Positions 1 to 64,000 of a stretch of 64,000 nucleotides of DNA are shown piece after piece (within the stretch, counting starts at the first letter, position 1; every line of letters starts with the position of its first letter). This stretch comes from an uncultured Candidatus Saccharibacteria bacterium (lineage in GTDB: Bacteria; Patescibacteriota; Minisyncoccia; Phycocordibacterales; UBA918). The notes under the pieces are model-generated. The model ran no database searches and was not told the DNA's origin. It worked only from the letters and a program-made list of their open reading frames with translations. A program made the position numbers and the translations under genes. The stretch is taken from contig CAYOAM010000002.1 in assembly GCA_964402035.1 (NCBI GenBank), positions 106,111-170,110 of the forward strand, written 5' to 3'.

Positions 1-505
1 TGCTCAGATATTCATTATAGCTCGTACGACTCATCAACTTGGAAGTCCGGCTTCCAAGTTGATGTACCCTGTCGTTAAGATTCACATACGCACTGAGATG
101 AAGCAAATAACTGTTTGTGTCGACATGTACTGCTTTGAATTTCCCTTGAAATAGCACGCCTGTCCGTTTATGCCGCTCATTAAAATACTTTGTATACCCC
201 GTACCAAGACGTTGCATAAATTTGGCTATTCCTTTCTCTGATACTTGCCTCAAAATAAAATGGTAGTGGTTTGGATTAATACAATATGCAATAAAATCTA
301 CTAGTTTTTCTTCTTCAGGTTTTAGCGCGCTACTTTTGACGAACGAAAGTTCGTACAAGCTCCCAACAGTGTCTACTCTATTGAATTCGCGCATGCTTTT
401 AAAAAAGCGCTCCCAATCAGAGCGATCTTTCAAGATGTTTCGTTTATCTACTCCTCGGTTGTAGATATGGTAACACTCCCCAACTGAAAAAACGACTTTT
501 CTCAT
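1..505 (-). CDS. IS200/IS605-family Y1 (HUH) transposase, TnpA/RAYT-like. It is partial: the C-terminus runs off the left edge of the window.
   Basis: Reading the minus strand from the ATG at 503-505 gives MRKVVFSVGECYHIYNRGVDKRN... The HUH motif NPNHYHFIL is present, and the C-terminal SAYVNLND matches the conserved Y-I-x-x-N-P region that carries the catalytic tyrosine. This ORF is absent from the supplied track because it is truncated. Confidence 0.6.
   Translation of the reverse strand, partial: MRKVVFSVGECYHIYNRGVDKRNILKDRSDWERFFKSMREFNRVDTVGSLYELSFVKSSALKPEEEKLVDFIAYCINPNHYHFILRQVSEKGIAKFMQRLGTGYTKYFNERHKRTGVLFQGKFKAVHVDTNSYLLHLSAYVNLNDRVHQLGSRTSKLMSRTSYNEYLS
38..58. repeat. Palindromic hairpin, REP-like or IS200 subterminal-like, copy A: cttggaagTCCGGCttccaag.
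   Basis: An 8-bp stem (CTTGGAAG/CTTCCAAG) encloses a 5-6 nt loop. Its exact reverse complement occurs at 560-580. Confidence 0.6.
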
Positions 506-559
506 GCGGAACTTTTTATGTTATGTGTTTTTAGATTCATAACAAAATAGAGTATTTGA

Positions 560-580
560 CTTGGAAGCCGGACTTCCAAG
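560..580. repeat. Palindromic hairpin copy B: cttggaagCCGGACttccaag, the exact reverse complement of copy A.
   Basis: This is a perfect 21-nt inverted copy of 38-58 and lies on the other side of the transposase ORF. It sits 13 nt downstream of the gap stop codon on the minus strand and is followed by a moderately U-rich stretch, so it may also act as the gap terminator. Confidence 0.6.
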
Positions 581-592
581 TCTTCTGTTCGT

Positions 593-1627
593 CTAAGCAG
601 AGGCTTTCGTTCCGGCTTTGACGACGTGCGCTACGAGAGTTGCAGTGTAGCTGGTTTCGTTGTCGTACCAGCCGAGGACTTTGACTAAGGTACCGTCCAC
701 GACACGGGTAAATGCAAGATCTGCAATTGAAGCGTGCGTTGCGCCGATGATATCCGAGGAAACGAGCTGCTCATGCGTAACTGCAAAAAGATTTTTCCAC
801 TGCTCAGACGCTGCCGCTTTTATCATAATCTGATTTATCTCCTCTGTGCTTGTTGGACGAGAAGACACGAAGGTAATATCAACGATAGAGCCAACCGGTA
901 CCGGTACTCGAAGTGCGATGCCGTCGAACTTCCCCTTCAGAGCCGGATACGCTTCTGTCACTGCTATTGCGGCACCCGTTGAGTTTGGCACTATGTTTTG
1001 TGCGGCAGCACGTCCTCGTCGCATGTCCTTCCCACGCGCCGGACCGTCTTGGAGTGATTGTGTGGCAGTATACGCATGCACAGTATTTAAAAGTGCGCGC
1101 TCAATACCAACGCCTTCATGGAGGATTGCAATTAAAGGACTTGCAGCATTGGTGGTGCATGATGCATTGCTACTTATGTCGCAGTTTTTGACATCAGCTT
1201 CATTTACACCCATCAGTACCGTAGCGCCCTTCACACCCGCTGCTACCGGATCGCCAGAAGCTGGGGCCGATATGACGACGTGCTTTGCGCCTGCCGTGAG
1301 GTGCGCTTTTGCTTTTTCGTAGGTCTCAAACACTCCCGTTGATTCAACCACCACATCGATGCCGAGTGCACCCCATGGAAGTTTGGTCGCATCTTTCTCA
1401 CTGATAAATTTGGTTGTCTTTCCATTCACCACTAAAGCACCTTCCTTTACTTCAACAGAAAATGGGCTACGACCATAGGCAGTATCGTACTTCAAAAGAT
1501 ACGCAAGGTTGTTGATGTCCCCCAAGTCGTTTGCAACCACTACCTCGACATCCGAACGTTCTGCGACCATACGAAAAAACGTCCGCCCGATGCGTCCCAA
1601 ACCATTGATTGCAACTTTAATAGCCAT
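593..1627 (-). CDS. gap: Glyceraldehyde-3-phosphate dehydrogenase, type I.
   Basis: The N-terminus MAIKVAINGLGRIGR contains the NAD-binding GxGxxG motif. The catalytic region SNASCTTN is present and overall similarity to GAPDH is high. Confidence 0.92.
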   Translation of the reverse strand: MAIKVAINGLGRIGRTFFRMVAERSDVEVVVANDLGDINNLAYLLKYDTAYGRSPFSVEVKEGALVVNGKTTKFISEKDATKLPWGALGIDVVVESTGVFETYEKAKAHLTAGAKHVVISAPASGDPVAAGVKGATVLMGVNEADVKNCDISSNASCTTNAASPLIAILHEGVGIERALLNTVHAYTATQSLQDGPARGKDMRRGRAAAQNIVPNSTGAAIAVTEAYPALKGKFDGIALRVPVPVGSIVDITFVSSRPTSTEEINQIMIKAAASEQWKNLFAVTHEQLVSSDIIGATHASIADLAFTRVVDGTLVKVLGWYDNETSYTATLVAHVVKAGTKASA

Positions 1628-1684
1628 AGAAAAAGAACATTATAAATAACAAGAGATAATGCCTCTATCGTAGCATGCTTACCC

Positions 1685-1735
1685 CTTCCTCCAAGGACAG
1701 CCCTTGAATAGTCTAAGGACTCTCCTTGGAGGAAG
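1685..1735. repeat. Perfect 13-bp inverted repeat, cttcctccaagga (1685-1697) and tccttggaggaag (1723-1735), forming a stem-loop with a 25-nt loop.
   Basis: I checked the two arms directly as reverse complements. The loop contains a smaller 4-bp inverted repeat (cctt...aagg). The element lies between the LamG gene stop and the gap start, in the gap 5' region on the minus strand. Confidence 0.5.
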
Positions 1736-1751
1736 TTTTGCAATACCTCAC

Positions 1752-4514
1752 CTACCGCCCTATGTCGTAGAGGCGTTTTATTTCGGTTGCAGAAAGTGCA
1801 CGGTTGTAGATCCGTACATCGTCCAAATTACCATTAGTAATGTCGCTGCTTCCCGTGCGACCTCCTATAAAGAGACTCTCGCTTGTAGTTCTGAGGGCTT
1901 CATTTTCTGTGCTATGGAGCGTAAGCGATTGACCATTCCAATATAGTGCACCCGTGCCAGAACTCGATATATATGTCGCACAAAGATGATGCCATGTATT
2001 TAAGGTAAACGGACGAGGATCAGTGTTCTGCTTTACGTCTAAGACAGTATTGGGCGCTACGTAGGTTGCTCCTGTGTTAAAAACTAGAGCTTCATCTACC
2101 CCAATCGTATTAAACTCAAAAACATAATTGCCCGTATTAGCTGTACTTGAACGAGCGATAATATCTTGCCAACCTGCGGTAGCATTATTTCGACTCGTTC
2201 TTCTATATACCCAAGCACAAATAGTGATCTCGCTTGAAGGTGCAATACCCGTACCTGCATTAATATAATCGTCAACGCCATCAAACTGAATCGCTTGCCC
2301 TATTTTCCCCGGCACTGTTGTTGATGCATGATTTCCCCAATCACTGCGTGTCGTACTCTTTTTATTAATAATCTCGCCAGTTGTTGAACTCGTATCCACA
2401 TCTAAGCCATCAAAAGTCGTATAATACATGAGACCAGTTTCTAGAGACGTATTTGCTCCTGCCATGGACGTGTTCACTTTTGCGGTAGCACCGATAGCGT
2501 AGAGGCGATTGACTTCGTCTGAAGAGAGAGCGCGGTTATAAATACGAACATCATCAATATTTGCATTTGAATAATGGACAGGAACATCATTGTATCCGCT
2601 ACCAACCAAATAGGTCCCCGTATTTACACCTGTTGTTATGCTTAGTGTGGATGAAGCTAATACACCATTTCTATAAATCTTCAAATTTGTCAGGTCATGT
2701 ACCACTACAATATGCTGCCACTCATTTACAGCATAAGTTGTGTCAGCAGCCTTCGCAGTGTTATCCCAATTGTAAGCCCAGATACGATTTATAGTACCAT
2801 AATTTGTCGATGTACCAACCATGATGCCAAAATATCCCGCATCATCCATAATTAGCGGACTTAAACTGTATATATTTGATGCGGTCCTTCCATAATCTAA
2901 GGGATATACCCAGATCGCAATCGTTTTCGCTCCGGATCCAAGCTGAGCAATTGTTCTGTTGGTTGAAACATAATCATTTACGCCATCAAACTGGATTCCC
3001 TGTCCTATTTTTCCAGGCACCGTTGTTGTTGCGTGATTGATCCAATCTCCACGAGTGGTACTTTTCTTGTCGATAATTTCACCTGTCGTAGAACTCGTAT
3101 CAACATCAGCTCCATCGAACGTCCAGTGCCCCACGAGTCCATTTTCCAAAGCGGTGTTTGCCCCACTCATAGAAGTATTGATTTTCGAAGTAGCGCCGAC
3201 TTGGTAGAGACGTTTGATTTCGTCAATAGATAGCGCACGAGTATAAATCCTAAAATCGTCTATTGATCCAAGAAAAGAAGTACTCGTATCACTCACGAGA
3301 GAAATGAGCAGCGTACCGCTCCATGTACCAAGGCCAGAGCTTGAGGACCTTTCCACACCATCTACATAGAGTTTGATCGTATCAGCCGTCGTGTCCCACG
3401 TGGCGACGACGTGCGACCATGTACTTGTACCGATAGCGCTCACGGGCGTCGTCGCTTCATCGAGTGTCCCGCCACGTACGTGCACATACGACCACCGATC
3501 ATTGAAATTGTCGTAGTTCAACGATAAATAATTAGATATATCGGTAAATATCGTGAAAACGTTCTTGTCAGTGGTAATGGAGTCTGCAAAATCCCGTTTC
3601 ATCCACAATGCGATGCTACCGGTATTAGTATTTACCGCACTATTCACCGAACTTATGTCAAGACCAGTTTCAGTGCCTTCAAAATACACAGCACTACCAA
3701 TCTTTCCTACAGCATCAATCACCGCATTTTGTGGTATTGCGGTATATCCTTTGCCTGTGTGGTCTTTGTAGCCATCAGAATAGACGATCACGCCAAGCTG
3801 ATTTAGATCAAAGTCTCGGGACGTCGACGAGTCAGCATCTGGCATTATTTTCACCCGGAAATTTGCATTGCTCAGTTCTGACGTCGACCACGTACGTCCC
3901 CATTTGTAGAAACTACTCCCATAGAAATCTACTTGGTCAGTTATTCCAAGATCTGCAGAACTTTCTGCAGCTGTCCAACTCGTACCACCATCCCACGAAA
4001 GAGCAATACAAAACAGATTATTCCCTGTGGCGCTATCCACCTTGCCGACCGTAAACAACTGAATACCTTTAATAGGATCGTTCGATGTTACCGATGACAC
4101 CGATATATTAAAATCTTGAAACACATGTTGATCATCTTCGCTTTGCGGAAAGGTTCCACAACCGTCAACGGAAGTTGCAGAGCCAGAATTGGTATCTCTC
4201 ATATAACCCGTATCAAGGACCGCAGCATCCAACAGCCCTGTACCCGATGTAGTTTCAAACCCATTATTATCACCCGCACCTGAAGATACGGAAGAACTGG
4301 CGGTCGTGACAAGGGTCGCATTGCTCGATGTTGCATGCCCTCCGTCAAATGACCAATACGCAATTAATCCATTTTCGAGATTGGGATTAGAGCGAAGGGA
4401 TTGACTGAAAATAAGTATCGCGCGAGATGCGAGTGGATATGCACCAATGATAACCATGGCGATAACACCGAGGATGACGAGTTTGAGGTGGGTTTTGAGG
4501 AAGGTTTTGAGCAT
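1752..4514 (-). CDS. Secreted or membrane-anchored protein with three LamG / concanavalin-A-like lectin jellyroll domains.
   Basis: The motif DD[VF]RIY[NT]RALS..E[IV][KN]RLY recurs three times, the LamG_3-type signature. The hydrophobic N-terminus (MLKTFLKTHLKLVILGVIAMVIIGA) makes the start at about 4514 more plausible than the track start at 4589. Confidence 0.7.
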   Translation of the reverse strand: MLKTFLKTHLKLVILGVIAMVIIGAYPLASRAILIFSQSLRSNPNLENGLIAYWSFDGGHATSSNATLVTTASSSVSSGAGDNNGFETTSGTGLLDAAVLDTGYMRDTNSGSATSVDGCGTFPQSEDDQHVFQDFNISVSSVTSNDPIKGIQLFTVGKVDSATGNNLFCIALSWDGGTSWTAAESSADLGITDQVDFYGSSFYKWGRTWSTSELSNANFRVKIMPDADSSTSRDFDLNQLGVIVYSDGYKDHTGKGYTAIPQNAVIDAVGKIGSAVYFEGTETGLDISSVNSAVNTNTGSIALWMKRDFADSITTDKNVFTIFTDISNYLSLNYDNFNDRWSYVHVRGGTLDEATTPVSAIGTSTWSHVVATWDTTADTIKLYVDGVERSSSSGLGTWSGTLLISLVSDTSTSFLGSIDDFRIYTRALSIDEIKRLYQVGATSKINTSMSGANTALENGLVGHWTFDGADVDTSSTTGEIIDKKSTTRGDWINHATTTVPGKIGQGIQFDGVNDYVSTNRTIAQLGSGAKTIAIWVYPLDYGRTASNIYSLSPLIMDDAGYFGIMVGTSTNYGTINRIWAYNWDNTAKAADTTYAVNEWQHIVVVHDLTNLKIYRNGVLASSTLSITTGVNTGTYLVGSGYNDVPVHYSNANIDDVRIYNRALSSDEVNRLYAIGATAKVNTSMAGANTSLETGLMYYTTFDGLDVDTSSTTGEIINKKSTTRSDWGNHASTTVPGKIGQAIQFDGVDDYINAGTGIAPSSEITICAWVYRRTSRNNATAGWQDIIARSSTANTGNYVFEFNTIGVDEALVFNTGATYVAPNTVLDVKQNTDPRPFTLNTWHHLCATYISSSGTGALYWNGQSLTLHSTENEALRTTSESLFIGGRTGSSDITNGNLDDVRIYNRALSATEIKRLYDIGR

Positions 4515-4575
4515 ACGTTTTTTAGGATGTGTATCCCAAGGACCGTCCTTGGGATTGCTGCCTGGTCTCAACAAT

Positions 4576-7500
4576 TTATCCTCCATCACCGCTCTCCGGA
4601 GCAGGCTCAGGCGATGGTTCTGGTGATTGTTCAGGAGCTGGCTCAGGGTCCGGTACTGGTTCGATCACCGGATCTCCTCCTTCTGGAGGCACATCTTCCG
4701 CAGGTGGAGGAGGATCAATAGGTGGGTCATTTGGGATCTCTTCTACCACAGGGCGAACGACCACACACTCTCCCGCCACCGTCTTTGTCTCTCCGTTTTC
4801 AATCGAGAGACAATACGGTTCGCCCGTTGCTTCGTCATAGAGCGTAATACCGGTACGCTTCTCACTTGTACCGACCGTGAGTGTGTCGGCAAAGAGGCCT
4901 TTGAAGTATGCAACACCATTTTCTATAGTGATACCAAGATCATGGAGTACACCCAAGACTCCCGAACTGCCCACTGCTGCCCCACCGCCCGCAAGCAGAG
5001 TCTCTAAACTCACGACACGAGTCTCGAGGCTATCGACCTTGAGTGAAAGTGCTTGTGTGGCAGCGATATTGAAAGTAGCCAGTTTGTATATATCGACACC
5101 TTTTCCATCTGCTGAGAGGACGGCCGAAGGTGCTTCCTCCGCAATGAGACCAAGGCGCAACGGCGCACTCTCCTCTTCTGTATTGTATCGATACTGCGCT
5201 ACCTGTATATTTTTTAAGTCTGCAATTATAGCATCAGTGGTTGACGCACTGATATGCGTAATGTCTTTCTTGGCACTCTCGGTTGATACGTTTACAAAAG
5301 ACTGTGCCGCAACATCGCCAACCACCTGCAGTGCATATTGTGGTGATGTGGTGCCGATACCAATGTTTCCTGATACTGGATCAATGTAAAAATCATTGTC
5401 CGCAAAACGATGCGTGTAGTTCAGGAAGACATCAATGGTTGAAGTTGAAGTTGTCGCAAATGTCTCAGCATCAAGTGCAAAACCGATAATCACTCCTGTT
5501 GAAGTTGCACGAGCAGCGTAGCCTGGTTCGCCGCCAACAGAGATCGGATCACCGATAGCAATAACGCCACCCTCGTTGCTTACCCGTACTGGTACGCGTC
5601 CAGCAAGAGCCAATGGGATTTTTGCTTCTGCTGTAACATCATCGGTAAATCCTCCAAGCAGAAGTCCAGGATCCGATGAAACCACGCCCGCAAAACGGGT
5701 ACTTGTGGTACTTGCAACTGCCGTATCAAAACGAGACACGTGTCGAGCATGATCCGGATCAAACATCACAACTTCACCTTTTTGCAGCGTAAGGTCAGTA
5801 CTCAAGTACACTTCAGCCAAATCCAAGCCCGCAAGCGAAGAGCCTTCGGCATAGACAAAACCACGCGTGCGCGCCGACGATGCACAGGTGTTGCCTGCAC
5901 CATTGTCGACACAAAGTGCTCCGTCTGCGATAAGTACCGAGCCGTATGGCACGTTGGTCGAATCAAGTACCGTGTTGGTCGATGTACCAAAAACAGAGCG
6001 AGCTTTCTGGAGCGCACCGGAGCCATTGGATTGTCCATAGATCGTGAAGAGCTGATTGCTATCTATCTGTGCCGAGAATGACTGCACAGCGCCCGATGTT
6101 GATGATGCACTGATCGGCAAATTGATCCAACTGAGTACCCCTGCATCATTTTCAAATTCTATTGGACCCGTGTTCAAACGTTCTATATACGTATTGTTTG
6201 CCACCGGATCATACGTAATTGCCCCACTGTATACATCAAGCCCGGTATTGATCGATGTTGTCGCCATCGAAATACTAAACTTTGTTGATGTCGCAGAATA
6301 ACTATCCGTCGATGTGCCAATTGAGAACACACCACCAAGATTTGAGATGAGCCAGTTTTTCATGTTGGTACCTGCATCAGTGTCGGTGAGTGCGAGGTAT
6401 GGTGTTGAAGAGGCAATATTGAGTGTCCAATTTGGCGACGATGTACCAATACCAACATTGCCACCATTGAGGACAGTCATACGGAGACTTGACCCTGCGT
6501 TTGTATAGAAGTTGATCGCCTCACTTGCTCCCGTACCAGAGGTAAGTGATAAATTATCACTTGCGGTCACACTTAGGTTGGTGAGACCAAAGACTCCACT
6601 CGCATCAAAAGAGCTGTAGTTTGTCCCTCCATCATTCATAACCACAACCAACGGATCCGAGGCACCATTAAATACGGTGAGATCAACGTTGTCTACACTC
6701 GCATCACCCACCACAAAAACCGGTACATTAGTTCCATCATTTTCAGGGAGAATTAAGTTCAATCGATTTGCATCTGCATCCGCCGTCTCCCAGACAAACT
6801 TCGCATCGGCGCTCGTGCCAAGACTACTGTACTGATCGTCGGGTAACTGGAGTCGAGTGGTTGGATTACTCATGCCCAAACCAACATTTCCCTCTTGCGT
6901 AATCGTAAATCGTGATGATGTTGCCGTGAGTGCATCAGATGAGGTACCGATACTGAACACCCCACCAACATTTGAAAGCAACCAGTGTTTTTGATCTGTC
7001 CCCGCATCAGTATCGGTGAGCGCAAAGTAGGCACTTGTTGAAGCAACCTGGAGGGTCCAGTTTGGTGTCGTGGTGCCAATACCAAGACTGCCAGACGAGA
7101 GCGTACCCTGTGTGCCGTTTATATTTGTGCCAAACAATATATTTCCGATATTGAGCGTATTTGTGGCAAGTGCATTTGGTGCATCAATATCATACCCAAG
7201 CACGATATTGTTTGAACCGCTGGTAAGATTGTTGCCAGCGCCATATCCAACGAGCACATTATTATTCCCTGTCGTGTTTCCAGATCCAGCTAAAGTACCA
7301 ATAAATACATTATTCTGCGATGCTGTGACACCAGAAACACCCAGTCCTGCACCATACCCAACAGCGACTGTTGCAGTTGCGGATCTGTTTAAATATAGTG
7401 CTGCTGCACCAATTGCGACAGAATTTGCTCCTGATGTACTTCGTAGCAAAGCATCCCAACCGACTGCAGTATTAAAGGTTCCTGTTGTATTACTGTTCAG

Positions 7501-10500
7501 CGCACCATACCCATTACCAGTATTGTATGTACCAGTTGTGTTACTTGAGAGAACGAAGGCCCCGCTCGCTGTATTATAATTACCGCTTGTATTATTCAAT
7601 AATGCATTAGTACCGACAGCAGTATTATTACTACCCACCGTATTACTAAAAAGTGCATTCGTACCAACAGCAACACTGTAAAAACCAGTTGTATTGAAGG
7701 TTAATGTGTTGTAGCCTACCGCCGTATTTTCAATTCCATTTGTGTTGTTTCGTAGTGCATTGTCGCCAATTGCTACATTCTGAATACTTGAGGTGCTGGT
7801 ATAGAGCGCATTTGATCCAATAGCAATATTGCCGTCTTGTTTTCCACCCAACGTCAGTATTGGTATACCTGAGATATCATTAATCGTAAACGCACGACTT
7901 GTCGTACTAATTTCCTTTATAGAAACAGAATCAAGTGCCCACGCAGATGTATTTGCAACAGTATTCCCGGTAAATGTAATGGTCTCTGTACCCGTTACTC
8001 CTGAATCAAACGTGACGGTTGATGTACCAGCACCAAAGGGTCCCCAATTCTGATATGCATTTACACTTGGTGACAAAAAGTACGTCACTTGCTCACGGGT
8101 GGTTGAAGAAATATTTAAGGTAAGTTGGTAGGTCTTTCCTGCAACAACTGCAAATGTTGTTGAGGCACTCGAACCAGTACATCCGGAGACGTTTGATACG
8201 ATATTGCCCGCACTCCATGCGACACACGCGCCCAGGTTCCAGCTACTTGCGTCCGTATCAAAATTGCCATTCGTGATAAGTTCGCTTCCGTACGTTGGCG
8301 TATCACTATTGATCGACAGTTTTGCAGTTGGTGTTGTGCTACCAATACCTACTCGGCCAGTATTTGTAACCGTAAATAGACTGCCGTCAACATTTGCAAG
8401 GTTGAAGATATCACCCGTTCCCAGCTGTGTTAAGTTTGCCAACGCTACCGACGTTGAGCCAGTCATTGTAAGGAGGCTATACCCAACTTCGCCTGGAGTA
8501 TCGAGTGTGATGCGATTGGTCTCAAGATAGCGAGTGTTGGTACCCCCATCAGAAATGCGCTCGGCTCCTGGGCCAGAGTAGCGATTTCCTGAAAGCGTGT
8601 TGTCGGTACTACCTGCAAGGAATCCTGAAATTTCAATAGCATATCCGGTGCCCTCAAAGTCAGTAATTTGGTTATTACTAATGATATTTTGATCACCCAG
8701 CAAGAAAATGTTGCTATCCGCCGAATTTCCAGCGGCATTATATATGACATTGCCATCAATCACACTATCACTCATACCAAAAGCTGAGATAGCACTCCCT
8801 GTCGTACTACTAATACTATTTCCCCTAATCGTAATTGCTCTAGGTGGTGTAAATGAGTAATCTACAGCAATACCACTACCTGCTATATACGCAAGGATGT
8901 TATCGGTAACCATCACCTCTCTCGAATCTTCACCAATCTTAATGCCGTCAAATGCAACACCTGAAATATTATTGTGGGACACATCGGCACCAATAAGTTG
9001 TGCCGCATCTACACCACGCACACCCGAGCCGCGTATCGTGTTGCCGCGCACCATAAGGCCATAGGTATACTGTCCAACGTTTGCACTGCCAGCATAAATA
9101 GACCGATCCCCTGAGTCTATAATCTGATTGTCGATAATCCGCACATTGTTTGCTTTCACTCGCACTGCGGCGCTATTTGACCCACCAAAATCTTGTACAT
9201 AAAGATTTTCAATGGTCGAACTTGCGGATCCCTCATTAAAATACAGCCCATCCCAGCCTTGAGAGACATGGTGATTGTGTATATTCCCGTCCATGCTGAG
9301 GTTTGAAACTCGCACATATGGAGCGACCGAATAGATCGCATAGTTGTTTACTGAATCAGAGAGTGTTGAAGAAGCTACGACTAACTTTGTGCCATTCCCC
9401 GCTCCGATCATTGTGGTGCCCGTTGCCAAAACGATCGAAGCACTTTCTGAAGTTGAAATTCTCGTTGAAGTTCCAAGATAATAATTTCCCTCAAGAAGGT
9501 AGACAATACCACCATGCGTTGAAGATGCATTTCCCGCTACATACGCAGCATTGATAGCGCGATTAATCTCAACCTCGTCACGAACACCATCTGCTATATA
9601 ATCAGCTTTTTCCTTGTTATTCGAGTCAGACGCAGCAACGATAAAAGTTGCCGTACTCCTGTCTCCCTGCCACGTTCCAGATGCGTACGTGTACATCTGC
9701 CCGCGATCAGTCCTAAAGTACATGGTGCCTTCTAGCGGACTAGTCGGGAAAGAAGTGCCGCCGATGATGCGGATTGTTGAAGACGCCACTAGATAGGTGG
9801 TCGTCGCGTTTTGTGTCACTGTGGATGCAAACGAGACGTTGCCTCCAAAACTTGGATTGGTGTTAAACACAAGTGAACCAGTGCCTGTTTCATCTCCCAA
9901 GATTGAAAGAAGTTCGGCTGATGTATCAATCGAGGTACTTCCAAGCTTGTTGCCAAAGATCGTGAAGTCAGAGGACGTCAAAAGACCAAGTGCATTAATG
10001 CTACTTGCCTGAGGGATATTGAGCGTATGAATGTTACTACCAGATGAAAATCCAAAGCCACCATCACTCGAGGTTGTTGCAAAGATCTGTGTAGCTCCCG
10101 TCTGGCCATTGAGCGACGTGAGCGCTGTTGCAGGAAGACACGTGCCATTCATGGCAAAACAGCCAGTCGCGATATCAATGCCGTTTCGTGCTGTTGTTGA
10201 TCCCGTATTTGAAATACTAAAAAGTGTCGTTGTCGCTGTTGCTGTCGAAGAAGCAAGGGCAAACAGTGTCGTGCTGCCATAACTGGCAGGAGTATGAATG
10301 GCAAAGCGCGCTGACGGAGAGGATGTACCAAAACCAATACTGCCTGATTGACCATTGATCCTAAATTGCTCGGTCACGACTGGTGTGATGTTTGCAACAC
10401 GAACGACAAAATCGGCAGACGTATCCGCAGAACGAATGACAGCGATTTCACCACGTCCTTGGGTAGCGGCTGCCGTCGTACTATTTATGAAACGTAACGT

Positions 10501-13500
10501 GCTTGCGGTACCTGCGGAAGCGCCATTGGAACGTAATGAAAGCAATCCCGTCTCAGTACCAGCAGCACCACCAACAACTTCCATTTTAGTGTTTGCTGCG
10601 GCGGTACCAAAGCCTACAAAACCATTATTGGTTATGCTCAATAATGATGTGGTGGCGGTAAGCGCGTCGCTTGAAGTCCCAATAGAAAAGGTACCGCCAA
10701 GATTTGAGAGTAACCAATGTTTATTGTCGGTACTTGCATCGATGTCTGAGAGCGCAAGATATGGAGTACTTGAGGCTACTTGCAGCGTCCAATTTGGCGT
10801 TGTTGTTCCAAGTCCAAAATTGCCGAGCGATGTAAGTCGCGCCATTTCTACCAAACCTACCGTTGCACTATTTTTTGTTGAAAATGTGAGCGCTGATTGT
10901 GGTGTTGCAATTGCAGTATTGGTAAACACCGCAGCAATGCGTGCAGTCGCCGTTGCATTTAATCCGGCGTCTTGTGTTGAGAATAATAAACCTGTCCCGA
11001 TGCCAGCCGCTGGTGCAGTTCCTGTTGCGCTGTGTGAAATCTGCATCACGTCCGCAATACCATTAAAGGTACTGTCGGTAATATTGGCATTTAACGCATA
11101 GATATTTGCGAGTGATGTTGAGCTTGCTTTGCTAAAACTTCCTTGCCCCGTCACCAACAACCCGCCATCACCAACATTTAAGCCCCCGTTGATGTATGCA
11201 TTGTTATCGACAACAAGGTTTTCGGCAATATTCACCTGATTTGCTGCGAGAGCTCCAATATTTGCTGCAGGCACATCTATTCCACCGATATCAAAAATGC
11301 GTAGTCCAGCACTATCGTCTGCCACATACGCAAATTTTCCAGCTACATAGGTTCCGAGCGCTGAGCCAACAGTGTCATACGTACCAACCTGATATGGTGC
11401 AGTTGCAGATGCGACATTGATAACAGAAATTCCCGATGCGCTATCGGCAATATACGCATATTTTCCCGTTACATAGATACCGTTTGCGGTACCAGCGGTG
11501 TCAAAATTGCCAACAATAGCAGGCTGCGAAGGATCCGCTACATCAATAATCTGAAGACCAGAACCACTATCAGCGATATATACATATTTACCAGCTTGTG
11601 CGACAGCAAGAGAGGAACCTGACGTATTTGTGGTACTTGCAAGCGTCGGCGAAGACGGATTTGAGATATCAATAGTTTGGAGACCTGCGTTTCCATCCGC
11701 AACGTAGGCGTATTTCCCGTTTACCACAACACCATTTGCAATACCAGACGTATTGAATGTGCCTGCGAGACGAGGAATAAATGGATTGCTGATATCGAGT
11801 ATCTGCAGACCGGCAGACCCATCAGCCACATACGCATACTGACCAGAAACATACACGCCGGATGCGAGACCGGGAGTGTTGTATAGGCGTGCCAAGCGTG
11901 GTGCAAAAGGATTACTGATATCAATGATTTGGAGACCAGCAGTATCGTCAGCGACGTACGCATATTTTCCCGCAACATATACGCCATACGAAGTACCTGA
12001 AGTGTCGTACGTACCCAGTAATGTCGGTAGATCGGGATTTGAAATATCAAAAATCTGGAGACCGGATGCGCTATCTGCGACATACGCGTATTTTCCTGAA
12101 ACAAATACCTGTCGTGCAAGTCCCAAAGTGTCATACGTACCCAACGGAATTGGATCACCTTGCGTTTGCACGAGAGTACCAGCATGCACCAAAATTTTTG
12201 TGGATGTCGCCACGTCGGTCGTTGTCGTGCCAATCGTGAGCTTGCCCCCCAGGTACATATTGCCGGTAGTCGTCGCCCCACCATTGATCGTAAGTCCAGT
12301 CTGCTGTGTACCACCACCAATTGTTGAAGACCCGACAGCCAATAGTGACGGCGCACCAAGTACCGTCCCATCAAATGTGAAGCCTGCATTTGATGTGAGC
12401 GTGTCGGTATCGGACCAATACGCGATACGGTTCGTATCACCCGATCCATCAATTGTTGAACCTGCACCAACACAGACATTGTTTACCGCAAAACAACCAG
12501 AAGCAATGTTGATGCCATTTACCGCAGTACTTGTTCCAGTACCCGTGACTGAAAATGAACGCGCAAGAGTTGTGGAGGAATTGGTAATACTAAAGAGTGA
12601 CGAGGTAGTAGTGAGATCATCACTCGAAGTGCCAATCGAGAAAATACCGCTAAGATTTGAAAAGAGCCAGTGTTTTTGATTTGTACCCGCATTGGTGTCG
12701 GTGATTGCAAGGTATGGAGTCGTTGACGCAACTTGCAGTGTCCACTGTGGTGTTGAGGTGCCAATACCGACATTCACAGCGTTACTACCTAACGCACCAA
12801 GTACCAATGCATTACTAATCTCAACAGCCGCATTGGCGCCGATAGCGGTTGCATTGTTGAGACTTGTCGCAATGCTCGATGCATTGGCTCCCAAGAAGGT
12901 GTTGTTGCTCCCCGATGAGAAAGTATTTCCTGCTTGATATCCGACGCCAGTATTGGTATTGCCTGATGAGTTCGAGAGTGCCGAATTACCAATAGCAGTA
13001 TTTTGATCTCCGGTAACATTACTGCCAAGCGCGCTATAGCCAAATGCACTATTTTCTGCACCATCATCATTTGCTCCAAGACTGCTGTTCCCAAATGCAT
13101 TGTTAAAACCACCAGAAACGTTTGCATCAAGTGCAGCACGTCCAAAAGCGCTGTTTGATTCGCCACTTTGGTTTGCATAGAGCGTTCCTTCTCCAAAGGC
13201 GCTATTGCTACCTCCCGCCGAATTGTATGTATACAATGCATTGTGACCAAACGCGGTATTGAATGCTCCCGTGGTATCGGATCTTAATGCGTTGAATCCA
13301 AAACCAGTATTCTGACCATTGGTCGATTTATTAAGTCCCGCACCAAGACCAGCAAACATACTTTCATTTTCAACAATTGAAAATACGGCCGCTTGATTGT
13401 ATGTCAAGATTTCTCCCGAAGAAGCATTGAAGTTTGTCGCGGTCGTAGTACCATTCACTGCGAGTCTGGTGATCGGCGTCGTGGTACCCACCCCCACATT

Positions 13501-14190
13501 TCCTCCATCGAGTACGGTAAACACTTCGGTTGCTCCATCAAAAATATTTAAAATATCTCCAGTACCACTTTGCGTGATCGTAAGTAGTGTCGAAGCAGAT
13601 GTACTTGCAAGTGAAGTCGACGTGTCACTTCGCAAAAATTGTGAAGACGTCAGTCCATCAAGACGATCTGCTTCAAAGGCGGCAGGAACGGTTCCTAAAA
13701 TTTTGCGTGGAGACATTTCCCCATCCCAACTTGGTGAGCCAGCAGAACCACCAACTTCAATACCCAGATACAGCGTTTGATTAAAATCGACTGATGTTAG
13801 CGCAGTACTACTTCCAAGCATCACACTAAAAAGTCCATTCCTAACTGTGATGCGATCTCCAGCCGCTGTACTTCGATCCTCGGTCCATACTGCAGTAGTT
13901 GTCGCGGCAGTCGGAGATGCGAGCAACCAGAATCGCATATGGTATGTTCCATCAGCAACCGTGACACCACCAGCATTCGTTAACTTGCCCTGATAATTTA
14001 TTTGAAAATTAGGCGCAGCTTCTGTTTGAGTAAATCCTACAAACACCATGGCAACAAAAAGACTCACAACACATGCAGTGCTGATTAATTTTCTTGCTAC
14101 CCAAGAACGATTTACTTTGTACATACTTAGCTTTTTCGACTGCTCTAAAAAAAGCGCTGCGTATTGCGCTCTCAATATTGTACCGTTCAA
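4576..14190 (-). CDS. Giant multi-domain surface protein of about 3200 aa with tail-fibre-like repeats, an LVIVD beta-propeller, a parallel beta-helix, a CBM-like domain and a C-terminal peptidase S74 intramolecular-chaperone domain.
   Basis: There is one uninterrupted 9.6-kb ORF. The N-terminal signal or TM segment is KLISTACVVSLFVAMVFVGF. The track start at 14190 is a TTG, and an ATG at 14124 (MYKVNRSW...) is the more likely start. Domain signatures are itemised in the sub-features below. Confidence 0.85.
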   Translation of the reverse strand: MNGTILRAQYAALFLEQSKKLSMYKVNRSWVARKLISTACVVSLFVAMVFVGFTQTEAAPNFQINYQGKLTNAGGVTVADGTYHMRFWLLASPTAATTTAVWTEDRSTAAGDRITVRNGLFSVMLGSSTALTSVDFNQTLYLGIEVGGSAGSPSWDGEMSPRKILGTVPAAFEADRLDGLTSSQFLRSDTSTSLASTSASTLLTITQSGTGDILNIFDGATEVFTVLDGGNVGVGTTTPITRLAVNGTTTATNFNASSGEILTYNQAAVFSIVENESMFAGLGAGLNKSTNGQNTGFGFNALRSDTTGAFNTAFGHNALYTYNSAGGSNSAFGEGTLYANQSGESNSAFGRAALDANVSGGFNNAFGNSSLGANDDGAENSAFGYSALGSNVTGDQNTAIGNSALSNSSGNTNTGVGYQAGNTFSSGSNNTFLGANASSIATSLNNATAIGANAAVEISNALVLGALGSNAVNVGIGTSTPQWTLQVASTTPYLAITDTNAGTNQKHWLFSNLSGIFSIGTSSDDLTTTSSLFSITNSSTTLARSFSVTGTGTSTAVNGINIASGCFAVNNVCVGAGSTIDGSGDTNRIAYWSDTDTLTSNAGFTFDGTVLGAPSLLAVGSSTIGGGTQQTGLTINGGATTTGNMYLGGKLTIGTTTTDVATSTKILVHAGTLVQTQGDPIPLGTYDTLGLARQVFVSGKYAYVADSASGLQIFDISNPDLPTLLGTYDTSGTSYGVYVAGKYAYVADDTAGLQIIDISNPFAPRLARLYNTPGLASGVYVSGQYAYVADGSAGLQILDISNPFIPRLAGTFNTSGIANGVVVNGKYAYVADGNAGLQTIDISNPSSPTLASTTNTSGSSLAVAQAGKYVYIADSGSGLQIIDVADPSQPAIVGNFDTAGTANGIYVTGKYAYIADSASGISVINVASATAPYQVGTYDTVGSALGTYVAGKFAYVADDSAGLRIFDIGGIDVPAANIGALAANQVNIAENLVVDNNAYINGGLNVGDGGLLVTGQGSFSKASSTSLANIYALNANITDSTFNGIADVMQISHSATGTAPAAGIGTGLLFSTQDAGLNATATARIAAVFTNTAIATPQSALTFSTKNSATVGLVEMARLTSLGNFGLGTTTPNWTLQVASSTPYLALSDIDASTDNKHWLLSNLGGTFSIGTSSDALTATTSLLSITNNGFVGFGTAAANTKMEVVGGAAGTETGLLSLRSNGASAGTASTLRFINSTTAAATQGRGEIAVIRSADTSADFVVRVANITPVVTEQFRINGQSGSIGFGTSSPSARFAIHTPASYGSTTLFALASSTATATTTLFSISNTGSTTARNGIDIATGCFAMNGTCLPATALTSLNGQTGATQIFATTSSDGGFGFSSGSNIHTLNIPQASSINALGLLTSSDFTIFGNKLGSTSIDTSAELLSILGDETGTGSLVFNTNPSFGGNVSFASTVTQNATTTYLVASSTIRIIGGTSFPTSPLEGTMYFRTDRGQMYTYASGTWQGDRSTATFIVAASDSNNKEKADYIADGVRDEVEINRAINAAYVAGNASSTHGGIVYLLEGNYYLGTSTRISTSESASIVLATGTTMIGAGNGTKLVVASSTLSDSVNNYAIYSVAPYVRVSNLSMDGNIHNHHVSQGWDGLYFNEGSASSTIENLYVQDFGGSNSAAVRVKANNVRIIDNQIIDSGDRSIYAGSANVGQYTYGLMVRGNTIRGSGVRGVDAAQLIGADVSHNNISGVAFDGIKIGEDSREVMVTDNILAYIAGSGIAVDYSFTPPRAITIRGNSISSTTGSAISAFGMSDSVIDGNVIYNAAGNSADSNIFLLGDQNIISNNQITDFEGTGYAIEISGFLAGSTDNTLSGNRYSGPGAERISDGGTNTRYLETNRITLDTPGEVGYSLLTMTGSTSVALANLTQLGTGDIFNLANVDGSLFTVTNTGRVGIGSTTPTAKLSINSDTPTYGSELITNGNFDTDASSWNLGACVAWSAGNIVSNVSGCTGSSASTTFAVVAGKTYQLTLNISSTTREQVTYFLSPSVNAYQNWGPFGAGTSTVTFDSGVTGTETITFTGNTVANTSAWALDSVSIKEISTTSRAFTINDISGIPILTLGGKQDGNIAIGSNALYTSTSSIQNVAIGDNALRNNTNGIENTAVGYNTLTFNTTGFYSVAVGTNALFSNTVGSNNTAVGTNALLNNTSGNYNTASGAFVLSSNTTGTYNTGNGYGALNSNTTGTFNTAVGWDALLRSTSGANSVAIGAAALYLNRSATATVAVGYGAGLGVSGVTASQNNVFIGTLAGSGNTTGNNNVLVGYGAGNNLTSGSNNIVLGYDIDAPNALATNTLNIGNILFGTNINGTQGTLSSGSLGIGTTTPNWTLQVASTSAYFALTDTDAGTDQKHWLLSNVGGVFSIGTSSDALTATSSRFTITQEGNVGLGMSNPTTRLQLPDDQYSSLGTSADAKFVWETADADANRLNLILPENDGTNVPVFVVGDASVDNVDLTVFNGASDPLVVVMNDGGTNYSSFDASGVFGLTNLSVTASDNLSLTSGTGASEAINFYTNAGSSLRMTVLNGGNVGIGTSSPNWTLNIASSTPYLALTDTDAGTNMKNWLISNLGGVFSIGTSTDSYSATSTKFSISMATTSINTGLDVYSGAITYDPVANNTYIERLNTGPIEFENDAGVLSWINLPISASSTSGAVQSFSAQIDSNQLFTIYGQSNGSGALQKARSVFGTSTNTVLDSTNVPYGSVLIADGALCVDNGAGNTCASSARTRGFVYAEGSSLAGLDLAEVYLSTDLTLQKGEVVMFDPDHARHVSRFDTAVASTTSTRFAGVVSSDPGLLLGGFTDDVTAEAKIPLALAGRVPVRVSNEGGVIAIGDPISVGGEPGYAARATSTGVIIGFALDAETFATTSTSTIDVFLNYTHRFADNDFYIDPVSGNIGIGTTSPQYALQVVGDVAAQSFVNVSTESAKKDITHISASTTDAIIADLKNIQVAQYRYNTEEESAPLRLGLIAEEAPSAVLSADGKGVDIYKLATFNIAATQALSLKVDSLETRVVSLETLLAGGGAAVGSSGVLGVLHDLGITIENGVAYFKGLFADTLTVGTSEKRTGITLYDEATGEPYCLSIENGETKTVAGECVVVRPVVEEIPNDPPIDPPPPAEDVPPEGGDPVIEPVPDPEPAPEQSPEPSPEPAPESGDGG
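4579..4750 (-). other. Pro/Glu-rich low-complexity C-terminal tail of the giant protein (PNDPPIDPPPPAEDVPPEGGDPVIEPVPDPEPAPEQSPEPSPEPAPESGDGG).
   Basis: Direct translation. The tail lies distal to the S74 autoproteolytic domain and would be released if self-cleavage occurs. Confidence 0.6.
5010..5330 (-). other. Peptidase S74 / intramolecular chaperone auto-processing domain (endosialidase and tail-fibre type) inside the giant protein.
   Basis: The segment STESAKKDITHI...LRLGLIAEEAPSAVLSADGKGVDIYKLATFNIAATQALSLKVDSLETRV matches the S74 consensus (SDERLKxNI ... GfIAQEvEEv.PE.V ... dG...v.Y..L.plLieAiKEL). A coiled-coil-like stretch follows. Confidence 0.65.
6301..6456 (-). repeat. Intragenic repeat module, copy 4 (GIGTSSPNWTLNIASSTPYLALTDTDAGTNMKNWLISNLGGVFSIGTSTDS).
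   Basis: It is one of four copies of a 150-nt, 50-aa module of consensus G[IL]GT[ST]TPNWTLQVAS.TPYLA[IL]TDTDAGT[ND]QKHWL[LF]SNLGG.FSIGTSSDALTAT. I verified it by reverse-complement translation. Confidence 0.8.
6935..7086 (-). repeat. Intragenic repeat module, copy 3 (LGIGTTTPNWTLQVASTSAYFALTDTDAGTDQKHWLLSNVGGVFSIGTSSDALTATSS).
   Basis: Same module as copy 4, verified by translation. Confidence 0.8.
7200..7710 (-). repeat. Second block of NT..G..AL-type short repeats (tail-fibre or phage-fibre-like: NTAVGYNTLTFNTTGFYSVAVGTNALFSNTVGSNNTAVGTNALLNNTSGNYNTASG...).
   Basis: Direct translation. The periodicity of about 13-15 aa also shows up in the antisense ORF 7070-7579 of the track. Confidence 0.6.
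8550..9300 (-). other. Right-handed parallel beta-helix (PbH1 / pectate-lyase-like) region of the giant protein.
   Basis: Repeated motifs NNQIIDSGDRSIYAGSAN, GNTIRGSGVRGVDAA, SHNNISGVAFDGIKIG, TDNILAYIAGSGIAVD, IRGNSISSTTGSAISAF and DGNVIYNAAGNSADSNIF have PbH1-type spacing. Confidence 0.6.
10664..10815 (-). repeat. Intragenic repeat module, copy 2 (GLGTTTPNWTLQVASSTPYLALSDIDASTDNKHWLLSNLGGTFSIGTSSDALTATTS).
   Basis: Verified by translation. Confidence 0.8.
11270..12150 (-). other. LVIVD-type repeat (beta-propeller) region, about eight repeats of YAYVAD..(A/S)GLQI(I/F)DISNP..P.
   Basis: Translated repeats such as GKYAYVADSASGLQIFDISNPDLPTLLGTYDTSG, GKYAYVADDTAGLQIIDISNPFAPRLA and GQYAYVADGSAGLQILDISNPFIPRLAG. 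Confidence 0.65.
12622..12775 (-). repeat. Intragenic repeat module, copy 1 (GIGTSTPQWTLQVASTTPYLAITDTNAGTNQKHWLFSNLSGIFSIGTSSDDLTTTS).
   Basis: Verified by translation. Confidence 0.8.
12840..13320 (-). repeat. First block of NT..G..AL-type tail-fibre-like short repeats (NTGFGFNALRSDTTGAFNTAFGHNALYTYNSAGGSNSAFGEGTLYANQSGESNSAFGRAALDAN...).
   Basis: Direct translation. Confidence 0.6.
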
Positions 14191-14261
14191 CCGCTTATTT
14201 TACGGATCAAAATTAGAAAAGTAGTGGATAAATATGTACCAAAATTTCCTCTAAAATTTTT
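14125..14261 (-). promoter_or_regulatory. AT-rich intergenic region upstream of the giant gene. It may carry a weak intrinsic terminator for the upstream Fn3 operon (minus-strand RNA AGCGC-AAUACGCA-GCGCU followed by seven U, at + strand 14147-14170) and a promoter for the giant gene.
   Basis: Seen in the sequence. The 5-bp GC stem plus U-tract is weak, and I recognised no consensus -35/-10 pair. Confidence 0.25.
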
Positions 14262-15833
14262 CTAAATTGTCGCTATTGTTTTCTTTTCTTGTTTACTGAG
14301 CTTTGTGTAGATAAGCAACAACATGAGTAATAGGAAAAAAGCGAACGTCCAGCGGCTAAGTATCGAAAGTATGTAATCGGTAAATGTTGTTTCAGGAACC
14401 GCAGTCATAGGGATCATGTTTAATGACGGAACAACGTGCAAGGTACCCTCCGCTTTTGAAAGACTTCTATTTTTGTAATCCAACACAAATACTGAAATCG
14501 GGTAACTACCGATATCTCGGATGGCCGAGATAAGTCCAGTATAAGCCGTTTTTTGTTTATTTATTCTCAATAAAAATGAAAATTCTTTAGTACTATCAAC
14601 AGAATCGTGCAAAGTAACAATGATAGTTTTTAGATGCTCAGGAAGCTCTTCATACGGTATATTTATTTCAAACGGACTTAAATTATCTATAGCTAGCTCT
14701 TTGCCGATGAATGAAACCTCCTTTCCGTTTTGATAAAAATGTATAGCACTAAATGAAAAAGGTTTATACAGGGGTGCAGTCTCGAATTCTTGTATCGGAG
14801 TGGGACTTTCAGAATTAGGATTCTGACGAGCAACCCGCACAATTGCGCCTGATGAGCTATTGCCGATTTTATCGTACGAGAATAGTGTATAGTAGTGCCG
14901 TTCTGAAGCGCTAAAAGCCCCATTATCACGAAAAGAAGTGTCTAACCCTTCATATATCAATTCACCATCAAATGGGTCTTTGGGATAGCTTATAGAGCTT
15001 CTTATGATGCGTACATGACTAAAGTCTTCACTTAGCGGATTTTTCCACATGAGCACAGCATCATTTCCGTCAGGGGCACCCCGCAAGAGGGAAACGTTTG
15101 GCGGGGCCTCTAGGTCGAGATCGCGATCAGTTACAAAAATATCTTGTCGTAGTACGGTCTCATTGCCTGATCGATCTGTCGCAATAATCCTAAATTCATA
15201 ACGAGTATGTGGCTTCAAATCTACAATGTGTGTGGAGTGTCGTCTTAGTAACGTTCGTTCTACTAAGGCACCCATTTCAAATGATGACGAAATCCCCCAC
15301 GAAACAGTTGCGCGCGTTGGAATTGAAGTCTCCCAGTATAAAGTTGCACTATGTTTATCAACGGTTATGCGAAAATTTGTGATCTGAGGAATGATAGGTA
15401 CTACAGCACCGCCTCCCCCTGCACCAGTTACAGTAGGACTTGAAGTCGCTAGAGCAAACGTTGTATCGGATGTGGTTGCTGAGCGTGCACTGATATTTCC
15501 GACGGCATCAAACGCCGTAATGTTGTAATCGTATGTCGTACTATCAGTAAGTCCGGTATCTGTGTATGCAAGAAGCGCTGTCGTTGCAATCTGGACGTTA
15601 TCACGAAAAATTTGATACCCAGTGACCGCTATATCATCGGTCGATGCATCCCAAGTAATATCAATAGCATCGCTATCCACCGCGGTTGCCAAAACATTCA
15701 GCGGTATAGTAGGAGCTCCCGTATCAGCCGCAACAACACTTTGCGAGATAGTAAATGTATCAGTAACAGCAAACGAGACATTATTACTAACCAGGATTGC
15801 ACATATAGTTATGAATAATAAAACATATTTCAT
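14262..15833 (-). CDS. Fibronectin type III domain membrane protein with an N-terminal signal peptide and a C-terminal TM anchor.
   Basis: The segment DAIDITWDASTDDIAVTGYQIFRDNVQIATT is Fn3-like, and a second Fn3-like segment follows (RITVDKHSATLYWETSIP). The signal peptide is MKYVLLFITICAILVSNNVSFA. The C-terminus has a hydrophobic helix (FAFFLLLMLLLIY) followed by a basic stretch. Confidence 0.7.
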   Translation of the reverse strand: MKYVLLFITICAILVSNNVSFAVTDTFTISQSVVAADTGAPTIPLNVLATAVDSDAIDITWDASTDDIAVTGYQIFRDNVQIATTALLAYTDTGLTDSTTYDYNITAFDAVGNISARSATTSDTTFALATSSPTVTGAGGGGAVVPIIPQITNFRITVDKHSATLYWETSIPTRATVSWGISSSFEMGALVERTLLRRHSTHIVDLKPHTRYEFRIIATDRSGNETVLRQDIFVTDRDLDLEAPPNVSLLRGAPDGNDAVLMWKNPLSEDFSHVRIIRSSISYPKDPFDGELIYEGLDTSFRDNGAFSASERHYYTLFSYDKIGNSSSGAIVRVARQNPNSESPTPIQEFETAPLYKPFSFSAIHFYQNGKEVSFIGKELAIDNLSPFEINIPYEELPEHLKTIIVTLHDSVDSTKEFSFLLRINKQKTAYTGLISAIRDIGSYPISVFVLDYKNRSLSKAEGTLHVVPSLNMIPMTAVPETTFTDYILSILSRWTFAFFLLLMLLLIYTKLSKQEKKTIATI

Positions 15834-16582
15834 AAGGCGAGCGCGGTAATTGTTGTTGTCGCTGTATATGTCCCTGGAGCCTGACTTACAGAACCTCCTA
15901 TGCCGACTCTGAAGCGTATTTGCGTCAAAGTCCCCGTGGGGGTATTCGCTGAAGATCTATACACAATTGTCTGTGCTACTGTCGAAAGTCCATCCCAGCA
16001 TGCAAAATTCGTGTCACCAGAGCCGGTATTGCAGCCTATCCCATCATCTTTGAATCGTGTTGCAATATCGGTACCTTCGGGAGAAAATCCAAGATGTGAT
16101 TCACTTGCCACCGTAGAGAATATGTAGTCGGGATTTGCACCAGCTGGTACATAATCCGCAATCGTATTTGCACCAAATTTCATTGCAGGGCTTGTCGAGG
16201 CAGCAATGGTGAGCTGATATCCACCTGAACTATCAGTAGTCGCAATAACGGTTGTAGATCCGTTACTTTCACCGCCCGTCACCCCACCGAGCGTAGGAGA
16301 CAGCGTAACATTAGTTGCACCAGAAAGTGCTAAATAGGCGGCCTGTAAGGCTTGGTAACCAGCACTCAGATTGTAGGAGGTGCTACTTGAAAAACCAGTT
16401 GCAACTTCCCCTATCGTATCTTCAAGTTTGTACGACGTCGACGAGCTAAATGATCCACCAATATTGATACTGTCGCTCTCGATACGATAACTAGTACTTT
16501 GCATGACTTGTGCCGATGCCGTAGACAGCGAGAGAAGAACAGTGACGACCGCAATACCAATGTGGCGTGGAGATTTACACAT
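15830..16582 (-). CDS. Secreted protein, paralog of 17592-18296. It is a possible WxL-like (degenerate) cell-surface protein.
   Basis: The signal peptide is MCKSPRHIGIAVVTVLLSLSTASAQ. The protein is S/T/G-rich. Shared paralog motifs are GY.[LM]TIAAS..PAM, DD...CNTGS.DT....CW.GLS and the C-terminal .GTYTATTT[IL]TA, which resembles the WxL C-terminal signature (..YT.TL.WTL) but lacks the Trp. Confidence 0.45.
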   Translation of the reverse strand: MCKSPRHIGIAVVTVLLSLSTASAQVMQSTSYRIESDSINIGGSFSSSTSYKLEDTIGEVATGFSSSTSYNLSAGYQALQAAYLALSGATNVTLSPTLGGVTGGESNGSTTVIATTDSSGGYQLTIAASTSPAMKFGANTIADYVPAGANPDYIFSTVASESHLGFSPEGTDIATRFKDDGIGCNTGSGDTNFACWDGLSTVAQTIVYRSSANTPTGTLTQIRFRVGIGGSVSQAPGTYTATTTITALAL

Positions 16583-16594
16583 AGATTTGACGCT

Positions 16595-17584
16595 TTACTT
16601 TCTCTTTATTTCAAATGTCCGTACTATAAAACGTATGCAGAAAAAGACGAGAGCTAGAGCCAGAACAGCGAGAGCTAACAGCTTCCAGGGGACTACGTAG
16701 AACGTGACGCTCTTGGTGTCAATAATATTGTCGTAGCCTCGATTAATTTTTATGTCTGCCGTGTATCGTCCAAAAAGATATGGCCTGTCCCAGCTCAGTT
16801 CACGAAGTCGTACTGATTGTGGCAATGAAAACCATGGGTCAGCGACAACAACGCCAACCTCCTCACCCAGCATATTTTTTATACTTAGAACGCCATAAGG
16901 ATTCAAATGTACCGAACCAGTGTTTTTGTACAGAACTTGAAAATGTATTGGCCCGTTTGCATAAAAAGGTGTATCAGGAATGGTTTTAAAACTCTGCAAC
17001 TCACCACTTTTTTCTATATCTCCGGGCACCGTGACAAAAAACAAAGCCCCGATTCGAGAAATGATAACTGAACCTGATTTTGCCCCACTCTGCACTGGCT
17101 TTTCTCCTGATTCTGGTACCGATGTCGTAGTAACAAGCACACTACCATACAACCCCCCCGGTTGCGCATCGGCAGGTACAGAAATAGTCACTGGTATACG
17201 AGCTCGCTCGCCCTGCCCTAGTTCAAACGTTTTTTCCGGAAACTTAAAGTAATCCTTAAGTGAGTACGGACCTCGATCGTCTCCAAGTAATACTACCGTC
17301 TGATCAGGATCATCAGAACCTTTTGTATCCTCAACCTCGAGTGAAAAAAGGCGTCTATCACCCATTCTATTCGTCACCATAAGCTCGACAACTCGATCCT
17401 TGCCTGCCTCTATTGTGAGATCTACTTTTGTTGGTCCTACAACAAAATCGCCAAAAACCTGATCACCGCCGGGAATCTGTTCAATTGGGTATGCAGCGTC
17501 AGCCAGTGGTATGCATATAAAAAAAGTACCAAAAAGCAGAAATAGAGCGGTGTATGGTACCACGCTACGTATTGTTAGATGCAT
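16595..17584 (-). CDS. Cell-surface protein with an N-terminal signal peptide, an Ig-like beta-rich ectodomain and a C-terminal TM anchor. Its architecture is DUF916/DUF3324-like (CscA-like).
   Basis: The N-terminus is MHLTIRSVVPYTALFLLFGTFFICIPLADA. The C-terminus is WKLLALAVLALALVFFCIRFIVRTFEIKRK. The segment VGPTKVDLTIEAGKDRVVELMVTN fits an Ig-like strand pattern. The gene sits between the two WxL-like paralogs. Confidence 0.4.
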   Translation of the reverse strand: MHLTIRSVVPYTALFLLFGTFFICIPLADAAYPIEQIPGGDQVFGDFVVGPTKVDLTIEAGKDRVVELMVTNRMGDRRLFSLEVEDTKGSDDPDQTVVLLGDDRGPYSLKDYFKFPEKTFELGQGERARIPVTISVPADAQPGGLYGSVLVTTTSVPESGEKPVQSGAKSGSVIISRIGALFFVTVPGDIEKSGELQSFKTIPDTPFYANGPIHFQVLYKNTGSVHLNPYGVLSIKNMLGEEVGVVVADPWFSLPQSVRLRELSWDRPYLFGRYTADIKINRGYDNIIDTKSVTFYVVPWKLLALAVLALALVFFCIRFIVRTFEIKRK

Positions 17585-17591
17585 ACCTGTA

Positions 17592-18296
17592 TTAATTAGC
17601 CGTTGCAGTCAGTGTTGTAGTTGCGGTATAGGTATCTTCAGCGATTGAAGGAGCCGGGTTTGAAGTAATCTGCGTTCTAAAGAAAAAGGTGGTCGTTGCT
17701 CCTGAAGCAGTTGTTGCAGTTGTTCTTAGTATTGTAGATGTTGCAGACGAACTTAAACCATACCAACATGAAGAAGATCCACTGGTATCTGCAGAGCCAG
17801 TATTACATGCTGCCGTATCGTCAAGAAATTTTTGTGCTAGGTCTGAAGTAGTGCTAGCCGAGACAGTATATGCAAACTCACCAGTATTGGCACCGACTGA
17901 ATGTGAAAAGTCAGGTATCCCCGCCGTTGCATTGGTATAATTCGGAATACTACCTCCTTGAGTATTTCCTTGCATTGCAGGAGTACCACTCGCGGCAATC
18001 GTCATCGTGTAGCCGGTGTTGTTGTTGGTGTAAACACGAACTTGCGTTGCCCCGTTCGCAGTACCTCCTGTGAGGCCGGGGATTGCGGTATCCATGGTGA
18101 CATCAGCTCCAGTGCCGACAAAAGAAATTTCAGCAGTCACCGACTGTGAAATCGAAAACTGATCAAAGGCCTGAGAACGAATCACCGTCGGCTCAAGAAA
18201 AACATACATTGCCAAAAAAGCAACAAGTACAAATCCAGCGACAAGTGTCGACCTTCTAAAATCTTCTATCAGACCTGCAATATGTACTCTAGGCAT
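17592..18296 (-). CDS. Secreted or anchored protein, paralog of 15830-16582. It is a possible WxL-like (degenerate) protein.
   Basis: An N-terminal hydrophobic segment (LVAGFVLVAFLAMYVFL) is present. It shares motifs with 15830-16582, including the C-terminal EDTYTATTTLTATAN. Confidence 0.45.
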   Translation of the reverse strand: MPRVHIAGLIEDFRRSTLVAGFVLVAFLAMYVFLEPTVIRSQAFDQFSISQSVTAEISFVGTGADVTMDTAIPGLTGGTANGATQVRVYTNNNTGYTMTIAASGTPAMQGNTQGGSIPNYTNATAGIPDFSHSVGANTGEFAYTVSASTTSDLAQKFLDDTAACNTGSADTSGSSSCWYGLSSSATSTILRTTATTASGATTTFFFRTQITSNPAPSIAEDTYTATTTLTATAN

Positions 18297-18376
18297 ATAG
18301 GATTTTTCTTATTTATAAGATGATATATCTTAAAGTATACAGCACATACGTCGTCCTAACCGTTGACTATCCACAT

Positions 18377-19099
18377 CTACGTTGACGTGCTAACTTCCTC
18401 CTCTATTGGAACCATTAGAAAACGATACTGTGATTCTGATTTATTTTTAAAATGAGGCGTCACAATACCTGATGTACCCTCAGGATCCTTCTGTACGCTC
18501 ACTTCGTCTGAAAATGAATCGGCAATTTCGGTCAGTGAACGAGTGTCACTCGGTGGAACAACCACCATACCACTTTGGTTTTTTTTATCAGTGGCAGATG
18601 CTTCTTGTTGTACTGCAGTGCTTTGTACTGCCGCCGTTTCCGTCCTATCACCCATACTATAGAGCTCAGCAGCAATTGAACGTAAAACCTCTACTACGGT
18701 AGCAGATGACACCTGCGAACTCGGAAATGCTATATTGGCGTAGAAAAAAGCACCTACCACTACACTTGCACATAAAACCAAACCAGCTTTTGCTAACACG
18801 AGAGCTCGTGACTGCGGCACTGGCAATACCTGCATAACAACCTTTCTTGAACCAATTTCGACGCGCTCTCGAAGCCGCTCCTTTCGGACTCGTTCAGCAT
18901 TTTGACGTTTTATTTCTTCAGTATTTTCAACAAAAACAGCAAGGGATTTTGCATCTACAAACCATTGCCTACCAACTCGAGTACCAAGCACTTTCTTTTC
19001 GCGTGCCAATCGAGCAACATAGTCATTGGTATAACCAAATTGGCGTCCCGCTTCCACAGCGGACATCAATCCATCTTCTATATTGGCTGTCTGATCCAT
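18377..19099 (-). CDS. Single-pass membrane protein with an N-terminal excisionase / MerR-type helix-turn-helix.
   Basis: The segment GRQFGYTNDYVARLAREKKVLGTRVGRQWFVDAKSL matches the HTH_17 / excisionase DNA-binding motif (G..Y..rL.r.g...g.r.Gr.W). The TM helix is LVLAKAGLVLCASVVVGAFFYANIAF. The C-terminal part is about 110 aa. Confidence 0.65.
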   Translation of the reverse strand: MDQTANIEDGLMSAVEAGRQFGYTNDYVARLAREKKVLGTRVGRQWFVDAKSLAVFVENTEEIKRQNAERVRKERLRERVEIGSRKVVMQVLPVPQSRALVLAKAGLVLCASVVVGAFFYANIAFPSSQVSSATVVEVLRSIAAELYSMGDRTETAAVQSTAVQQEASATDKKNQSGMVVVPPSDTRSLTEIADSFSDEVSVQKDPEGTSGIVTPHFKNKSESQYRFLMVPIEEEVSTST

Positions 19100-19223
19100 A
19101 TGCGAATATTACCCGAGGCAACTATTTCCTAAGTATATACGTATTTTGAAGCATTGAATCGACTGGTTTCTGAATATGTGGAAATCTTTACTCAAATACC
19201 CGCTATCCACCAAGCACAAAGTA

Positions 19224-20135
19224 CTAGCGTGAGAGTTGCTTCAATACACTCGATACCGCCGCAAGATTATATGAAGCTTTATATACCGGTCCTGTTTTTA
19301 TGCTCTCACCTCTCTCGTACACCAAAACCCTTTGCAAGAAAACACTAGAGAAACTAACGCAGAAAGCCACCATAACGGCCAACGGGACCAGGGCAAATAC
19401 AAATGGTCTAGCCACCGATCTCTCTATAACCGGAATTTTATCGACAGCACTCGTAATACCGACTCTTTCTAACTTTTCGACAAAATTTGGAGGCACTGCC
19501 ACGACATGGTGCGGGTGCGGAATAGTATGCACGTTCTTTTCCTTCTGTTCTTCAATCTCTAAGTCAGTAATACTAAGTTCGCCCTCCATAAGCGGTTCAC
19601 TTTTCTTAAAACTCAAATCTGCATTTTTTTCAATGACATCAACCTCGAGTTTTAACTCCTCGTCATCCCCATCAATATTATCACTACCTTCAACTACAAC
19701 TTCAGTATCATGGTCTAATTCAGCTACAACATCTCCAACTTTATTTAGTCGAATATGGACTGCCTCATCGTCTTCTCGAGAAAACGGAGGATCTAGCGGA
19801 GCATTATCTCGCTCATACGTGATTTTAGTATGCAAAAGACGTTTCCGATATTCGGGCATTAGTGCTGGGTTATACAAAGAATTATGAATCTCGTGCGGTA
19901 GTTCTTTCTTTACGAGTTCAATATGCTCCAATGTTTTCTCCTTGTTTGAACGTCTATTATTTTTTTTGTATGAAAGAACATCTTCTTCACGTACATACCA
20001 AACGCGACCGATGCGCTTTGCTTCAATCTTTCCAGCTCTAGAAAGCTGGCCTATATAGTCAGTTGTATAGCCGGTCTGATCAGCCGCATCTGATGCCTTT
20101 ATAAAACGCACGCCGTCTATATCAATAACATTCAT
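19224..20135 (-). CDS. Single-pass membrane protein with an N-terminal excisionase / MerR-type HTH. It is a paralog of 18377-19099.
   Basis: The segment DQTGYTTDYIGQLSRAGKIEAKRIGRVWYVREEDV is the same HTH family. A long acidic linker (DGDDEELKLEVDVIEKN...) follows. The C-terminal TM is PFVFALVPLAVMVAFCVSFSSVFL. Confidence 0.65.
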   Translation of the reverse strand: MNVIDIDGVRFIKASDAADQTGYTTDYIGQLSRAGKIEAKRIGRVWYVREEDVLSYKKNNRRSNKEKTLEHIELVKKELPHEIHNSLYNPALMPEYRKRLLHTKITYERDNAPLDPPFSREDDEAVHIRLNKVGDVVAELDHDTEVVVEGSDNIDGDDEELKLEVDVIEKNADLSFKKSEPLMEGELSITDLEIEEQKEKNVHTIPHPHHVVAVPPNFVEKLERVGITSAVDKIPVIERSVARPFVFALVPLAVMVAFCVSFSSVFLQRVLVYERGESIKTGPVYKASYNLAAVSSVLKQLSR

Positions 20136-20244
20136 AAATTTTATTATACGCCTACTGAACAGTTTGAAAGTCTAAAACAAGTAATCACTGTGCATAAAGC
20201 AACCTGCATCAAAAAATACAAGTTAACGAAATTTCTTTACAATA

Positions 20245-21660
20245 CTAGCCTATTCGCTCAAGCAGGAAACGTTTCAATTGGTCTGGAGCAGCAGCCCCTT
20301 TAGTTTCTTTCATGCATTGACCCACAAGAAACTGTAACACAGCAACTTTTCCAGCTTTAAATTCCTGTACCACGTCAGGATGCTTTGAAACCACTCTTTC
20401 GACCACTTTCATGATCTCTTCTACAGGCATAGCCCCCAGATTTCTCTCATTCACCAACACAGCAGCATTTTTGCCTTCAAAAACCACCTCCTTCAGCATA
20501 TCCTTTGCTACTCTTGAAGTAATGGAATTGTTGCCTATTAGGGTCATTAAATCTATGAAACTCTCAGATGATGCATGTTCAAGGCTTAAGGTCTTATCAA
20601 GGTCCATATGACTCATCAGATCGGTAGTGATGTAGTTTGCTGTGAGTCGTATAAGCTCAGGGTCAGTTAGATCCCGAGCAGTTTTCTGGAAAAATTTACC
20701 TGCTTCTATGTTTGATACAAGTGTATCTGCAATGTTTTTCGGTAATCCGAGATAATCATATTTTAAGCGCAATTCACTTGGTAATTCTGGCATAATCTCG
20801 GTTAAACGAGATATGCTTATTTCATCTGTAACTGATAGATTAATCTTTGGAATATCTGGATCAGGGAAATATCGATAGTCATGGGAGGACTCTTTTTTTC
20901 GCTGAGAGAAAGTGAGCTGCTTCTGTTCATCCCACCCTCTCGTCTCTTGCGTAACACTTCCTCCTCCATCAAGTAGGGCTATCTGTCTCGATACCTCATA
21001 GGCTATAGCCATTTCAACAGATCTAAATGAGTTCAGATTTTTTACCTCTACCTTGGTACCCAAAACACCTGCTTTGCCTACCGAGATATTCGCCTCGACC
21101 CGCATCTGTCCCTCGTCCATATTGGCATTAGAAACCCCTAGTGTACGGAGCAACAGTTGCAACTCTCTTGCAAAATCTGATGCGGTTTTTGCGTCATGGA
21201 TCACTGGTTCCGTCACAAGCTCCATCAAAGGTACACCAGCTCTATTGTAATCAATAAGACTTCCAGCACCTTGATCATGTAGGGATCGCGCTGTATCTTC
21301 TTCTAAGTGCACGCGGGTAACCGCAATGTCCAATAGCGCTCCACCCCTGACAAGTGGATATGCGTACTGACTGATCTGGTATCCTTTTGGAATATCCGGG
21401 TAGAAATAATTTTTTCTATCAAACTCTGTGTAGGTCGCGATAGTACCTCGTAATGCCAAACCTACCATTACCACCGCCTCTACCGCACGTTTATTCACAG
21501 CAGGTAACGTACCCGGATGCCCCATACAGATAGGACAGACGTGCGTGTTCGGCATAGCACTCATGGGTGCGTTTTGAGATGCACAAAACATCTTCGTCTG
21601 CGTTTTCAGTTCAGCGTGTATTTCGAGTCCTATGGTTGGCAGATAGGTATGTTCGCTCAT
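20245..21660 (-). CDS. gatB: Aspartyl/glutamyl-tRNA(Asn/Gln) amidotransferase subunit B.
   Basis: The N-terminus MSEHTYLPTIGLEIHAELKT is the GatB signature, and the C-terminal YqeY-like tail is present. No gatA or gatC lies adjacent. Confidence 0.9.
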   Translation of the reverse strand: MSEHTYLPTIGLEIHAELKTQTKMFCASQNAPMSAMPNTHVCPICMGHPGTLPAVNKRAVEAVVMVGLALRGTIATYTEFDRKNYFYPDIPKGYQISQYAYPLVRGGALLDIAVTRVHLEEDTARSLHDQGAGSLIDYNRAGVPLMELVTEPVIHDAKTASDFARELQLLLRTLGVSNANMDEGQMRVEANISVGKAGVLGTKVEVKNLNSFRSVEMAIAYEVSRQIALLDGGGSVTQETRGWDEQKQLTFSQRKKESSHDYRYFPDPDIPKINLSVTDEISISRLTEIMPELPSELRLKYDYLGLPKNIADTLVSNIEAGKFFQKTARDLTDPELIRLTANYITTDLMSHMDLDKTLSLEHASSESFIDLMTLIGNNSITSRVAKDMLKEVVFEGKNAAVLVNERNLGAMPVEEIMKVVERVVSKHPDVVQEFKAGKVAVLQFLVGQCMKETKGAAAPDQLKRFLLERIG

Positions 21661-22706
21661 GATCCGCTCATAGTAGCAGAAGAATCGTTCTCTCTCAAAG
21701 CCCTCACCAGTGCATCTTGAAATACCTTGATTGATGCATCATCGAGGGCAGAGACGGCATACACCACATGCCCCGCTCTCTCAAAAAGAGCTTTACGTTC
21801 GGCCACCGCCTCTGGTGTCAGTACGTCAGTTTTAGTAAGCACGACCCACTCGCTCTTTTCAAAAATACTTGCATCATAGAGTCCCAATTCTTTTCGTATA
21901 TTTTGATACGTCTGCATAGGATCTTCCTGCTCACATGAGACACAATGGATGAGCATTTTTGTGCGCTTTACATGCTTCAAAAAAGTGTGACCCAACCCTT
22001 TCCCCGAAGCTGCTCCTTCAATCAATCCCGGAATATCTGCAAGTGTAAAACCAAAAAGGTCACCCAAGTGCGGCTCGAGTGTCGTGAATGGATAGCTCGC
22101 AACCTTTGACTGCGCTCTCGTAATTGTATTCAGTAATGTAGATTTACCAGCATTTGGTTCACCGATAATCCCCACATCAACAACAAGTTCGACTTCAATA
22201 GTAAATGCATCTTCCTCACCGCTTTTCCCGAGCGTGTGCTCTTCAGGACTACGATTGGTGGATGATTTAAAATACTCATTTCCAAGTCCACCATTCCCCC
22301 CTTTTAAAATGCAGACTTCTTCCCCTGCCGTAAACAGCTCAAATTTTCTACCTGAAGAATGGCAGGTGACGACGGATCCAACCGGTACGTCAATGTAGAG
22401 GTCTTCTCCATTTTTTCCAAAACGACTATTATCTTCACCGGCCCCCCCACTCTCTGCAGTGAATATCTTCGAACCGGTATATTTTGCAAGCACATTGTTA
22501 TCCCGTATTGCACGCATAAATACACTACCGCCCTTGCCGCCGTTTCCACCTGCAGGGCCTCCAAGCGGTCTGCTGCGCTCACGAAGCCAGCGCACGACAC
22601 CATTGCCGCCATTCCCCGCTTTTGCTTGGATTGTTATTTCGTCTATAAACATAGAGTTCCCGCTCAATACTACTTGGATCTTCCTTTCTGCCACAGCATA
22701 TACCAA
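21657..22706 (-). CDS. obg: GTPase Obg (ObgE/CgtA).
   Basis: The Gly-rich Obg fold (GGNGGNGVV...GGPAGGNGGKGGSVF) is present, followed by a G domain with GEPNAGKSTLL and DIPGLIEGA. The gene overlaps gatB by 4 nt. Confidence 0.9.
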   Translation of the reverse strand: MVYAVAERKIQVVLSGNSMFIDEITIQAKAGNGGNGVVRWLRERSRPLGGPAGGNGGKGGSVFMRAIRDNNVLAKYTGSKIFTAESGGAGEDNSRFGKNGEDLYIDVPVGSVVTCHSSGRKFELFTAGEEVCILKGGNGGLGNEYFKSSTNRSPEEHTLGKSGEEDAFTIEVELVVDVGIIGEPNAGKSTLLNTITRAQSKVASYPFTTLEPHLGDLFGFTLADIPGLIEGAASGKGLGHTFLKHVKRTKMLIHCVSCEQEDPMQTYQNIRKELGLYDASIFEKSEWVVLTKTDVLTPEAVAERKALFERAGHVVYAVSALDDASIKVFQDALVRALRENDSSATMSGS

Positions 22707-23302
22707 CCTGCACTAAACACCAACATTGACGCCAAACCGACAAAGAAGAGCGTCTGGCTGTTGTGTGCAAGTAATGCATTGCCCATGTATGCAAAAGCAA
22801 ACGAAAACCAGGTGACACCAAGAGCCGTCGCACTTGCAAAAATCCAAAATGGAATACCTTTGACAAAACCTAACGCATAACTGGTGAGATCAACGGGCAT
22901 CGAGAGACGGATAAGTACAATTCCCCAGAACGTTGCATGCGGACCAATTTTTTCAATCATACTATCAAGCCGAGAGAGAGAAATATATCTCCCCACAAAC
23001 GGACGTCCCACCCAGCGCGAAATAAGAAATGCTCCACATCCACCCAGCGTCCAACCAACGATTGACAGCACTCCCGTAGTAAACGGCCCAAATATCATCG
23101 ATAGCATCGGTATCATGGGTAATACCGAGACGGGCATACAAATCGTGGCAAAGACTAGTAGTACAACAAAGAAAAAATAACTCCCTACGGTATGGCCGGT
23201 AACAAACGATTCAAGTGTATCGATTACGGGGGATGCAAAAAATGGGACAATAGAAAGAGCTACTAGCACAATAAAAAAGAGGTACGGTATGTACCGACTC
23301 AT
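22670..23302 (-). CDS. DedA / TVP38 / VTT-domain membrane protein.
   Basis: It is a multi-TM protein carrying the characteristic VTT-domain core (PMIPMLSMIFGPFTTGVLSIVGWTLGGCGAFLISRWVGRPF). Confidence 0.7.
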   Translation of the reverse strand: MSRYIPYLFFIVLVALSIVPFFASPVIDTLESFVTGHTVGSYFFFVVLLVFATICMPVSVLPMIPMLSMIFGPFTTGVLSIVGWTLGGCGAFLISRWVGRPFVGRYISLSRLDSMIEKIGPHATFWGIVLIRLSMPVDLTSYALGFVKGIPFWIFASATALGVTWFSFAFAYMGNALLAHNSQTLFFVGLASMLVFSAGWYMLWQKGRSK

Positions 23303-23634
23303 GTAATAAGTTTATTTCCAATAGTGCTCATGATAGCCACAAGTACCGACCCTACAAGGGCAGGTAGAAAACCTGCGACAGAAAACCCTGGCACAAATGC
23401 GCTCACTCCCCAAAACAATAAACCATTGATCACAAAAATAAAAAGGCCCAGCGTTAGGAAGGTAATCGGTAGCGTGAGCACAATTAGTAGCGGTCGCACC
23501 ACTAGATGGAGTACACCCAAGACCAGTGCTGCGAGTAGGGCTACATATATATTGGCTATCTCTATACCATCCACAATATAGGTCACAGCCATGAGGGCGA
23601 GAGCGGTAACAACAATACGCAAGATTATTTTCAT
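23299..23634 (-). CDS. Small 4-TM membrane protein of the phage-holin-like family (PF04020, Phage_holin_4_2-like).
   Basis: The 111-aa sequence (MKIILRIVVTALALMAVTYIVDGIEI...ALLAALVLGVLHLVVRPLLIVLTLPITFLTLGLFIFVINGLLFW) closely follows the PF04020 consensus. Confidence 0.6.
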   Translation of the reverse strand: MKIILRIVVTALALMAVTYIVDGIEIANIYVALLAALVLGVLHLVVRPLLIVLTLPITFLTLGLFIFVINGLLFWGVSAFVPGFSVAGFLPALVGSVLVAIMSTIGNKLIT

Positions 23635-23665
23635 GCTCTTAGTATAGTAGGTTTTTAAAAAAACA

Positions 23666-26179
23666 CTATGCCACGATACGCCACGCCCCTCCCGCTAGAA
23701 GTTCTTCTGCTTTCTTGTATTTTATTTCCTTGGTCTCGGTACCGTTCGTTATCGTGACTACATCGTTACGATTGTATATTTTTTTTGAAACGGCCTTCGC
23801 AGGCACATTTTCTGTCTCGCTTCCCCCGATAAGTCGAGCATTTTTCTGGACATCTCGTAACTCTTTTTCCTCAGATTGAATGGCAGCTGGAGCAAGGTGC
23901 GGCATCATCTCGGCTATCCGCGCTAGTACCGCCTCCTGCATTTCACCAAATAGTCGAATACCCTCCTTACGATACTCCATCAAAGGATCTCGTTGTCCGT
24001 ATGCACGGAGATTTACGCTTGAACGTGTGTAGTCCATGAGCTCCAAGTGTTCGACCCATAGCATATCGGTAACTTGAAGAATAAGCTTACGCACCAAACC
24101 ATAAAATACTGCATCTCCTAACTCTGATTTCTTTGTAGTCGTAGCACTTTCTAGATCAGGAAACTGTGCTATGACCTGCTGTAGTACCAGTTCTATTTCT
24201 TCATGTGAGCCTTCTAGAATTTTCCTTCGTTGATCATATATAGAGCGACGCTGTCTATTCAAGACATCATCATATGCCAACACGTGTTTACGAGAATCAA
24301 AGTTAAAACCTTCAATTTTCTTTTGCGCAGATTCAAGCGATCGTGTAATGAGTCGATTTTCAATCGGTTGATCTTCCGGTATACCGAGACGACCCATCAT
24401 GCTCTTGACGGTATCAGCAGCAAACACACGCATCAGTGAGTCTTCCATCGATACAAAAAACTGTGTCGTACCAGGATCACCTTGACGACCAGCACGACCG
24501 CGCAACTGGTCATCGATACGTCGCGCCTCATGCCGCTCCGTACCAAGCACAAACAAACCGCCGAGCGCTTTCACCGCATCTTGCTCTTCTTTTGTTGCCA
24601 GGCTTCCACCAAGTTTAATATCGACACCACGACCAGCCATGTTGGTCGCCAAGGTTACATTACCGCGCAATCCTGCCTGCGCGATAATTTCTCCTTCACG
24701 TTCGTGATTTTTTGCGTTGAGAATTTGATGCGGAATTCCAGCCTTAGTAAGCAACTCACCCAACACCTCATTGCGTTCAATAGAAGCTGTACCAATAAGT
24801 ACCGGCTGACCACTTTCATGAAGCTCGCGCACCTTCCGCACAATAGCCTCATGTTTACCATGAGCCGTTTGGAAAATAAGATCATTTCGATCATCACGCA
24901 CAACGGGTCGATGAGGAGGCACCGGTACCACTTCAAGTCCATAGACCGTATAAAATTCTTCGGCTGACGTTAGTGCTGTACCCGTCATACCAGCAAGCTT
25001 TCCATACATGCGGAAATAATTTTGGAACGTGATGGAAGCATAGGTTCTTGATTCTTGCTGTACGCGCACACCTTCCTTTGCTTCTATTGCCTGGTGAAGT
25101 CCATCGGACCATCTGCGTCCCGGCTGCAATCGTCCCGTAAATTCATCAACGATAACCACCGCATCTTCACGCACCACATACTCTTTATCACGCGTATAGA
25201 GCGCTTGTGCTCGAACTGCTGTCTCGAGGTGGTGTACATACTTTATTCCTTTATCGGTATAAATGTTCTCAATACCCAAGAGTGACTGCGCGTGCTCAAT
25301 ACCTGCATCAGTGAGGGCGGCGCTCTTTAACTTTTCATCAACAATATAATGCTCCTCATTTTTGAGTTTTTTTGCAATACCAGCAAACAATGCATAGAGG
25401 TTTTCAGATTGACCTGCAGGAGCAGAAATGATGAGTGGCGTCCTCGCTTCATCAATGAGGATTGAGTCAATCTCGTCAACGAGCGCGAACGCATGCTCAC
25501 GCTGTCGCACGTCACCCATTTCGTACTCAATATTATCTCTAAGATAATCAAAACCGAATTCATTGTTGGTGCCATACGTAATATCGGCAGCATATGCCTC
25601 TCGCCGTGTGCATGGTCTCAAAAACTCATGTATGACCTTATACCCGCCCTCCTCATCACGAACTGTGTCATCATCAACGTGCGTTGGATCATACACATAT
25701 GATGCATCATGATTGATCACGCCTACACTTAGACCAAGAAAGGAATAAATCTGTCCCATCCACGTCGCGTCGCGTCGTGCCAAGTAATCATTCACCGTCA
25801 CAATGTGCACACCGCGTTTCGTGAGCGCATTGAGATACGCGGGGAGTGTACCCACCAACGTCTTTCCTTCTCCTGTTCGCATTTCTGTGATTTTGCCGCT
25901 ATGCAACAAAATACCTCCTACCATCTGCGCATCATAGTGGCGCTGCCCCAATGTCCTACGCGCTACCTCACGCACCACTGCATAGGCTTCGGGAAGCAAT
26001 AGATTGAGATCATTATTCTCCTCGAGACGTTTTAAAAACTCTGGTGTCTTTTGCGCAAGCTCAGCATCACCCAGTTTTTTTAATGTATCCTCAAAACTAT
26101 TAATACGCGGCACGAGCGCTGTCGCTCTGCGCAATTCGTCAGCATATGGCTTCCTAAATAGCTTTTCTAAAAATGACAT
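23666..26179 (-). CDS. secA: Preprotein translocase ATPase SecA.
   Basis: The N-terminus MSFLEKLFRKP... is typical. The DEAD-like motor carries MRTGEGKT, DEIDSILIDEARTPLIIS and TNMAGRGVDIKLGG. It is 837 aa. Confidence 0.95.
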   Translation of the reverse strand: MSFLEKLFRKPYADELRRATALVPRINSFEDTLKKLGDAELAQKTPEFLKRLEENNDLNLLLPEAYAVVREVARRTLGQRHYDAQMVGGILLHSGKITEMRTGEGKTLVGTLPAYLNALTKRGVHIVTVNDYLARRDATWMGQIYSFLGLSVGVINHDASYVYDPTHVDDDTVRDEEGGYKVIHEFLRPCTRREAYAADITYGTNNEFGFDYLRDNIEYEMGDVRQREHAFALVDEIDSILIDEARTPLIISAPAGQSENLYALFAGIAKKLKNEEHYIVDEKLKSAALTDAGIEHAQSLLGIENIYTDKGIKYVHHLETAVRAQALYTRDKEYVVREDAVVIVDEFTGRLQPGRRWSDGLHQAIEAKEGVRVQQESRTYASITFQNYFRMYGKLAGMTGTALTSAEEFYTVYGLEVVPVPPHRPVVRDDRNDLIFQTAHGKHEAIVRKVRELHESGQPVLIGTASIERNEVLGELLTKAGIPHQILNAKNHEREGEIIAQAGLRGNVTLATNMAGRGVDIKLGGSLATKEEQDAVKALGGLFVLGTERHEARRIDDQLRGRAGRQGDPGTTQFFVSMEDSLMRVFAADTVKSMMGRLGIPEDQPIENRLITRSLESAQKKIEGFNFDSRKHVLAYDDVLNRQRRSIYDQRRKILEGSHEEIELVLQQVIAQFPDLESATTTKKSELGDAVFYGLVRKLILQVTDMLWVEHLELMDYTRSSVNLRAYGQRDPLMEYRKEGIRLFGEMQEAVLARIAEMMPHLAPAAIQSEEKELRDVQKNARLIGGSETENVPAKAVSKKIYNRNDVVTITNGTETKEIKYKKAEELLAGGAWRIVA

Positions 26180-26190
26180 CAGGGTAGCAT

Positions 26191-26230
26191 ACCATAAAAA
26201 AGCATAAAGTCCTCCTTGTGGGAGGACTTT
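26191..26230 (-). terminator. Rho-independent terminator on the minus strand: a 10-bp perfect stem (aaagtcctcc / ggaggacttt), a 5-nt loop, then AUGCUUUUUUAU.
   Basis: I verified the stem arms as exact reverse complements, and a U-tract follows immediately downstream on the minus-strand RNA. It lies just downstream of the micro-ORF stop and 12 nt upstream of the secA start. Confidence 0.7.
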
Positions 26231-26263
26231 ATGTGTAGCTTTTCACTCGCAAGTGAACGATAT

Positions 26264-26353
26264 TTACTTGCGGCGTGATGACTTTTTTGCAGTCTTCTTC
26301 TTTGCTGCTTTCTTAGCAGGCTTTCGCTTTGCTGCTTTTTTCTTTGCGGCCAT
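26264..26353 (-). CDS. Candidate 29-aa Lys/Ala-rich basic micro-protein (MAAKKKAAKRKPAKKAAKKKTAKKSSRRK).
   Basis: The minus strand has an ATG at 26351-26353 and a TAA at 26264-26266, and the strong intrinsic terminator follows directly. It is not in the supplied track, which omits ORFs under 60 aa. A low-complexity Lys-rich ORF can arise by chance in AT-rich DNA, but the dedicated terminator argues for expression. Confidence 0.3.
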   Translation of the reverse strand: MAAKKKAAKRKPAKKAAKKKTAKKSSRRK

Positions 26354-26512
26354 ATATATTGTGTGGTGACAATTTTTTTAGCTTGTTGAAATTCGACCGC
26401 ACCATTTTCTTCGTGAGAAGAAAATATTGCTACTCACACAATTATCCGTCACAAAAAGTTTACGCACAATCGAAAATAAATTTTTTATGTGGATAACATT
26501 TCTAAATATTTT

Positions 26513-27535
26513 TTATTGTACGTATGTCACTTCCCATTCAATATTGATATTTGTTTTTTCTTTCACAACATCTGCAATTTTTTTTGCAAACAATATTATT
26601 TCTTTTGCAGTGGCATTTCCATAATTCACAACGACGAGTGCTTGCCTGTCGTAGGTTCCAACAGCACCTTCGCGCACTCCACGCATATGGCATACGTGAT
26701 CGAGGATCCACGCAAGATGCACCTTCACCATCCCACGATCTGTTGTGTGTCCAACTATGTTTGGAAACAGTTCTACCAGAGATGCAAAATGTGCAGCGTC
26801 GATAACAGGATTTTTAAAAAATGATCCCAACGTCCCTACCGTATGCCAGTCAGGAAATTTATTTGATCGTATGGTGATAATACCCGCTCGAACAATACTC
26901 GGAGTCAGGGCCGCACCACCAAGTGATGCAACATATTCTGCAACATCCCGATAGTCGACGCGCGGTTTTCCGGAAGTAGATAAAAAGAAGGATACACTGA
27001 CGATTATCAAATGTTTTCCTTCTACTTCCTTAAAATACGAATGGCGATATGCAAACAAGCATTGTGCTTGTGTGAGTGTTTTGAACGAATTTTGAAGCGG
27101 ATCATATACCAGAACAGTATGCACCACATCTTTCATTTCAACCCCATATGCTCCAACATTTTGTACCGGTGCCGCACCAGCGGTCCCTGGTATTGATGAA
27201 AAATTTTCCATACCCCACACACCACGCTCACATGCATAGGCAACAACATCATCCAATAACTCACCAGCACCAGCCGAAAGGTATGTTCCACCATCACGTG
27301 TCTCTGTAGAAATGCCTTTGATCTCATTTTTGATAATCAGTCCTCGATATCCCTGATCAGAAAATAACATGTTAGAGCCTTCACCAATCACCATGAAGGT
27401 GATCTTTTTTTGTAACGCCCATTGGGTAACCTCCGCTAGTTCATCTCTCGTTTTGACGATACAAAAGAAATCTGCCGTGCCACCAATGTGCAAGGTCGAA
27501 TATTTCTTAAGAGCAACATGTTCCTGTATCAGCAT
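26513..27535 (-). CDS. murB: UDP-N-acetylenolpyruvoylglucosamine reductase.
   Basis: Translation from the internal ATG at 27535 gives MLIQEHVALKKYSTLHIGGTADFF, the canonical MurB N-terminus with its FAD-binding domain. The track start at 27574 would overlap the upstream gene by 34 nt. Confidence 0.88.
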   Translation of the reverse strand: MLIQEHVALKKYSTLHIGGTADFFCIVKTRDELAEVTQWALQKKITFMVIGEGSNMLFSDQGYRGLIIKNEIKGISTETRDGGTYLSAGAGELLDDVVAYACERGVWGMENFSSIPGTAGAAPVQNVGAYGVEMKDVVHTVLVYDPLQNSFKTLTQAQCLFAYRHSYFKEVEGKHLIIVSVSFFLSTSGKPRVDYRDVAEYVASLGGAALTPSIVRAGIITIRSNKFPDWHTVGTLGSFFKNPVIDAAHFASLVELFPNIVGHTTDRGMVKVHLAWILDHVCHMRGVREGAVGTYDRQALVVVNYGNATAKEIILFAKKIADVVKEKTNINIEWEVTYVQ

Positions 27536-27540
27536 ACATG

Positions 27541-28335
27541 TTACATGATATGCCCTCCGCCACCCTTTTGCCACTCTGCACCTCCCAAAAATTGATTGAA
27601 GTAGTCTTTTTCACGAGGAATGGTTAGCTGCAAATTTTCATCTATTGAAATGTTCTCTGAGAATATGACATGGGGTACCTGCGTCATAATAACCCCTGGC
27701 GTACATTCATTGCCCTCCCCCATGGTAAAACTTGCCATAACGGCTAGACTGTCAGCAACATTCATGCGCTCAACTTTTAGCAATCTCCCAAATAGATCGA
27801 GAGTGCCTCGATAATCTTTTACGGGCAAAAACCCAGCAAAACCAATTGCAATCCCAATCGCACCATTGTGAAGCGGTATGCTGTGAGAATCCGTAATAAC
27901 AACGCCAAGGTTAGAAATCTTAAATTTTTCTTGAAGCCTACTTCTAAACAGAGCGGCGGATACCATAGGATCGTGCGGCCACAACACTAGGTGGTTGTGG
28001 CCATTACTTTCATCAATGCCGGCAGAGCCCATAAGCGTGCCATGAATGATCGTGAAGTGGCGATGTTCACCCACATTGCGTTTTATAAAATAGTCAGCCT
28101 CACGTTGTGCCAGTTGTTCTTTTAAAGCGCGCACATCGGTGTCAGGCACAATGGGTACACATCTCCCTTCCCCAATAGCAACAGCTTTTGAACTGAGTGC
28201 CACTACACTATCTTCAGAAAGTGTCTCAATACCAGCACACAGCGCATCAAAAAAATCGTCCTTTGGTGGAAGCAAGGGACGAGTTTTTATTGGGATGATC
28301 TTCATGATGCATGCCTTATGCTCCATTGTTGCCAC
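27541..28335 (-). CDS. Coenzyme F420-0:L-glutamate ligase (CofE)-like family protein.
   Basis: The motifs VVALSSKAVAIGEGR and VVITDSHSIPLHNGAIGIAIGFAG resemble the CofE signatures (..VVSQKIVSKAEGR, ...TDT.GR.WR.G...VAIG). Confidence 0.55.
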   Translation of the reverse strand: MATMEHKACIMKIIPIKTRPLLPPKDDFFDALCAGIETLSEDSVVALSSKAVAIGEGRCVPIVPDTDVRALKEQLAQREADYFIKRNVGEHRHFTIIHGTLMGSAGIDESNGHNHLVLWPHDPMVSAALFRSRLQEKFKISNLGVVITDSHSIPLHNGAIGIAIGFAGFLPVKDYRGTLDLFGRLLKVERMNVADSLAVMASFTMGEGNECTPGVIMTQVPHVIFSENISIDENLQLTIPREKDYFNQFLGGAEWQKGGGGHIM

Positions 28336-28398
28336 ATCTTGGAGTCATGTTACAAACGAGTTCACCGGGTATCATCAGGCAACAACGCCTGCGCACTC

Positions 28399-30597
28399 CT
28401 AATTTGCAGGTTTCTTACCCGATTTAAGCTGCGCAATGTATCCGTCGCCTTGTTCTTTAAAATCAGGGAAATCTTTAGTTGCTTGTTCCAATATCTCGAT
28501 CGCTGTAGCAGTATCTCCACTCTCATTATGTGCAACCGCCAACGATACGCGTGTCTGCAAGTCGTTTGGATTCTTGGTTACACGGACACCCAGAATATCT
28601 TTAATGAGATCAAATCGCTTCGTATCATATGCTGCGCGCAATACAAAGTCGTTTTGATAGTAGGTATCTTTATAATCAGGAATATTGAGCTCGTTAAATA
28701 GAGCGTCATTTTTATCATACAGAGCAGCTGCCATGTAGAACATGCGAGCGTTACTGTAGTTTGGTGCAAGATCGTATGCCTTCTTAAAAGTAGCAACTGC
28801 AGATGGAATGTCATTGAGTTGTAGATGTGCCAAACCCTTCTCAAATAGAATCTGTTGCTTATTTGGAGAAAGAGCGAGCGCAGCATTCAATTCTTCTAAG
28901 GCATGCTTTGGGTCACCGGTCAGACGATAAAATGAACTAATGAACACACGTATACGCGCATCGTCAGGAGTATCAGAAATTTGGTTCACCAATTCTTCTT
29001 CAGTCTTTTTCTTAAACTTTGCCTTGTCAGCATCGGGCAAACCTTGCTGCTGTAGCGCTTCTTGTGTCACCCGTGTCAATTGTTCACGAATTTCTTGATT
29101 ACCGAATGAATTGCGGGACAGTGCGCGATCAAATGCGGCCAAGCGTAAATCAACTGTTTGTTCTTGAAAACCTCCTATAATGTCCGAAGCAGCCAAAAGT
29201 GCAGGCACATTGAGTACGTAGATACCGAACAATAACACCACACCCGCAACCGGCATAAAAATGTTATCAATGACTACCTTAGAGACCGCCGTCTTTTCAA
29301 AAGACGGCATTGCTACGCTCACGCGCGTATGGATGAGTGCGAGAATGGTGCCATAAAAGAGATAGCTGATTATGTTGTCGAATACAAACAAGTTATGGAA
29401 CATATATCCCGCCAAGAGACCAAGGAGTACCCCTTGTTCAGTGACTGAAAATTCACCCACATCAGCAATGCCCTTCCACGAGCGTATGCGTGGTCGAATC
29501 GCAACGTAATAGATCGCTGAAAAATAGATAGCAAAATATGCAACGAAGCCAAGTACCCCTCCTGCGATGAGCCAGTCAAAAAAGATATTATGCACGCGAT
29601 CAAACCACGGCTCTTCACCATGAAGACGAGGATCATAATTTTGATTGAACACATAATTAAAATTCTCTTGACCCCACCCAAGGACTGGGCGTTCCTTCAC
29701 ACCCTCCCAAGCCATATTCCAAATTACCAAACGAGTATCAAGCGAACGAAGAGAGAATGCCGAGGCTATACGCGCAAGTGCTTCATTGTTTTGCACAAAT
29801 GAGCTCGTACGCGCGACATAGAGCGTCCCCACAAGGACGACGACTAGCAGCAACAATCCGGCGGCATAATTTCGTATGCGGACAGCCCCTGCTGAAAAAA
29901 GCGCTATGTAGGACGCAGCGACACCTAACCCCACCACAAGACCTCCAAACGTACCACGAGTAGCTGTCTGATAGAGCAAGTATGCAAAAATCAGAGCAAA
30001 TCCTATGTACAGGCGTTGCATATTTTTTGAGGTCGCACGTACGGAGAGATATCCTGCAATAAAGACATGAAAGAGCATGTAGATGGCGAAATATGCAGCG
30101 TTGCCAAGCGTTGCATCGACACGCACCCCTCCCTGATTAATTTGAATTGCCCCGCCCAACTGTGCAAATGCATAAATGGATACCAGTGAAGCCGCTGCTA
30201 TAGTCGTGTTGAGGAAATAATTCCACAATTTCTGCGTATTCAAGATATGTGCCGCAGCGAGTACATAGAGTCCAACATGAAAAATAGCAACAAAGCCTTC
30301 CATGCGCTCGAAGTTGCTCCAGAGACTTTTTTGCGTATTAATACCCGAGAGATCAGCAGCGAGAATAATACCCAACCATGACAGTACCGCAACTAGAATA
30401 TACGAAAAACGCGGTCGGTATTTTGGCTCATACAGAGCAAGCATTGCCCACGCAACAAAGACAACCTCTACAACTACTCGGAAAATAAAATTCTTTCCGG
30501 TGATGAATGGAAAGAATAAAGAGTTAGTAACAACCAATGGTAAAAATGGGAGAACAAAAATACCTGCAAGGGCAACCGATCGTAGTAAATCTTTCAT
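28399..30597 (-). CDS. O-antigen ligase / Wzy-like polytopic membrane domain fused to C-terminal tetratricopeptide repeats.
   Basis: The N-terminal roughly 450 aa has at least 10 TM helices in a Wzy_C-like arrangement. The C-terminal roughly 250 aa has TPR-like repeats (ALALSPNKQQILFEKGLAHLQLNDIPSAVATFKKAYDLAPNYSNARMFYMAAALY). Confidence 0.7.
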   Translation of the reverse strand: MKDLLRSVALAGIFVLPFLPLVVTNSLFFPFITGKNFIFRVVVEVVFVAWAMLALYEPKYRPRFSYILVAVLSWLGIILAADLSGINTQKSLWSNFERMEGFVAIFHVGLYVLAAAHILNTQKLWNYFLNTTIAAASLVSIYAFAQLGGAIQINQGGVRVDATLGNAAYFAIYMLFHVFIAGYLSVRATSKNMQRLYIGFALIFAYLLYQTATRGTFGGLVVGLGVAASYIALFSAGAVRIRNYAAGLLLLVVVLVGTLYVARTSSFVQNNEALARIASAFSLRSLDTRLVIWNMAWEGVKERPVLGWGQENFNYVFNQNYDPRLHGEEPWFDRVHNIFFDWLIAGGVLGFVAYFAIYFSAIYYVAIRPRIRSWKGIADVGEFSVTEQGVLLGLLAGYMFHNLFVFDNIISYLFYGTILALIHTRVSVAMPSFEKTAVSKVVIDNIFMPVAGVVLLFGIYVLNVPALLAASDIIGGFQEQTVDLRLAAFDRALSRNSFGNQEIREQLTRVTQEALQQQGLPDADKAKFKKKTEEELVNQISDTPDDARIRVFISSFYRLTGDPKHALEELNAALALSPNKQQILFEKGLAHLQLNDIPSAVATFKKAYDLAPNYSNARMFYMAAALYDKNDALFNELNIPDYKDTYYQNDFVLRAAYDTKRFDLIKDILGVRVTKNPNDLQTRVSLAVAHNESGDTATAIEILEQATKDFPDFKEQGDGYIAQLKSGKKPAN

Positions 30598-30680
30598 ACG
30601 GGTGAAACTATACCATTCTGGATTTCTAAAGACCAGCGCAGTTAGAATACATCAAGTTAGAGCACGTTTTATGACACTCA

Positions 30681-31142
30681 TCAAGATGTAAATCGCTTTA
30701 AAAGTTCTGAACTCGATTGCACCTTCCCACCACGGCCGACATTAAATACCATTTCTATACCATGTGCACGACACACATCGGTTTCGGGAATATCTTTTTC
30801 ACTTTTGCGATCGCCACCATTTGCAAAAATAGCAGGCTGTATGACTTCAAGTGCTTCGGATACATCACTACGCTCTGATTCCAAAATGTATGTCTCATCA
30901 ACACATGAAAACCCTTCAATAATTTCCGCTCGTTCATCCTGCGGCATAAAAGCTTTTCCCTTTTTCCGAACCAACCAAGAATCACCGTTGAGTATGACAA
31001 CAAGCTTTCCTTCAACACCCACGAGCGCTTTGGCCTCTTCGAACATCCGCAGATGTCCGACATGTACTGGATCAAAACCTCCACTCACAGCAACGGTCTT
31101 ACCAGAATGTTCTTTCGTGGATCGTTTATGGTAATAGCTCAT
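30681..31142 (-). CDS. Cytidylyl/adenylyltransferase-like protein, RfaE-domain-II-like (D-beta-D-heptose-1-phosphate adenylyltransferase-type fold).
   Basis: The nucleotidyltransferase motif GGFDPVHVGHLRMFEEAKALG (HxGH) is present. FANGGD and ...HGIEMVF align with the RfaE-II LVKGGDY and ANGGEV regions. Confidence 0.65.
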   Translation of the reverse strand: MSYYHKRSTKEHSGKTVAVSGGFDPVHVGHLRMFEEAKALVGVEGKLVVILNGDSWLVRKKGKAFMPQDERAEIIEGFSCVDETYILESERSDVSEALEVIQPAIFANGGDRKSEKDIPETDVCRAHGIEMVFNVGRGGKVQSSSELLKRFTS

Positions 31143-31211
31143 ATAGAGTATCGTACCAGTTTAAAACTACTCCAGAAAATCAAAGGTTCCAAGTTTAGTT
31201 AAAAATTAAAC

Positions 31212-31976
31212 TCACAGACCTTCGTTCCCTCCTTTCTCCTTTTTCCAGAACTCAATCAGCGCTTCTGCAAGATAGAAGTCGAGCATAGTATTGATATCAA
31301 CTGACCGCTCACCGGGTACGACATACGGACGTGTCACGATATCATCGGCACCATAGAGTTTTTTGTGCACCATCACAATATCGCGTTTTGATGCATACAC
31401 TGCCCCATTGCGCTTATAGACCGGCATAAGTTTTTGTCGTGTATTTTCTGTCTCATGATAATTTTCGACATACTGCATGAGGCGATCATCTTCGGTAATT
31501 CGCTTTGCTTTTGCGGGATGATGTTCATTGACTTCATAGACACTCATCACTGAATCAGCACCTGTTTCCACGAGCTTTTGCAGTGCACCATCAATATCTT
31601 CGGTTGTCGTAAATGGTGTCGTTGGTTGGAGCATGACCACATGATCAAAGCGAATGCCTTCGAGCGCCTCCAGGGTCTCGACCGCATGCTCGATAACAGG
31701 AAGTGACGGACTTTTGTCTTGCGCCAATTCAGGTGGGCGTTTCAAAGCATGTACTCGATCACCGCCAAGCTGGCGTGACACTTCCAAAATCTCATCATCA
31801 TCTGAAGATACAACTAATTTTGTAATCCACGCACTCTGCGACGCAGCCTCAATCATGTAGCCAATGAGTGGCTTGCCACCCAATGGTCTAATATTTTTTC
31901 TTGGTACACCTTTTGAACCACCTCGAGCGGTGATGATCGCAATAATAGCGGGGCGCTTATTATATTCTTTATCCAT
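31212..31976 (-). CDS. Acylneuraminate cytidylyltransferase family enzyme (CMP-nonulosonic acid synthetase, NeuA/PseF/LegF-like).
   Basis: IAIITARGGSKGVPRKNIRPLGGKPLIGYMIEAA is the CMP-NeuAc synthetase N-terminal signature. Confidence 0.8.
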   Translation of the reverse strand: MDKEYNKRPAIIAIITARGGSKGVPRKNIRPLGGKPLIGYMIEAASQSAWITKLVVSSDDDEILEVSRQLGGDRVHALKRPPELAQDKSPSLPVIEHAVETLEALEGIRFDHVVMLQPTTPFTTTEDIDGALQKLVETGADSVMSVYEVNEHHPAKAKRITEDDRLMQYVENYHETENTRQKLMPVYKRNGAVYASKRDIVMVHKKLYGADDIVTRPYVVPGERSVDINTMLDFYLAEALIEFWKKEKGGNEGL

Positions 31977-31979
31977 AGA

Positions 31980-32927
31980 TTAATGAGTAGCGAGATACGC
32001 TGATAATTTTTTTGCCATAAAAACGTCAGTGCCAATGCGTGAATCATGTGTCAAGCCGCCGGTATGTGGAACGATAATACAATTCTGATGTACTTTAGCG
32101 TATTCAACAAGTGGGTGATTTTTAAACTCTTTCAATAGATCGAGTTCGTGAGCCAATACATCAGTGGCGTAGCCACCAAGCGTTCCCGCTTCTAGCGCAC
32201 GCAACACTGCCGCTTCATCTACAATTTCACCACGTGACGTATTGATAAGTACGGCTGATGGCTTCATCTTTTGTAAGACCTCCTTTGTAAAAAGTCCTTG
32301 CGTATCATCCTTAAGATGCACATGGATTGAAATCGCATCACTTTCCTTGAGCAGTGTCTCAAAATCTACTTTAGTATATTGTGGAAACTCTTCGGGAGAT
32401 ACGTTAGGGTCGCAGAATATAATACGCATACCCCAGCCTGCCGCACCACGTGCAACAATTCTTCCTAAACGTCCCATTCCCAAAATACCAAGTGTCTTGC
32501 CCGACAGGCTTCTGCCACGAAATTCCTCGAGATGCAGTTCATGCCGCTGTATCGAAGCAAATGCCCATGGGTTGTATCGATAGAGATCTATCAGTAAACC
32601 AAATGCGAGCTCCGCTGTACTCGTGATGGTGTTTAAAAATTCATTTTCGCCACGAAGTGATAACACTTCGATACCTCGATCTTTTGCTGATATAAGATCG
32701 AGGTGATTGAGACCCGTGGTAGCCGTTGCGACAGCTCGCAAATTCGCTCCGTTTTTAAGCACCGTATCGTTTACCGAAAGTCCGATACGCACAAAGAGCG
32801 CGTCATACTCAGAAATCCGCGCCTCGAGTTCTTCTTGGGTAAGTTGTACATAATCAACTTCGCCTAGTGCATCAAGCACTGGTCGAGCTTCCGGCGAGAA
32901 ATCAGCAACAGCACAGAGAATCTTCAT
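31980..32927 (-). CDS. D-isomer-specific 2-hydroxyacid dehydrogenase family oxidoreductase.
   Basis: The NAD-binding motif GILGMGRLGRIVA is present, and the conserved catalytic-domain layout matches PGDH / GlyR-like proteins. Confidence 0.75.
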   Translation of the reverse strand: MKILCAVADFSPEARPVLDALGEVDYVQLTQEELEARISEYDALFVRIGLSVNDTVLKNGANLRAVATATTGLNHLDLISAKDRGIEVLSLRGENEFLNTITSTAELAFGLLIDLYRYNPWAFASIQRHELHLEEFRGRSLSGKTLGILGMGRLGRIVARGAAGWGMRIIFCDPNVSPEEFPQYTKVDFETLLKESDAISIHVHLKDDTQGLFTKEVLQKMKPSAVLINTSRGEIVDEAAVLRALEAGTLGGYATDVLAHELDLLKEFKNHPLVEYAKVHQNCIIVPHTGGLTHDSRIGTDVFMAKKLSAYLATH

Positions 32928-33052
32928 ACCTAGAACATGTTTAAAAACCCATCTACTTCGTTGTCTGCGTCGCTCAAACCACTCATCGTATATCGAATAC
33001 TCGTCGGGTTCTCGCTTCTTGACGCCTCGTATCTGTAGTTTTTATCCATGTT

Positions 33053-34042
33053 CTATAAAGCTGACACTTCTTCCCAGTTGTAGATCCACTGATCTTCTGC
33101 GGGGCTCGTCTGATCTTTCTTAGGACTTGCAAATCGGCCGCGGTAATAGTCACGATTTAGTAATTCGACATCGGTCATTGCGCGAGTCTCAGTCCCAATC
33201 ATGACTTCCCAATCTGGACGCTTGGCTAGAATCTGTGCTTTTTGTTCATCCTTCGAGAGTTTGCGAAAATCAGAAAGTTCTTTTAGGAGCATTGGCGTCA
33301 TCGACACCGGACCATCTTTTGTCTCACTAGGAGCAAGTACCGTGTAGTGTCGTTCAACATAATCAGCACCAAGCATGATCGCGGTCTTAGCGGCGATGAT
33401 GTCATTGTCTTCAATCTTGGTGTGATCCGACCATCCAACTTCGGGAGTGTACTGCCGCAGCCACTCCATGCGTGCAAGATTGCACATGGGAAGTGTATTT
33501 GGGTAACTCGTCACACAGTGAAGAAACACAAAACGCTTGCCGAGCTCTTTCATGAGCGCAGCGGTTTTTTCTATCTCTTCATCAAACGTTGCGCCGGTTG
33601 AAATAATAAAATTATCAAAGTGTTCAGCGAGTTCACGCAGCAGTGGGTAGGATGCACAGTCATAGCTAGGCACCTTGATCCAACTTCCCTTCCAGGAAAG
33701 TTTTGCGACATCCTTGATTCTGTGACGCGCAAAAATAGCGGTAAGCGGGATAACATTATTCGCAACACAGGTATCAATAAAAAACTGGTGATCGTCAATG
33801 GAGAGATCGAGCTTTGAAAGACGGTCGACTTCGGCTTGATATGGTCGTTTGATCGCGGTCTGCTTCCCTGTGGAGTCCACCGTCCCTTCCTCAAAACGCT
33901 CACGCTTGGTGACATCCGCTGACCATATCGACTGCATCTTGACCATGTCTGCACCATTCTCTGCTGCGGACTTTATCATCGCTGCCAATGTCTCACGAGA
34001 TCCATTATGGTTTTGGCACACCTCGGCAATTATTTTTGTCAT
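33053..34042 (-). CDS. NeuB-family (N-acetylneuraminate/pseudaminate/legionaminate synthase-like) TIM-barrel aldolase.
   Basis: IIAEVCQNHNGSRETLAAMIKSAAENGADMVKMQ matches the NeuB signature (IAEIG.NHNG....A..LI..A...GAD.VKFQ). I take the start at MTKIIAEV (34042). The C-terminal region does not look like a canonical SAF domain. Confidence 0.7.
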   Translation of the reverse strand: MTKIIAEVCQNHNGSRETLAAMIKSAAENGADMVKMQSIWSADVTKRERFEEGTVDSTGKQTAIKRPYQAEVDRLSKLDLSIDDHQFFIDTCVANNVIPLTAIFARHRIKDVAKLSWKGSWIKVPSYDCASYPLLRELAEHFDNFIISTGATFDEEIEKTAALMKELGKRFVFLHCVTSYPNTLPMCNLARMEWLRQYTPEVGWSDHTKIEDNDIIAAKTAIMLGADYVERHYTVLAPSETKDGPVSMTPMLLKELSDFRKLSKDEQKAQILAKRPDWEVMIGTETRAMTDVELLNRDYYRGRFASPKKDQTSPAEDQWIYNWEEVSAL

Positions 34043-34115
34043 ATTACTTCTAACCATTATGTGACGATAAACGTTGCTTAACGGTACCAAAAAACAAGCC
34101 TTAAAACAACCGCCA

Positions 34116-35285
34116 CTATTTTGCCAGAAATCGATCGGCCATAAGTTGTGCCGACACAGTATTTCCGTTCATAGTACCCCAACGAGACGCGATTTCATCG
34201 CACACTTTTGTACTCTGCTCACGCAACGCGCCCCCCTCCTTGAGAATATCTGCAAGTGGCTGTCCCTCATATACTAGACCAATACCCAGACCAGCCACGG
34301 CGCGATTATTAAAATAGATTTCGGGATCATCTGTTGGATCAAATTTTGGTACTACAAGTGGTGTACCACAAAACATTGAGAGCCAAATAGAGCCCCATCC
34401 TGCACGCGCAAATTGAAACTGTATAGCCGGATTTGGAATGATATGCGGCAATGCTTTTGTCGCACCCTCTACAGCCGTAGTGTCATTTGAATACAAACGC
34501 AAACCTAGCTCTCGTGCTTCTTTATATAGCCGTTCAAGTCCCTCAATGCCGGTAATTGTCACGAAAATACCATCCTCCATTTTTTCAGTACTCGCTTTTG
34601 GAAGGTCGGTAATTGGTGGGACTAAAACCTCACCTGCATAACGCGGAGCATAGGCCTGTTGATCCCACGAAAATGTTGCAGGATACGCCATGAGGTTCAT
34701 ATTTTGCTTGCCTTCGATACTATCGGCCAAAGCGACACCTTGCTTGAGTAGTGCTGGATCAACATCAATAGCATCTCGACCGACCACGAGCGATTGTTCT
34801 AATATTTCTGCAATGTAACCAAAGGTTGTTGAATACGACGGAGCGATATCATAGCGAATACGCGGACTACGATTGATTTCAAGTACGATATTATTCCCAT
34901 CAACGATATGCTTTTCTCCGCCAAAGGTTTCGACCTCAAATGAGTTTTGTAAATGTGTATGTGCTTCATTGCCCACACGATCAGCGTTCTCTATCCAAAA
35001 CTGTAATGTCTCTTCGTACTTTGCTTTTCCGGTATAAAAGATTGACTTCAAGAGAGCTCCCAAAACAGGGACAAGCAAGATTTCTAGAGGATAAGTTGCA
35101 ATATGCGCCCCAAACTCTTCGAGCATGATTGCTTTCTGCTTCTCTCCATACACCCATGGAACGATAACCGGCATCCGCTGTTGCCCACGCTTTTCTAGTT
35201 CGTCGTTAAATGCAATAGCTAACTCGGTGGTGCGCAGGTATGGTCCCGTACCGTAGGCGAAGTTGGTGACAATATAACGAGACAT
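34116..35285 (-). CDS. Hypothetical protein of 389 aa embedded in the nonulosonic-acid-like cluster.
   Basis: I recognised no confident family. There is weak resemblance to GT-B / epimerase-like folds (a Gly-rich stretch AGLGIGLVYEG near the C-terminus). The function is unassigned. Confidence 0.4.
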   Translation of the reverse strand: MSRYIVTNFAYGTGPYLRTTELAIAFNDELEKRGQQRMPVIVPWVYGEKQKAIMLEEFGAHIATYPLEILLVPVLGALLKSIFYTGKAKYEETLQFWIENADRVGNEAHTHLQNSFEVETFGGEKHIVDGNNIVLEINRSPRIRYDIAPSYSTTFGYIAEILEQSLVVGRDAIDVDPALLKQGVALADSIEGKQNMNLMAYPATFSWDQQAYAPRYAGEVLVPPITDLPKASTEKMEDGIFVTITGIEGLERLYKEARELGLRLYSNDTTAVEGATKALPHIIPNPAIQFQFARAGWGSIWLSMFCGTPLVVPKFDPTDDPEIYFNNRAVAGLGIGLVYEGQPLADILKEGGALREQSTKVCDEIASRWGTMNGNTVSAQLMADRFLAK

Positions 35286-35289
35286 ACGA

Positions 35290-37026
35290 CTATAATCGAC
35301 GATAGGTTACGTTCGGAACATGTGCCAACGCATCCTTTTCAAAAAGTGCCCATGTATCGATAAAGAGCACTGATCGTGTGCCTTTTTTCAAAAGTGTACG
35401 GAGATCGAAACGCTCAAAATCTTCATGATTATTCATCACCAAGACGACTGCTGCATCTTTGAATCCGTGCGCTGGAGATTTTACGTGTTTCACCCCGAGG
35501 GCCTCAATCTGCTCGGCAGCAACAACCGGATCAAAACCATGGATGTTGGTGTACCCCATATCGGTCAGCTTTCGAACCAATGCGACGGTCGTTGACCCGC
35601 GCATGTCAGATGTTGCTGGTCGTCCCTTAAATGCAAATCCGAGTACAAAAATCTTTGTTTGTTTTTTTCGTGCATACTCTTCGCCAAGAAATTCAAGGAC
35701 GTCGTCCCCAAGCTGCGTCAGTATGTCTTCGTTAGCCTGACGTGCCGAGCGTGCGATGTTTGGAATATATCCTTTTTCACGTGCACCATGCATCAAGATG
35801 TACGGGTCTTTCTCGAGACAATACCCCCCAACACCCGGTGACGGTTTTGGCACATTACTGCGCGGATAGCCCATATTTGCCGCACGAATTACTTCGTTGG
35901 TATCAATACCCCATTTCTGACAAATCAGCGAAACTTCATTCGCAAAACCAAACATCACATCGCGATACGTATTGTTGATGAGCTTTACCATTTCAGCTTC
36001 TTCAAGTGTATCGACTATGAGTGTCGAATTTGTCATCCGCCCAAAAAGCGCAGCAGCCGCAGTTGCACTCGCACGATTGATGCCACCAATGACTTGTGGA
36101 AGTGTACGGAGTTCTTGAAGCGCCTTCCCTTCTATCGTGCGCTCCGGAGCAAACGCAACAAAAAAATCTTCCCCCGCGACAAGTCCTGATTTCTTTTCCA
36201 AAAGCGGGATGACGACTGAACGAGTAGTACCCAATGGTACGGTGGAGCGGAGCACGACAAGATCACCCCGCTTCAACGCACCACCAATCGTATTCGTAGC
36301 AGCCTTAAGATGATCCAATTGCGGACGTTTCTTCGCATCAAGCGGGGTCCCCACTGCGATAAAATACACTTCACATTTATTTTTTTCATCAAAATTATCG
36401 ACCATCTTAAAGCGATTGCCGCCATATTGGCGCAAGAGTGGTGGCAGACCATCTTCAAAAAATGGCGCCTGCTTTGCTTTGATTTTTTTCTTCACCTCAG
36501 GATTGGTATCAAATGCATGTACGTCAAATCCCAAATCGGCAAATGTAAGGCCGAGTGTAAGCCCTACATACCCAAGTCCCAAAACACCGATGCGCTTGTA
36601 AGAAACATCACTACCATGCCACACATCAAAAAACGAAAGTACATTGAGCACTCGCTTTTTTGCATCAACAATTATTATTTTTTCAAGTCGTGTCTTATGC
36701 AATTGTTCATCACGAACCTTACTTGTGACCAAAGCAATGATTTCAGTATTTGAAAGTGGTCCCTCGATAACAAACGGCTTTGCATTCATAATCTCAGTAA
36801 CTGGCGCATCAAATGAAATCGAATCGGCTAAGGCACGATTGAGGTCACCATGAGTGATAATACCCAAAAGGACATTATCCTTCCCAACGACAAGAGCGAT
36901 GCCAGCAGGAAATCCTGTTTTTGCTGGTTTATGCGTGGCAAAAAGTCGAACCACGTCTTGTACGGTCGATTTCGGCGAAAGGCTGATGGCGGCCAAATCC
37001 TCTGCTGTTTTGATATCTGGTTTCAT
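35290..37026 (-). CDS. CBS-pair domain fused to a UDP-glucose/GDP-mannose dehydrogenase-family nucleotide-sugar dehydrogenase.
   Basis: The N-terminal roughly 145 aa has two CBS-like modules (GIALVVGKDNVLLGIITHGDL, KIIIVDAKKRVLNVLSFFD). The Rossmann fold GVLGLGYVGLTLGLTFADLG follows, then the dehydrogenase core including the catalytic-Cys region GGYCLEKDPY. Confidence 0.8.
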   Translation of the reverse strand: MKPDIKTAEDLAAISLSPKSTVQDVVRLFATHKPAKTGFPAGIALVVGKDNVLLGIITHGDLNRALADSISFDAPVTEIMNAKPFVIEGPLSNTEIIALVTSKVRDEQLHKTRLEKIIIVDAKKRVLNVLSFFDVWHGSDVSYKRIGVLGLGYVGLTLGLTFADLGFDVHAFDTNPEVKKKIKAKQAPFFEDGLPPLLRQYGGNRFKMVDNFDEKNKCEVYFIAVGTPLDAKKRPQLDHLKAATNTIGGALKRGDLVVLRSTVPLGTTRSVVIPLLEKKSGLVAGEDFFVAFAPERTIEGKALQELRTLPQVIGGINRASATAAAALFGRMTNSTLIVDTLEEAEMVKLINNTYRDVMFGFANEVSLICQKWGIDTNEVIRAANMGYPRSNVPKPSPGVGGYCLEKDPYILMHGAREKGYIPNIARSARQANEDILTQLGDDVLEFLGEEYARKKQTKIFVLGFAFKGRPATSDMRGSTTVALVRKLTDMGYTNIHGFDPVVAAEQIEALGVKHVKSPAHGFKDAAVVLVMNNHEDFERFDLRTLLKKGTRSVLFIDTWALFEKDALAHVPNVTYRRL

Positions 37027-37116
37027 AAGAATGGTGTATACAGCCTATAACCTATAGAGATATGGATCTGTTACAGGGGAAAACCGATTAAAACATAGGG
37101 GGGCCGAAACGACAAC

Positions 37117-37944
37117 TTATTTGGTTCCAACCAAAAAATGAGACTGTGCAAACAGGGCATTGGTTTTGTACGGATATTTTTGGAATATACGTCTTAAACG
37201 GACAATGAACAAGAAGAACTTGGTGAGTGCGCGATCAGTAGTCATGCGTATCGGAATAAAAAATGGGAATGGAAATGTGCGCATCGTATACACGTCTTTG
37301 AATCCTGCACCCTTTGCCAGTACCTCATAGTTTTTTGGTGTAAGACTATTTCTAAAATAGTCCTTCCGAACGTCACCATGGTAGGTACCCAATAACTTTT
37401 TCACCGTACGCATGACAATATTAAGGTATTGTATTGAAAATTTCTTCGGTATATTGAGCGACACCATAACACCGTTGGGGCGCAAGATGCGGTATTGCTC
37501 TTTAAGTAACGCTTCGATCTCATGCCCTTCAAAATGTTCAGCAAGTCCAATCGATACTACCGCATCAAAACTATTGTCAGGGAAATGGGTCTTGAGTACG
37601 TCCTCGACAAAAAACTCAGCGTCAAGGTTATGCTGTTTAAATTCAGCTTTCGCGAGCACGATAGCACTTTCGACATTATCAAGCAGTGATACTTTGAGAC
37701 CCATATGCTTGCGCATATAGAGACCAATCGTGCCGCGACCACAACCGATCTCAAGAACATCGTGTGCCTTGTGTGCAAGAAGCTCGTGCTTGATCCACTC
37801 AAAGTAATGAAAGAGATTGAACTGCCGTTGTGTCTGCGGCATATTGCCAACATCAACAAAAATAGATTTTTCTTCGGTATTGTCTCTACCCTTGTCTTCT
37901 TCATTGATAGAAGACCACTTCGCGTCAAATGCAGGCTCACTCAT
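37117..37944 (-). CDS. Class I SAM-dependent methyltransferase.
   Basis: Motif I VLEIGCGRGTIGLYM is present, with a post-I acidic residue (LLDNVE). Confidence 0.75.
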   Translation of the reverse strand: MSEPAFDAKWSSINEEDKGRDNTEEKSIFVDVGNMPQTQRQFNLFHYFEWIKHELLAHKAHDVLEIGCGRGTIGLYMRKHMGLKVSLLDNVESAIVLAKAEFKQHNLDAEFFVEDVLKTHFPDNSFDAVVSIGLAEHFEGHEIEALLKEQYRILRPNGVMVSLNIPKKFSIQYLNIVMRTVKKLLGTYHGDVRKDYFRNSLTPKNYEVLAKGAGFKDVYTMRTFPFPFFIPIRMTTDRALTKFFLFIVRLRRIFQKYPYKTNALFAQSHFLVGTK

Positions 37945-37960
37945 AGATCACTATACTACC

Positions 37961-39316
37961 TTATAATTTTCCTAAAACGAACGACGCGATGGTGGTTGCG
38001 GAGCAACCAACGTGGTCGTTTCCATAGAGATCGCGCACACGTTGCCGCTCCTGCCCATGGATCGAAGAATCTTTGAGATATTGATCAATAGCGGCACGCA
38101 CCTCCGCATCGGTTCCAGCAAGAGTGATGCCACCGAGTTTCAACAAATCACGATAGAAAATATGTTTATACAGGTTTATCGTCGAATCTTTACCGCTACG
38201 TTCAATATACGCTCGAGCCGTAAGATTGATAACTGGCTTATCACACGATATTGCATCGAGCGATAATGTTGAACGCACGGAGATCAACACATCGAGCGCA
38301 TGCATAACACTCACAAAATAATCCATCTCTTCCCCATTGGAATACCACAGATCAGGAAACCCTTCGACGGTTCGCATGTCATCAAAGACAAACACATTCG
38401 GTATACCCTTAAAGGCGTTGAAGTGATGGTTGGCAATATTCCCAATATGCGGACGCACAATCAGCGAACATGGTTCGGAAAAGGTGTCTTTCTCTATCCA
38501 TGAAATGAGCTTTGCTACAATCTCATCATCATTTGAAGACCACACACCCTCTGATCCAAAAAAAAGTATTTTGCGCGATGGGTCGAGTCCCATCTGCGCA
38601 CATATTTCCTCACGAGAATATTTTGGTTTCTTGTGGTAAAAATCAAACGCTGGAAAGCCACTCACGAGAATATTTTCTGCTTTGTATCCTTGATACTTTT
38701 TTGCATAACCAACCATCGGCTCAATTTGCGTGATCAAATAATCTGCCTTGACCTGCAAATAATACTTATCAAGATTATCCCAACCCTTGGTCATCGCGAT
38801 CGATATCGCAGCATGTCGTCGGGCAGCTTTCACGAATGCCACGTCAATTTTGGCCAAAATATTGGACGCCAAGACTACATCAGGCTTGTACGTTTCAAAA
38901 TAATGATCAAAGGTAGTATCAGGAAAAAAGCGCACATTTATAAACTGAATGATCTCGCGAATATACGGCACACAATCCAATAAAAATAGTAACGGGAATA
39001 GTGCAGCATAGAGCCACCCGAATTGGCGTGCTTTTCCGGATCCGTAGTAGGCAAGATTGATGCTGGTCGCATTGATGAGCACGTACCGAGAGAAAAAGAC
39101 AAATGCTTTCCTAAGTCGAGTGTACGCGACATCGCGACAGCTCTCAAATATAAGTCGCTCGTGTACATGCTCGCGTACCATAAAATCTTTTGCTCCGTGC
39201 GGCACAAATGCAACTACACGGACATGGGGATCTTTGAGTAATTCAGCCACGATACCTGTAGTAAACAGCGTACGCGCCAAGTACCCCTGCGACACCGTAA
39301 CAAAGATTGTTTTCAT
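37961..39316 (-). CDS. GT-B-like glycosyl / glycerophosphotransferase-family protein (TagF/KpsS-like), paralog A.
   Basis: It is 451 aa with N-terminus MKTIFVTVSQGYLARTLF. It is clearly paralogous to 40021-41403 (MKTVVLTISRGSIARNIL), with shared blocks along the whole length. The family assignment is tentative. Confidence 0.45.
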   Translation of the reverse strand: MKTIFVTVSQGYLARTLFTTGIVAELLKDPHVRVVAFVPHGAKDFMVREHVHERLIFESCRDVAYTRLRKAFVFFSRYVLINATSINLAYYGSGKARQFGWLYAALFPLLFLLDCVPYIREIIQFINVRFFPDTTFDHYFETYKPDVVLASNILAKIDVAFVKAARRHAAISIAMTKGWDNLDKYYLQVKADYLITQIEPMVGYAKKYQGYKAENILVSGFPAFDFYHKKPKYSREEICAQMGLDPSRKILFFGSEGVWSSNDDEIVAKLISWIEKDTFSEPCSLIVRPHIGNIANHHFNAFKGIPNVFVFDDMRTVEGFPDLWYSNGEEMDYFVSVMHALDVLISVRSTLSLDAISCDKPVINLTARAYIERSGKDSTINLYKHIFYRDLLKLGGITLAGTDAEVRAAIDQYLKDSSIHGQERQRVRDLYGNDHVGCSATTIASFVLGKL

Positions 39317-39324
39317 GAAGCGGT

Positions 39325-40014
39325 CTACGTTGCCTTTCGTTTGAGAATAAAGAGTACTTTGTTACCAAAGAGCGACGGCGGTAGAAATCGAATTTTAAAT
39401 GGAAGCAATGGGAGTTTCAAAAATGAATTTCCTGGAATTTCCTTTACCAATTCAAACTGTCTATAAAAGCATTTTCCGAATACTTCTTTTGGCAACACCA
39501 TAATATGATCGTTGTGCGCGGTGTACCCATCAAGATTTCCACCAAACAAAAAATTGAACTTAGATTTCATGTTGTAGATATATGGCAGCGTCACCAAGAG
39601 ATACCCTCCTGGTTTTAAAACGCGCGCGCACTCCCGGGCAAAATGAAACGCATTTTCGACATGCTCCAAAAACGCCAGCCCAGTAACTACATCCATCGAT
39701 CCGTCTGCAAACGATAGTTTTTCACTATTGATATTTGTTTGTGAAAAACCGCCGAGATCTGCAAGCTTGATATCAGAAAGATAATTCTGCAAATCTGCCC
39801 CATGTAGGTGTTTATACCCTTCCTTTTTTAGATCCGCAAGAAATGCACCACCACCTGCCCCGATATCAAGGATGCGTGCATCTTTAGATACTATGCGCGC
39901 AAGTTCACCGACAGCAACGCCTTCGCGGGATGCCCAACTCACTTTGTCGGCATAGTATGCCTTGTAATCGCTATTTTTCTCCGAAATATTTTCCGGCGTA
40001 CGGTATACGGGCAT
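39325..40014 (-). CDS. Class I SAM-dependent methyltransferase.
   Basis: Motif I ILDIGAGGGAFLADL is present. It is 229 aa. Confidence 0.75.
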   Translation of the reverse strand: MPVYRTPENISEKNSDYKAYYADKVSWASREGVAVGELARIVSKDARILDIGAGGGAFLADLKKEGYKHLHGADLQNYLSDIKLADLGGFSQTNINSEKLSFADGSMDVVTGLAFLEHVENAFHFARECARVLKPGGYLLVTLPYIYNMKSKFNFLFGGNLDGYTAHNDHIMVLPKEVFGKCFYRQFELVKEIPGNSFLKLPLLPFKIRFLPPSLFGNKVLFILKRKAT

Positions 40015-40020
40015 AGGTAA

Positions 40021-41403
40021 TTAATTATTTAATATCTTTTCTACAACACTGAAAAAACGTTCTCCTGATCGTCCATCGTACTTGTAACAAAAGGTTTCAA
40101 GCAGATGTTTCCGTTCAGTGCTCTTATAGGTCGCGTCGGTCAAATACTGATTGATGGCATTGTACAACATTTCCTTGTTTTGAACCTCAGTGGTTGCTTT
40201 AAAGGAGAGTATCTTGCTGTAGTAATACGTCTCATACCACCTTCTGATAGAGCTCCGATACGGCTTTTGAATATAGCCGTCAAACATAATGCTGATGACA
40301 GGAGTATCAAACGGCAACACATCAAGCGTAAGAGACGAGTGTACGTTGATATCGATATCTGTGTGATAAATGGTATTAAGAAACCTATCCATTGATGCAG
40401 TAGAATAATCCCACTCATCGCGAAAAGCGCGCGACGGTTCATTCTGCAGATCAACAACAACGTCAGGTTTTCCAAACAAATGCTTAAATTTCTGTTCGTC
40501 CTGTTTAAATCCATAGTGCGGTCGAATCAAGAGCTGGCACGGCTGCTCTAAGAGCCCCTTCTCAATTGCAGTATATATAACCGACGAAAGCTCACTATCC
40601 TCTTTAAATAATTTTCCCTCTGACGTAAACAGCAAGATTTTTTTCTTTGGATCTAAACCGTACGCAGCACAAAAGGCTTCACGTGTCTGTAACCGTGTGC
40701 TGTCTATATAATAATCAAACTGCGGTACCCCAATGATGCTGATCTGTGCATCCGAATAATTTTGAAATTTCTTCATCTCTTCGGCCATAAGGGTATTCCA
40801 TACGATGACCATGTCCGCCTTCGCACGAAACCCATTTTTATTTGGATTATCCCAACTTTTTGGCATAGCGAGAGAATACACGCGCTCCCGCCTAGCAGCT
40901 TTGAGGAGCGCAGCCTCAGCGTCATCTCCCATATTGGTCACAATAACCATATCGGCTTTTTGCTCACGCAAAAAATGCTGCCAGTGACTGACAGCAGGCC
41001 GCTGCGCAAAGTAAAAATCAAGCACTCGGACAAAATCTCGCAGTATGGTGACGCGCGAGAGAACAGAAAATATAACTTTCTTTATGAAATAAATGGGATA
41101 GAAAACTCGCATGGATTTTGGATCTCCAATAATTCCCCATCGGGCTTTTTGATTGACCGTCGAATTGTAGATCAAGTATTTATGGAAAAAGAAAAGAATT
41201 AAATCAAGTGGCCCTCGATCGAGCACCTCCTGATCAAACATCTCCACGTTCGCATGTGCGAATTCCTTCAGAAAACGTGGATCCTCAAACGCTGGTGTCA
41301 CCAACAAAACACGATACTTCTCGCGAAGTAATCGATAGAAATCATTCTGCAAAATATTACGTGCTATAGATCCACGCGAAATTGTTAGCACGACCGTTTT
41401 CAT
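40021..41403 (-). CDS. GT-B-like glycosyl / glycerophosphotransferase-family protein (TagF/KpsS-like), paralog B.
   Basis: See 37961-39316. Confidence 0.45.
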   Translation of the reverse strand: MKTVVLTISRGSIARNILQNDFYRLLREKYRVLLVTPAFEDPRFLKEFAHANVEMFDQEVLDRGPLDLILFFFHKYLIYNSTVNQKARWGIIGDPKSMRVFYPIYFIKKVIFSVLSRVTILRDFVRVLDFYFAQRPAVSHWQHFLREQKADMVIVTNMGDDAEAALLKAARRERVYSLAMPKSWDNPNKNGFRAKADMVIVWNTLMAEEMKKFQNYSDAQISIIGVPQFDYYIDSTRLQTREAFCAAYGLDPKKKILLFTSEGKLFKEDSELSSVIYTAIEKGLLEQPCQLLIRPHYGFKQDEQKFKHLFGKPDVVVDLQNEPSRAFRDEWDYSTASMDRFLNTIYHTDIDINVHSSLTLDVLPFDTPVISIMFDGYIQKPYRSSIRRWYETYYYSKILSFKATTEVQNKEMLYNAINQYLTDATYKSTERKHLLETFCYKYDGRSGERFFSVVEKILNN

Positions 41404-42299
41404 ACAGTTGTGCTGTTTTGCTTGCCATATGCCTGCCCTGGCGGTAGTTGTTGCGGAGAAAGTGAGGCGTCGAGCATGAGCGTCAACGTATCTCGGTACC
41501 CTCTTTTGGCATAATTTCCTTTGTGAATTACCTTGTCACTAAAAATAAGGAGTGTACCTGCAGCTCCGGTCACCTTATACGTTTCATATCCGTTTCGTAG
41601 ATACTCTTCAATCACTTCTTTTGGAACTCTTCCATTTGGGTATCGCGGTGGATATGTCGACGGTACATAGACAGGCTCCTTCGTTTCTTTGTGACGGAGG
41701 TACTCAAACGGTGCATTCTCTTCGGTAACATCATTGAGATAAAGCATCACCTTCATCTCACTATCAAAGTGGTGATCGGTATGCCACAACGTTGAGGATT
41801 TTTCCTCAAGAGTACATGCCAGAACGCGTGCAATATCGGACAGCACGATCTGGGCATGAGAGCCATACACACGCTCCTCAATTTGAGGAAATAAAAATGA
41901 CACATATTCTTTTAAGTACGGTAGATCAAATGCACTGCGAACCTTTACGTTGCGAACAGTACCACGCTGTATCTCAGCCTGCAGTTTCTTTTCATCAAAT
42001 TGCAATAGATTATTGAGGACACCATCCCCTGTCTCAACGAGACGGCACTCAGGTATCGTAAGTCGTTGCCGTATCTCAGCATACATACCCTCTACGATAT
42101 GCGAGTAGTTCTCCGGAAATCTAATCAGCGATCCTCCAAGTGAAGGGTGAGCCACCTGTACACCAAGAGTCATAGGTCCCCTATAGAGAGGTGCTTCTTT
42201 TCGGTGTCTGATGCGATACCAAAAACGAGCGAGTACATAGCGCACTCCACTATGCCATTTTCGAATATTGAGAATTATGTTTTTGCGACTCACCTGCAT
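41400..42299 (-). CDS. Fe(II)/2-oxoglutarate-dependent dioxygenase, phytanoyl-CoA dioxygenase (PhyH)-like.
   Basis: WHTDHHFD supplies the HxD facial-triad part, and a distal His lies in KVIHKGNYAKRG. Size and layout fit the PhyH-like family. Confidence 0.5.
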   Translation of the reverse strand: MQVSRKNIILNIRKWHSGVRYVLARFWYRIRHRKEAPLYRGPMTLGVQVAHPSLGGSLIRFPENYSHIVEGMYAEIRQRLTIPECRLVETGDGVLNNLLQFDEKKLQAEIQRGTVRNVKVRSAFDLPYLKEYVSFLFPQIEERVYGSHAQIVLSDIARVLACTLEEKSSTLWHTDHHFDSEMKVMLYLNDVTEENAPFEYLRHKETKEPVYVPSTYPPRYPNGRVPKEVIEEYLRNGYETYKVTGAAGTLLIFSDKVIHKGNYAKRGYRDTLTLMLDASLSPQQLPPGQAYGKQNSTTV

Positions 42300-42300
42300 A

Positions 42301-42978
42301 TTATTCTTTTATAATGTAATACTTTCCCGTGCTTACATCTCGCTTTATATTCTTTATACGATCGCCAAAAAATTCATCAATTGCTTTCTGTGCGCCGGGA
42401 TACTTCGTATGCTCAGTTGTATTCAGATACTCATCAAACAAGATAATTCCTCCCGGGGCTACTTTTGGATACAACATACGCAACGGATCTTTGTATGATT
42501 CGTAGAGATCTCCATCAAGATGCAAAAGTGCAATCCCCTCTCCGCGATACTTTGAAAGGCTTTCATTAAAAAAACCTTTAATGAGGGTGATTTGAGATCG
42601 GACGAATTCTACAGGCAGTCCCGCAGAAACAAAAAAAGCGGTCACCGATTCAATACTGTGCAAATCTTTATCACCTTTCTTTACATTTCTAATGCTCTGA
42701 TCTTCCTTAACAGGCTCAGGAAATCCGGCAAATGAATCAAAGCCCCAGATTTTTCTTCGACTGCCTTCGTCATGAGTCAAAAATGCAAGCATGAGTACGC
42801 TTCGTCCACGACCAACACCACACTCGACAATATCACCCTTGATATTGTGTACGATATCAAGCATGCGCTTCAAATAGAGAAATTTTGCTGCATTTGTGAG
42901 ATTGAAGGGATGGACATAACTTGACGGTGCATGATCTGCATTTCTGATACGTCGTATGATTGCATGTATATAATTCAT
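42301..42978 (-). CDS. TylF/MycF-family (macrocin O-methyltransferase-like) SAM-dependent methyltransferase.
   Basis: GDIVECGVGRGRSVLMLA, FDSFAGFPEP and LLHLDGDLYESYKDPL follow the PF05711 sequence pattern. Confidence 0.7.
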   Translation of the reverse strand: MNYIHAIIRRIRNADHAPSSYVHPFNLTNAAKFLYLKRMLDIVHNIKGDIVECGVGRGRSVLMLAFLTHDEGSRRKIWGFDSFAGFPEPVKEDQSIRNVKKGDKDLHSIESVTAFFVSAGLPVEFVRSQITLIKGFFNESLSKYRGEGIALLHLDGDLYESYKDPLRMLYPKVAPGGIILFDEYLNTTEHTKYPGAQKAIDEFFGDRIKNIKRDVSTGKYYIIKE

Positions 42979-43016
42979 ATGGGGGTATTATCGTATAACA
43001 GCGGCCGTGGGGCAAC

Positions 43017-44372
43017 TTATAACCATCCAAACAACCGCGTACGTAGTTGTGCAAGTAGCACTCTATCGTGCTCGTCAAAGCGAACCAATGCCTTCCAATC
43101 GAGTAGCGAAAAATGTAGACGAGTAATGAGGACATACTCCCTAAATGCTCCATTGAGGAAACTCACGAGCAAGGAGGAGAGTATCACTCCACGGGCACCA
43201 AATAGCAGGATACATACGAGCTGAGAGACCGCAGACATCACCGATGAGGCAAGACTAAGAGCAAAATTCAATTTTTGTTTCTTGAGGCTATAGAGCACAG
43301 CCGACTGACCGAGCGTTAAGACGTCTATAAATATGCGCAGCATAGCAAGGTCAATCAACATAACCGCAGCACCATATTGTGGGGAAAAAATATCTATGAC
43401 TGGCCTGATAAAAAGGACGACTCCAAAATAGAACACAATTGCAATCATCATGCTGTATTTTTTTACCTTCGTTGCGATGACAATCGCCAACTCCTTACTC
43501 GTCGCTATACTATGCGACAAGATGGGAAAGAGTGTCCCTCGAACCGGAAAGAGCGCACCAAAGATACTGCTCACCTTTTGTGCAAACGCTACAATCGCAA
43601 CACTCTCTGTCGATACCAAAAAATTGACGAGCCAAGGACCAATGTTGTCGGTGATAGTAAGCGACAAACTCGAAAACATTTCCCATTTCCCATGCTTGCG
43701 TACGATATTCATTAAAATACCTCGGTACTCGCGAATGACTTCAGCTTCATGAGGAAACAGATGCGCCACCCCAAATATGCTCACAGACGCGGTAACACAT
43801 TTTGCGATGACATATGCCCAGAGTACCGAATGCAAAGAAAAACCAATCCATAGATACAAACTGCACACCGCAATCGTACGAATCAATGCCTCTCCAGTCT
43901 TTTGTGCCAATGAAAAATCAAAACGCTCATAGGCTTCAAACACCACCGATGTCAGATTGAGAACCACCTGCCCAATAATAAGAAACACCAGCGCCCAATA
44001 GAATGGGGTCAAGTTTGCATCATAGTAGTGCGATATCCCCTCTTTAAAGAGCCACGAAACAGCGAAGAGAAGCACAAGTACTACCGCAACAGCAACACTG
44101 TACTCACGAACCAGTTCTTTGATACGACCAAACTCTTTTTGTGCTCGATACACGGCGATATCCGCAACCATCAGTCGATCCATACCCATAAGCGCAATCA
44201 CGGTGCCGGGTGATATAACCGTAAAAAGCAAGTGCAGCAGCCCAAAGTCCTTTAGAGATAATTCGTTGACGATGACAAAAAAAGACACCAGCGAAAAGAG
44301 ATGCGTACTCACCTGCTCAAGTGCATTGAGCGCCACGCCGCCTAAAATTCGCCGTTTTAATGTAGCAACCAT
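43017..44372 (-). CDS. Wzx-like polysaccharide / oligosaccharide flippase (MOP superfamily).
   Basis: The 451-aa protein has about 12 predicted TM helices and a Wzx-type organisation. Confidence 0.7.
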   Translation of the reverse strand: MVATLKRRILGGVALNALEQVSTHLFSLVSFFVIVNELSLKDFGLLHLLFTVISPGTVIALMGMDRLMVADIAVYRAQKEFGRIKELVREYSVAVAVVLVLLFAVSWLFKEGISHYYDANLTPFYWALVFLIIGQVVLNLTSVVFEAYERFDFSLAQKTGEALIRTIAVCSLYLWIGFSLHSVLWAYVIAKCVTASVSIFGVAHLFPHEAEVIREYRGILMNIVRKHGKWEMFSSLSLTITDNIGPWLVNFLVSTESVAIVAFAQKVSSIFGALFPVRGTLFPILSHSIATSKELAIVIATKVKKYSMMIAIVFYFGVVLFIRPVIDIFSPQYGAAVMLIDLAMLRIFIDVLTLGQSAVLYSLKKQKLNFALSLASSVMSAVSQLVCILLFGARGVILSSLLVSFLNGAFREYVLITRLHFSLLDWKALVRFDEHDRVLLAQLRTRLFGWL

Positions 44373-44377
44373 GTTCG

Positions 44378-45259
44378 TTAATCGTTGCGGGGCGCACCCG
44401 ATGATTTTTGTCCGCGCATATGTCGATAGAGCTGTATGAAGCGGTAATATCCAATATAGGCACTATATCGCGCATTACGAGCCACCTGGCTTATCGGCAT
44501 AGATCTCTGATAACCATGCCGCATATAGAGCCATAAAGAATAGAGGATAATATAGATCGCGCGCGCAAAATTTTCGCCTATGCTCGAGAGTAGATTCCAT
44601 GGACGTGGTTTCTTGTATAACTCATCCGAAAACATGCGCGTACGTACAATATCAAGATACCGATTATCTTTTGCAATCGACGCTTGGTAGGTACCGGGTG
44701 CGTAACTCCAGATCGGATGTGTTAGCGTTTCTATCGTGACATGATCAGGAGCAACAACACTCTCGTGAATTGTTTTCCCCGGGATCAAGGCAACGCCACT
44801 TTTCGGTGCATACAAGCGTATTAAGTATGAGGGATACGAATAGGCATACTCTGCTTTATGAGTTCCGAATATAACTTTATTCTGTATTTGATACGCGGTA
44901 TTCATGCTAGGTTTTTTTGAAAAAATAGCTCGAATCTCATCGGTCAATGCAGGCGAAAGATACTCGTCTGAGTCAAAATCGAGTAGCCATTCAGTCTTGA
45001 TCATGCTGTACGCGCGATTGCGAACCGCGGTAAAATCCTTGATGCGCACATTTGGCTCATCACTATCTACCTGTTTATAAATAGGGCGTCCGTATTTCTT
45101 CGCAATCTCATGTGTTCGATCCGTGCTGTTGCCATCAACAATAAATACATCTTCAAAGTCGACAAGACTCGCAAGGCACTGATCGAGATTCTTTTCCGCA
45201 TTAAGCGTCAATATAGGAACAGAGCAAGGGATTTTCTGCATATTATTTTTTGACCGCAC
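44378..45259 (-). CDS. Family 2 glycosyltransferase.
   Basis: The N-terminal region VPILTLNAEKNLDQCLASLVDFEDVFIVDGNSTDRT is a GT-A fold with the DxD-region characteristic of GT2. Confidence 0.8.
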   Translation of the reverse strand: MRSKNNMQKIPCSVPILTLNAEKNLDQCLASLVDFEDVFIVDGNSTDRTHEIAKKYGRPIYKQVDSDEPNVRIKDFTAVRNRAYSMIKTEWLLDFDSDEYLSPALTDEIRAIFSKKPSMNTAYQIQNKVIFGTHKAEYAYSYPSYLIRLYAPKSGVALIPGKTIHESVVAPDHVTIETLTHPIWSYAPGTYQASIAKDNRYLDIVRTRMFSDELYKKPRPWNLLSSIGENFARAIYIILYSLWLYMRHGYQRSMPISQVARNARYSAYIGYYRFIQLYRHMRGQKSSGAPRND

Positions 45260-45974
45260 AAATCACCGTTTCCGCACAGAGACGTGGATCTACCTCAAAG
45301 CCAACTTTATAAAATCCTTCAATCATATCTTCCGATAACTCCAACATCTTTGCATTTGGAAAGGGCTTCAAAAACACTCCCGCATGATGTGCGACCTCTA
45401 AACCGGACGCCTCAACATCGGCACGCAACGTGTCAAAAGTATACACCAGTTGATGATTAAACATTTCGCGATCACGCGCAGACAGTTCAGTAGCGTCTTT
45501 CACAATCTCCATAGCTTTCCCTACGCGTCGATGGAGTGAAAGTCCATTGTGCGATGTAATAAAGATAAAACCACCGGGCGTTAGCCACGATGAGATCGTC
45601 TTGAGAAACGCTATCGGATCTTTGAGTGCTGGCAGAACACCCGCAAGCAAAATAGTGTCGTATTTTTTTGATGGCTTAAAATTCTCAAAAAAAGAGTGGT
45701 GGAACGATGCCCGAGTATATTCCTCTGGAAATGCACGCCTGATCCGCTCAGCGGTAAAAAGCACTTGCTCCTCTGAGGCGTCCACAACATCAAGAGACGC
45801 CGTGTTTGGAAACACCCACTCCGTCATGAGTCCTGTCGCACACCCTAACTCGAGAGTGTCACCGAGATTCTCACGGTATTTCCACAGTTCGTTGCACTTA
45901 TATTTCAAAAGGTACCGATCAAAATCTTTCTCGTTGTCGTACCGCGCAGCGTATGACTCATAATCGAAGGTCAT
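45243..45974 (-). CDS. Class I SAM-dependent methyltransferase.
   Basis: Motif I TLELGCATGLMTEW is present. It overlaps the GT2 gene by 17 nt. Confidence 0.7.
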   Translation of the reverse strand: MTFDYESYAARYDNEKDFDRYLLKYKCNELWKYRENLGDTLELGCATGLMTEWVFPNTASLDVVDASEEQVLFTAERIRRAFPEEYTRASFHHSFFENFKPSKKYDTILLAGVLPALKDPIAFLKTISSWLTPGGFIFITSHNGLSLHRRVGKAMEIVKDATELSARDREMFNHQLVYTFDTLRADVEASGLEVAHHAGVFLKPFPNAKMLELSEDMIEGFYKVGFEVDPRLCAETVICAVKK

Positions 45975-47083
45975 GCCGTTTCCTTAAAAAACTCCTTGAT
46001 CGTATCGGTGACAAAGAGTACCTGCGCGTACGTAAGCTCCGCATACATTGGGAGCGACAGAATTCTTCGCGCAAGCGTTTCAGTGTGTGGAAACGCCCCT
46101 TCAGCATACCCCAGATGGCGGTACGGTTGTGCAAGATGAATCGGGTTTGGATAATGAATACCTGTATGGATATCATGCTCCTTCAGGTACGCCTGCAGTT
46201 GGTCGCGTCTCCCGGTTTGTATGACAAAAAGATGGTAATTCCCCTTTGAATAAGAAGGCTCAATCGGCAACGCCACATCACCGACACCCATAAGGAGACG
46301 CGCGTAGGTTCTCGCGTGCGTACGACGCATTTCATTCCACGCATCAAGATGCGGAAGTTTGACCCCAAGAACTGCTCCTTCGATTCCGCTCATACGAAAA
46401 TTCCCACCAAGCACCTCGTGCGTGTACTTCACCCTACTTCCATGATCTCGCATGAGACGCACGCGATCTGCGAGAGCAGCATCGTCGGTTGCGATAGCAC
46501 CACCTTCTCCGTATGTTCCCAAATTTTTCCCTGCATAAAAACTAAAAGTACTTGCAGTACTCCCACCACCGATCTTTGTCCCTTTGTATAGTGTACCGTG
46601 AGCCTGCGCTGCATCTTCGAGGAGAAAAATATTCTTTTCTGCTGCGAGCGCCCGGAGCGGGTCAAGGTCAACGGACTGCCCGTAGAGATGCACAGGCATG
46701 ATCGCTTTTGTGCGCGCAGTGATCTTCTCGCGAACTCGCAATGCATCTATATGGTAGGTAACCGGATCCACATCCACAAAGACCGGTGTAGCTCCAACGA
46801 ATGAGATTGCGGCTGCGGTCGCAATAAACGTGTGTGCTGGAATAATTACTTCGTCACGCGGACCAATATCGAGCGCGCGCAAGACAAGCTGAATCGCATT
46901 TGTGCCGTCAGAGACAGCAACCACATGTCCAACTCCCAAGTACTCCTGAAACGCTTTCTCGAAGGCGGCAACGGCTGGCCCCGACGCATACGCCGAAGTA
47001 TCGAGGATGTGATGAATTGCTTCATCAATATCCTTTTTTATAGATTGATATTGGGCTTGTAAATCAAGAAATGGTACGTGCAT
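45971..47083 (-). CDS. DegT/DnrJ/EryC1/StrS-family PLP-dependent sugar aminotransferase.
   Basis: The protein covers the whole family fold. The PLP-lysine region FSFYAGKNLGTYGEGGA matches the DegT pattern SF..(T/G)K.....(E/D)GG. Confidence 0.85.
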   Translation of the reverse strand: MHVPFLDLQAQYQSIKKDIDEAIHHILDTSAYASGPAVAAFEKAFQEYLGVGHVVAVSDGTNAIQLVLRALDIGPRDEVIIPAHTFIATAAAISFVGATPVFVDVDPVTYHIDALRVREKITARTKAIMPVHLYGQSVDLDPLRALAAEKNIFLLEDAAQAHGTLYKGTKIGGGSTASTFSFYAGKNLGTYGEGGAIATDDAALADRVRLMRDHGSRVKYTHEVLGGNFRMSGIEGAVLGVKLPHLDAWNEMRRTHARTYARLLMGVGDVALPIEPSYSKGNYHLFVIQTGRRDQLQAYLKEHDIHTGIHYPNPIHLAQPYRHLGYAEGAFPHTETLARRILSLPMYAELTYAQVLFVTDTIKEFFKETA

Positions 47084-47119
47084 ATATCCCTATAACTACA
47101 AAATAGCAGTATATAGTAT

Positions 47120-47164
47120 CAACCTTTAAAAAAGAAAACCCCCGCAGCGCGTAGTGGCTGCGGG
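47120..47164 (-). terminator. Rho-independent terminator on the minus strand: stem ccccgcagc/gctgcgggg with an 8-nt loop, then UUUUCUUUUUUAAAGG.
   Basis: Stem complementarity and a U-tract seen on the minus-strand RNA. It is a near-identical copy of the element at 48016-48067. Confidence 0.7.
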
Positions 47165-47172
47165 GAGTGTTA

Positions 47173-47970
47173 TCACGCGAAGATTTCTTCAAGAGACGGT
47201 GCGGAGAATTTCCCCCTCTCATCTCCTGGATTCCGCCCAGGGAGCGCCAATGTCCATTGGCGTGTATCTTCGTCAAAACTGCAGACGACAAGATGACCAT
47301 TGGGTATGGTTCGCTGCGTGTTAAAACGACGGCGCAAAAGAAGATTGACCGTGTCTTCGTGTGCAGTCACTATGACCACATCCGTTCCAGAGAGTCCGCG
47401 TGCCAACTCCATCAAAGTAGCACATGCTCGGCGGTCAACCTCCCCGTAGTCTTCTTCAAAGACCGCCCGCATGCCGCCCTCAAGATGAAGAATCTCCTTG
47501 ATAACCATTGGATGAACGACGGTGTTATGGGGTGGATTTTTCCCAGGGTTCTCTTTATTCCACTTTTTATGCCACGCGTCATCTGCTTCAATCCATAGAC
47601 GAGAATCGAAGCCTGAATTCATCGTGATATTGCGTACACCGAGTGCAAATGGAATGTCCCCTCGGTTGTTGCTCACCACATATCCTTTTTGTCGTAACGA
47701 ATCCTCAATCACGAGTGCGGTGCTATGTGCACGCCACTGCGGACTGGTGACCAGTCTGACCGATTGTGTGGGTGCTACAATCGTTGCAATTTGGTCCGCC
47801 CCCTCTCTGCATTCAATGATGCCTGGACCAGTGAGATCCAAAAATTCCGGTGTAAGATGAAGGTTCTTCCGATATGGCATAAATTGCCACCCGGGTGTGC
47901 GATGCAGCTCGTCGTATCGACTTGCTCCATGCCGCACGAAAATCGCCGCACGTTTCCTGGATCTGGACAT
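47173..47970 (-). CDS. Histidine phosphatase (phosphoglycerate-mutase-like) family protein.
   Basis: IFVRHGAS carries the RHG catalytic motif. It is 265 aa. By eye the gene is GC-richer than its surroundings. Confidence 0.65.
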   Translation of the reverse strand: MSRSRKRAAIFVRHGASRYDELHRTPGWQFMPYRKNLHLTPEFLDLTGPGIIECREGADQIATIVAPTQSVRLVTSPQWRAHSTALVIEDSLRQKGYVVSNNRGDIPFALGVRNITMNSGFDSRLWIEADDAWHKKWNKENPGKNPPHNTVVHPMVIKEILHLEGGMRAVFEEDYGEVDRRACATLMELARGLSGTDVVIVTAHEDTVNLLLRRRFNTQRTIPNGHLVVCSFDEDTRQWTLALPGRNPGDERGKFSAPSLEEIFA

Positions 47971-48015
47971 AGAACAACCTTTTTGTTGTAAGGATTATGC
48001 TGTTTGGATTATAAC

Positions 48016-48067
48016 ACAGAATTTTAAAAAATAAAACCCCCGCAGCGCGTAATGGCTGCAGGGGGTT
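48016..48067 (-). terminator. Rho-independent terminator on the minus strand: aaccccc-gcagc-gcgtaatg-gctgc(a)ggggg-tt with a one-base bulge, then UUUAUUUUUUAAAAUU.
   Basis: About 30 nt are shared nearly identically with the 47120-47164 element. Confidence 0.7.
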
Positions 48068-48093
48068 GAAGGGTTGGAGACGGTTGCGTAATA

Positions 48094-49497
48094 CTACCCA
48101 ACCCAAATCCAGAAGAGTCGCTTGATGTACTCCGCGACCCAGTTGACGATCGGGTTCATGTTGACCTTCGCCGGAGCATCGATCTCGTGACCCGGATCAG
48201 GGCAGACGTAGACGAACAGACCCTTACTTCCGAAGATTTTTTCATAGTTCGCATACACCCGTGCAGAATGACGGCTAGTGGTCACCTGCACAAGTGTGAC
48301 ATCCTCACCAGTCGCCGCCTTCAGTGCGTCAACATACTTCTTTGCTTCCTCTGCATTTCCCGGCGTGTCAATTGACTTCGACTCGGCCGCGAGAATCTGT
48401 TCGAGCGGCACCACAGGCGCAGCGTCGAGAGGTTGCATGTCTTGGAGAAGCGCAAACAAGTCAGGATGCTCCGTCACAACCCAACATGCCATCGCTTCAT
48501 CTGACTCGGTGTATGTTCCTGCATGCGTACCAGCCACCTTTTGTTGGTGCGGCGGATGGTAGCCTGACGGCAGATAGAAGACGTGGAGTCCTCCATGTGT
48601 GAGAGCAGTACCGCCCAACAGCCGCGCATAGTGCGCCTCTCGGCCGAGACCTGTGCCAAAGTTCGCCGTAAGCAGAACGATCCCGCGAAGCGACGAGAGA
48701 TCAGTGATCCGCGCCGGATGCGTAATCGGAAGCACGAGTGCAGCAGCCATCCGATCCAACATAGCGACAATTGGACCACTTCCAGCCCTATGACGGGCAA
48801 GCTCTTGATAAGCTGCGATCCGCTCAGTATTGCCCTTCTTCATATCGAGCGCAACAGCTGCGAGTTTTGCGATACTTCGCCACGTATTCCTTGGGAGATC
48901 ATTCACGAGATGTGAGAAGATTTTTGCACTGATGACGTGCATCATTGAGAGACGTGACGGCTTTTGCGCGACACCGATACACACTTCGTGGTTGTGCCGA
49001 CGGTAGTCTTTCTTGATGAGATCAAAGAAATATCGTGCCCGCTGGTCCTTGTAGATAAAGTGCTCCCAGTCGATGCGTGCATCGTTACCATTGAGCACAT
49101 TGACGAGCATTGGCGTTCCATACGCGGAGTCTTCCAAAGTCACGCCAAGCGACTGTTCGATGAAGTCGAAAATGCCAACTTCGCGCAAAACAGCAAAGAA
49201 CCACTTAAAGTCAAAGCCGTACTTGTGTGCACGCTGCTTGACTTCATCCGCAGTAAAGCTCGGGCTAATCGTCGGACGAGCGTTCTGCTTCTCGAGTGTC
49301 GGGGAGCTGGGCATGCAGAGGCACCGACGGTCATGGAAGCGACTTTTGATGATCTTCTGTGCACGTCTCTCGGGGTGTCGCCCCATCTTCCGCTCAACTT
49401 CGAGCTTCCTCTTCTTTCTATTTCCAGAGATAGTTGCAGAAACCTCGAGATTGATCCGGCGTGCCCACTCCAAACTTCCAACAACCAAGTCCGACAT
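48094..49497 (-). CDS. Hypothetical protein of 467 aa.
   Basis: It is a long ORF with coding-like composition and its own flanking terminators. I recognised no family. By eye it is GC-rich, roughly in the mid-50s percent. Confidence 0.55.
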   Translation of the reverse strand: MSDLVVGSLEWARRINLEVSATISGNRKKRKLEVERKMGRHPERRAQKIIKSRFHDRRCLCMPSSPTLEKQNARPTISPSFTADEVKQRAHKYGFDFKWFFAVLREVGIFDFIEQSLGVTLEDSAYGTPMLVNVLNGNDARIDWEHFIYKDQRARYFFDLIKKDYRRHNHEVCIGVAQKPSRLSMMHVISAKIFSHLVNDLPRNTWRSIAKLAAVALDMKKGNTERIAAYQELARHRAGSGPIVAMLDRMAAALVLPITHPARITDLSSLRGIVLLTANFGTGLGREAHYARLLGGTALTHGGLHVFYLPSGYHPPHQQKVAGTHAGTYTESDEAMACWVVTEHPDLFALLQDMQPLDAAPVVPLEQILAAESKSIDTPGNAEEAKKYVDALKAATGEDVTLVQVTTSRHSARVYANYEKIFGSKGLFVYVCPDPGHEIDAPAKVNMNPIVNWVAEYIKRLFWIWVG

Positions 49498-49579
49498 TTT
49501 GTCCTCCGTGACAAATGTGAATGTGACAAAAAAACAAAGAGCCGAAAGGCTCTCTAACCGGGCGGCATTATGCCATATG

Positions 49580-49624
49580 TTTTAGAAAAAAACAATAAGA
49601 AAAAGGGCCTACACGGTAGACCCT
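49580..49624 (-). terminator. Rho-independent terminator on the minus strand: stem AGGGUCUAC/GUAGGCCCU including one G-U pair, a 3-nt loop, then UUUUUCUUAUUGUUUUUUUC.
   Basis: Stem-loop and U-tract seen 30 nt downstream of the stop of 49654-50799. Confidence 0.65.
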
Positions 49625-49653
49625 TTACTGAATGAATTTAGGCCAGTTCGTTC

Positions 49654-50757
49654 TCAAAGCCGAGGAGAACTGTTCCTAGCGTCTTCAGCAATGCGAATAG
49701 CGCAACTTGCCGCTTGGAGGTGTCCATCAAAATTTGGAAGTTCCTTGTTGAAGAAAAAGTAGATCTCCTGTGCAGCAAAGCGCATTGGATCTACGATTGG
49801 TGTGAGGTCTATCTCTCCGCCGGAATGTGGCAGGAGCGTGACCTTTACACGACCATCTTGGAGATTGCCGATGATATTGCCGTTCTGGCCCATGACCAAA
49901 AGCGACCACTCGGACTTCTCGCCTTCGGGCACCACACCGCACCTCACCTTGATCGCATTGGTGAGATGATGAGGTGTATAGCCTTGAAGGCGCATGTCAA
50001 TGAGTAGATCGACCTGACCTACTGACGAACGTGGCATGAGACCCTTGCCAGTCTCGTCCAATGTGTGCACGTGCACAGCGGCTAGACTTGCACCCTTACG
50101 CTCTACCATGAGCCCGCACGCCACAAGAGGCGCAACAACGTGTGGAAGGAGATCATTCGAGACACCGCCTCTTGGCACCTCCGCTTTCTCTTGATTTAAG
50201 AACCATGGCGGTTCCATTTCAAGAGGAACAGCTTCGACACCAGTGACTGAGATATCGGAAACCGTGCCGAGATACGCGTCCCCCATACCACAGATTGATC
50301 CGGGGCTTGCAAGGTATACCAGCCGTGGATCAGTACTGTCTACAAGACCAAGCAATGCTCGGATACCGAAAAGCTTCAGGATGTAATGATCGTGGGCGTG
50401 GAGCCTGAGCCCCTTTTCCCTGATCAAAGCCATGAGTATCTCAAGCTCTAGACGCGAATGCACAAGCGGCTTTTCGACGACGAAGTTTTTGAAGCCTTGT
50501 TCAGAGAGAGCGCGGACAATCTCCAGATGCTCTATCGTGAGCACAAAGATGATCGCGTCACGTGGAGCATTTTTCGGTATATGGTCGACAGATGACACCG
50601 TCCACACACCACGTCTCCCTGCAATAGCACGCTCCGCACGTGCATTGTCTCGCTCTACAAAGCCGATAATCTTGAAACCAACTGCTTCTTTCAGTGCGCG
50701 CTTCCAGTAGCCGCTCCAAACGTCACCGGCGCCGAAAACAATGATGTTCTTGACCAT
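49654..50757 (-). CDS. NAD(P)-binding oxidoreductase, Gfo/Idh/MocA-like.
   Basis: The Rossmann-fold N-terminus MVKNIIVFGAGDVWSGYW is present, and the motif EKPL is typical of Gfo/Idh/MocA dehydrogenases. I chose the ATG at 50757 over the track start at 50799. Confidence 0.55.
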   Translation of the reverse strand: MVKNIIVFGAGDVWSGYWKRALKEAVGFKIIGFVERDNARAERAIAGRRGVWTVSSVDHIPKNAPRDAIIFVLTIEHLEIVRALSEQGFKNFVVEKPLVHSRLELEILMALIREKGLRLHAHDHYILKLFGIRALLGLVDSTDPRLVYLASPGSICGMGDAYLGTVSDISVTGVEAVPLEMEPPWFLNQEKAEVPRGGVSNDLLPHVVAPLVACGLMVERKGASLAAVHVHTLDETGKGLMPRSSVGQVDLLIDMRLQGYTPHHLTNAIKVRCGVVPEGEKSEWSLLVMGQNGNIIGNLQDGRVKVTLLPHSGGEIDLTPIVDPMRFAAQEIYFFFNKELPNFDGHLQAASCAIRIAEDARNSSPRL

Positions 50758-50877
50758 GTGAACTCCTATAAAAGATTCAGACCGGTGGCAGAATGCCACA
50801 TTTTTGAAATATAATCAAGGTCTTTTCACGTAACATCCCGCGCATACACCACGTCGATCAGAGGTGTATACACTTAT

Positions 50878-52314
50878 TTATTGTGTATGTTTTAGGTACT
50901 CGAGACCCGAGCCTTCACGATACATCGCGCGAACTGACCCCAATATGTAATCAAAATGTCCTTCAGAAAGATTTTGGTGAATCGGGAAAAAGATAGCGCT
51001 GTTGTGGTAAAAGTTTCCGCACTCAACACCAAACGATCTCACGAACGCACTGATTTCTCGCATCCGTTTCTCATTTTCTATCTTGAGAATAAATGCACCA
51101 GGCACTTCTGTCTGTTTAAGCGGAAAAAACGTTTTGTCGGTGCCAACGCATTTTTGCACGTACTCATAGTTGCTACGACGCTTGCTGTTAATACTCTCCT
51201 CATCCTTCATGTAGTGAGAAAGTTGCTGCATGACCACATCTTCTTTGCCAGTATCAACGCATGCAAAGGTATCCCAGATATACTGATATTCAAATTTCTT
51301 GCCCACCAGAAAACCTCCAAACTGTGTTGGAAAGTTTTTTGTCACCGAATAAATAACATAATCACCAAAAGTTCCTGCTTCCCCACTTTGCCATGCGTAT
51401 GCACAGTCTTCGACCAAGATAATGTTGTGCTTCGTCGCATAGTCTCGCAACGCACGGACTTCTTCATTAAAAAAGCCAAACTCGTGTATGACAAAAATTG
51501 CCTTGGTCTGCGGTGTTATCTCTCGATTCCAGCCACAGCTCTGTTCAATAGCGCTCGTAACACAACTACTGATATAGAGAGAGTTGGTTGTTGTTTTTAT
51601 ACATACTTCATCTGTTGCGCAAAGTACGCCCTCAAGTGTGAGCCATCGAAAGAGTGAATAAATGGCGTACGTTGCTCGCGGGAAAAAAGTGTATTCTCGA
51701 CCGCCAAATTTTTTAGCAAGCGCAGCGGAAACATCAAACGTCGGGTCTGGTCGCACCGCCAGTGTCTCATTGTCGAACGGATTGATGAGAATCTGCGGCT
51801 TGTATTCCGGTGGACGCATAATGACCGAATAATCATCGTTTTGCCACCCTGAAAAAAATTTCTGCAATTTCGGTTTATACGAAGCACCCACATCAAAAGA
51901 CGTGTACTCGCTTCCCGAAAAGGTCTCCACGATATGCCAAACGAGTAGCGGCGAAATCTGTTTTTCTCTCCCCTCTTCATTGACGGCATTAAAATGCAAA
52001 AAAAGCTGCCCTCCTGTTTCCACGATGATAGTACCTCCCACTAGACGATCATCGATGTATGCGAAATACATTTTCTGTCGTGCAGGATCAATAGCCTCTG
52101 GAAGATCCTCACGATTCGGACAAAAAGGATAGAACAACGCTACGTCTTCCTTGCTCCCAGCGACCTCTCTGATGGTTGGATTATACGATTGTGCCTTGCG
52201 GATAGCAGTTCGCATACGCTTGTCGATATTCTTCCACGCATGCTCACGCTCAAGACGCAACACACTACCTTTTATAAGGTAGTCTTTAGAAACATATTTT
52301 TTGTATGCGGTCAT
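50878..52314 (-). CDS. Two-domain protein: an N-terminal FemAB-like / GNAT-fold acyltransferase-like domain fused to a C-terminal DegT-family aminotransferase-like domain.
   Basis: The C-terminal half carries the PLP-Lys-like region DYVIYSVTKNFPTQFGGFLVG and DegT-like blocks (IILVEDCAYAWQS). The N-terminal roughly 200 aa (WKNIDKRMRTAIRKAQ...YFAYIDDRLVGGTIIVETGGQLFLHFNAV) resembles FemAB-type acyltransferase folds. The domain assignment is tentative. Confidence 0.5.
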   Translation of the reverse strand: MTAYKKYVSKDYLIKGSVLRLEREHAWKNIDKRMRTAIRKAQSYNPTIREVAGSKEDVALFYPFCPNREDLPEAIDPARQKMYFAYIDDRLVGGTIIVETGGQLFLHFNAVNEEGREKQISPLLVWHIVETFSGSEYTSFDVGASYKPKLQKFFSGWQNDDYSVIMRPPEYKPQILINPFDNETLAVRPDPTFDVSAALAKKFGGREYTFFPRATYAIYSLFRWLTLEGVLCATDEVCIKTTTNSLYISSCVTSAIEQSCGWNREITPQTKAIFVIHEFGFFNEEVRALRDYATKHNIILVEDCAYAWQSGEAGTFGDYVIYSVTKNFPTQFGGFLVGKKFEYQYIWDTFACVDTGKEDVVMQQLSHYMKDEESINSKRRSNYEYVQKCVGTDKTFFPLKQTEVPGAFILKIENEKRMREISAFVRSFGVECGNFYHNSAIFFPIHQNLSEGHFDYILGSVRAMYREGSGLEYLKHTQ

Positions 52315-52330
52315 ACTCTAGTGAAGACTG

Positions 52331-53344
52331 TCACTCTAATATAATCTGTACACCGCCTGAAGCAAGCGATAGATCGGCAGCCTCCAAAATACGCACGACC
52401 GCAAGACCAGCTTCTCCATTGGTGAGTGTTGCTTCACCCGTCTTCAGAGCAGCGAGAAAATGCAAACACTCACGCTGTAGCGCTTCCTGGCCATCATACA
52501 TGGGAATATGCACGTCGCCACTGCGATATACCGGCTCAAAGGTATTGAGATCCATTTCATCAAGGTCGATACCTTTGTTGTACACTTTTATTTTTTCAAA
52601 TGGATGTATGTCATCAAAGTAGATCATCTTTTTGTGACCACCAATAGTCATCTGCCGTAATTTTACCGGCGAAAGCCAACTCACATGAATGTGCGCCACA
52701 AACCCTGACTCATACTGTATTGACACATGCGCCAGTTCGGCACCTTTCCGCACCACATGTCCGGTCCCCACTGCCGAAACGCTCTTTGGGGTACCACCAT
52801 AAATATAGTTGAGTATGGCAATGTCATGTGGCGCAAGGTCCCAAAACACATTTACATCGGGCTGAATAAGACCGAGATTGATGCGCGACGAATCAAAGTA
52901 GAAGAGATCTCCAAGCTCGCCTGAATCAACAATTTCTTTTATTTTTCGCACCGGACCATAATAAATAAACGTGTGATCAACATGCAAAATAAGGTTATTC
53001 TTTTTTGCGATAGCGATAAGTTCACGCGCCTGCGCTGACGTCTCGGTCATCGGCTTTTCCACGAATACATGTTTGCCACTTTCGAGCGCTCGCTTGGCAA
53101 GCGCAAAGTGCGTACGTACAGGAGTCGCTATCACCACCACATCAAGATTCGGGTCATTAAAAAGTATGTCGGCATCAGTCACCAACGTTGTGTGCTTATA
53201 CGCTTCACGATACCGCTCTAGTCGTTCAGGTTTTGCATCGCATATATAGGATAGTGTGCACTCACGCAACGAATCAAAGTTGCGGATGAGATTACCCCCC
53301 CAATATCCAGCACCAATAATACCAACAGTTACTCTAGGTTCCAT
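52331..53344 (-). CDS. Gfo/Idh/MocA-family oxidoreductase (WbpB / UDP-GlcNAcA 3-dehydrogenase-like or inositol-dehydrogenase-like).
   Basis: The N-terminus VGIIGAGYWGGNLIRNF, the EKPMT motif and the C-terminal alpha/beta domain are classical Gfo/Idh/MocA features. Confidence 0.8.
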   Translation of the reverse strand: MEPRVTVGIIGAGYWGGNLIRNFDSLRECTLSYICDAKPERLERYREAYKHTTLVTDADILFNDPNLDVVVIATPVRTHFALAKRALESGKHVFVEKPMTETSAQARELIAIAKKNNLILHVDHTFIYYGPVRKIKEIVDSGELGDLFYFDSSRINLGLIQPDVNVFWDLAPHDIAILNYIYGGTPKSVSAVGTGHVVRKGAELAHVSIQYESGFVAHIHVSWLSPVKLRQMTIGGHKKMIYFDDIHPFEKIKVYNKGIDLDEMDLNTFEPVYRSGDVHIPMYDGQEALQRECLHFLAALKTGEATLTNGEAGLAVVRILEAADLSLASGGVQIILE

Positions 53345-53481
53345 ATACAGTGGCTCGATACATTATAATACTCCGCAAATGCCTGTTTAGTAACAACAAA
53401 TGACCAATACGGCAACAAAGTACAGGAGTTGGACATGTATGTGATTTGTACCAGACCCCACAAACAACAAGCACCTCTATA

Positions 53482-54201
53482 TTAGAATTCCCCCGCTTCA
53501 GCTACGGCCAATTCCTCGGGAGTATCTATTTCAAACCAATCACATACCCCAACATCTTGCGCGGTGATGATCCGTCCTTGTGCAATTTCTTCTCGAAAGA
53601 TATGCTCCACAGTTGTCGTCACGGGATCCAATTCTTTTTTCAATTTTTCTACGACCCTGCGCATCGCCGGCATGCGCTCCGCAGACACAAACCAGAATCC
53701 CGTATAGATCGCGTCAAAGTCCGTGAGCGTTTTTGACATCGCAAGCACACGGTTCCCCTCCGCCACTTTTATTGTCATCACATCATCAGCGTTACCCCTA
53801 AGATCAAAACTACCGTACACCGAAAAATCATGGAGCTGTGTTTTCATGGCTGCGAGCGTGTGTGGTCGCATCACGTAGTCTACATTGATAACAAATATGG
53901 ACTCATCGTCATGGACGAGTGGCAATGCAGCATCAAGACTTAGGAGATTTTGCATGGTGTACTGCGTGTTTTCGACGACCTCAATTGATGGATCTATGGC
54001 ATGTACCGTACGTGCTAGATCTTCAAAATAAAACCCGCCAACAACAATAATTCGAGAAAGCCCCAGTGCCCGCGCATGGTCAATAGCATACTGGACGAGT
54101 GGTTTGCCATGCACTTCGACAAGCGCTTTCGGCTTAGTTGTTGTGAGCTCACGCATCCGCTTCCCCATCCCAGCAGCCAAAATTATTCCAACAGTGTTCA
54201 T
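53482..54201 (-). CDS. Sugar-phosphate / phospho-alcohol nucleotidyltransferase (NTP_transferase, LicC/MurU-like).
   Basis: The N-terminus GIILAAGMGKRMRELTTTKPKALVEV is the nucleotidyltransferase signature motif. It is 239 aa. Confidence 0.75.
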   Translation of the reverse strand: MNTVGIILAAGMGKRMRELTTTKPKALVEVHGKPLVQYAIDHARALGLSRIIVVGGFYFEDLARTVHAIDPSIEVVENTQYTMQNLLSLDAALPLVHDDESIFVINVDYVMRPHTLAAMKTQLHDFSVYGSFDLRGNADDVMTIKVAEGNRVLAMSKTLTDFDAIYTGFWFVSAERMPAMRRVVEKLKKELDPVTTTVEHIFREEIAQGRIITAQDVGVCDWFEIDTPEELAVAEAGEF

Positions 54202-54213
54202 ATGATATGCGTG

Positions 54214-55158
54214 TTACTCAATACTCTTCAATAATACACGCTCATCCTCATTCGTAAAATCTATAAAGCGCTCCATACATTGGAGCGAAGCAGCTACAGC
54301 ATGTTCCTTGTCTCGCACCGCAGCAAAAGGACCAATAAACACTTCTCGCACCAATCGATATTTAAATGCAGCTACTAAGGAATCTCGCTCAACCAGAGTC
54401 AGCTTCCGTACCGATTGATATCCACTCATGAATGCGTAGCAGCGGTCAAATGACAATCGTGATCCATCATACCCCTCCCACAGCAATGTCGTCATCATAT
54501 CGTGGAGAAATGTTCCATAGTACGCATTATCAAAATCAATAATACCGGTCACGGTACCGCCCCGCAAAATGATATTCTCCTTCTTTGTATCTTGGTGCGT
54601 TATGCCGGTCGGTAACGTGGGAGGAAATACAAATGACGCATGGTGTGTTTCAAAAAAATCAACAACGACATCAAAACCTGGTATCTCTGAATCAAGAAAT
54701 AATTCCCGATGTTTAACAAATAGCATCGAAAGACTTTCTCCTTCCCAAACTGTTTTCTTGGCACACGACACGGTAGCAGCCGGTATCGTATGCATCCGCG
54801 CAAGTAGCAGTCCCACCACCCTGAGCTGATCCGTATTAAGTGAACCCGCGACATCACCTGGAATAAAGGTCGCGAGAATAGATGGTTTGTTTTCAAAATC
54901 TGTGGCGAGCGCACCGCTACGTGTCGGTACGAGAACGGGAGAAGGAAAACCAACAGTACGCAACGCTTCTAGGATGGAGAGCTCACAGAGAATTTCTTCT
55001 GCTGTTTTCTCTTCATAGATTCGGAGCACAAATGCACCATGGTCGGTTTCAATTTTAAAACTTGAATTCACCTTTCCTCCTCGAAATGTTTCGGTACCAC
55101 GTACCACGTACCCATAATGCTCTCGCACATGCGCTTCAATCTGAGGTGCGGTATACAT
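54214..55158 (-). CDS. APH / choline-kinase-like phosphotransferase family kinase.
   Basis: The Brenner motif HQDTKKENIIL and IDFDNAYYG (the DFD/DxD metal site) are present. It is 314 aa. Confidence 0.7.
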   Translation of the reverse strand: MYTAPQIEAHVREHYGYVVRGTETFRGGKVNSSFKIETDHGAFVLRIYEEKTAEEILCELSILEALRTVGFPSPVLVPTRSGALATDFENKPSILATFIPGDVAGSLNTDQLRVVGLLLARMHTIPAATVSCAKKTVWEGESLSMLFVKHRELFLDSEIPGFDVVVDFFETHHASFVFPPTLPTGITHQDTKKENIILRGGTVTGIIDFDNAYYGTFLHDMMTTLLWEGYDGSRLSFDRCYAFMSGYQSVRKLTLVERDSLVAAFKYRLVREVFIGPFAAVRDKEHAVAASLQCMERFIDFTNEDERVLLKSIE

Positions 55159-55161
55159 ACG

Positions 55162-57036
55162 CTAAGCCTTTGACTTGTTGATATCGACAGCGCGGCGCAA
55201 TACCTCAAAATCTACCGGCACGCTATATACTCCGCGATCGTGCCAAATCGTGCCCACTGATTGTGGCAACGCCATATGTGGCAGCCCTTTGACATAGTGT
55301 TTGTCATAATGGAGCGCATTCAAAATATCATCAGCAGTGATGAGTGCTGGCACGGTTGTCGGTAGTTTGTATCGTTCCAAGAGATCATAGTGCATGCGTA
55401 CCGTTTCCTTGTCAGCGATCCCCAAAAGCCGCGCCACCTCCGCAGACACAGCCATCCCAATAGCCACCGCCTCCCCATGCAACAGTTCATATGACGAGAG
55501 GTGTTCAAGCGCATGACCAACGCTGTGTCCATACTGCGGCAACATTTCATTGCGATCGTTATAGACATCACCATTGAGCAGTGGGACCTTAAGGGCAATC
55601 GTCGTTTTAATAATATCTTCAAGCACATCAACATCCCCGAGGCGATCAGCATACCCGAGCAGAGTTTCTACGAATGCTGGATCTTGGGTCAAGGCATGCT
55701 TGAGCGATTCAGCGATTCCATTGCGTAAATGTCGTGGATCGAGCGTGAGGAGAACTTCAGGATCAATGAGGATTTTAGTTGCTGGATAATAGCTACCGAT
55801 AAGATTTTTTCCTGATCGCGAATTGATAGCCTGCTTAAAATCAAGAGCGGCATCCACCTGCGACATCGACGATGTTGAAATATGCATGAGCTCAATACCG
55901 CGGTACAACGTTGACGCAAGCACACCCGCAAGGTTATTAACGACACCTCCTCCCAGCGAAAAGATAATGGAATTTTTATCCATACCGTATGAAAAAACTC
56001 CGTCAGCAATATGTGAATATTCATCAATATTTTTTGACTGCTCCCCTTCTGGTACGACGAATTTTTTGACGTTATACCCGCATTCAAGAAAACTATTGAG
56101 TACCGCGTCGCCGTAGAGTGCATCAACACGATCGTCGGTCACGATAAAGTGCGCTGAATCTGCTTTCTTCTCTGGAATAAGACGAATCGCTCCAAGATTT
56201 TTTATCAGTCCTCGTTCAACCACGATATCGCTCTCCATATGTTTATCGCGCGTGAAAAAAGAAAAACGAGTGGTATCACGCATTGCGCTACGTGAAGCAT
56301 GTTTCTCTCGCGGCTGCTCCATATTGCGTACGAGCATGTTGGCACGCACATGGATTGCTGGAGTATTCACGTCGTACCAATCATCGTACGGCCATGGTAT
56401 AAGTCCCAATGATTTTTCTTCCGAAAGTGCTCGCAATAATTCTTCAAAACGATTGATACTTTTTGCAGCAATAAGATTTCCCATTTCAATGTGCCGTCCA
56501 AATGGTACGACATACACCCCGGCTTCAACCGCATTATGATCCTCTATGTCAGTACCGATATGTGTTGCTGAGCCGTCGACAATACGAACGCGCGATTGTG
56601 CACCCGAACGAGCAAGGTGTTCAAGGTCAGTTCCAACCAGTGTATAGAGAGCGTGCGATCCATCGCGCGCTATATCCATAAGACTTACAAATGGATTTTG
56701 CGCAAAAACCAAATCGGCCATCGTCACAATCGTGGGAGCATTGCAGGTCGTGCATCCCACCAAAAATGATGAGAGCAGTCCCTGTACTCCTGCATCCTGT
56801 TGATCGGCAAAAGAAATGCGTGCGGTAATATCATGATGTCCGGTAAGCTCGCGGCGTATTTCATCGCCGCGGTATCCGACCACAATTAAAATATCTTCAA
56901 TGCCTGCTTCTTCAAGCTGGTGCACGAGACGAACAATCATCGGCTCGTGACCAATGCGTACGAGTGGTTTCGGGTTATCGTGCCGATCAAGTCGTGCTCC
57001 CTTTCCCGCTGCAAGAATAACTGCCTTTGGTTTCAT
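55162..57036 (-). CDS. Fusion protein: an N-terminal nucleotidyltransferase (MobA/IspD/IPCT-like) joined to a C-terminal 3-dehydroquinate-synthase (AroB)-family sugar-phosphate cyclase domain.
   Basis: The N-terminus KAVILAAGKGARL is the NTP-transferase motif. The C-terminal roughly 330 aa align closely with AroB across these blocks: FVVPEGEQSKNI (compare VVLPDGEQYKSL), LGGGVVNNLAGVLASTLYRGIELMHISTSSMSQVDAAL..K (compare [41 protein letters not shown]), GKNLIGSYYPA (compare GKNMIGAFYQP), and YGHSVGHALE...LLHGEAVAIGM (compare LGHTFGHAIE...WLHGEAVAAGM). Confidence 0.75.
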   Translation of the reverse strand: MKPKAVILAAGKGARLDRHDNPKPLVRIGHEPMIVRLVHQLEEAGIEDILIVVGYRGDEIRRELTGHHDITARISFADQQDAGVQGLLSSFLVGCTTCNAPTIVTMADLVFAQNPFVSLMDIARDGSHALYTLVGTDLEHLARSGAQSRVRIVDGSATHIGTDIEDHNAVEAGVYVVPFGRHIEMGNLIAAKSINRFEELLRALSEEKSLGLIPWPYDDWYDVNTPAIHVRANMLVRNMEQPREKHASRSAMRDTTRFSFFTRDKHMESDIVVERGLIKNLGAIRLIPEKKADSAHFIVTDDRVDALYGDAVLNSFLECGYNVKKFVVPEGEQSKNIDEYSHIADGVFSYGMDKNSIIFSLGGGVVNNLAGVLASTLYRGIELMHISTSSMSQVDAALDFKQAINSRSGKNLIGSYYPATKILIDPEVLLTLDPRHLRNGIAESLKHALTQDPAFVETLLGYADRLGDVDVLEDIIKTTIALKVPLLNGDVYNDRNEMLPQYGHSVGHALEHLSSYELLHGEAVAIGMAVSAEVARLLGIADKETVRMHYDLLERYKLPTTVPALITADDILNALHYDKHYVKGLPHMALPQSVGTIWHDRGVYSVPVDFEVLRRAVDINKSKA

Positions 57037-57099
57037 TACGCGGATTATAACAGAGTGTACTGACTTTTAGTGGCAATATTTTTATCACTGAGGTGCTAA

Positions 57100-57128
57100 T
57101 TGATTTAAAGTTAAAATCGTTGTATAAT
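57100..57128 (+). promoter_or_regulatory. Sigma-70-type promoter: TTGATT (-35) at 57100-57105, a 17-nt spacer, and TATAAT (-10) at 57123-57128.
   Basis: This is a consensus-quality -35/-10 pair with optimal spacing, about 58 nt upstream of the IMPase-family ATG at 57186. A GGAG ribosome-binding site sits 6 nt before that ATG. Confidence 0.6.
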
Positions 57129-57185
57129 CGCATCACGTTGTTCTTACGTTCTTCATATCTTGCCCTTGAACCCCTGGAGAGAAAA

Positions 57186-58031
57186 ATGCTGTTTCCATCT
57201 CGTTTTGGTGTAGCAATGAACGCTGTCACCGAGGGTGCCAAGATTGTGCGACAACTCGCCGACACTCATCTTCAGTCAGCGAGCAAAGGGGGTAACTTCC
57301 GTGATCTGAAAACCGCGGCTGATGATGCTTCTGAATCCGCGATCACCAAACTTATCGGTCAGTATTTCCCCCAAGATGCAATCTATGCAGAAGAGAGCTG
57401 GAAGGCCGGCGATCGCATCGACCCAGAGAAAATGACATGGGTCATTGATCCGGTGGATGGCACCACTAACCTGGCTGCTGGCATATCTTTGGTGGCAGTC
57501 GGTCTTGGACTCATGCAAGTTGGTGTTGTTCGATTCGGAGTCATCAAAGACATCTTCAAACAAGAAACCTATTGCTCCGAGGAAAGTGGCGAAGCGTACT
57601 TCCTGTCAGACGGAGCACGTATCGCGATCAAGGTCTGTGTGAACACTGACCTTCAAGCAGGCTTGATCGTCTACGACATGCCCGGTGCAAGTAACCGAAT
57701 TCCGCTCGTCGAAGCCTTCATGCAAAAAGCAAATAGGCGTGCGCAAGCAGCACGGATCTTCGGCTGCGCACATCTTTCCCTCTGCTATCTGGCGAGAGGA
57801 CTGGTCGGAGGATACGTGAATGCCGACCTTCACGACTGGGACGTTGCACCAGGGCTTGCGCTAGTCGAACGTGCTGGTGGCATCATCACCGACTGGAAAG
57901 GAAACCTATGGGAGCCTCATGGCCGCAAGCATGGCATTATTGCGGCAGCGACCCCAGAGATCCACACGACTCTGTTGGGCTATGCCCGCGAGGTCATGGC
58001 GAAAACGGGTATTGATCCAGCGACGATCTGA
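57186..58031 (+). CDS. Inositol monophosphatase / FIG-family phosphatase (SuhB/CysQ-like).
   Basis: WVIDPVDGTTNLAAG is the IMPase motif (DP[IL]DGT). I set the start at the ATG at 57186 (MLFPSRFG) because the track start at 57093 lies upstream of the promoter. Confidence 0.75.
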   Translation: MLFPSRFGVAMNAVTEGAKIVRQLADTHLQSASKGGNFRDLKTAADDASESAITKLIGQYFPQDAIYAEESWKAGDRIDPEKMTWVIDPVDGTTNLAAGISLVAVGLGLMQVGVVRFGVIKDIFKQETYCSEESGEAYFLSDGARIAIKVCVNTDLQAGLIVYDMPGASNRIPLVEAFMQKANRRAQAARIFGCAHLSLCYLARGLVGGYVNADLHDWDVAPGLALVERAGGIITDWKGNLWEPHGRKHGIIAAATPEIHTTLLGYAREVMAKTGIDPATI

Positions 58032-58053
58032 TCAACTCTGGACCTCTACTCAA

Positions 58054-58100
58054 CCGAGCACTTCTTTTTTTGTTTGAAAAAGAAGTGCTCGGTATTTTTA
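58054..58100 (+). terminator. Rho-independent terminator: a perfect 16-bp stem (ccgagcacttcttttt / aaaaagaagtgctcgg), a 7-nt loop, then UAUUUUUA.
   Basis: Verified as an exact inverted repeat. It lies 23 nt after the IMPase stop. Confidence 0.75.
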
Positions 58101-58213
58101 TCTCAATCGACCACGCCACCACGCACCATTGACATAAGTCAATACTCATGCTACTTTGCCGGAGGTTCTGTGAGGGATAGTCTCTCGCAGGGTTCTACAC
58201 ATGGAGTTCAGAC

Positions 58214-59011
58214 ATGCTCGTCAATGTGCCACTTCCCACTCGATTTGATCCGGAATGTCTCCGCGCCTTCGAATGGAGCGAGGGACGACGCCATATCGTC
58301 GCTCTCGGCCCCTATGGCCGCCACGGCAATGTGATCCTCTGCACCCAGTTTGGGTCACAGAAGGCAATCTTCGCCGACGGCAAGGAACACCCGTATACGG
58401 CAGTTCTTGGTCTCGTCGCCAAGGATGGTGGACTCAACACCTACGGCGGACACGTGATCCCGATCCTGCCCAACGGCAACGTGCTCATGGTTCATGTGCC
58501 CCGACCGGCACTCCTCGCGATCCCACGGAGACGCCGTACGAATATCATCGAGTTCCTCGACGGCAGAGAATCCTACGATCTTGGCCCCATCGGCGAAGCG
58601 GAAATCCCGGGGGGCACAGTGGAACTCGGCGTGACAGTTAAGGTCGGTGCATTGCTTGAGTTGCTCCAAGAACTCGGCCTCAAGGTGATCGAAAATTGCG
58701 AGTTCATCACTCGCAACGACCTGGTCGGATCACTCATCTCCGAGTTCGCCATTCAGATCGGCATCCATGCAATCAAGCTGCCAGCGAATATCGGCGCAGA
58801 ACACCTCAAGTATGTCAGGGATGACGGCGGACTCTATGTACTCAGCCTTTCGCAGGCGGAGATCAAGCACAACAAACGACGCGGTGTCTTTGGTACTGGC
58901 TCAACGCATGCATGTCTCCGTTTCCTTGCGGATCTCAACGACCCCGCGGAATACGAAGCTATGCTCGCAAAGGGCGAGATCACGGTGACCAGAGAGACCC
59001 TGCGCCTCTGA
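58214..59011 (+). CDS. Hypothetical protein of 265 aa, possibly a Nudix-fold-like protein with a non-canonical Nudix box.
   Basis: It is a strongly GC-rich ORF, by eye near 60% against about 45% in flanking DNA. GGHVIPILPNGNVLMVHVPRP ... GGTVELGVTVKVGALLELLQELGL loosely resembles a Nudix beta-grasp and box, but the E and R residues are not canonical. A GGAG ribosome-binding site sits 7 nt before the ATG. Confidence 0.5.
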   Translation: MLVNVPLPTRFDPECLRAFEWSEGRRHIVALGPYGRHGNVILCTQFGSQKAIFADGKEHPYTAVLGLVAKDGGLNTYGGHVIPILPNGNVLMVHVPRPALLAIPRRRRTNIIEFLDGRESYDLGPIGEAEIPGGTVELGVTVKVGALLELLQELGLKVIENCEFITRNDLVGSLISEFAIQIGIHAIKLPANIGAEHLKYVRDDGGLYVLSLSQAEIKHNKRRGVFGTGSTHACLRFLADLNDPAEYEAMLAKGEITVTRETLRL

Positions 59012-59029
59012 TCACAACTGCCACCACTC

Positions 59030-59072
59030 GAGCCCTGCACACACTGTGCAGGGCTCTTTTTCTTTATTTTTT
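59030..59072 (+). terminator. Rho-independent terminator: a 12-bp stem (gagccctgcaca / tgtgcagggctc), a 3-nt loop, then UUUUUCUUUAUUUUUU.
   Basis: Verified inverted repeat. The hairpin core is identical to the copy at 59567-59602. Confidence 0.8.
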
Positions 59073-59106
59073 AGAAAACACTATCTATTGCTAAAGTACA
59101 AAATAC

Positions 59107-59556
59107 ATGGTATATTTTTGCATAGGTTCAACCCTCAAGGAGGCTCACATACAAGATGAATTGAAGGCAACAAAGGTCGGCTCTCTTCAAATCACCGCGG
59201 TCGGTGTCCCGACCGCAGAGACTTCAGAAGGTTTTCTTGTGGTCCCCGTACAGCTGGAGAACGGCTCCTTTAGGCTTATGGCGAGAAGGAGTCCTACACT
59301 GCCGTTTTTCCCGCTTAAGATCGATCTCACTTCAGAAAAGACGCATTCAGCGGATGAAATTTTCGAGAACGCTTCGTGTATGCCCCAAGTCACGATGATC
59401 TCGAGACATTTCGAGACCGACCTCGAAATACAAGTCTGGAATACCGAACAGACAGGGTTCTTGATCATCAAGACAATCGAGATCTCGGAGAATCAATTCC
59501 AAAAGACCGACATCTACGAGATCAAGCCGGTTCGATACAGAAGACAGTCTTCTTGA
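59107..59556 (+). CDS. Hypothetical protein of 149 aa.
   Basis: It is an ORF between two identical terminators with an AAGGAGG sequence just inside its 5' end. The true start may be an internal TTG or ATG after that ribosome-binding site. Confidence 0.45.
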   Translation: MVYFCIGSTLKEAHIQDELKATKVGSLQITAVGVPTAETSEGFLVVPVQLENGSFRLMARRSPTLPFFPLKIDLTSEKTHSADEIFENASCMPQVTMISRHFETDLEIQVWNTEQTGFLIIKTIEISENQFQKTDIYEIKPVRYRRQSS

Positions 59557-59566
59557 TCTCTCTCGT

Positions 59567-59602
59567 GCCCTGCACACACTGTGCAGGGCTCTTTTTCTTT
59601 AT
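59567..59602 (+). terminator. Rho-independent terminator, a second copy of the gccctgcacaCACtgtgcagggc hairpin, followed by UCUUUUUCUUUAU.
   Basis: The hairpin core is identical to the one at 59030-59056. Confidence 0.75.
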
Positions 59603-59622
59603 GTACAGCGTACAATGTTCCT

Positions 59623-60321
59623 ATGAAGGCGGCAGATAATCATCACATTGGGCGTGAAAAGATGTTGACTGGTGATGTGCACGTATTCCCCACACGAGAC
59701 AGCTGGCCAAAAACGTGGGCATCGGATGCACATCTTGCTGGTCTCTGCTCCAATATGTCTGAGCAGATGGTATACGAAAAAGTAATAACCCCTCTCGTCG
59801 ACCTCGGAAAGTCTACATATATTCAAGGGTGGTTTGCACATATCGACTCACCACTTCATGCAACCATTCTCTCAGGGGACACTAGTACAGAAAAAGCACT
59901 TCCCCCACAAACGAAAAACATATACGACCTTATAGCAAAAGACCCTGAGGTTATTTTTATTCGTACCCTCCTACAAAATCTCACTGCCACATTCGATTTT
60001 GTGTGCAATAACGGGGACAACATCACGCTCAATTGTACGCATATCCCAAGCGAGATTCTGATCGCTCGTACTCGCATGGCAAGTGTGTATCGACGCTTTG
60101 GGCTTCGTGTACATACGATAGAGGATTTTTTCCATATGACCGTGATGCGTATACGTACGCTACCTGAAGTAAATACACATGCAAGCCTTACTACATTTGT
60201 TGAAAGAGTTGATGCACTCCATGAAAAAATACTGCAGGATCCAATCGTTGTGACCTTTGATACCATCTGGTTTGGCTATGATATGCAACGCAAGACACGC
60301 ACGGAGCTGCTCTCTCAATAA
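59623..60321 (+). CDS. Hypothetical protein of about 232 aa.
   Basis: The track ORF begins at a GTG at 59581 inside the terminator hairpin. The first ATG after the terminator, at 59623 (MKAADNHHIG...), is the more plausible start. I recognised no family. Confidence 0.45.
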   Translation: MKAADNHHIGREKMLTGDVHVFPTRDSWPKTWASDAHLAGLCSNMSEQMVYEKVITPLVDLGKSTYIQGWFAHIDSPLHATILSGDTSTEKALPPQTKNIYDLIAKDPEVIFIRTLLQNLTATFDFVCNNGDNITLNCTHIPSEILIARTRMASVYRRFGLRVHTIEDFFHMTVMRIRTLPEVNTHASLTTFVERVDALHEKILQDPIVVTFDTIWFGYDMQRKTRTELLSQ

Positions 60322-60356
60322 AACTTCCTCTCTATTTCATTTGTTATACTTGTCGC

Positions 60357-61100
60357 ATGAAAACCATAATCGTCACCGGCGCAAGCCAAGGGATCGGAAA
60401 GGCTATTGCAGCACGCCTTTTGCGTGATGGGTATGGTGTTATTGGCATAGCACGAGACCCACAAAAACTCGCAGTGGTAGCCGAAGAATTTAATACCGCC
60501 AATTTTACACATCACTCTTTTGATATTGCCGACCAAAAAGCAATAGCGGATTTTGCTCTTAGACTACACGGTCAAGAAATTTTTGCTGTGGTAAATAATG
60601 CTGGTATCTGCAAAACTGCACGCATCGATGAAGTGGAAGAAACGGATCCGTGGGATGAAGTCTTGGCAACCAACCTCACAGGTGTCAAAAACCTCACGCA
60701 AGCACTCATCCCACTATTGCATAATAGTGGTCGCATTATAAATATTTCTTCACAACTTGGAAAAGAAGGTCGTGCAGGATACAGCGCCTATTGCGCATCA
60801 AAATTTGGTCTCATTGGTCTTACCAAAGTATGGGCAAAAGAACTCGGTGCTCGCAACATCACGGTCAATGCCATCTGCCCTGGTTGGGTAGAGACTGACA
60901 TGACCGATACTGATCTTGGTCGTCTTGCTGAAGAAGCAGGAACGACGCTCCCACTGTTACGCAAGAGCATTACGGACCAACTCGAAATGGGAACTATGAA
61001 TAAGCCAGAAGATATAGCGGGCATGGTTGCATACCTACTTTCACCGGATGCTGATCGAATTTCTGGTCGCGACTTTCTTCTTCAACAAGTGACAAATTAA
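60357..61100 (+). CDS. Short-chain dehydrogenase/reductase (SDR), FabG-like.
   Basis: The cofactor motif TGASQGIGKAIA (TGxxxGIG) and the catalytic motifs NNAG and YxxxK (YSAYCASK) are present. Confidence 0.85.
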   Translation: MKTIIVTGASQGIGKAIAARLLRDGYGVIGIARDPQKLAVVAEEFNTANFTHHSFDIADQKAIADFALRLHGQEIFAVVNNAGICKTARIDEVEETDPWDEVLATNLTGVKNLTQALIPLLHNSGRIINISSQLGKEGRAGYSAYCASKFGLIGLTKVWAKELGARNITVNAICPGWVETDMTDTDLGRLAEEAGTTLPLLRKSITDQLEMGTMNKPEDIAGMVAYLLSPDADRISGRDFLLQQVTN

Positions 61101-61144
61101 AAAAAACCGCGCAAGGCCATATGGTCTTGCGCGGTTTTTTTTAT
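61099..61144. terminator. Bidirectional intrinsic terminator: an A-tract, the hairpin ccgcgcaaggcc-atat-ggtcttgcgcgg, then a T-tract.
   Basis: A 12-bp stem (with one G-U pair in the plus-sense RNA) is flanked by A8 and T10. It lies between the converging SDR gene (+) and the CDP-alcohol phosphatidyltransferase gene (-). Confidence 0.75.
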
Positions 61145-61153
61145 TGTCTAGAC

Positions 61154-61924
61154 CTATTTCTTTGCCACCACCGTGTTTGTCATAAAGAATCGTACCTGCT
61201 TTGCAAAAAGAAGTACGTACAATCCTACGAAACTGACCGCGTAGAAATAAAGGAAGTAATCCATATGCATGAACCACGTGGCGATCAAAAGTGGCCCCAC
61301 TATAGCCGGATAGCTGTAGATATTCTTGTTCCAAAAATCAAATGACCGCACGTACCATGGTCGCGCATCGAGTGCTGCATTTTGTACATCTTTGTTTTCG
61401 CGCTCAGTGCCCAGATACACAATCATCCAAAAACGAAGTTCCAGTGCCCGGAACATAAGTTTTGCAAGTGATGCTGCGGCTCCCGCATAGAGTACCCAAA
61501 CCTCTCCAGTCTGCTCAAAAATCGCAACGCCCAAAAGCATAAAGAAAAGGCTGTACATAATATCGTGACTCACTGGCTCCACGTACTGCCCACCCACAAC
61601 ACTCTGCGCGTAGCGGAAGCGTGCCACTTCCCCATCAACACCATCAAGAATGATCGAGAGAAAATAAAATACTGGTCCCCAGAGCTGCACCGAGAGATCA
61701 GACGAGAAGTAGCATGCAACTCCCATAAAGAAGACAATCACTCCAATCACTGAAATTTGATTTGGTGTAAACGGTAGTCGCAGAAAAACGTACGTGAGAT
61801 AAATGGAGAAAATTCGAGTGAAGCGACCAAGCTTACTTTCTTTTGCTGGATTTGGTGCAGTCGCCTGACACACTGCGCGAAGCTCTTTGATACCAAATGC
61901 CTTAAGGTCTCGTGGTTCGTTCAT
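61154..61924 (-). CDS. CDP-alcohol phosphatidyltransferase family protein.
   Basis: DGVDGEVARFRYAQSVVGGQYVEPVSHD matches D-G-x2-A-R-x8-G-x3-D-x3-D. It is a multi-TM protein. Confidence 0.8.
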   Translation of the reverse strand: MNEPRDLKAFGIKELRAVCQATAPNPAKESKLGRFTRIFSIYLTYVFLRLPFTPNQISVIGVIVFFMGVACYFSSDLSVQLWGPVFYFLSIILDGVDGEVARFRYAQSVVGGQYVEPVSHDIMYSLFFMLLGVAIFEQTGEVWVLYAGAAASLAKLMFRALELRFWMIVYLGTERENKDVQNAALDARPWYVRSFDFWNKNIYSYPAIVGPLLIATWFMHMDYFLYFYAVSFVGLYVLLFAKQVRFFMTNTVVAKK

Positions 61925-61966
61925 ACGTAATTTATAGTTATAACGTTTGTTAGTATACCAAATCCC

Positions 61967-63088
61967 TTACCTTTTTTCTCTGGCTACTTTTTCAAGTATT
62001 CGCCGCCCTCTGACTATCCACGTATACTCATGGACGTGGTTAAAGGCATAGGCTGCACGCACTGCAGCCTCAGTCACATCTTCAAGTACGGTACTAATAA
62101 CAGAGCTTAGAGACTGAACGTTGCCAGCCTCAAAGAAAAAAACGTCCTTATCGCTCACGATGGCTCGCAAGCTTGGAATATCAGAAACGATAGTTGGCTT
62201 TCGCGATGCCATATGTGCAAACAGCTTTATCGGTGATGTGTACACGGTCGATTCCGCATTTGATGGAATATTTGGAACGACGAGCGCATCAGCCGCTTGC
62301 TGATTTTTGGCGAGTTCTCGATACGGTCTTGTACCAAGGAATCGTACGGTTGGATATTTTTTTTGTAGCACTGCGACCTGCTCTACGTTTCCACCAATGA
62401 TCACGACGCAAACATCGTGTGCTAACAGTGGAGCAGCTGCGCATAACGTGTCGACCCCCTTCCAGTACTCAAGAGCACCAACATACATCACGATGCGTGC
62501 ATTGAGTGGCAGACCGAGTTCGCTCCGCACATTACGCGCATCGTATTCTTTTTCAAATTCAGAAAGAGCAATACCATTGTGAGAGACCATCGTCTGCATG
62601 AGACCGTGCGCATGACACGCTCGCTCGGTCCCTTCTGAATTACATGGGATACAATCTACACGTCTTAAAAAATACGCAAAGAGTGAACCAAATGACTCAG
62701 GCCAATCGTGCACCTCGCAGACCACCGTATATCCACGCATCTTGTATAGCCAAGCTATTTCAGCACTACGTGTAAAGATAAGTGCAGCATGCGGGGGTGT
62801 ATGAAATAACAGTCGCACTAAAAATAATGCTGAATGAACGTACTGTACTATGCGACCAAAACGTCCAAAATGGGAGACGAGATCTGGTGACCATAGATAT
62901 CGAACATTAAAGCACGTACGTAAACCGTAGTAGGAAAAAATATCTTCTGAAATCGGATTTTGTCGCCTTGGAATCGTCAGTATTACCGTATGACCCAATT
63001 CCGCAAACGCTTCACACATGTGAGCAATCTGAAGACCATGCGCTTTCTCGGTCGGCATGCGAGCCTGCACAATATATTCAATCTGCAT
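61967..63088 (-). CDS. Family 4 (GT-B) glycosyltransferase.
   Basis: The N-terminal Glyco_transf_4-like region (PTEKAHGLQIAHMCEAFAELGH) and the C-terminal GT1/GT4 EX7E-region are present. Confidence 0.75.
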   Translation of the reverse strand: MQIEYIVQARMPTEKAHGLQIAHMCEAFAELGHTVILTIPRRQNPISEDIFSYYGLRTCFNVRYLWSPDLVSHFGRFGRIVQYVHSALFLVRLLFHTPPHAALIFTRSAEIAWLYKMRGYTVVCEVHDWPESFGSLFAYFLRRVDCIPCNSEGTERACHAHGLMQTMVSHNGIALSEFEKEYDARNVRSELGLPLNARIVMYVGALEYWKGVDTLCAAAPLLAHDVCVVIIGGNVEQVAVLQKKYPTVRFLGTRPYRELAKNQQAADALVVPNIPSNAESTVYTSPIKLFAHMASRKPTIVSDIPSLRAIVSDKDVFFFEAGNVQSLSSVISTVLEDVTEAAVRAAYAFNHVHEYTWIVRGRRILEKVAREKR

Positions 63089-63094
63089 AGGTAT

Positions 63095-63709
63095 TCATTT
63101 TTGCGCGTAAATATAATACCCGCTCACTTGCTTACTCTTTTCTTTTCCCGTGAGTCGATCCAAGAATCGTGCCCCGTATTTCATGAGTGCAATACGACCC
63201 AACGGACTAAGGTGCACCCACGTTTCAAAAGCGCCACGTACTTTTGCTATTTCTACGTGTACAAAATCCTTAAACAAAAGATCGAGAGCATCATGCGTAA
63301 AGCGCCAATAGTCTTTGTAGTACCCGGTTTCAGCGTGGTAGTAAAAAAGAAACGGCACATAGAATAGAGTAGATCCACCTTTCCTTAATACACGATAGAC
63401 CTCTCCCACTGCTTGTATAGGGTTTTCAACATGCTCCAAAACAGCAAGACACATAATAGCTTCCTCACTCTGATCAGCAAATGGTAAGTGATGGATGTCA
63501 CCCACAATATCGGGATGAAAATCAGGTACCGGATCGACGATAAGATATTGATGTTTCGTTATAAGCGGCAGAATCCATGCACGCCGTGGATCAAAGCGGT
63601 TACTCTTTTCTTTTGAAATCCGAAGCCCGCCACCAATATCAACTATGCGCACATGACAAGAAAGCATCAAAGAAACCTTCTCTCTAAAAAACGAATCCCA
63701 CGTAGTCAT
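63095..63709 (-). CDS. Class I SAM-dependent methyltransferase.
   Basis: Motif I VRIVDIGGG and the Methyltransf_11-like post-II region are present. Confidence 0.65.
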   Translation of the reverse strand: MTTWDSFFREKVSLMLSCHVRIVDIGGGLRISKEKSNRFDPRRAWILPLITKHQYLIVDPVPDFHPDIVGDIHHLPFADQSEEAIMCLAVLEHVENPIQAVGEVYRVLRKGGSTLFYVPFLFYYHAETGYYKDYWRFTHDALDLLFKDFVHVEIAKVRGAFETWVHLSPLGRIALMKYGARFLDRLTGKEKSKQVSGYYIYAQK

Positions 63710-63727
63710 ATGCAGTAGCCTACCATA

Positions 63728-64000
63728 TTAGAAAATAATATTATTCTTCTTTGCCCAAACCTGAAACATCATGAGTCCCCACAGCGTCTTGCTGTGGTAC
63801 CCACCACGATTCAGGTGTCCTGCGATCAACTCGTTTGAAACATACTCCCAATTGAACACCCGCTCGGTACGCGGATTATATTCCTTACTCAAGATCTCAC
63901 GCATTTTTTTAATAATACGCTCTTCTCGCAACCACTTTGCTCCCGGTGTAAACCAACCACGTTTTGGTTGGTTGAAAAGGTGACGCGGCAATATTTCTTT
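63728..64000 (-). CDS. Asparagine synthase (glutamine-hydrolysing)-family protein. Only the C-terminal fragment is in the window; the N-terminus lies beyond the right edge.
   Basis: The C-terminal region ...LFNQPKRGWFTPGAKWLRE... matches the AsnB C-terminal pattern (KMGF..P...WLR). Confidence 0.5.
   Translation of the reverse strand, partial: KEILPRHLFNQPKRGWFTPGAKWLREERIIKKMREILSKEYNPRTERVFNWEYVSNELIAGHLNRGGYHSKTLWGLMMFQVWAKKNNIIF

Follow-up and report, generated by a model that had tools for sequence, protein, structure and literature searches.

The gene pair and its surroundings

Two adjacent genes on the minus strand of the window (the whole 64-kb stretch of DNA that was analysed), referred to here as A and B, each encode a protein with an N-terminal HTH domain and a single transmembrane (TM) helix, as a sequence-only reading of this DNA had described and as the two open reading frames, with one hydrophobic helix apiece, bear out (Table 1). 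The same reading placed the pair downstream of a surface-protein operon, whereas in the direction of transcription it lies upstream (5'), the order being B, A, a Pam/WxL-like pilus operon and the gene of a giant fibre protein. The pilus operon encodes two paralogous signal-peptide proteins of 234 and 250 aa, a 329-aa chaperone-like protein and a 523-aa FnIII protein, the last two each with a C-terminal TM helix. Profile searches matched the 250-aa protein to NCBIfam PamT (E=5e-9, 36 bits against a cut-off of 240) and operon proteins to Pfam fn3 (E=5e-12) and WxLIP_PGBD (E=1e-3), and a PDB search returned EfmWxLIP1 at E=0.047.

Terminator prediction gave none between B, A and the operon, and a sigma-70 consensus scan found fewer sites than in shuffled sequence and none in the relevant spacers. 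Repeats and shared long motifs between 14100 and 20400 are short and at chance level only. In some relatives the B-A spacer is AT-rich and 350-490 nt long; neither these long spacers nor positions 14000-27000 of the window hold a tRNA or known RNA family, a Phe_leader match being at chance level.

Table 1. Features of the A/B locus, in order of transcription, with the copies of the upstream 9-mer listed last
Feature	Coordinates	Strand	Basis
Gene B, 303 aa	19224..20135	minus	ORF list
B residues 1-60: N-terminal beta-hairpin and excisionase/MerR-type winged HTH, GYTTDYIGQLSRAGKIEAKRIGRVWYV	19956..20135	minus	pLDDT 87-95
B residues ~61-240: basic stretch, conserved motif, acidic linker	19416..19955	minus	composition, alignments, pLDDT
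B TM helix, residues ~242-268	19332..19412	minus	hydropathy and AlphaFold2 (helix 242-266)
B extracytoplasmic tail, conserved motif VYERG....P.Y..SY....VS	19227..19331	minus	family alignments
Gene A, 240 aa	18377..19099	minus	ORF list
A residues 9-50: winged HTH, FGYTNDYVARLAREKKVLGTRVGRQWFV	18950..19075	minus	pLDDT 97-98, family alignment
A residues 51-97: long basic helix, membrane-proximal, cytoplasmic	18809..18949	minus	AlphaFold2 helix 50-84, composition
A TM helix, residues ~98-125	18725..18808	minus	hydropathy and AlphaFold2 helix 98-124
A residues 176-235: conserved extracytoplasmic unit, three predicted beta strands	18395..18574	minus	alignment, AlphaFold2
Pam/WxL-like pilus operon, transcribed directly after A	14262..18296	minus	profile matches, architecture
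Giant fibre protein, 3204 aa (3182 aa from ATG at 14124), signal anchor	4576..14190	minus	ORF; LVIVD and Beta_helix matches
TTATGCACA, 8/9 to the 9-mer, gene orientation, 62 nt upstream of B start	20189..20197	minus	motif scan
CTATCCACC, 7/9, reverse orientation, B-A spacer; weak, atypical copy	19203..19211	plus	motif scan
CTATCCACA, 8/9, reverse orientation, spacer between A and first pilus-like gene	18367..18375	plus	motif scan
TTATCCACT, 8/9, gene orientation, upstream of giant-fibre gene	14223..14231	minus	motif scan

Architecture of A and B

In protein A the winged HTH leads through a basic helix into the single TM helix, and a disordered spacer then connects to a conserved beta unit at the C-terminus (AlphaFold2 model, mean pLDDT 78.9). 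Within its HTH, residues Y23, D26, Y27, L31 and W46 are invariant in the family alignment. The long basic helix that follows carries a conserved LRxERKxER motif, with R75 and E78 invariant in that alignment, and by analogy with the long helix after the HTH of MerR and RacA it may serve dimerisation. The TM segment reaches a Kyte-Doolittle 19-residue maximum of 2.27 and keeps its position in nearly all orthologues; 114 aa follow it, in agreement with the C-terminal domain of about 110 aa proposed earlier. The conserved part of this outside region has the family motif G.VV.P......SFSDEV.V..D..G..G.ITP.FK......YRFLMVP, with predicted strands at residues 200-204, 210-215 and 225-228 (pLDDT 75-86). 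It occurs in a single copy within the 64-kb window and has no match in Pfam, NCBIfam or PDB, and a PDB sequence search with the profile of A gave nothing informative.

Protein B begins with a comparable head and continues differently, through an acidic disordered linker and one TM helix to an outside tail of 35 aa. A basic stretch after the HTH (HKK..RSNK.KT) and a motif conserved in the family alignments (PEYRKRLL..I.YE.D..PL.P) precede the linker, which is about 180 aa long, carries a net charge of about -17, varies across the family and is predicted to be disordered over residues 120-237 (pLDDT <50, AlphaFold2); the acidic linker and short tail of the sequence-only reading are thus both present. 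The TM segment (Kyte-Doolittle 19-residue maximum 2.44) lies at an equivalent position in all B orthologues, 18 full-length homologues having been collected.

Topology was called from hydropathy and flanking charge. In A, ten K/R within residues 60-97 make the N-terminal flank of the TM helix the more basic side, which fits an N-in orientation. In B the flanking charges are about balanced, and a probable N-in orientation rests on the long N-terminal region without a signal peptide.

That the heads belong to the excisionase/MerR-type fold, as an HTH_17-like motif had suggested, is supported by family-level profile matches and by the predicted folds. Protein A on its own has no Pfam match and reaches TIGR01764 'excise' at E=0.04 (14.3 bits against a cut-off of 28.8), and B matches HTH_17 at E=7e-5 (23.4 bits, below the Pfam cut-off of 27); at E<0.01, HTH_17 is matched by 26 of 36 A orthologues (best 4e-7) and 13 of 19 B orthologues (best 1e-7). 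Both AlphaFold2 models contain the winged-helix fold of helix, turn, recognition helix and beta-hairpin wing, with pLDDT 93-98 over the N-terminal winged HTH. The closest Foldseek local matches of both, over about 46-58 aligned columns, are excisionase/MerR-type DNA-binding domains, namely Pukovnik Xis (4j2n), BldC (6amk/6ama), RacA (5i44) and RdfS (8dgl), joined by TraN for B. TM-scores to the target are 0.6-0.75 and rmsd 1.3-2.8 A over about 50 residues, B superposing on Pukovnik Xis at 1.3 A with 28% identity; whole-model E-values are weak (best 0.006-0.1, none at or below 0.001). No member of either family matches MerR, MerR_1 or Trans_reg_C in Pfam, and A and B match no Pam NCBIfam model. 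DNA binding by both heads is probable, and A conserves basic residues typical of DNA-contacting HTH_17 domains (R30, R33, K36 and G43-R44).

The two proteins resemble each other over their first ~60-85 residues only (BLASTP E=4e-11, 28% identity), and hhalign aligns the two families over 60 columns at 99.2%. Sequence comparison thus makes them ancient paralogues, each family separately conserved across Paceibacteria-type lineages. Of the tandem duplication proposed earlier, paralogy stands for this N-terminal part, but a recent duplication does not.

Conservation, gene order and fibre fusions

Both families are conserved in Patescibacteria. For the A family, 48 homologues were collected, and a search gave 7929 matches at E<1e-3 and 626 clusters (50% identity) at E<1e-30, mostly full length among the 150 best listed. 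Kaiserbacteria, Campbellbacteria, Nomurabacteria and Paceibacterota MAGs are among the bearers of the family. A comparison of synteny in 60 related loci found the order GatB-B-A followed by either the giant or a pam-like operon at all loci with enough sequence, B always lying between gatB and A. In many of them the order extends to a conserved block, Wzy_C/TPR-MurB-SecA-holin_4_2-Obg-GatB-B-A. A second clade (L021, L022, L046, L047, L050, L051) has no GatB or B context, and there an A-like gene directly precedes a chaperone-like gene.

Where A is short and its neighbour can be read, the next gene is a same-strand giant-fibre or Pam/WxL-like gene in 33 of 33 cases (18 giant-like, eight p234, six p329 and one p523-like), and the gap between the two measures -20 to +11 nt in 23 of them. 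At no fewer than ten loci the gene in the A position joins an HTH+TM module to a fibre protein whose length ranges from 640 to 2300 aa; such fusions to long fibre ORFs occur at L011, L015, L023, L024, L025, L029, L031, L032, L039, L052, L053 and L055. These downstream genes, tight gaps and fusions strongly support the link to surface-protein genes that the sequence-only reading had drawn.

Split and fused loci also differ in a regular way. All split loci retain both the C-terminal unit of A and the N-terminal domain of the giant (residues ~56-235), which keeps 49-78% identity between related loci, and the fused forms have neither; a Pfam search with the N-terminal 517 aa of the giant gave nothing informative. 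This pattern suggests that A might dock on the N-terminal domain of the giant, a contact that we nevertheless regard as doubtful. The fused fibres may simply be another fibre family, in which case the argument for docking would be weaker.

A conserved 9-mer upstream of the pair

A search for a shared upstream DNA motif, as the sequence-only reading had recommended, did find one. The 9-mer TTATCCACA, which is exactly the DnaA-box consensus, lies at fixed distances upstream of A in 27 of 38 loci and of B in 10 of 28, 53-67 nt from the start in the latter, and upstream of neighbouring housekeeping genes in 3 of 82 cases. It is a promoter-proximal element, specific to the regions before A, B and surface genes. 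In the window the copies before A and the first pilus gene are reversed or degenerate (Table 1), and the copy before the giant stands 41 nt from its TTG start and about 100 nt from the ATG chosen by the gene caller.

Set against the recognition helices of the related loci, the variants of the 9-mer track phylogeny, and the same box stands beside very different helices. This lends no support to the motif as an operator of A, and its constancy while those helices diverge does not show that either protein binds it. The comparison yielded no operator attributable to A or B. Nor does it behave as a general promoter element, since the other 17 intergenic regions of the window (at least 40 nt long) match it at 7/9 at most and no copy lies upstream of the Obg, GatB or holin genes in relatives. 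The likelier binder of the motif is a conserved factor, for instance DnaA or RNA polymerase, rather than A or B.

Possible roles of the pair

Beyond the architecture, conservation, operon membership and fibre fusions observed for A and B, the reading that we favour, tentatively and with slightly less than even confidence, is that they are dedicated, membrane-embedded and probably DNA-binding base components of the surface-fibre locus. A and B are anciently diverged members of a large, Patescibacteria-specific, bitopic N-in family with a modular extracytoplasmic part: a 35-aa tail in B, a beta unit of about 50 aa in A and a fibre of 640 to 2300 aa elsewhere. They form the conserved 5' end of a giant-fibre locus, which in the window also includes a Pam/WxL-like, putatively donor-strand, pilus operon, and they would most likely act together as the membrane-embedded base of the appendage. 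Outside the cell, A would touch the fibre, perhaps by docking on the conserved N-terminal domain of the giant, and at the membrane the HTH heads would bind DNA of the chromosome. Such a link could tie expression of the locus to the state of the appendage, assembled or in contact, by a logic like that of ToxR, CadC or PsaE in a different fold. A transcriptional role for A and B, such as the envelope-state-responsive control that the sequence-only reading put forward, is plausible, if somewhat questionable: tight coupling and fusions are as compatible with a structural anchor or a contact sensor as with a classical regulator, and a pure regulator would not usually be translationally coupled or covalently fused to a fibre.

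A serious alternative, although we judge it unlikely, is that the role is structural only, the HTH, basic helix and TM helix serving as an anchor or assembly platform that fixes the fibre or pilus without control of transcription. The HTH head would then serve protein-protein contact or act as a non-specific nucleoid tether, for example keeping the locus membrane-bound while transcription and translation of a 10-kb gene are coupled to secretion. The covalent fusions, the overlapping or nearly touching stop and start codons of A and the giant gene, and the want of an operator attributable to A or B all suit such an anchor, and precedents exist in RodZ, which binds MreB through its HTH, and in RacA, which tethers the chromosome with an excisionase/MerR-type fold. 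The conserved basic residues of DNA-contact type in A speak against it, as do the near absence of an outside part in B and the presence in the operon of a PamR-like FnIII protein, the counterpart of the proposed anchor in the Pam model. An envelope or division housekeeping factor, a RodZ-like or ZipA-like adaptor that lies beside gatB, obg, secA and murB by synteny alone, would account for the conserved block that ends in GatB-B-A and for the RodZ-like layout of A. It is improbable because the A-like gene still accompanies pilus-like genes where the GatB block is missing, the HTH+TM module is fused to fibre proteins, the gene downstream of A is always a surface-protein gene, and neither family has a Pfam match to HTH_25, DUF4115 or another RodZ/ZipA domain.

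Two further explanations carry very little weight. Genes for an excisionase or recombination directionality factor, left by a phage or ICE, could explain the HTH_17 and TIGR01764 similarity, the match of B to PHROG excisionase families at E=4e-4 and the place of Xis and RdfS among the best structural matches. This explanation is scarcely credible, and an excisionase of a mobile element is effectively refuted: tblastn of both proteins found 0 matches in 50,697 phage records, across loci the pair is flanked by surface genes and by gatB, obg, secA and murB, an integrase not being among the neighbours, the position is stable across many lineages, the composition is without anomaly, and excisionases have neither a TM helix nor long extensions. 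Only marginally better is the proposal that the 9-mers form a DnaA-box cluster at a replication origin, with the HTH pair as a tether of origin to membrane. Five consecutive intergenic regions of the window do contain boxes of the TTATCCACA type, and the long AT-rich B-A spacers of some relatives would suit an origin, but there is a single box per spacer, at a promoter-like fixed distance from the start codon, and an origin at the B-A spacer is ruled out by a cumulative GC skew that falls steadily across the whole 64 kb and by the single orientation of nearly all genes on either side of the pair (1 to about 57 kb).

A bolder form of the base-component reading, which we consider rather unlikely, has the HTH+TM module link the chromosome, directly and physically, to an extracellular fibre that contacts the host. 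Tension on the fibre, or its assembly, would in one version alter DNA binding or free the HTH head, and the module, if this were true, would act as a mechanosensor of host attachment made of a single protein, in bacteria that are ultrasmall and episymbiotic. In a second version the module would keep the fibre locus pinned at the membrane, where 10-kb genes could be transcribed and translated and their products secreted on the spot. Split loci, with the C-terminal unit of A and the giant's N-terminal domain, and fused loci would then represent one device in two versions.

Patescibacteria (CPR), which account for a very large share of bacterial diversity, live attached to other cells, and almost nothing is known of how their attachment structures are built, anchored and regulated. 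Neither a regulator nor a cytoplasmic link is named in the model of the Pam pilus that was recently put forward. The A/B family, with hundreds of clusters at the head of fibre and pilus loci, fusions to fibres in some lineages and, in the case of A, an outside unit that has no Pfam or NCBIfam name, is an obvious candidate for this missing link, and its two small HTH domains, the 50-aa outside unit and the 9-mer make it accessible to testing.

Comparison with known systems

The Pam pilus of CPR consists of PamA/B/E pilins, PamC/D chaperones, the tip protein PamT and the anchor PamR, and the operon behind A agrees in architecture with the descriptions of PamC/D and PamR; an HTH or TM protein, whether within the pam operon or next to it, is not mentioned there (bioRxiv 10.64898/2026.03.03.709456). 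With this system and with the WxL/WxLIP loci of Firmicutes the present locus shares a parts list, including the neighbouring 'tail fibre-like' giant; the parts in common with Pam are small signal-peptide Ig-like proteins and chaperone-like and FnIII proteins that both end in a TM helix. The sequence matches here, however, are all below the family cut-offs, and A and B are not among the described Pam components.

The sequence-only reading had likened the pair to one-component regulators of the ToxR/CadC type, and the bitopic layout supports this as far as it goes. Like ToxR, TcpP, CadC and PsaE/PsaF, A and B are predicted to be N-in proteins with a cytoplasmic head of DNA-binding type, one TM helix and an outside part. 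The DNA-binding domain of the ToxR group, however, is an OmpR/PhoB-type winged helix (Trans_reg_C) and that of A and B has the HTH_17 fold of excisionase/MerR type, nor is there any relationship between the outside parts; judged by their domains, A and B are ToxR-like in logic yet stand outside the ToxR family. We know of no ToxR-like head fused to a giant fibre. A parallel in gene order is offered by psaE and psaF, which the chaperone-usher genes psaABC follow directly, an arrangement that recalls B-A-[pilus-like operon]. In Yersinia this pair of membrane proteins regulates expression of the fimbrial gene psaA (PMC8407435).

The layout of RodZ is nearly that of A, with an N-terminal HTH, a basic juxtamembrane stretch, a TM helix, a disordered spacer and, on the outside, a small C-terminal beta domain. 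RodZ differs in its XRE-type HTH (HTH_25), which binds MreB, and in its DUF4115, whereas A and B are linked to fibre and pilus genes. In MerR regulators a coiled-coil dimerisation helix and an effector-binding region follow the HTH; in A the long helix after the HTH leads into the TM helix instead. Xis, BldC, RdfS and the N-terminal domain of RacA have a fold and Pfam clan in common with the heads of A and B, and RacA likewise uses the fold to tether the chromosome to the membrane or pole, via a long helix that comes next to it. Soluble proteins of 50-70 aa in the case of Xis, BldC and RdfS, these differ from the pair, and RacA is soluble and reaches DivIVA through a coiled coil, whereas A and B have a TM helix; unlike the pair, none of the four has an extracytoplasmic domain or a link to a surface-fibre operon. 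If the favoured reading is true, A and B would be, to our knowledge, the first membrane-tethered use of the excisionase/MerR-type HTH fold coupled to a surface appendage.

Architecture of the predicted membrane-tethered pair

Two neighbouring genes of the window, A and B, lie on the minus strand in the order gatB, B, A and a run of surface-protein genes. The sequence-only reading had described adjacent genes that each encode an N-terminal HTH motif followed by a single TM helix, one with an acidic linker and short tail and the other with a C-terminal domain, and this description is borne out by the reading frames, family-level HTH_17 matches, AlphaFold2 models and one hydrophobic segment in each protein. 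It had also placed the pair downstream of the surface operon, which was mistaken, as in the direction of transcription the pair lies upstream.

B itself matches the Pfam profile HTH_17 at E=7e-5 (23.4 bits, slightly below the cut-off of 27 bits), and A by itself gives a weak match to TIGR01764 'excise' (E=0.04). Because 26/36 A orthologues (best 4e-7) and 13/19 B orthologues (best 1e-7) match HTH_17 at E<0.01, the profile evidence for the proposed HTH_17 similarity is solid at the family level. AlphaFold2 models both heads as a small beta-hairpin, helix, turn, helix and wing (pLDDT 93-98), and the top local Foldseek matches in the PDB are excisionase/MerR-type DNA binders over ~46-58 columns, with weak whole-model E values (best 0.006-0.1); these include Pukovnik Xis (rmsd 1.3 A and 28% identity to B), BldC, the RacA DNA-binding domain, RdfS and TraN.

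Topology was read from hydropathy, charge and modelled helices only. Each protein has one strongly hydrophobic stretch, modelled as helical by AlphaFold2, at residues ~98-125 of A (Kyte-Doolittle maximum 2.27) and ~242-268 of B (maximum 2.44). Ahead of its TM segment A has a strongly basic helix, with 10 K/R in residues 60-97, so that its HTH should be cytoplasmic; the 114 residues left outside comprise a helix, a disordered region and a small unit of three strands. Charges flanking the B segment are balanced, and an N-in topology is suggested by its 240-aa N-terminal region without signal peptide. The B linker of ~180 aa is net acidic and largely disordered, and is followed by a 35-aa tail. 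A and B are alike only at their N-termini, over 60-85 residues (BLASTP E=4e-11; 60 columns at 99.2% in hhalign); the suggested paralogy thus holds for this region, the pair being ancient rather than recently duplicated.

Coordinates of features in the window
Feature	Position	Strand	Remarks
945-aa protein	1752-4589	minus	three Laminin_G_3/pentraxin-like lectin domains
Giant fibre protein	4576-14190	minus	3204 aa; LVIVD and beta-helix regions
9-mer upstream of giant	14223-14231	minus	TTATCCACT
Pilus-like operon	14262-18296	minus	
9-mer upstream of first pilus gene	18367-18375	plus	reversed, 8/9
ORF A	18377-19099	minus	240 aa
9-mer upstream of A	19203-19211	plus	reversed, 7/9
ORF B	19224-20135	minus	303 aa
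9-mer upstream of B	20189-20197	minus	TTATGCACA
Terminator-like hairpin and T-run	~26195-26229		after the lysine-rich ORF
Small lysine-rich ORF	26264-26353	minus	29 aa (MAAKKKAAKRKPAKKAAKKKTAKKSSRRK), between murB and secA
9-mer upstream of lysine-rich ORF, ahead of secA	26488-26496	minus	exact copy

The A and B families

A has 48 close homologues, and B has 18 homologues. A profile search with A against 1.84 billion cluster representatives returned 7929 matches at E<1e-3, 3954 at E<1e-10 and 626 at E<1e-30, and the best 150 are nearly all 230-300 aa long and align end to end. Three blocks are conserved in A, namely the HTH (FGYT.DYV.RLAREKKI....VGRQWFVD), a basic LRxERKxER helix and a C-terminal block (SFSDEV.V..D..G..G.ITP.FK......YRFLMVP), for which searches of Pfam, NCBIfam and the PDB found no counterpart. 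In the B family the conserved parts are the HTH, the motif PEYRKRLL...I.YE.D..PL.P and a tail with VYERG...P.Y..SY. A search of the literature found no description of either family.

Two tandem HTH copies precede the TM helix in some relatives (proteins P0061 and P0062; loci L012:7944-8922, L025:1339-6515, and L049:1503-2438 and 2800-3742). In P0062 the two copies are joined to a C-terminal block of the A type, in L025 to a fibre of >1700 aa.

Association with surface-fibre genes

The window, part of a 461.7-kb metagenomic contig, has gene content of the Patescibacteria (CPR) type, and the closest loci among species-representative genomes belong to Kaiserbacteria, Campbellbacteria, Nomurabacteria and Paceibacterota MAGs. 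The comparison drew on 60 related loci, a few of them duplicates, gathered through exact-protein look-ups and two scans, one of genomes and one of metagenomes; the loci were annotated by BLAST and HMM searches against the window proteins, with genes called as longest ORFs. Where sequence suffices, the gene order is (Wzy_C/TPR-MurB)-SecA-holin_4_2-(VTT)-Obg-GatB-B-A.

A surface-protein gene directly follows A on the same strand in 33/33 short A-type genes with a readable neighbour, a count of phylogenetically related loci and thus not of independent events; the comparison of synteny strongly supports the proposed link to the surface-protein operon. This gene encodes a giant fibre in 18 loci, with -20 to +11 nt between the A stop and the next start in 17 and -4 nt in L059, whose 2220-aa giant carries a p523-like BLAST label and was counted as giant-like. 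In eight loci it opens a Pam-like operon as in the window (p234, the 234-aa operon protein; gap 21 to 170 nt), in six it is chaperone-like (p329, of 329 aa; gap -4 to +9 nt) and in one it is an FnIII gene (like p523, of 523 aa; gap 652 nt). The six loci in which p329 follows A belong to a clade with neither the GatB block nor B, which links A to the surface genes rather than to the housekeeping block.

In at least 10 loci (L011, L015, L023, L029, L031, L032, L039, L052, L053, L055) the A-position gene encodes an HTH and TM helix that run on into a fibre ORF (640 to 2299 aa), and L024 and L025 show the same kind of fusion with heads of the B type. These fusions lack both the A C-terminal block and the N-terminal domain of separate giants, the latter being the best-conserved part of the giant (49-78% identical in every locus with separate A and giant genes). 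Such joint absence is the pattern expected of docking partners replaced by a covalent link, and the A C-terminal unit might, tentatively and against the balance of probability, dock on the giant N-terminal domain; the fused fibres could equally be a different fibre type, which would explain the loss of both pieces.

The 2299-aa fusion of L011, whose head is 45% identical to A, comes from a contig of 128 kb that binning had assigned to an alphaproteobacterium (WHTW01000002.1, labelled Rhodospirillales bacterium), and represents either a mis-binned CPR contig or transfer outside Patescibacteria. The B-A spacer, 124 nt in the window, is AT-rich and 350-490 nt long in L003, L005, L006, L007, L010, L012, L016 and L023 and exceeds 1 kb in L013 and L015; a few relatives have an opposite-strand ORF inside it, and no tRNA was found in the long spacers of relatives.

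In the window operon, two signal-peptide proteins (234 and 250 aa) are paralogues, and the longer one matches NCBIfam PamT at E=5e-9, far under the cut-off. A protein of 329 aa is weakly similar to WxLIP (Pfam E=1e-3; PDB EfmWxLIP1 E=0.047); both it and an FnIII protein carry a TM helix at the C-terminus, and the giant fibre protein is a further member. The recently proposed CPR Pam pilus combines PapD-like chaperones anchored in the membrane with PamR as FnIII anchor and, next to them, a 'tail fibre-like' protein, and no HTH protein is mentioned (bioRxiv 10.64898/2026.03.03.709456). Its parts list is that of the window operon, which is also WxL/WxLIP-like. The 945-aa lectin-domain protein probably belongs to the same surface cluster, since its start overlaps the end of the giant gene by 14 nt.

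A shared upstream 9-mer and other small elements

The shared upstream motif envisaged in the sequence-only reading exists. Matches of at least 8/9 to TTATCCACA, in gene orientation and within 200 nt upstream, precede the A-type gene in 27/38 non-redundant loci (58-67, 77-84 or 101-107 nt from the start codon) and B in 10/28 (53-67 nt), as against Obg in 0/16, GatB in 0/14, holin_4_2 in 0/8, SecA in 1/8 and other genes in 2/36. Within the window, the best matches fall once each in five intergenic regions in succession, the first ahead of secA and the last ahead of the giant gene, and the remaining 17 intergenic regions (>=40 nt) reach 7/9 at most. With its allowed variation (TTATACACA, TTGTCCACA, TTTTCCACA), the 9-mer corresponds to the DnaA-box consensus TTWTNCACA. 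It stays constant while the A recognition helix varies from TKDYMLLLAKDGKI to TNDYIGQLSRSKKI, which makes a highly conserved factor a more likely binder than A or B. The 9-mer sets the promoters of these genes apart, and autoregulation does not follow from it. A replication origin was rejected, since the cumulative GC skew shows a steady fall and almost every gene on either side of the pair lies on one strand.

A 13-bp hairpin occupies the ~35 nt immediately before the A-type start codon in L008, L017 (7900-7931), L019, L020, L034, L036, L037, L038, L040, L044 and L045, and is absent from the window's own A upstream region. Its centre (CUUUA-UAAU-UAAAG) is conserved and its outer stem variable; pairing in 93.7% of cells, five pairs with compensatory changes and G-U pairs on the sense strand suggest a 5'-UTR RNA structure, and the centre is also legible as a TATAAT box. 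A small ORF is called at the murB-secA position of the lysine-rich ORF in some relatives (L003, L006).

Proposed role and comparison with known systems

With the bitopic HTH architecture, its conservation and its operon- and fusion-level tie to fibre and pilus genes established, A and B are best read as components embedded in the membrane at the base of the appendage, which probably bind DNA and belong to its locus. They would work with a ToxR/CadC/PsaE-like logic in which DNA binding at the membrane is coupled to the outside state of the fibre. That they are a dedicated component of the surface-fibre locus is very likely, and the predicted DNA binding is somewhat probable. Transcriptional control of the locus is conceivable, if short of an even chance; in an ultrasmall cell a membrane-bound regulator would be easily reconciled with access to DNA. 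The main rival, in which the pair is purely a structural anchor or nucleoid tether, is less likely but a serious alternative. A RodZ-like housekeeping role is improbable in view of the clade without GatB and of the fibre fusions, and a mobile-element excisionase is excluded by genomic context and by a tblastn search of 50,697 phage records that gave no phage match.

A and B may work in a manner analogous to ToxR-type receptors; the Trans_reg_C domain that defines the ToxR family was looked for in both and is absent, which places them outside it. The RodZ layout is mimicked, but the RodZ domains are missing. In Yersinia, psaEF is placed directly upstream of chaperone-usher genes. The A/B pair resembles PsaE/PsaF, the regulatory pair of the psaA fimbria (PMC8407435). 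Xis, BldC and RacA are structural kin of the A and B heads, and are soluble, unlike A and B with their TM helix. The pair represents a predicted membrane-tethered DNA-binding protein on an excisionase/MerR-type fold, tied, sometimes covalently, to CPR surface fibres.

Follow-up and report, generated by a model that had tools for sequence, protein, structure and literature searches.

Organization of the locus

Within the window, the whole stretch of 64,000 nucleotides that was analysed, gene calls placed 16 co-directional minus-strand genes at positions 30681-47083, with intergenic gaps of at most 126 bp or overlaps between them (Table 1). Every gene that an earlier note had listed here from the sequence was recovered at the same coordinates and on the minus strand, with Pfam functions essentially as named, together with three genes absent from that list (40021-41403, 37961-39316 and 34116-35285). 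The block itself proved real, albeit 16.4 kb in length instead of 17 kb, while its description as an island did not hold with respect to composition (GC content 0.43-0.46 within the block and 0.42-0.52 outside). A strong terminator-like hairpin is located in the 90-bp gap immediately upstream of the DegT gene. Such hairpins are not above chance in number in the region overall; this one, positioned at the upstream end, supports a division between the upstream glycan block and the transcription unit of 30681-47083, and the boundary drawn in the earlier note as the start of that unit. The giant surface proteins, called adjacent in the earlier note and possible targets of decoration by the glycan, lie more than 14 kb from the block, with SecA, MurB and GatB in between. 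The claim of a surface-glycan locus combining a NeuB-family synthase with an enzyme of the CMP-ulosonate synthetase family was upheld by Pfam, NCBIfam and Foldseek: the block is a genuine cell-surface glycan biosynthesis locus.

Table 1. Features of the glycan locus, in window coordinates
Coordinates	Strand	Feature	Evidence
47139-47166	-	Intrinsic-terminator-like hairpin	10 pairs, 8 G-C, then TTTTCTTTTT (T-run)
45971-47083	-	DegT-family PLP aminotransferase	Pfam DegT 398 bits
45243-45974	-	Class-I SAM methyltransferase, 1 of 4	Methyltransf_23/12/11 matches
44378-45259	-	GT2 glycosyltransferase	Glycos_transf_2 42.5 bits
43017-44372	-	Wzx-type (MOP/Polysacc_synt) flippase	PF01943 57.4 bits (cut-off 28.2)
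42301-42978	-	TylF-type O-methyltransferase, 2 of 4	PF05711 118 bits
41400-42299	-	PhyH-like Fe(II)/2-oxoglutarate dioxygenase	PF05721 27 bits (cut-off 22; weak)
40021-41403	-	TagB/TagF-like GT-B transferase	Glyphos_transf 44.9 bits
39325-40014	-	Class-I SAM methyltransferase, 3 of 4	Methyltransf_11 61 bits
37961-39316	-	Second TagB/BFO_1060-like transferase, paralogue of 40021-41403	BFO_1060 model 41 bits
37117-37944	-	Class-I SAM methyltransferase, 4 of 4	Methyltransf_25 76 bits
35290-37026	-	CBS pair fused to NDP-sugar 6-dehydrogenase	CBS and three UDPG_MGDP_dh domains; TIGR03026 355 bits
34116-35285	-	GT-B-fold NDP-sugar-binding protein	AlphaFold2 and Foldseek
33053-34042	-	SAF-less NeuB-family PEP-condensing synthase, 329 aa	PF03102 142.6 bits
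31980-32927	-	D-isomer-specific 2-hydroxyacid dehydrogenase (phosphoglycerate-dehydrogenase-like)	PF02826 162 bits; PDB 1wwk 150 bits
31212-31976	-	CMP-ulosonate synthetase (NeuA/PseF family)	PF02348 (CTP_transf_3) 89 bits; PDB 6ifd 130 bits
30681-31142	-	Small HIGH-motif cytidylyl/adenylyl-transferase	PF01467 (CTP_transf_like) 44 bits
28399-30597	-	Wzy_C (O-antigen ligase, polymerase or O-oligosaccharyltransferase family) and TPR fusion	PF04932 69.5 bits; TPR matches

Core enzymes

The synthase gene was assigned an ATG start at 34042, which replaced the TTG at 34090. That its product lacks a SAF domain, as noted earlier, was borne out by Pfam, which returned no SAF match, and by the AlphaFold2 model (pLDDT 94), in which a TIM barrel is followed by helices without the beta-clip SAF domain. 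The catalytic residues are kept, namely those aligned to NeuB E25, K53/Q55, K129, the SDH motif and E234-R-H236, and the family, marked by the motif DYYRGRFA, retains at least 47% identity across phyla. Equivalog scores were nevertheless far from the cut-offs for both NeuB (140.5 bits vs 399.65) and PseI (106 vs 340). The earlier note had named a KDO8P- or DAHP-type synthase and a KdsB as the identities that would speak against its reading, and neither was found: Foldseek matched the synthase model to NeuB, SpsE and PseI with E values of 1e-18 to 1e-14, compared to values no better than 1e-9 for DAHPS and KDO8PS, and the CMP-synthetase scored 146 bits against PseF (cut-off 205.7) and 23-44 bits against KdsB models.

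The CBS-fused dehydrogenase is nearest to UDP-ManNAc dehydrogenases, with every NCBIfam equivalog model below its cut-off, and matched PDB entry 4r16 at 208 bits. Because the catalytic Cys is retained (motif GGYCLEKD), full oxidation to the carboxylate is expected. The best 120 homologues listed were all about 520-590 aa, which is full length.

The protein encoded at 34116-35285 gave no sequence match in Pfam, NCBIfam or PDB. Its AlphaFold2 model (pLDDT 93) resembles GT1 glycosyltransferases in Foldseek (E about 1e-11, TM 0.55-0.6), and hhalign links it remotely (probability 93%) to a Bacteroidota family that itself has a weak Glyco_tran_28_C match. In most related loci the gene lies directly upstream of the synthase gene, and we propose that it encodes an NDP-sugar hydrolase that feeds the synthase. 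Since the Foldseek likeness is greater to GT1 than to PseG or MurG, the modelled protein may instead be a transferase.

Conservation of a five-gene cassette

We examined 80 related loci, and took co-occurrence counts from the 43 in which the flanks extend for 5 kb or more on each side; these came from Patescibacteria, Thaumarchaeota, Bacteroidota, Planctomycetota, Proteobacteria and others. A five-gene cassette, represented here by 31212-37026 (CBS-dehydrogenase, GT-B protein, synthase, 2-hydroxyacid dehydrogenase and CMP-synthetase), ranges from ultra-small bacteria to ammonia-oxidising archaea, often accompanied by TagB-like transferases and methyltransferases. The CMP-synthetase occurs in 39 of the 43 loci, counting fusions, and the CBS-dehydrogenase in 34, being absent within 8 kb in the other 9; a reciprocal search starting at the CBS-dehydrogenase recovered the same partner genes. 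The two dehydrogenases, which the earlier note had listed as mere separate members, show the tightest linkage of all genes to the NeuB-like synthase across phyla, and we therefore re-assigned both to the core, as opposed to tailoring.

Of the 43 loci, 18 contain the 2-hydroxyacid dehydrogenase, and in 5 from Thaumarchaeota it is replaced by a LarA-type nickel-pincer racemase, fused to the CMP-synthetase, that keeps the GTHR and GGGK motifs and is closest to malate racemase 6d6z. The same slot is thus filled by two unrelated alpha-hydroxy-acid enzymes, one in bacteria and one in Thaumarchaeota. One or the other is present in 23/43 loci, 21 of which also carry the CBS-dehydrogenase, while about half of the loci have neither. 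A free alpha-hydroxy-acid group is lacking in ordinary ulosonic acids but occurs in one that derives from a uronic acid.

Four families, namely the GT-B protein described here, its Bacteroidota GT-B relative, a HAD phosphatase and a TIM-barrel protein of CbiR/xylose-isomerase-like type, exclude one another: one of them adjoins the synthase in 39/43 loci, and only a single locus contains two together. From gene content, this looks like non-orthologous displacement at the step that frees the sugar.

Neighboring genes differ among loci. A ManC-like GDP-mannose pyrophosphorylase is found next to the dehydrogenase in some. A canonical NeuB paralogue is present in 13 loci, in several of which SAF-containing NeuB adjoins the cassette together with NeuC and a second CMP-synthetase, indicating that the cassette does not duplicate the Neu pathway. 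Minimal Bacteroidota cassettes consist of the GT-B protein, dehydrogenase, CMP-synthetase, 2-hydroxyacid dehydrogenase and synthase. Three loci (L084, L086 and L087) carry a true NeuC equivalog (346-363 bits, cut-off 236) immediately upstream of the dehydrogenase. The GT-B homologue of L087 precedes a canonical SAF-type NeuB, and L086 combines the dehydrogenase and the GT-B protein with CMP-synthetases and the 2-hydroxyacid dehydrogenase, and the stretch viewed there contains no NeuB; the dehydrogenase module may therefore work without the SAF-less synthase. These gene orders indicate that oxidation could take place early, with the NDP-sugar as substrate, or late, with a CMP-sugar. We found no literature on the five-gene cassette.

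Transfer, assembly and tailoring genes

The predicted Wzx and Wzy_C-TPR proteins were both confirmed by Pfam, and homologues of the latter come after the cassette in 10-12 related loci and in L087. The two TagB-like proteins fall into one BLAST family and have WD, GxPxxD and RPH motifs in common; 40021-41403 scored 52.8 bits against NF046086 (the BFO_1060 family, cut-off 200), while 37961-39316 has no Pfam match. The family occurs near the NeuB-like gene in 24/43 loci. Relatives of BFO_1060 are genetically verified Pse/Leg transferases of Tannerella forsythia (PMC5420450), to which the proteins of this block are remotely related, and 40021-41403 is a candidate transferase of the CMP-activated sugar. 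The small enzyme described earlier as a heptose-type adenylyltransferase is a nucleotidyltransferase, but of a generic HIGH-motif type only, as its scores against RfaE domain II (62 bits) and TagD (40 bits) fall short of the respective cut-offs of 181 and 165. Its best PDB matches, ethanolamine-phosphate cytidylyltransferase and TagD, are both weak, and with a homologue in 1 of the 80 loci it stands outside the conserved cassette.

The DegT protein, checked as a possible PseC/PglE-type aminotransferase, is closest to the sugar C3-aminotransferase type: its PDB matches were DesV (2oga, 347 bits), QdtB (312) and WbpE (231), compared to 127 bits for PseC (2fn6), and it remained below the equivalog cut-offs of PseC (261 vs 423.5) and LegC (209 vs 420), both of which were rejected. 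Homologues were found near the NeuB-like gene in only 4/43 loci. The four methyltransferases and the dioxygenase-like gene are present as described, the latter with a weak Pfam match and a retained HxD...H motif (WHTDHH ... VIHKG). No NCBIfam equivalog matched 45243-45974; homologues of the TylF-type enzyme adjoin the cassette in 4 related loci and in L086, and those of 39325-40014 occur in 9. With at least one methyltransferase in 21/43 loci and a maximum of 3 within 8 kb, the number called unusual is just slightly above that of related loci. In L086, a weak homologue of the PhyH-like protein immediately precedes the CBS-dehydrogenase.

Proposed product and alternative interpretations

We consider it reasonably probable that the block is a cell-envelope glycan operon, probably from a member of the Patescibacteria (candidate phyla radiation), whose core cassette makes a CMP-activated 3-deoxy-2-ulosonic (sialic-acid-like) sugar other than Neu, Leg or Pse; judging from the gene set, the product is probably an acidic nine-carbon sugar of a new type. 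That this ulosonic acid carries a second, uronate-derived carboxyl group is a more tentative proposal, held at somewhat less than even confidence. We infer the following order of steps. The CBS-fused dehydrogenase would turn an NDP-hexose or NDP-N-acetylhexosamine into the uronic acid by oxidation at C6, and the GT-B protein would release this acid from the nucleotide. The SAF-less synthase would then join the free uronic acid to phosphoenolpyruvate, yielding a nine-carbon 2-ulosonic acid with its second carboxyl at C9; the hydroxyl beside that carboxyl would be the target of the 2-hydroxyacid dehydrogenase, and the NeuA-like enzyme would form the CMP-sugar. Transfer of this sugar would fall to the two TagB/BFO_1060-like proteins, and tailoring of the sugar or of residues next to it to the four methyltransferases and the PhyH-like dioxygenase. 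The GT2, Wzx and Wzy_C-TPR proteins would be responsible for assembling the glycan, flipping it and polymerising or ligating it, and a separate 3-amino sugar would come from the DegT enzyme. The block contains no Epimerase_2 or ManC gene that would provide a precursor NDP-sugar.

The legionaminic, pseudaminic or neuraminic cluster with extra methylation and hydroxylation that the earlier note had favored is now very improbable. Family-level Pfam matches to NeuB, CTP_transf_3 and DegT are in its favor, and the best sub-threshold NCBIfam matches bear these names, but the NeuB, PseI, PseF, PseC and LegC equivalogs all fell far below cut-off, which together with the KdsB scores excludes Neu, Leg, Pse and Kdo equivalogs. 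Likewise, the DegT protein is of the C3 type, the synthase family is ~26% identical to the canonical NeuB paralogues with which it co-occurs in 13 loci, and Pfam and NCBIfam searches of the block returned no 4,6-dehydratase, Pse/Leg-type N-acetyltransferase (PseH/LegH) or NeuC/LegG/PseG equivalog. The core thus matches none of the three known sialic-acid-type pathways, and represents a conserved, unstudied cassette.

We also weighed a model in which the uronic acid is the acceptor. Here the CBS-dehydrogenase would supply UDP-HexNAcA (e.g. UDP-ManNAcA or UDP-GlcNAcA) as a building block added by the GT-B protein, while the synthase independently used a neutral or phosphorylated aldose to make an ulosonic acid, Kdn-like or other, which the TagB-like enzymes would attach to the uronic residue. 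Its template is the T. forsythia O-glycan, in which Pse or Leg sits on ManNAcA, the acceptor of the TagB-like NulO transferases of that organism (PMC5420450). The resemblance of the dehydrogenase to UDP-ManNAc dehydrogenases and of the GT-B model to GT1 transferases is consistent with this model; the HAD phosphatases of some loci could be ulosonate-9-phosphate phosphatases, and the NeuC equivalogs of L084, L086 and L087 would give free ManNAc without another hydrolase. The model nonetheless leaves unexplained both the mutual exclusivity of the GT-B protein, HAD phosphatase and TIM-barrel phosphodiesterase-like protein and the linkage of the 2-hydroxyacid dehydrogenase, or the LarA-CMP-synthetase fusion, to the dehydrogenase, and the minimal Bacteroidota cassettes resemble one single sugar-nucleotide pathway; we regard it as doubtful. 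Rather improbable is a teichoic-acid-like, phosphodiester-linked polymer with the NeuB cassette as a side decoration, for which 30681-31142 would make CDP-glycerol or another CDP-alcohol and the TagF-like protein(s) would add alditol-phosphate. The Glyphos_transf match of 40021-41403 and the weak likeness of the cytidylyltransferase to TagD and ethanolamine-phosphate cytidylyltransferase point that way; against it are the TagD score, the rarity of the cytidylyltransferase beside the cassette compared to the TagF-like genes, and the matches of both TagF-like proteins to the NulO-transferase model BFO_1060, each below its cut-off. One TagF-like paralogue may use a CDP-alcohol in this organism.

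Gene content and boundaries of the block

The 17 genes at 28399-47083 lie co-directionally on the minus strand, overlapping or separated by gaps of at most 126 bp. Pfam and NCBIfam scans bore out almost all of the functions that the earlier note had listed for the block; genes absent from its list are marked in the table below. The upstream boundary fits a strong hairpin followed by a T-run at 47139-47166, just upstream of the DegT gene; overall counts in the promoter and terminator scan were not above chance, and this single strong hairpin alone was used. The GC content of the block is not island-like. The nearest homologs of the core genes (31212-37026) belong to Patescibacteria/Paceibacteria MAGs.

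Genes of the glycan block (28399-47083) and of the block upstream of it (47173-58031)
Feature	Position	Strand	Evidence or remark
Wzy_C-TPR protein	in 28399-47083	-	Pfam/NCBIfam
CTP_transf_3 cytidylyltransferase	in 31212-37026	-	Pfam/NCBIfam
D-2-hydroxyacid dehydrogenase	31980-32927	-	Pfam/NCBIfam
NeuB-family protein, no SAF match	33053-34042	-	Pfam/NCBIfam
GT-B protein	34116-35285	-	no sequence-level match anywhere; absent from the earlier list
CBS-fused NDP-sugar dehydrogenase	35290-37026	-	Pfam/NCBIfam
Paralog of the 40021-41403 protein	37961-39316	-	no Pfam match; absent from the earlier list
Glyphos_transf/TagF-like protein	40021-41403	-	absent from the earlier list
Small CTP_transf_like enzyme	in 28399-47083	-	Pfam/NCBIfam
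Four class-I methyltransferases, one TylF-type	in 28399-47083	-	Pfam/NCBIfam
GT2 glycosyltransferase	in 28399-47083	-	Pfam/NCBIfam
Wzx-type flippase	in 28399-47083	-	Pfam/NCBIfam
PhyH-like dioxygenase	in 28399-47083	-	weak match; HxD...H motif visible
DegT aminotransferase	in 28399-47083	-	Pfam/NCBIfam
NTP-transferase fused to AroB/DHQS-like sugar-phosphate cyclase	55162-57036		aroB 257 bits, below cut-off 305
APH/homoserine-kinase-like kinase	in 47173-58031		
NTP_transf_3 enzyme	in 47173-58031		
Two GFO/IDH/MocA oxidoreductases	in 47173-58031		one UDP-GlcNAc-3-dehydrogenase- or inositol-dehydrogenase-like
GNAT + partial-DegT fusion	in 47173-58031		
467-aa protein	in 47173-58031		no assigned family
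His_Phos_1 protein	in 47173-58031		weak
IMPase-family gene	in 47173-58031		divergent

A NeuB-family synthase without a SAF domain

The synthase starts at the ATG at 34042 (329 aa), where the database protein and all homologs begin with MTKII; a mechanically called ORF, 33053-34090 (345 aa), uses a TTG that precedes this conserved ATG by 16 codons. The protein falls within the NeuB superfamily (PF03102, 142.6 bits; gathering score 22.1), and the metal-binding and catalytic residues of NeuB (E25, K53, K129, the His of SDH, E234 and H236; N. meningitidis numbering) are invariant across 23 members of its family. The family has Asp in place of NeuB E134, as some NeuB proteins from the environment are reported to have (PMC8208679), and carries a C-terminal motif, DYYRGRFA. 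Scores remained below the cut-offs of the NeuB (TIGR03569, 140.5 bits vs 399.65) and PseI (TIGR03586, 106 bits vs 340.25) equivalogs.

The lack of a SAF domain was confirmed: there is no SAF Pfam match, and in the AlphaFold2 model (pLDDT 94) the C-terminus is helical and a beta-clip domain is missing. Foldseek searches with this model returned NeuB, SpsE and PseI structures at E values of 1e-18 to 1e-14; DAHPS and KDO8PS did no better than 1e-9, at 12-16% identity. Foldseek thus favors the NeuB family, and a KDO8P- or DAHP-type enzyme, the alternative that the earlier note had raised, was dismissed. Searches of plasmids by tblastn recovered relatives at no more than 31% identity, namely canonical NeuB and PseI, and nothing closer. 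In 13 loci the family adjoins a canonical SAF-type NeuB paralog, to which it is ~26% identical; a true NeuC and a second CMP-synthetase are frequently there as well. A large NeuB phylogeny mentions SAF-less environmental NeuB proteins and assigns them no function (PMC8208679).

The cluster is not of the known neuraminic, legionaminic or pseudaminic types

The cytidylyltransferase of the core is a CTP_transf_3 protein (PF02348, 89.4 bits; gathering score 22.6) whose best solved relatives are CMP-nonulosonic acid synthetases (PDB 6ifd, 130 bits; 1eyr, 94 bits). It scored 146 bits against the PseF equivalog TIGR03584 (cut-off 205.7) and 23-44 bits against KdsB models (cut-offs 155-281), so far below the latter that it is not KdsB. 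In clustering, the CMP-synthetases that adjoin a dehydrogenase formed no cleanly split clade of their own. The DegT protein is nearest to C3-aminotransferases, with DesV, QdtB and WbpE at 347, 312 and 231 bits vs 127 bits for PseC in the PDB, and fell below the PseC (TIGR03588, 260.9 bits vs 423.5) and LegC (TIGR04181, 208.6 bits vs 420) cut-offs.

We likewise looked for the remaining enzymes of these pathways. The 17 genes and the 10 genes upstream of them gave no Epimerase_2 match that would denote NeuC (TIGR03568); NeuC equivalogs do occur in some related loci. Neither SDR, Epimerase nor Polysacc_synt_2 was matched in 28399-57036, where an NDP-HexNAc 4,6-dehydratase (PseB/LegB) was sought, and no PseG or PseH/LegH was found in the scanned genes. 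Taken together, the unmatched equivalogs, the C3-type DegT protein and the missing pathway genes indicate that the cluster is not legionaminic, pseudaminic or neuraminic.

Both dehydrogenases travel with the synthase

A scan of genome collections returned 80 loci with synthase homologs, 47-84% identical to the window protein, in Patescibacteria, Thaumarchaeota, Woesearchaeota, Bacteroidota, Rhodothermales, Planctomycetota (Scalindua), Acidobacteriota, Elusimicrobia and several Proteobacteria. All adjoining ORFs were clustered, and neighbors were counted in the 43 loci whose flanks reach 5 kb or more on both sides. Near the synthase we found a CMP-synthetase, fusions included, in 39/43 loci, the CBS-dehydrogenase in 34, a TagF-like transferase in 24, at least one methyltransferase (maximum three) in 21, the 2-hydroxyacid dehydrogenase in 18 and a LarA fusion in five. 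Carriers of the 2-hydroxyacid dehydrogenase or LarA had the CBS-dehydrogenase as well in 21 of 23 cases, and reciprocal look-ups from the CBS-dehydrogenase recovered the same partners. Since co-occurrence and reciprocal look-ups agree, both dehydrogenases belong to the conserved core rather than to tailoring. DegT, GT2, Wzx, PhyH and the small cytidylyltransferase were not conserved as partners. Six loci (L013, L038, L053, L042, L058 and L062) have an AsnB-type glutamine amidotransferase next to the cassette; the member scanned, that of L053, scored 414 bits against TIGR01536. Possible reactions are amidation of a sugar carboxylate and formation of an acetamidino group.

A variable gene at the position of a proposed release step

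The family of the GT-B protein is labeled 'hypothetical' in all annotations and has no precomputed Pfam domain. Its AlphaFold2 model (pLDDT 93) adopts a GT-B fold with best matches to GT1 glycosyltransferases (TM 0.55-0.6). PseG as the nearest fold was rejected, as Foldseek ranked GT1 first and placed PseG and MurG outside the top 50. The family is a full-length remote homolog (hhalign probability 93%) of a Bacteroidota family that has a weak Glyco_tran_28_C match and sits first in the Bacteroidota cassette. In 39/43 loci the synthase is adjoined by one of four families, namely the window-type GT-B protein, the Bacteroidota GT-B protein, a HAD phosphatase (accompanied in some loci by a ManC-like GDP-mannose pyrophosphorylase) or, in Thaumarchaeota, a CbiR/xylose-isomerase-like TIM-barrel protein; two of them occur together in one locus only. 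We infer that one step has undergone non-orthologous displacement, and the simplest candidate is the step that frees the sugar acid from its activated form. In known pathways this step is performed by GT-B-fold enzymes (NeuC/LegG, PseG). A hydrolase role for the window's GT-B protein is uncertain, and it may instead be a transferase.

Alpha-hydroxy-acid enzymes and the predicted product

Five thaumarchaeal loci (L079, L070, L071, L072 and L076) encode the CMP-synthetase as a fusion with a LarA-type nickel-pincer racemase. The 654-aa fusion at L079:10943-12907 adjoins the synthase and the CBS-dehydrogenase; its synthetase part is PseF-like (146 bits), and its LarA part is nearest to the malate racemase Mar2. 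Like lactate and malate racemases, it has the cofactor-binding Lys and catalytic His motifs, and GTHR and GGGK are retained; it differs from them in its fusion to a CMP-ulosonate synthetase and in its substrate, which would be a sugar acid. In a thaumarchaeal paper, NeuA/NeuB and a LarA family protein are mentioned separately, the latter being read as a lactate racemase (PMC8397731). The bacterial gene string runs dehydrogenase, CMP-synthetase, 2-hydroxyacid dehydrogenase; there is no LarA in the window, where the 2-hydroxyacid dehydrogenase occupies that slot. Substrates of both enzyme classes have the form R-CH(OH)-COOH. An ordinary ulosonic acid offers an alpha-keto-acid end only, and one built from a hexuronic acid would gain an alpha-hydroxy-acid end at C8-C9. 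The CBS-dehydrogenase retains its catalytic Cys motif, GGYCLEKD, and is therefore expected to yield a carboxylate rather than an aldehyde. The intact motif also ruled out a dehydrogenase that halts at the aldehyde and feeds the aldolase directly.

Because the alpha-hydroxy-acid enzymes accompany a Cys-intact dehydrogenase, we adopted a working model in which an NDP-hexose or NDP-HexNAc would be oxidized to an NDP-uronate, from which free uronate would be set loose; its condensation with PEP would give a non-2-ulosaric acid, to be oxidized or epimerized at C8 and activated to a CMP-sugar that TagB-like enzymes would transfer. We tentatively propose, at somewhat less than even chances, that the conserved cassette of CBS-dehydrogenase, GT-B protein, SAF-less synthase, 2-hydroxyacid dehydrogenase or LarA, and CMP-synthetase produces a CMP-activated non-2-ulosaric acid, a nine-carbon, sialic-acid-like sugar with a carboxyl at both ends. 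An example would be Kdn or Neu5Ac 9-oic acid, further oxidized or epimerized at C8.

Several related loci complicate the order of these steps. L084, L086 and L087 each have a NeuC equivalog (346-363 bits), which stands immediately upstream of the dehydrogenase in L084 and L087 and is one gene removed from it in L086. The GT-B homolog of L087 precedes a canonical SAF-type NeuB, and L086 has the dehydrogenase, the 2-hydroxyacid dehydrogenase, the GT-B protein and no NeuB in view. Between the two dehydrogenases of these Patescibacteria stand tandem CTP_transf_3 paralogs, three in L086 (8625-10780) and two in L087 (8656-10149). Given these arrangements, oxidation might occur late, on the CMP-sugar, instead of early. 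L084 and L086 also have an EamA transporter, and in L084 the 2-hydroxyacid dehydrogenase is directly followed by a TPP-dependent enzyme that could decarboxylate an alpha-keto-acid product.

The CBS-dehydrogenase shares its three-domain architecture and catalytic Cys motif with the UDP-ManNAc/UDP-GlcNAc 6-dehydrogenases WecC, Cap5O and WbpA, and it might supply a UDP-HexNAcA building block that is transferred separately by the GT-B protein and to which an independently made ulosonic acid is then attached, as happens in T. forsythia. It differs from these enzymes in its N-terminal CBS pair, in missing all equivalog cut-offs and in being genomically dedicated to a NeuB-type cassette. We regard this acceptor-sugar model as viable and give it about one chance in four. 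The dehydrogenase, DegT and the upstream GFO genes were also considered as a WbpA/B/E-type route to a 2,3-diamino-uronic acid. This route is possible in this particular organism, but it is not the conserved role, since DegT accompanies the cassette in only 4/43 loci.

Relation to known pathways and significance

In common with the Neu pathway, the cassette has a PEP-dependent NeuB-family synthase with its catalytic residues kept, a CTP_transf_3 CMP-synthetase and, immediately before the synthase, a GT-B protein in the position that NeuC takes in Neu clusters. In contrast to that pathway, its synthase lacks SAF and is ~25% identical to NeuB, its GT-B protein is not an Epimerase_2 protein, and its conserved NDP-sugar 6-dehydrogenase and 2-hydroxyacid dehydrogenase have no Neu counterpart; moreover, canonical Neu genes form a separate, co-occurring set in several cassette relatives. 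The logic of the Pse and Leg pathways is the same, with NDP-sugar modification, free sugar release, PEP condensation and CMP activation, and PseG is likewise a GT-B-fold enzyme, an NDP-sugar hydrolase. Clusters of the Pse/Leg kind are often rich in tailoring enzymes. The block differs in having no 4,6-dehydratase, C4-aminotransferase or N-acetyltransferase, and in its implied C6 oxidation in place of 6-deoxygenation and amination.

Judged from comparative genomics, we rate the cassette as a putative nonulosonic-type CMP-sugar pathway with different precursor chemistry. Our literature search found no description of the cassette and no report of a two-carboxyl, nine-carbon, sialic-acid-like sugar class in prokaryotic glycans. 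SugarBase includes unassigned CMP-sugars and a 'higher-carbon' ulosonic acid in Magnetospirillum, none attributable to cassette genes. Gene transfer has carried the cassette widely through bacteria and archaea. It is particularly frequent among the ultra-small Patescibacteria, a group with, to our knowledge, hardly any known surface chemistry. Nonulosonic acids cap many microbial surfaces, where they influence charge, recognition by phages and interaction with hosts; we know of only a handful of routes to them (Neu, Leg, Pse and their epimers). If the proposal is true, the cassette would add to this chemistry a fourth route that has a synthase clade of its own, and would place a two-carboxyl sugar on the cell surfaces of Patescibacteria, ammonia-oxidizing Thaumarchaeota, Bacteroidota, anammox Planctomycetota and others. 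It would also yield annotation rules for thousands of genes labeled 'sialic acid synthase', 'UDP-ManNAcA dehydrogenase' or 'hypothetical protein', and would offer a testable substrate for the CMP-synthetase::LarA fusion of marine ammonia oxidizers.

Transferases, export and neighboring genes

The two TagB-like proteins (40021-41403 and 37961-39316) resemble the T. forsythia Pse/Leg transferases BFO_1060/Tanf_01245 in that they are of the GT-B, TagB/TagF-like kind, and their genes stand beside a CMP-ulosonate pathway. They differ in being remote relatives only, at 52.8 and 41.2 bits, respectively, against the BFO_1060 model NF046086 (cut-off 200), so that their function as transferases is predicted from this distant kinship to Pse/Leg transferases. 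Only the 40021-41403 protein matched Glyphos_transf (44.9 bits vs 22.1). The small cytidylyltransferase scored 40.5 bits against the TagD equivalog TIGR01518 (cut-off 165.4), and one TagF-like paralog could possibly use a CDP-alcohol made by it.

Export by the Wzx/Wzy route, as the earlier note had predicted, was upheld in part: the flippase (PF01943, 57.4 bits) and the Wzy_C protein (PF04932, 69.5 bits) are present, but among the genes scanned in 23666-59011 there was no Bac_transf or Glycos_transf_4 match to an initiating polyprenyl-phosphate glycosyl-phosphate transferase. In 10-12 relatives the cassette is followed by a Wzy_C-TPR protein; the one here may act as polymerase, ligase or O-oligosaccharyltransferase.

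The DegT C3-aminotransferase probably belongs to a 3-amino-sugar branch of its own, in which it may be joined by the GFO/IDH/MocA oxidoreductases and by the GNAT-DegT fusion, all encoded upstream of the terminator hairpin. These lie in a second co-directional glycan- or cyclitol-like block at 47173-58031, which could encode a cyclitol/aminocyclitol or 3-amino-sugar pathway. On the other side, between the MurB and Wzy_C-TPR genes, is a gene of the F420-0:gamma-glutamyl ligase family (27541-28335; PF01996, 112 bits), which is unexpected in a reduced genome of the Patescibacteria type. Three large probable surface proteins are encoded at 1752-15833. One, of 945 aa, has three LamG domains; another, of 3204 aa, combines LVIVD repeats with a beta-helix; and the third is an fn3 protein of 523 aa. 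The LamG and giant LVIVD/beta-helix proteins (1752-14190) lie behind housekeeping genes, and all three are candidate glycoproteins, with GatB, SecA, MurB and further genes standing between them and the locus.

Follow-up and report, generated by a model that had tools for sequence, protein, structure and literature searches.

Carbocyclic sugar analogues can be activated by a route in which ring formation by an EEVS is followed by a kinase and a nucleotidyltransferase (NTase). This combination of EEVS, cyclitol kinase and NTase yielding an NDP-carbasugar represents an established logic (PMC9200736). A similar order of steps (making of the polyol, kinase, CTP-transferase, phosphotransferase) is followed in the pneumococcal CDP-2-glycerol route encoded by gtp1-3 and wchX, with Gtp1 as reductase, Gtp3 as kinase, Gtp2 as cytidylyltransferase and WchX as transferase (PMC1391919). 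In the locus described here an NTase and a sugar-phosphate cyclase are fused in one polypeptide. We assign a probability of roughly 0.6 to the reading that this fusion lies at the heart of a pathway in which four enzymes make an activated, most likely CDP-activated, carbocyclic polyol, which is then used in the cell envelope.

The genes considered are listed in Table 1; the window is the whole 64,000-nt stretch of DNA analysed. The fused NTase and AroB-like cyclase of the original prediction, and the other open reading frames named in it, were found where it had placed them. In the fusion protein Pfam recognized NTP_transf_3 (PF12804, residues 5-119, E 1.7e-14), DHQ_synthase (PF01761, residues 326-438, E 2.5e-30) and DHQS_C (PF24621, residues 440-580, E 6e-29), and the motifs quoted for it are present (KAVILAAGKGARL, GGGVVNNLAGVLASTLYRG, QVD, GKNLIG and HGEAVAIGM). 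The AlphaFold (AF2) model of the fusion is confident (pLDDT 93.8, pTM 0.90). Both domains are joined in the same way in about 85 of the top 120 database homologues, so the fusion is real and not an assembly artefact. Pfam also bore out the predicted families of the kinase, the second NTase, the SDR and the CDP-alcohol transferase, the last with a variant catalytic motif.

Table 1. Genes and domains of the locus, with positions in the window
Feature	Position	Strand	Evidence and remarks
TagF-like paralogue	37961..39316	(-)	weak PF04464; 190 bits to 40021-41403 product
TagF-like CDP-alditol phosphotransferase (Glyphos_transf), proposed CDP-cyclitol consumer	40021..41403	(-)	PF04464, 44.9 bits (cut-off 22.1)
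DegT aminotransferase	45971-47083	(-)	confirmed; in gene array
Gfo/Idh/MocA oxidoreductase	52331-53344	(-)	confirmed
NT2, free-standing NTP_transf_3 nucleotidyltransferase	53482..54201	(-)	PF12804, E 1e-18
APH-family kinase, proposed cyclitol kinase	54214..55158	(-)	PF01636, E 8e-25
NTase::cyclase fusion	55162-57036	(-)	624 aa, NTP_transf_3::DHQ_synthase
C-terminal DHQS-superfamily sugar-phosphate-cyclase domain	55162..56229	(-)	residues ~270-624, stop included; PF01761 + PF24621
N-terminal nucleotidyltransferase domain of fusion	56317..57036	(-)	residues ~1-240; PF12804, PF00483
IMPase-family phosphatase	57186-58031		better start ATG 57186 with GGAG ribosome-binding site
SDR ketoreductase, proposed inosose reductase	60357..61100	(+)	PF00106, E 3e-52
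CDP-alcohol phosphotransferase-family membrane protein, variant motif	61154..61924	(-)	PF01066, 32.5 bits (cut-off 22)
GT4 glycosyltransferase	61967..63088	(-)	PF00534, PF13692

The predicted structure of the cyclase domain matches the folds of DHQS, ValA and DOIS with target-normalised TM values of 0.85-0.9. Among 105 sequences D395, K401, N411, E443, K446, H504, H508, H520, K579 and R379 are invariant (equivalent, in this order, to D146, K152, N162, E194, K197, H271, H275, H287, K356 and R130 of A. nidulans DHQS), and K483 (K250) is kept in at least 90%. Taking into account that the residues for NAD binding, metal binding and phosphate elimination are all kept, the domain is probably an active cyclase. 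The score against the aroB model TIGR01357 is 257 bits (curated cut-off 305). R264 of the A. nidulans enzyme, which binds the carboxylate of DAHP, is replaced by Glu in the fusion and by E, A, S or G across the family, and N268 of the phosphate site by Gln in all 36 family sequences aligned with the references and in at least 90% of the 105. In a neighbour-joining (NJ) tree with few references, a single S7P-cyclase proxy and no EboD, EVS, DDGS or aminoDHQS, the fusion-family cyclases were monophyletic with 85.5% bootstrap, apart from DHQS, DOIS and the one S7P cyclase; their position relative to the latter two had 20% support. Because of the score below the cut-off, the two replacements and the separate clade, the domain is, as judged from its sequence, a member of a new sugar-phosphate-cyclase clade and not an AroB. 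The original prediction had suggested placing the domain among the cyclase clades and checking its active site, and both came out in its favour.

The substrate assignment is based on pocket residues compared with few reference sequences. The family's T143Q, D109N and L245Y (E. coli numbering) agree with DOIS, and the pocket is probably DOIS-like and neutral. In contrast to DOIS, the family has Gln at the characteristic Glu243 and retains a Lys which DOIS has lost, thus the cyclase is not simply a DOIS. The S7P-cyclase reference has M, P, D and V at the equivalents of K250, H275, N268 and K356, none of which occurs in the family.

About 40 related loci, 17 of them from Patescibacteria, were compared. 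The recurring cassette consists of the CDP-alcohol transferase, the fusion, the SDR, the kinase and NT2, with a TagF-like gene close by. In all 17 Patescibacteria loci the CDP-alcohol transferase gene is immediately upstream of the fusion and the APH kinase adjoins it; in the window the kinase gene begins 3 bp downstream of the fusion. The closest solved structure to this kinase is homoserine kinase II (2ppq). In four loci (L018, L020, L038, L039) a PfkB kinase stands in its place, a replacement seen in non-CPR MAGs; among them is a minimal fusion-SDR-PfkB cassette that stands outside any glycan locus. SDR orthologues are directly beside the fusion in L003-L012 (205-252 bits) and beside a standalone cyclase in proteobacterial loci (208-234 bits); nine loci of another subclade have an adjacent Zn-ADH instead, and three of the 17 loci from Patescibacteria showed no reductase at a distance of up to 10 kb from the fusion, which counts against the proposed route. 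The SDR is also the C-terminal domain of NTase::cyclase::SDR triple fusions (P0012, P0013, P0016, P0020), and an NTase::cyclase::APH kinase triple fusion is encoded at L022:5782-8571. These triple fusions indicate that the enzymes share one pathway. The one with the kinase also weakens the earlier alternative of a LicA/LicC or AmgK/MurU kinase and NTase pair, which is still allowed for NT2.

Both NTases appear closest to inositol-1-phosphate cytidylyltransferases. The best solved relative of the fused domain, over its whole length, is the A. fulgidus CTP:inositol-1-phosphate cytidylyltransferase (2xme, E 9e-9); it also matches 4mnd (IPCT/DIPPS), and 25 fusions show little or no variation at G11, G13, R15, K23, D108, D222 and N224. 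NT2, only 27% identical to the fused domain over 91 residues, matches 4jd0, which we take to be the T. maritima IPCT, over its full length, followed by LicC. It accompanies the kinase in practically every Patescibacteria locus, whereas the minimal fusion-SDR-PfkB cassettes lack it. NT2 has no step in the proposed route, and this was counted against our best reading.

The best solved relatives of the CDP-alcohol transferase are AF2299 and 4mnd. Its motif is DGxDGE(V/I)AR-x8-G-x3-EPxSHD as against the usual ...G-x3-D-x3-D, therefore its activity cannot be assumed. That it is PgsA, as had been considered, is unlikely in view of the specific linkage of the SDR and this transferase to the cyclase. 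TagF-like homologues (129-562 bits) lie less than 10 kb from the fusion in 12 of the 17 loci, and GT4 homologues (131-242 bits) occur in 11; neither the TagF-like genes nor GT4 had been mentioned before, and GT4 and the TagF-like gene listed second in Table 1 recur at related loci. The top solved relatives of GT4 are the inositol-directed MshA, PimA and PimB', in weak matches covering the C-terminal domain alone. Membership of the TagF-like paralogue in the system is uncertain. By this comparison of loci the true partners of the fusion appear to be the ketoreductase, the kinase, the IPCT-like NT2, the variant CDP-alcohol transferase, the TagF-like protein and GT4.

About half of the neighbours cited in the original prediction fall outside this system. 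The IMPase, the Gfo/Idh/MocA and the DegT gene at 45971-47083 exist as genes, but together with the second Gfo/Idh/MocA gene of the minus-strand array they are conserved with the fusion in none of the 17 Patescibacteria loci, and 50878-52314, taken for another DegT aminotransferase, resembles DegT over only 74 residues and also has a GNAT-like part. Since these genes are not conserved partners, the suggested aminocyclitol and di-inositol-phosphate logic is left without comparative support. The first Gfo protein (Gfo1) would be at home in an ordinary amino-sugar route of the WbpB/WbpE type within this glycan locus.

In the proposed route the cyclase domain would act by DHQS/DOIS chemistry (NAD+-dependent oxidation, beta-elimination of phosphate, re-reduction and intramolecular aldol reaction) on a neutral sugar monophosphate, most likely a hexose 6-phosphate such as glucose-6-P, to give a deoxy-inosose free of phosphate. 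The SDR, or Zn-ADH in other lineages, would reduce the ring ketone to a deoxy-cyclitol, the APH-type kinase (PfkB elsewhere) would phosphorylate it and the IPCT-like domain of the fusion would convert the cyclitol phosphate to NDP (CDP)-cyclitol. Because the cyclase chemistry removes the phosphate, ketoreductase and kinase must precede the NTase; the earlier conclusion from the fusion, that a cyclitol phosphate is NDP-activated directly, passes over these two steps. The downstream enzymes fall in CDP-alcohol-using families, and in Patescibacteria the TagF-like phosphotransferase(s), the variant CDP-alcohol phosphotransferase and GT4 may hand the activated cyclitol phosphate over to a Wzx/Wzy-type envelope glycan, a teichoic-acid-like polymer or a lipid anchor. 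We infer substrate, product, step order, nucleotide and final acceptor; observed directly were the architecture of the domains, the conserved residues, the separate clade, the synteny, the fused genes and the non-orthologous displacements. The core of the original prediction, a non-AroB cyclase feeding a nucleotide-activated cyclitol to a glycan or lipid, agrees with the residues, the clade, the synteny and the fusions with reductase and kinase. If true, a phosphate-linked cyclitol on an envelope glycan or lipid would be a building block that bacterial cell walls are not known to contain.

An ordinary shikimate AroB, adventitiously fused to an unrelated nucleotidyltransferase, would explain why AroB/DHQS comes out best in NCBIfam and among PDB sequences and why JGI labels family members '3-dehydroquinate synthase', but the score, residues and clade described above make it scarcely credible, as do the lack of aro genes in the window and in any related locus, the constant linkage to SDR, kinase, NTase and phosphotransferase, and the host, a Parcubacteria-type CPR bacterium by its SecA; Parcubacteria usually lack aromatic amino-acid synthesis. 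A 2-deoxystreptamine-like aminocyclitol pathway, in which the product of a DOIS-type cyclase would be transaminated by DegT and then oxidised by Gfo/Idh/MocA, is very improbable: the DegT and both Gfo/Idh/MocA genes share the minus-strand array with the fusion and the pocket is DOIS-like, but homologues of either Gfo gene occur in no related locus, those of DegT in few and far from the cassette, Gfo1 is closest to UDP-GlcNAc 3-dehydrogenase (157 bits), and it is a ketoreductase, rather than an aminotransferase, that is conserved as a partner. It is unlikely that the cyclase takes sedoheptulose-7-P, yielding an NDP-C7-carbasugar (valienol/valiolol type) as pseudo-sugar donor for GT4, as in validamycin and acarbose biosynthesis. 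The EEVS precedent, the conservation of GT4 and the fold match to ValA, as good as those to DHQS and DOIS, speak for it; against it, the S7P-type substitutions are missing and several DOIS-type residues are found instead, the tightest-linked downstream genes encode CDP-alcohol-using phosphotransferases rather than pseudo-glycosyltransferases, and the NTases are IPCT/LicC-like, not GlgC-like.

Instead of cyclising, the DHQS-like domain could be an NAD-dependent dehydrogenase from the DHQS/Fe-ADH superfamily that acts on a polyol or ketone and, together with the kinase and NTase, supplies an acyclic CDP-polyol to the TagF-like enzyme. The Gtp1-3 enzymes presumably belong to the same three superfamilies as those of the cassette and follow the same logic, TagF-like enzymes classically take CDP-glycerol or CDP-ribitol (Pfam PF04464), and the domain has a weak Fe-ADH_2 match. 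This is nevertheless doubtful: DHQ_synthase scores 105 + 101 bits as against 17.5 for glycerol-1-P dehydrogenase in Pfam (257 against 25 in NCBIfam), the equivalents of K152, N162, H275, K356 and R130 are invariant, although needless in a reductase of an unphosphorylated ketone, and there would be no need for the obligatory separate ketoreductase, an SDR or Zn-ADH that is sometimes fused. We are similarly sceptical of the cyclitol phosphate serving mainly as acceptor, condensed with CDP-diacylglycerol by the CDP-alcohol transferase as in bacterial PIP synthase, then acted on by a phosphatase, e.g. the adjacent IMPase, and by GT4 to give a PI/PIM-like glycolipid anchor. The transferase matches archaetidylinositol-phosphate and PIP synthase models, PimA, PimB' and MshA are the best solved relatives of GT4, the IMPase-family gene is divergent next to the fusion in the window, and a Kennedy-type variant has been proposed for Bacteroides (PMC9246714). 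On the other hand, one or both NTases would have nothing to do, the cassette has no conserved IMPase, the motif of the transferase departs from the canonical one, the TagF-like gene suggests use of a CDP-alcohol donor, and the weak GT4 matches lie within the donor-binding domain.

Two further observations speak against the proposed route. In proteobacterial O-antigen loci, standalone cyclase and SDR pairs lack both a kinase and a matching NTase over a distance of 10 kb, which a simple model in which the free cyclitol must be activated does not explain. In the window, an inverted 4-kb block parts the SDR and the CDP-alcohol transferase from the fusion.

The 624-aa product joins a MobA-like NTP_transferase domain to a complete DHQ_synthase domain (see the table), and all motifs quoted for it in the original prediction were found in place. 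Residues 4-233 align to the solved inositol-1-phosphate cytidylyltransferase 2xme (E 9e-9). The NTase::cyclase architecture was shared by about 85 of the best 120 database homologues (31-74% identity), and an AlphaFold2 model derived from 105 sequences was confident for both domains and for their mutual arrangement (pLDDT 93.8, pTM 0.90). Because of this recurrence and the confident model, the fusion is not considered to be an assembly artefact. The window is chromosomal (SecA, GatB, Obg, GAPDH and MurB are present) and sits on a 461.7-kb metagenomic contig, whose host was placed by SecA homologues among Parcubacteria/Kaiserbacteria-type Patescibacteria. Between 28 and 64 kb it forms a single large envelope-glycan island encoding NeuB, a CMP-sugar NTase, Ugd, Wzx, a Wzy_C/TPR protein, glycosyltransferases and methyltransferases. 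No tRNA genes were found in the 64 kb.

Coordinates of the fusion, of other features of the window and of related proteins at database loci (positions refer to the window unless a locus is named; strand in parentheses)
Feature	Location	Size	Remarks
NTase::cyclase fusion	55162-57036(-)	624 aa	
N-terminal MobA-like/NTP_transferase domain	fusion residues 5-119		Pfam
DHQ_synthase + DHQS_C, complete	fusion residues 326-580		PF01761 + PF24621
APH kinase	54214-55158(-)		
Second NTase	53482-54201(-)		
SDR	60357-61100(+)		
CDP-alcohol transferase	61154-61924(-)		
GT4	61967-63088(-)		
TagF-like protein	40021-41403(-)		
TagF-like paralogue	37961-39316(-)		
DegT	45971-47083		
ORF with DegT-like and GNAT-like stretches	50878-52314(-)	478 aa	
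Divergent intergenic region	57037-57185	149 bp	between fusion operon and IMPase block
Extended -10-like TGTATAAT	57121-57128		within the intergenic region
ATG of IMPase block	57186		preceded by GGAG ribosome-binding site
NeuB-family synthase, 2-hydroxyacid dehydrogenase, CTP_transf_3 cytidylyltransferase	31212-34090(-)		
Wzy_C O-antigen-ligase-like protein	28399-30597		C-terminal TPRs
Giant ORF	4576-14190(-)	3204 aa	
Protein following the giant ORF	1752-4589(-)	945 aa	three Laminin_G_3/pentraxin-like domains
fn3 protein	14262-15833	523 aa	
NTase::cyclase::SDR	L005:9980-12724; also P0012, P0013, P0016, P0020	about 860-910 aa	other Patescibacteria
NTase::cyclase::APH-kinase	L022:5782-8571	929 aa	other Patescibacteria
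Minimal fusion-SDR-PfkB cassette	L020:9803-13569		
Standalone cyclase	L001		B. multivorans
Standalone cyclases	L025-L027		B. diffusa, Paraburkholderia atlantica, Trinickia symbiotica
Standalone cyclase	L035:9989-12893 (cyclase + SDR)		R. palustris BisB18

The cyclase domain belongs to the DHQS-like sugar-phosphate cyclase superfamily, of which it has the fold, the NAD GGG motif, the E/H/H metal ligands and the phosphate residues. Against solved structures it scored 150 bits with DHQS, 145 with the DOIS BtrC, 128 with ValA and 84 with DDGS; the fold matched those of DHQS, ValA and DOIS at target-normalised TM values of 0.85-0.9 (about 0.88 for DHQS), and that of DDGS was matched too. Invariant in 105 family sequences were the NAD-motif glycines 362-364, the metal ligands E443, H504 and H520, the phosphate-binding/elimination residues K401, N411, H508, K579 and R379, as well as D395 and K446, whereas K483, the equivalent of DHQS K250, was conserved in at least 90%.

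The original prediction had left the class of the cyclase to be decided by its active-site residues and its phylogenetic position. Pocket residues were compared with those of four DHQS, four DOIS (BtrC and three PGAP-annotated proteins from aminoglycoside-like clusters) and one S7P cyclase. All four DHQS have the DAHP-carboxylate Arg (A. nidulans R264, E. coli R240) and the phosphate-site Asn (A. nidulans N268, E. coli N244), which are replaced in the fusion by Glu497 and Gln501. The former position varies between E, A, S and G in the family and between G and A in DOIS. At the latter, Gln occupied all 36 family positions in this alignment (at least 90% of the 105 sequences), Glu was found in all four DOIS (Glu243 in BtrC) and Asp in the S7P cyclase. 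The family shares with DOIS a K-Q motif, Asn at the position of E. coli D109 and a Tyr preceding the G-H metal motif, but has retained a Lys (DHQS K356) where DOIS has Asn. Four pocket positions distinguish it from the S7P cyclase, the reference here being a single PGAP-annotated S. clavuligerus protein (locus L052). In a neighbour-joining tree (368 columns, 200 bootstraps; family, DHQS, DOIS and S7P-cyclase sequences) the fusions and their standalone relatives formed one clade with 85.5% bootstrap support, apart from DHQS, DOIS and the S7P cyclase. DOIS made up a clade of its own (91.5%), and its grouping with the family received only 20%.

Could the domain simply be an AroB? DHQS is its best match, but the score against the aroB equivalog model TIGR01357 (257.3 bits) was below the cut-off of 305, the substrate residues differ, the clade is separate, and neither the 64 kb of the window nor any of about 40 related loci contained aro genes; on these grounds plain AroB was rejected. 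The window protein also scored below the cut-off of TIGR04425 (178 against 400 bits), a model of AroB-related cyclising phospholyases which we take to represent the EboD-type hexose-6-phosphate cyclase group. Judged by sequence, we conclude that the domain defines a new sugar-phosphate cyclase clade with a neutral, DOIS-like pocket. Its most likely substrate would be a hexose-6-phosphate, and its most likely product a phosphate-free deoxy-inosose. An amino-sugar phosphate, an idea prompted by Glu497, was dropped as a substrate since half of the fusions carry A, S or G at this position. A bisphosphate, with the kinase acting first, appears unlikely, the pocket having fewer basic residues and not more.

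About 40 related loci were gathered and searched with every protein from this region of the window; 17 distinct Patescibacteria loci had adequate flanks. Three architectures were found. In the 17 Patescibacteria loci the genes are arranged as CDP-alcohol transferase, NTase::cyclase, reductase, APH kinase and second NTase, in that order, with a TagF-like gene nearby in 12, GT4 in 11 and, usually, Methyltransf_23 genes downstream. In GC-rich non-CPR MAGs (L018, L020, L038 and L039, labelled Bradymonadales or proteobacterium) the cassette is minimal: it consists of the fusion, an SDR and a PfkB kinase, and the second NTase is missing. At L020 this cassette lies amid housekeeping genes (LigA, ThiI) outside any glycan locus, and the NDP-cyclitol of such cassettes may have a different, possibly soluble, fate. 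In the third architecture a standalone cyclase is paired with an SDR within ABC-transporter O-antigen loci of Proteobacteria and others (Burkholderia multivorans, B. diffusa, Paraburkholderia, Trinickia, Rhodopseudomonas palustris BisB18, Sulfurovum, Chloroflexi). The standalone cyclases listed in the table are 41-47% identical and their SDRs are orthologous; no linked kinase or NTase was found beside these pairs, and in Rhodopseudomonas, Bradyrhizobiaceae and Chloroflexi they are accompanied by a DUF5672 protein. Such pairs may be related to carbocyclic O-antigen sugars such as caryose (Trinickia caryophylli) and bradyrhizose.

In the window the SDR gene is 3.3 kb away from the fusion on the opposite strand. 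Elsewhere its orthologues (205-252 bits) directly adjoin the fusion, or the SDR constitutes the C-terminal domain of triple fusions. In a subclade without the SDR, a Zn-dependent ADH adjoins the fusion in nine loci. The APH kinase was found fused to NTase::cyclase in one protein, and in the minimal cassette it is swapped for the unrelated PfkB kinase. Taking into account the adjoining and fused SDRs, the substitution by Zn-ADH, the kinase fusion and the replacement by PfkB, these observations indicate that cyclase, reductase, kinase and NTase serve one pathway. The direct NDP-activation of a cyclitol phosphate envisaged originally is unsupported in so far as it passes over a reductase and a kinase.

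The other neighbours behaved differently. The IMPase, both Gfo/Idh/MocA proteins, the GNAT/DegT hybrid, a His-phosphatase-like and a Nudix-like protein had no counterparts near any other fusion in the about 40 loci, and DegT occurred only sporadically. Since conservation with the fusion does not extend to the Gfo, DegT and IMPase genes, the aminocyclitol and di-inositol-phosphate schemes built on them in the original prediction were rejected. Gfo1 resembles UDP-GlcNAc 3-dehydrogenase and probably serves an ordinary amino-sugar pathway encoded within this glycan island. The neighbouring genes were otherwise as first described, with two exceptions: the CDP-alcohol transferase has a non-canonical motif, and the supposed aminotransferase of 478 aa is DegT-like over 74 residues only, has a further stretch resembling GNAT, and may be a degenerate or novel hybrid. 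The two TagF-like genes and GT4 had been overlooked.

Both NTases fell far below the cut-off of the IPCT/DIPPS model NF041135 (57 and 58 bits, cut-off 580), and their closest solved relatives are CTP:inositol-1-phosphate cytidylyltransferases and LicC. They are only distantly similar to each other (27% identity over 91 residues). The CDP-alcohol transferase was recognized by Pfam (32.5 bits, cut-off 22), but the canonical D-G-x2-A-R-x8-G-x3-D-x3-D motif loses its last two Asp and reads E-P-x-S-H-D instead in 20/20 aligned sequences (the window protein and 19 homologues from loci L003-L037). The TagF-like protein scored 44.9 bits with PF04464 (gathering score 22.1) and is predicted to be a TagF-type phosphotransferase; sequence search found no solved relative. 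For GT4 the five best solved relatives were MshA, PimA and PimB', all inositol-directed, with weak matches (E 5e-6 to 3e-4) confined to the C-terminal domain.

We propose, with a probability of about 0.6, that the locus makes a nucleotide-activated cyclitol for an envelope polymer or lipid; in this core the original prediction agreed with synteny, fusions and clade. The cyclase domain would convert a sugar-6-phosphate to a deoxy-inosose with loss of phosphate, a ketoreductase (SDR or MDR) would reduce it to a deoxy-cyclitol, a kinase (APH or PfkB) would form the cyclitol phosphate, and the fused NTase would yield the NDP-cyclitol. The TagF-like enzyme, the variant CDP-alcohol transferase and GT4 would then hand the cyclitol unit to the polymer or lipid. 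The nucleotide is likely to be CDP because both NTases are closest to IPCT/LicC and both downstream families use CDP-alcohols. A bolder version, which we offer tentatively, is that CPR bacteria including Parcubacteria make a hitherto unknown CDP-deoxy-cyclitol via the new cyclase class, its units being joined by phosphodiester bonds in a polymer resembling teichoic acid or in a PI/PIM-like glycolipid anchor. If so, it would be the first carbocyclic 'alditol' of any bacterial cell-envelope polymer, and the standalone cyclase + SDR pairs of Burkholderia, Trinickia and Rhodopseudomonas would be the long-sought entry enzymes to carbocyclic O-antigen sugars.

The system mixes features of DOIS, IPCT/DIPPS, CDP-alditol and NDP-carbasugar pathways and appears to belong to none of them. 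With DOIS it shares fold, NAD+, metal and phosphate-elimination residues, the neutral pocket without Arg at the R264 position and, by analogy, a predicted phosphate-free inosose requiring further tailoring. It differs in clade, in the Gln and Lys noted before in its fusion to an NTase and in linkage to reductase, kinase and phosphotransferase rather than aminoglycoside genes; the real DOIS-type clusters among the collected loci were L051 and L053. AroB has an identical catalytic scaffold but is set apart by the features already given. EboD is likewise a DHQS-like hexose-6-phosphate cyclase recently recognised outside antibiotic pathways, but the ebo context includes UbiA prenyltransferase and TatD-like genes, among others. 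The validamycin/acarbose route is an actinomycete secondary-metabolite pathway from S7P with ROK/glucokinase-type kinases, GlgC-like NTases and a pseudo-glycosyltransferase. There, too, a DHQS-family cyclase, a kinase and an NTase give a nucleotide-activated carbocycle, EEVS, cyclitol kinase and NTase leading to GDP-valienol (PMC9200736). Here the setting is a CPR envelope locus with IPCT-like NTases, APH/PfkB kinases, phosphotransferases and a different cyclase clade.

In IPCT/DIPPS of hyperthermophiles (2xme, 4mnd, AF2299 4o6m) an IPCT-like NTase likewise stands beside a membrane enzyme of the CDP-alcohol phosphotransferase family, and the activated form of a cyclitol phosphate is a CDP-alcohol, as proposed for the fusion. 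The same pairing of NTase and CDP-alcohol transferase occurs in the putative inositol-lipid cluster of Bacteroides vulgatus type (PMC9246714). In contrast to both, the cyclitol would be supplied here by a DHQS-type cyclase, reductase and kinase instead of myo-inositol-phosphate synthase, the transferase motif is altered, and the locus also has a TagF-like enzyme and a second NTase. CDP-alditol systems (TarI/TarJ, the Bcs1 NTase::reductase CDP-ribitol synthase, TagF/TarL) resemble the locus in having an alcohol-making enzyme fused or adjacent to a cytidylyltransferase, and a TagF-family phosphotransferase as consumer. The kinase-then-NTase order of the cassette is, we assume, as in Gtp3/Gtp2. 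The pneumococcal CDP-2-glycerol enzymes Gtp1-3/WchX follow a related CDP-alditol logic (PMC1391919). In those systems an acyclic alditol arises by simple reduction, whereas here the alcohol would be a carbocycle from a phosphate-eliminating cyclase, whose chemistry would make a reductase and a kinase necessary; this predicted need speaks against the role of a simple reductase like Gtp1. A 2026 review of cyclitol biosynthesis covers DHQS, aminoDHQS, DOIS, EEVS, EVS, DDGS and EboD/DEIS and nothing like the fusion (PMC12904256). The literature on NTase-DHQS fusions, CDP-cyclitol, cyclitol teichoic acids and DHQS-like caryose or bradyrhizose biosynthesis yielded no relevant description.

What is new here is the cyclase clade, the fusion architecture and the biological setting, the CPR cell envelope. 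CPR bacteria live attached to host cells, and to our knowledge their surface biochemistry is essentially unknown; of the sugar-phosphate cyclases beyond the shikimate pathway, nearly all that we know of belong to secondary metabolism (aminoglycosides, C7N-aminocyclitols, sunscreens, the cryptic ebo cluster). With a distinct and widespread clade in CPR envelope-glycan loci, the same chemistry would reach into primary envelope structure. The proposed four-enzyme pathway is directly testable, the fusions and displacements showing which proteins to combine, and the triple fusions, each a single polypeptide, are useful targets for reconstituting the steps biochemically; new CDP-cyclitols could become accessible as tools in this way. 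Culturable carriers for genetics and O-antigen chemistry include R. palustris BisB18, Burkholderia multivorans, B. diffusa and Trinickia symbiotica.

Family members are mis-annotated as '3-dehydroquinate synthase', 'iron-containing alcohol dehydrogenase' or '2-deoxy-scyllo-inosose synthase', names that are generic or wrong, the last being given to the standalone cyclases of O-antigen loci; recognition of the clade corrects this systematic error. MAGs with Patescibacteria-type cassettes (L006, L008, L011, L022) bear the TPA titles 'uncultured Gammaproteobacteria' or 'Candidatus Saccharibacteria', and these organism labels look unreliable. A 421-aa standalone homologue (P0091, 45% identical) came from a transcriptome of the amoebozoan Stygamoeba and may reflect contamination by an associated bacterium or horizontal transfer. 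Elsewhere in the window, the NeuB-family synthase, 2-hydroxyacid dehydrogenase and CTP_transf_3 genes suggest a nonulosonic/ulosonic acid (CMP-sugar) branch within the same glycan island, and the 3204-aa, 945-aa and fn3 proteins are probably large surface proteins of the type usual in CPR genomes.
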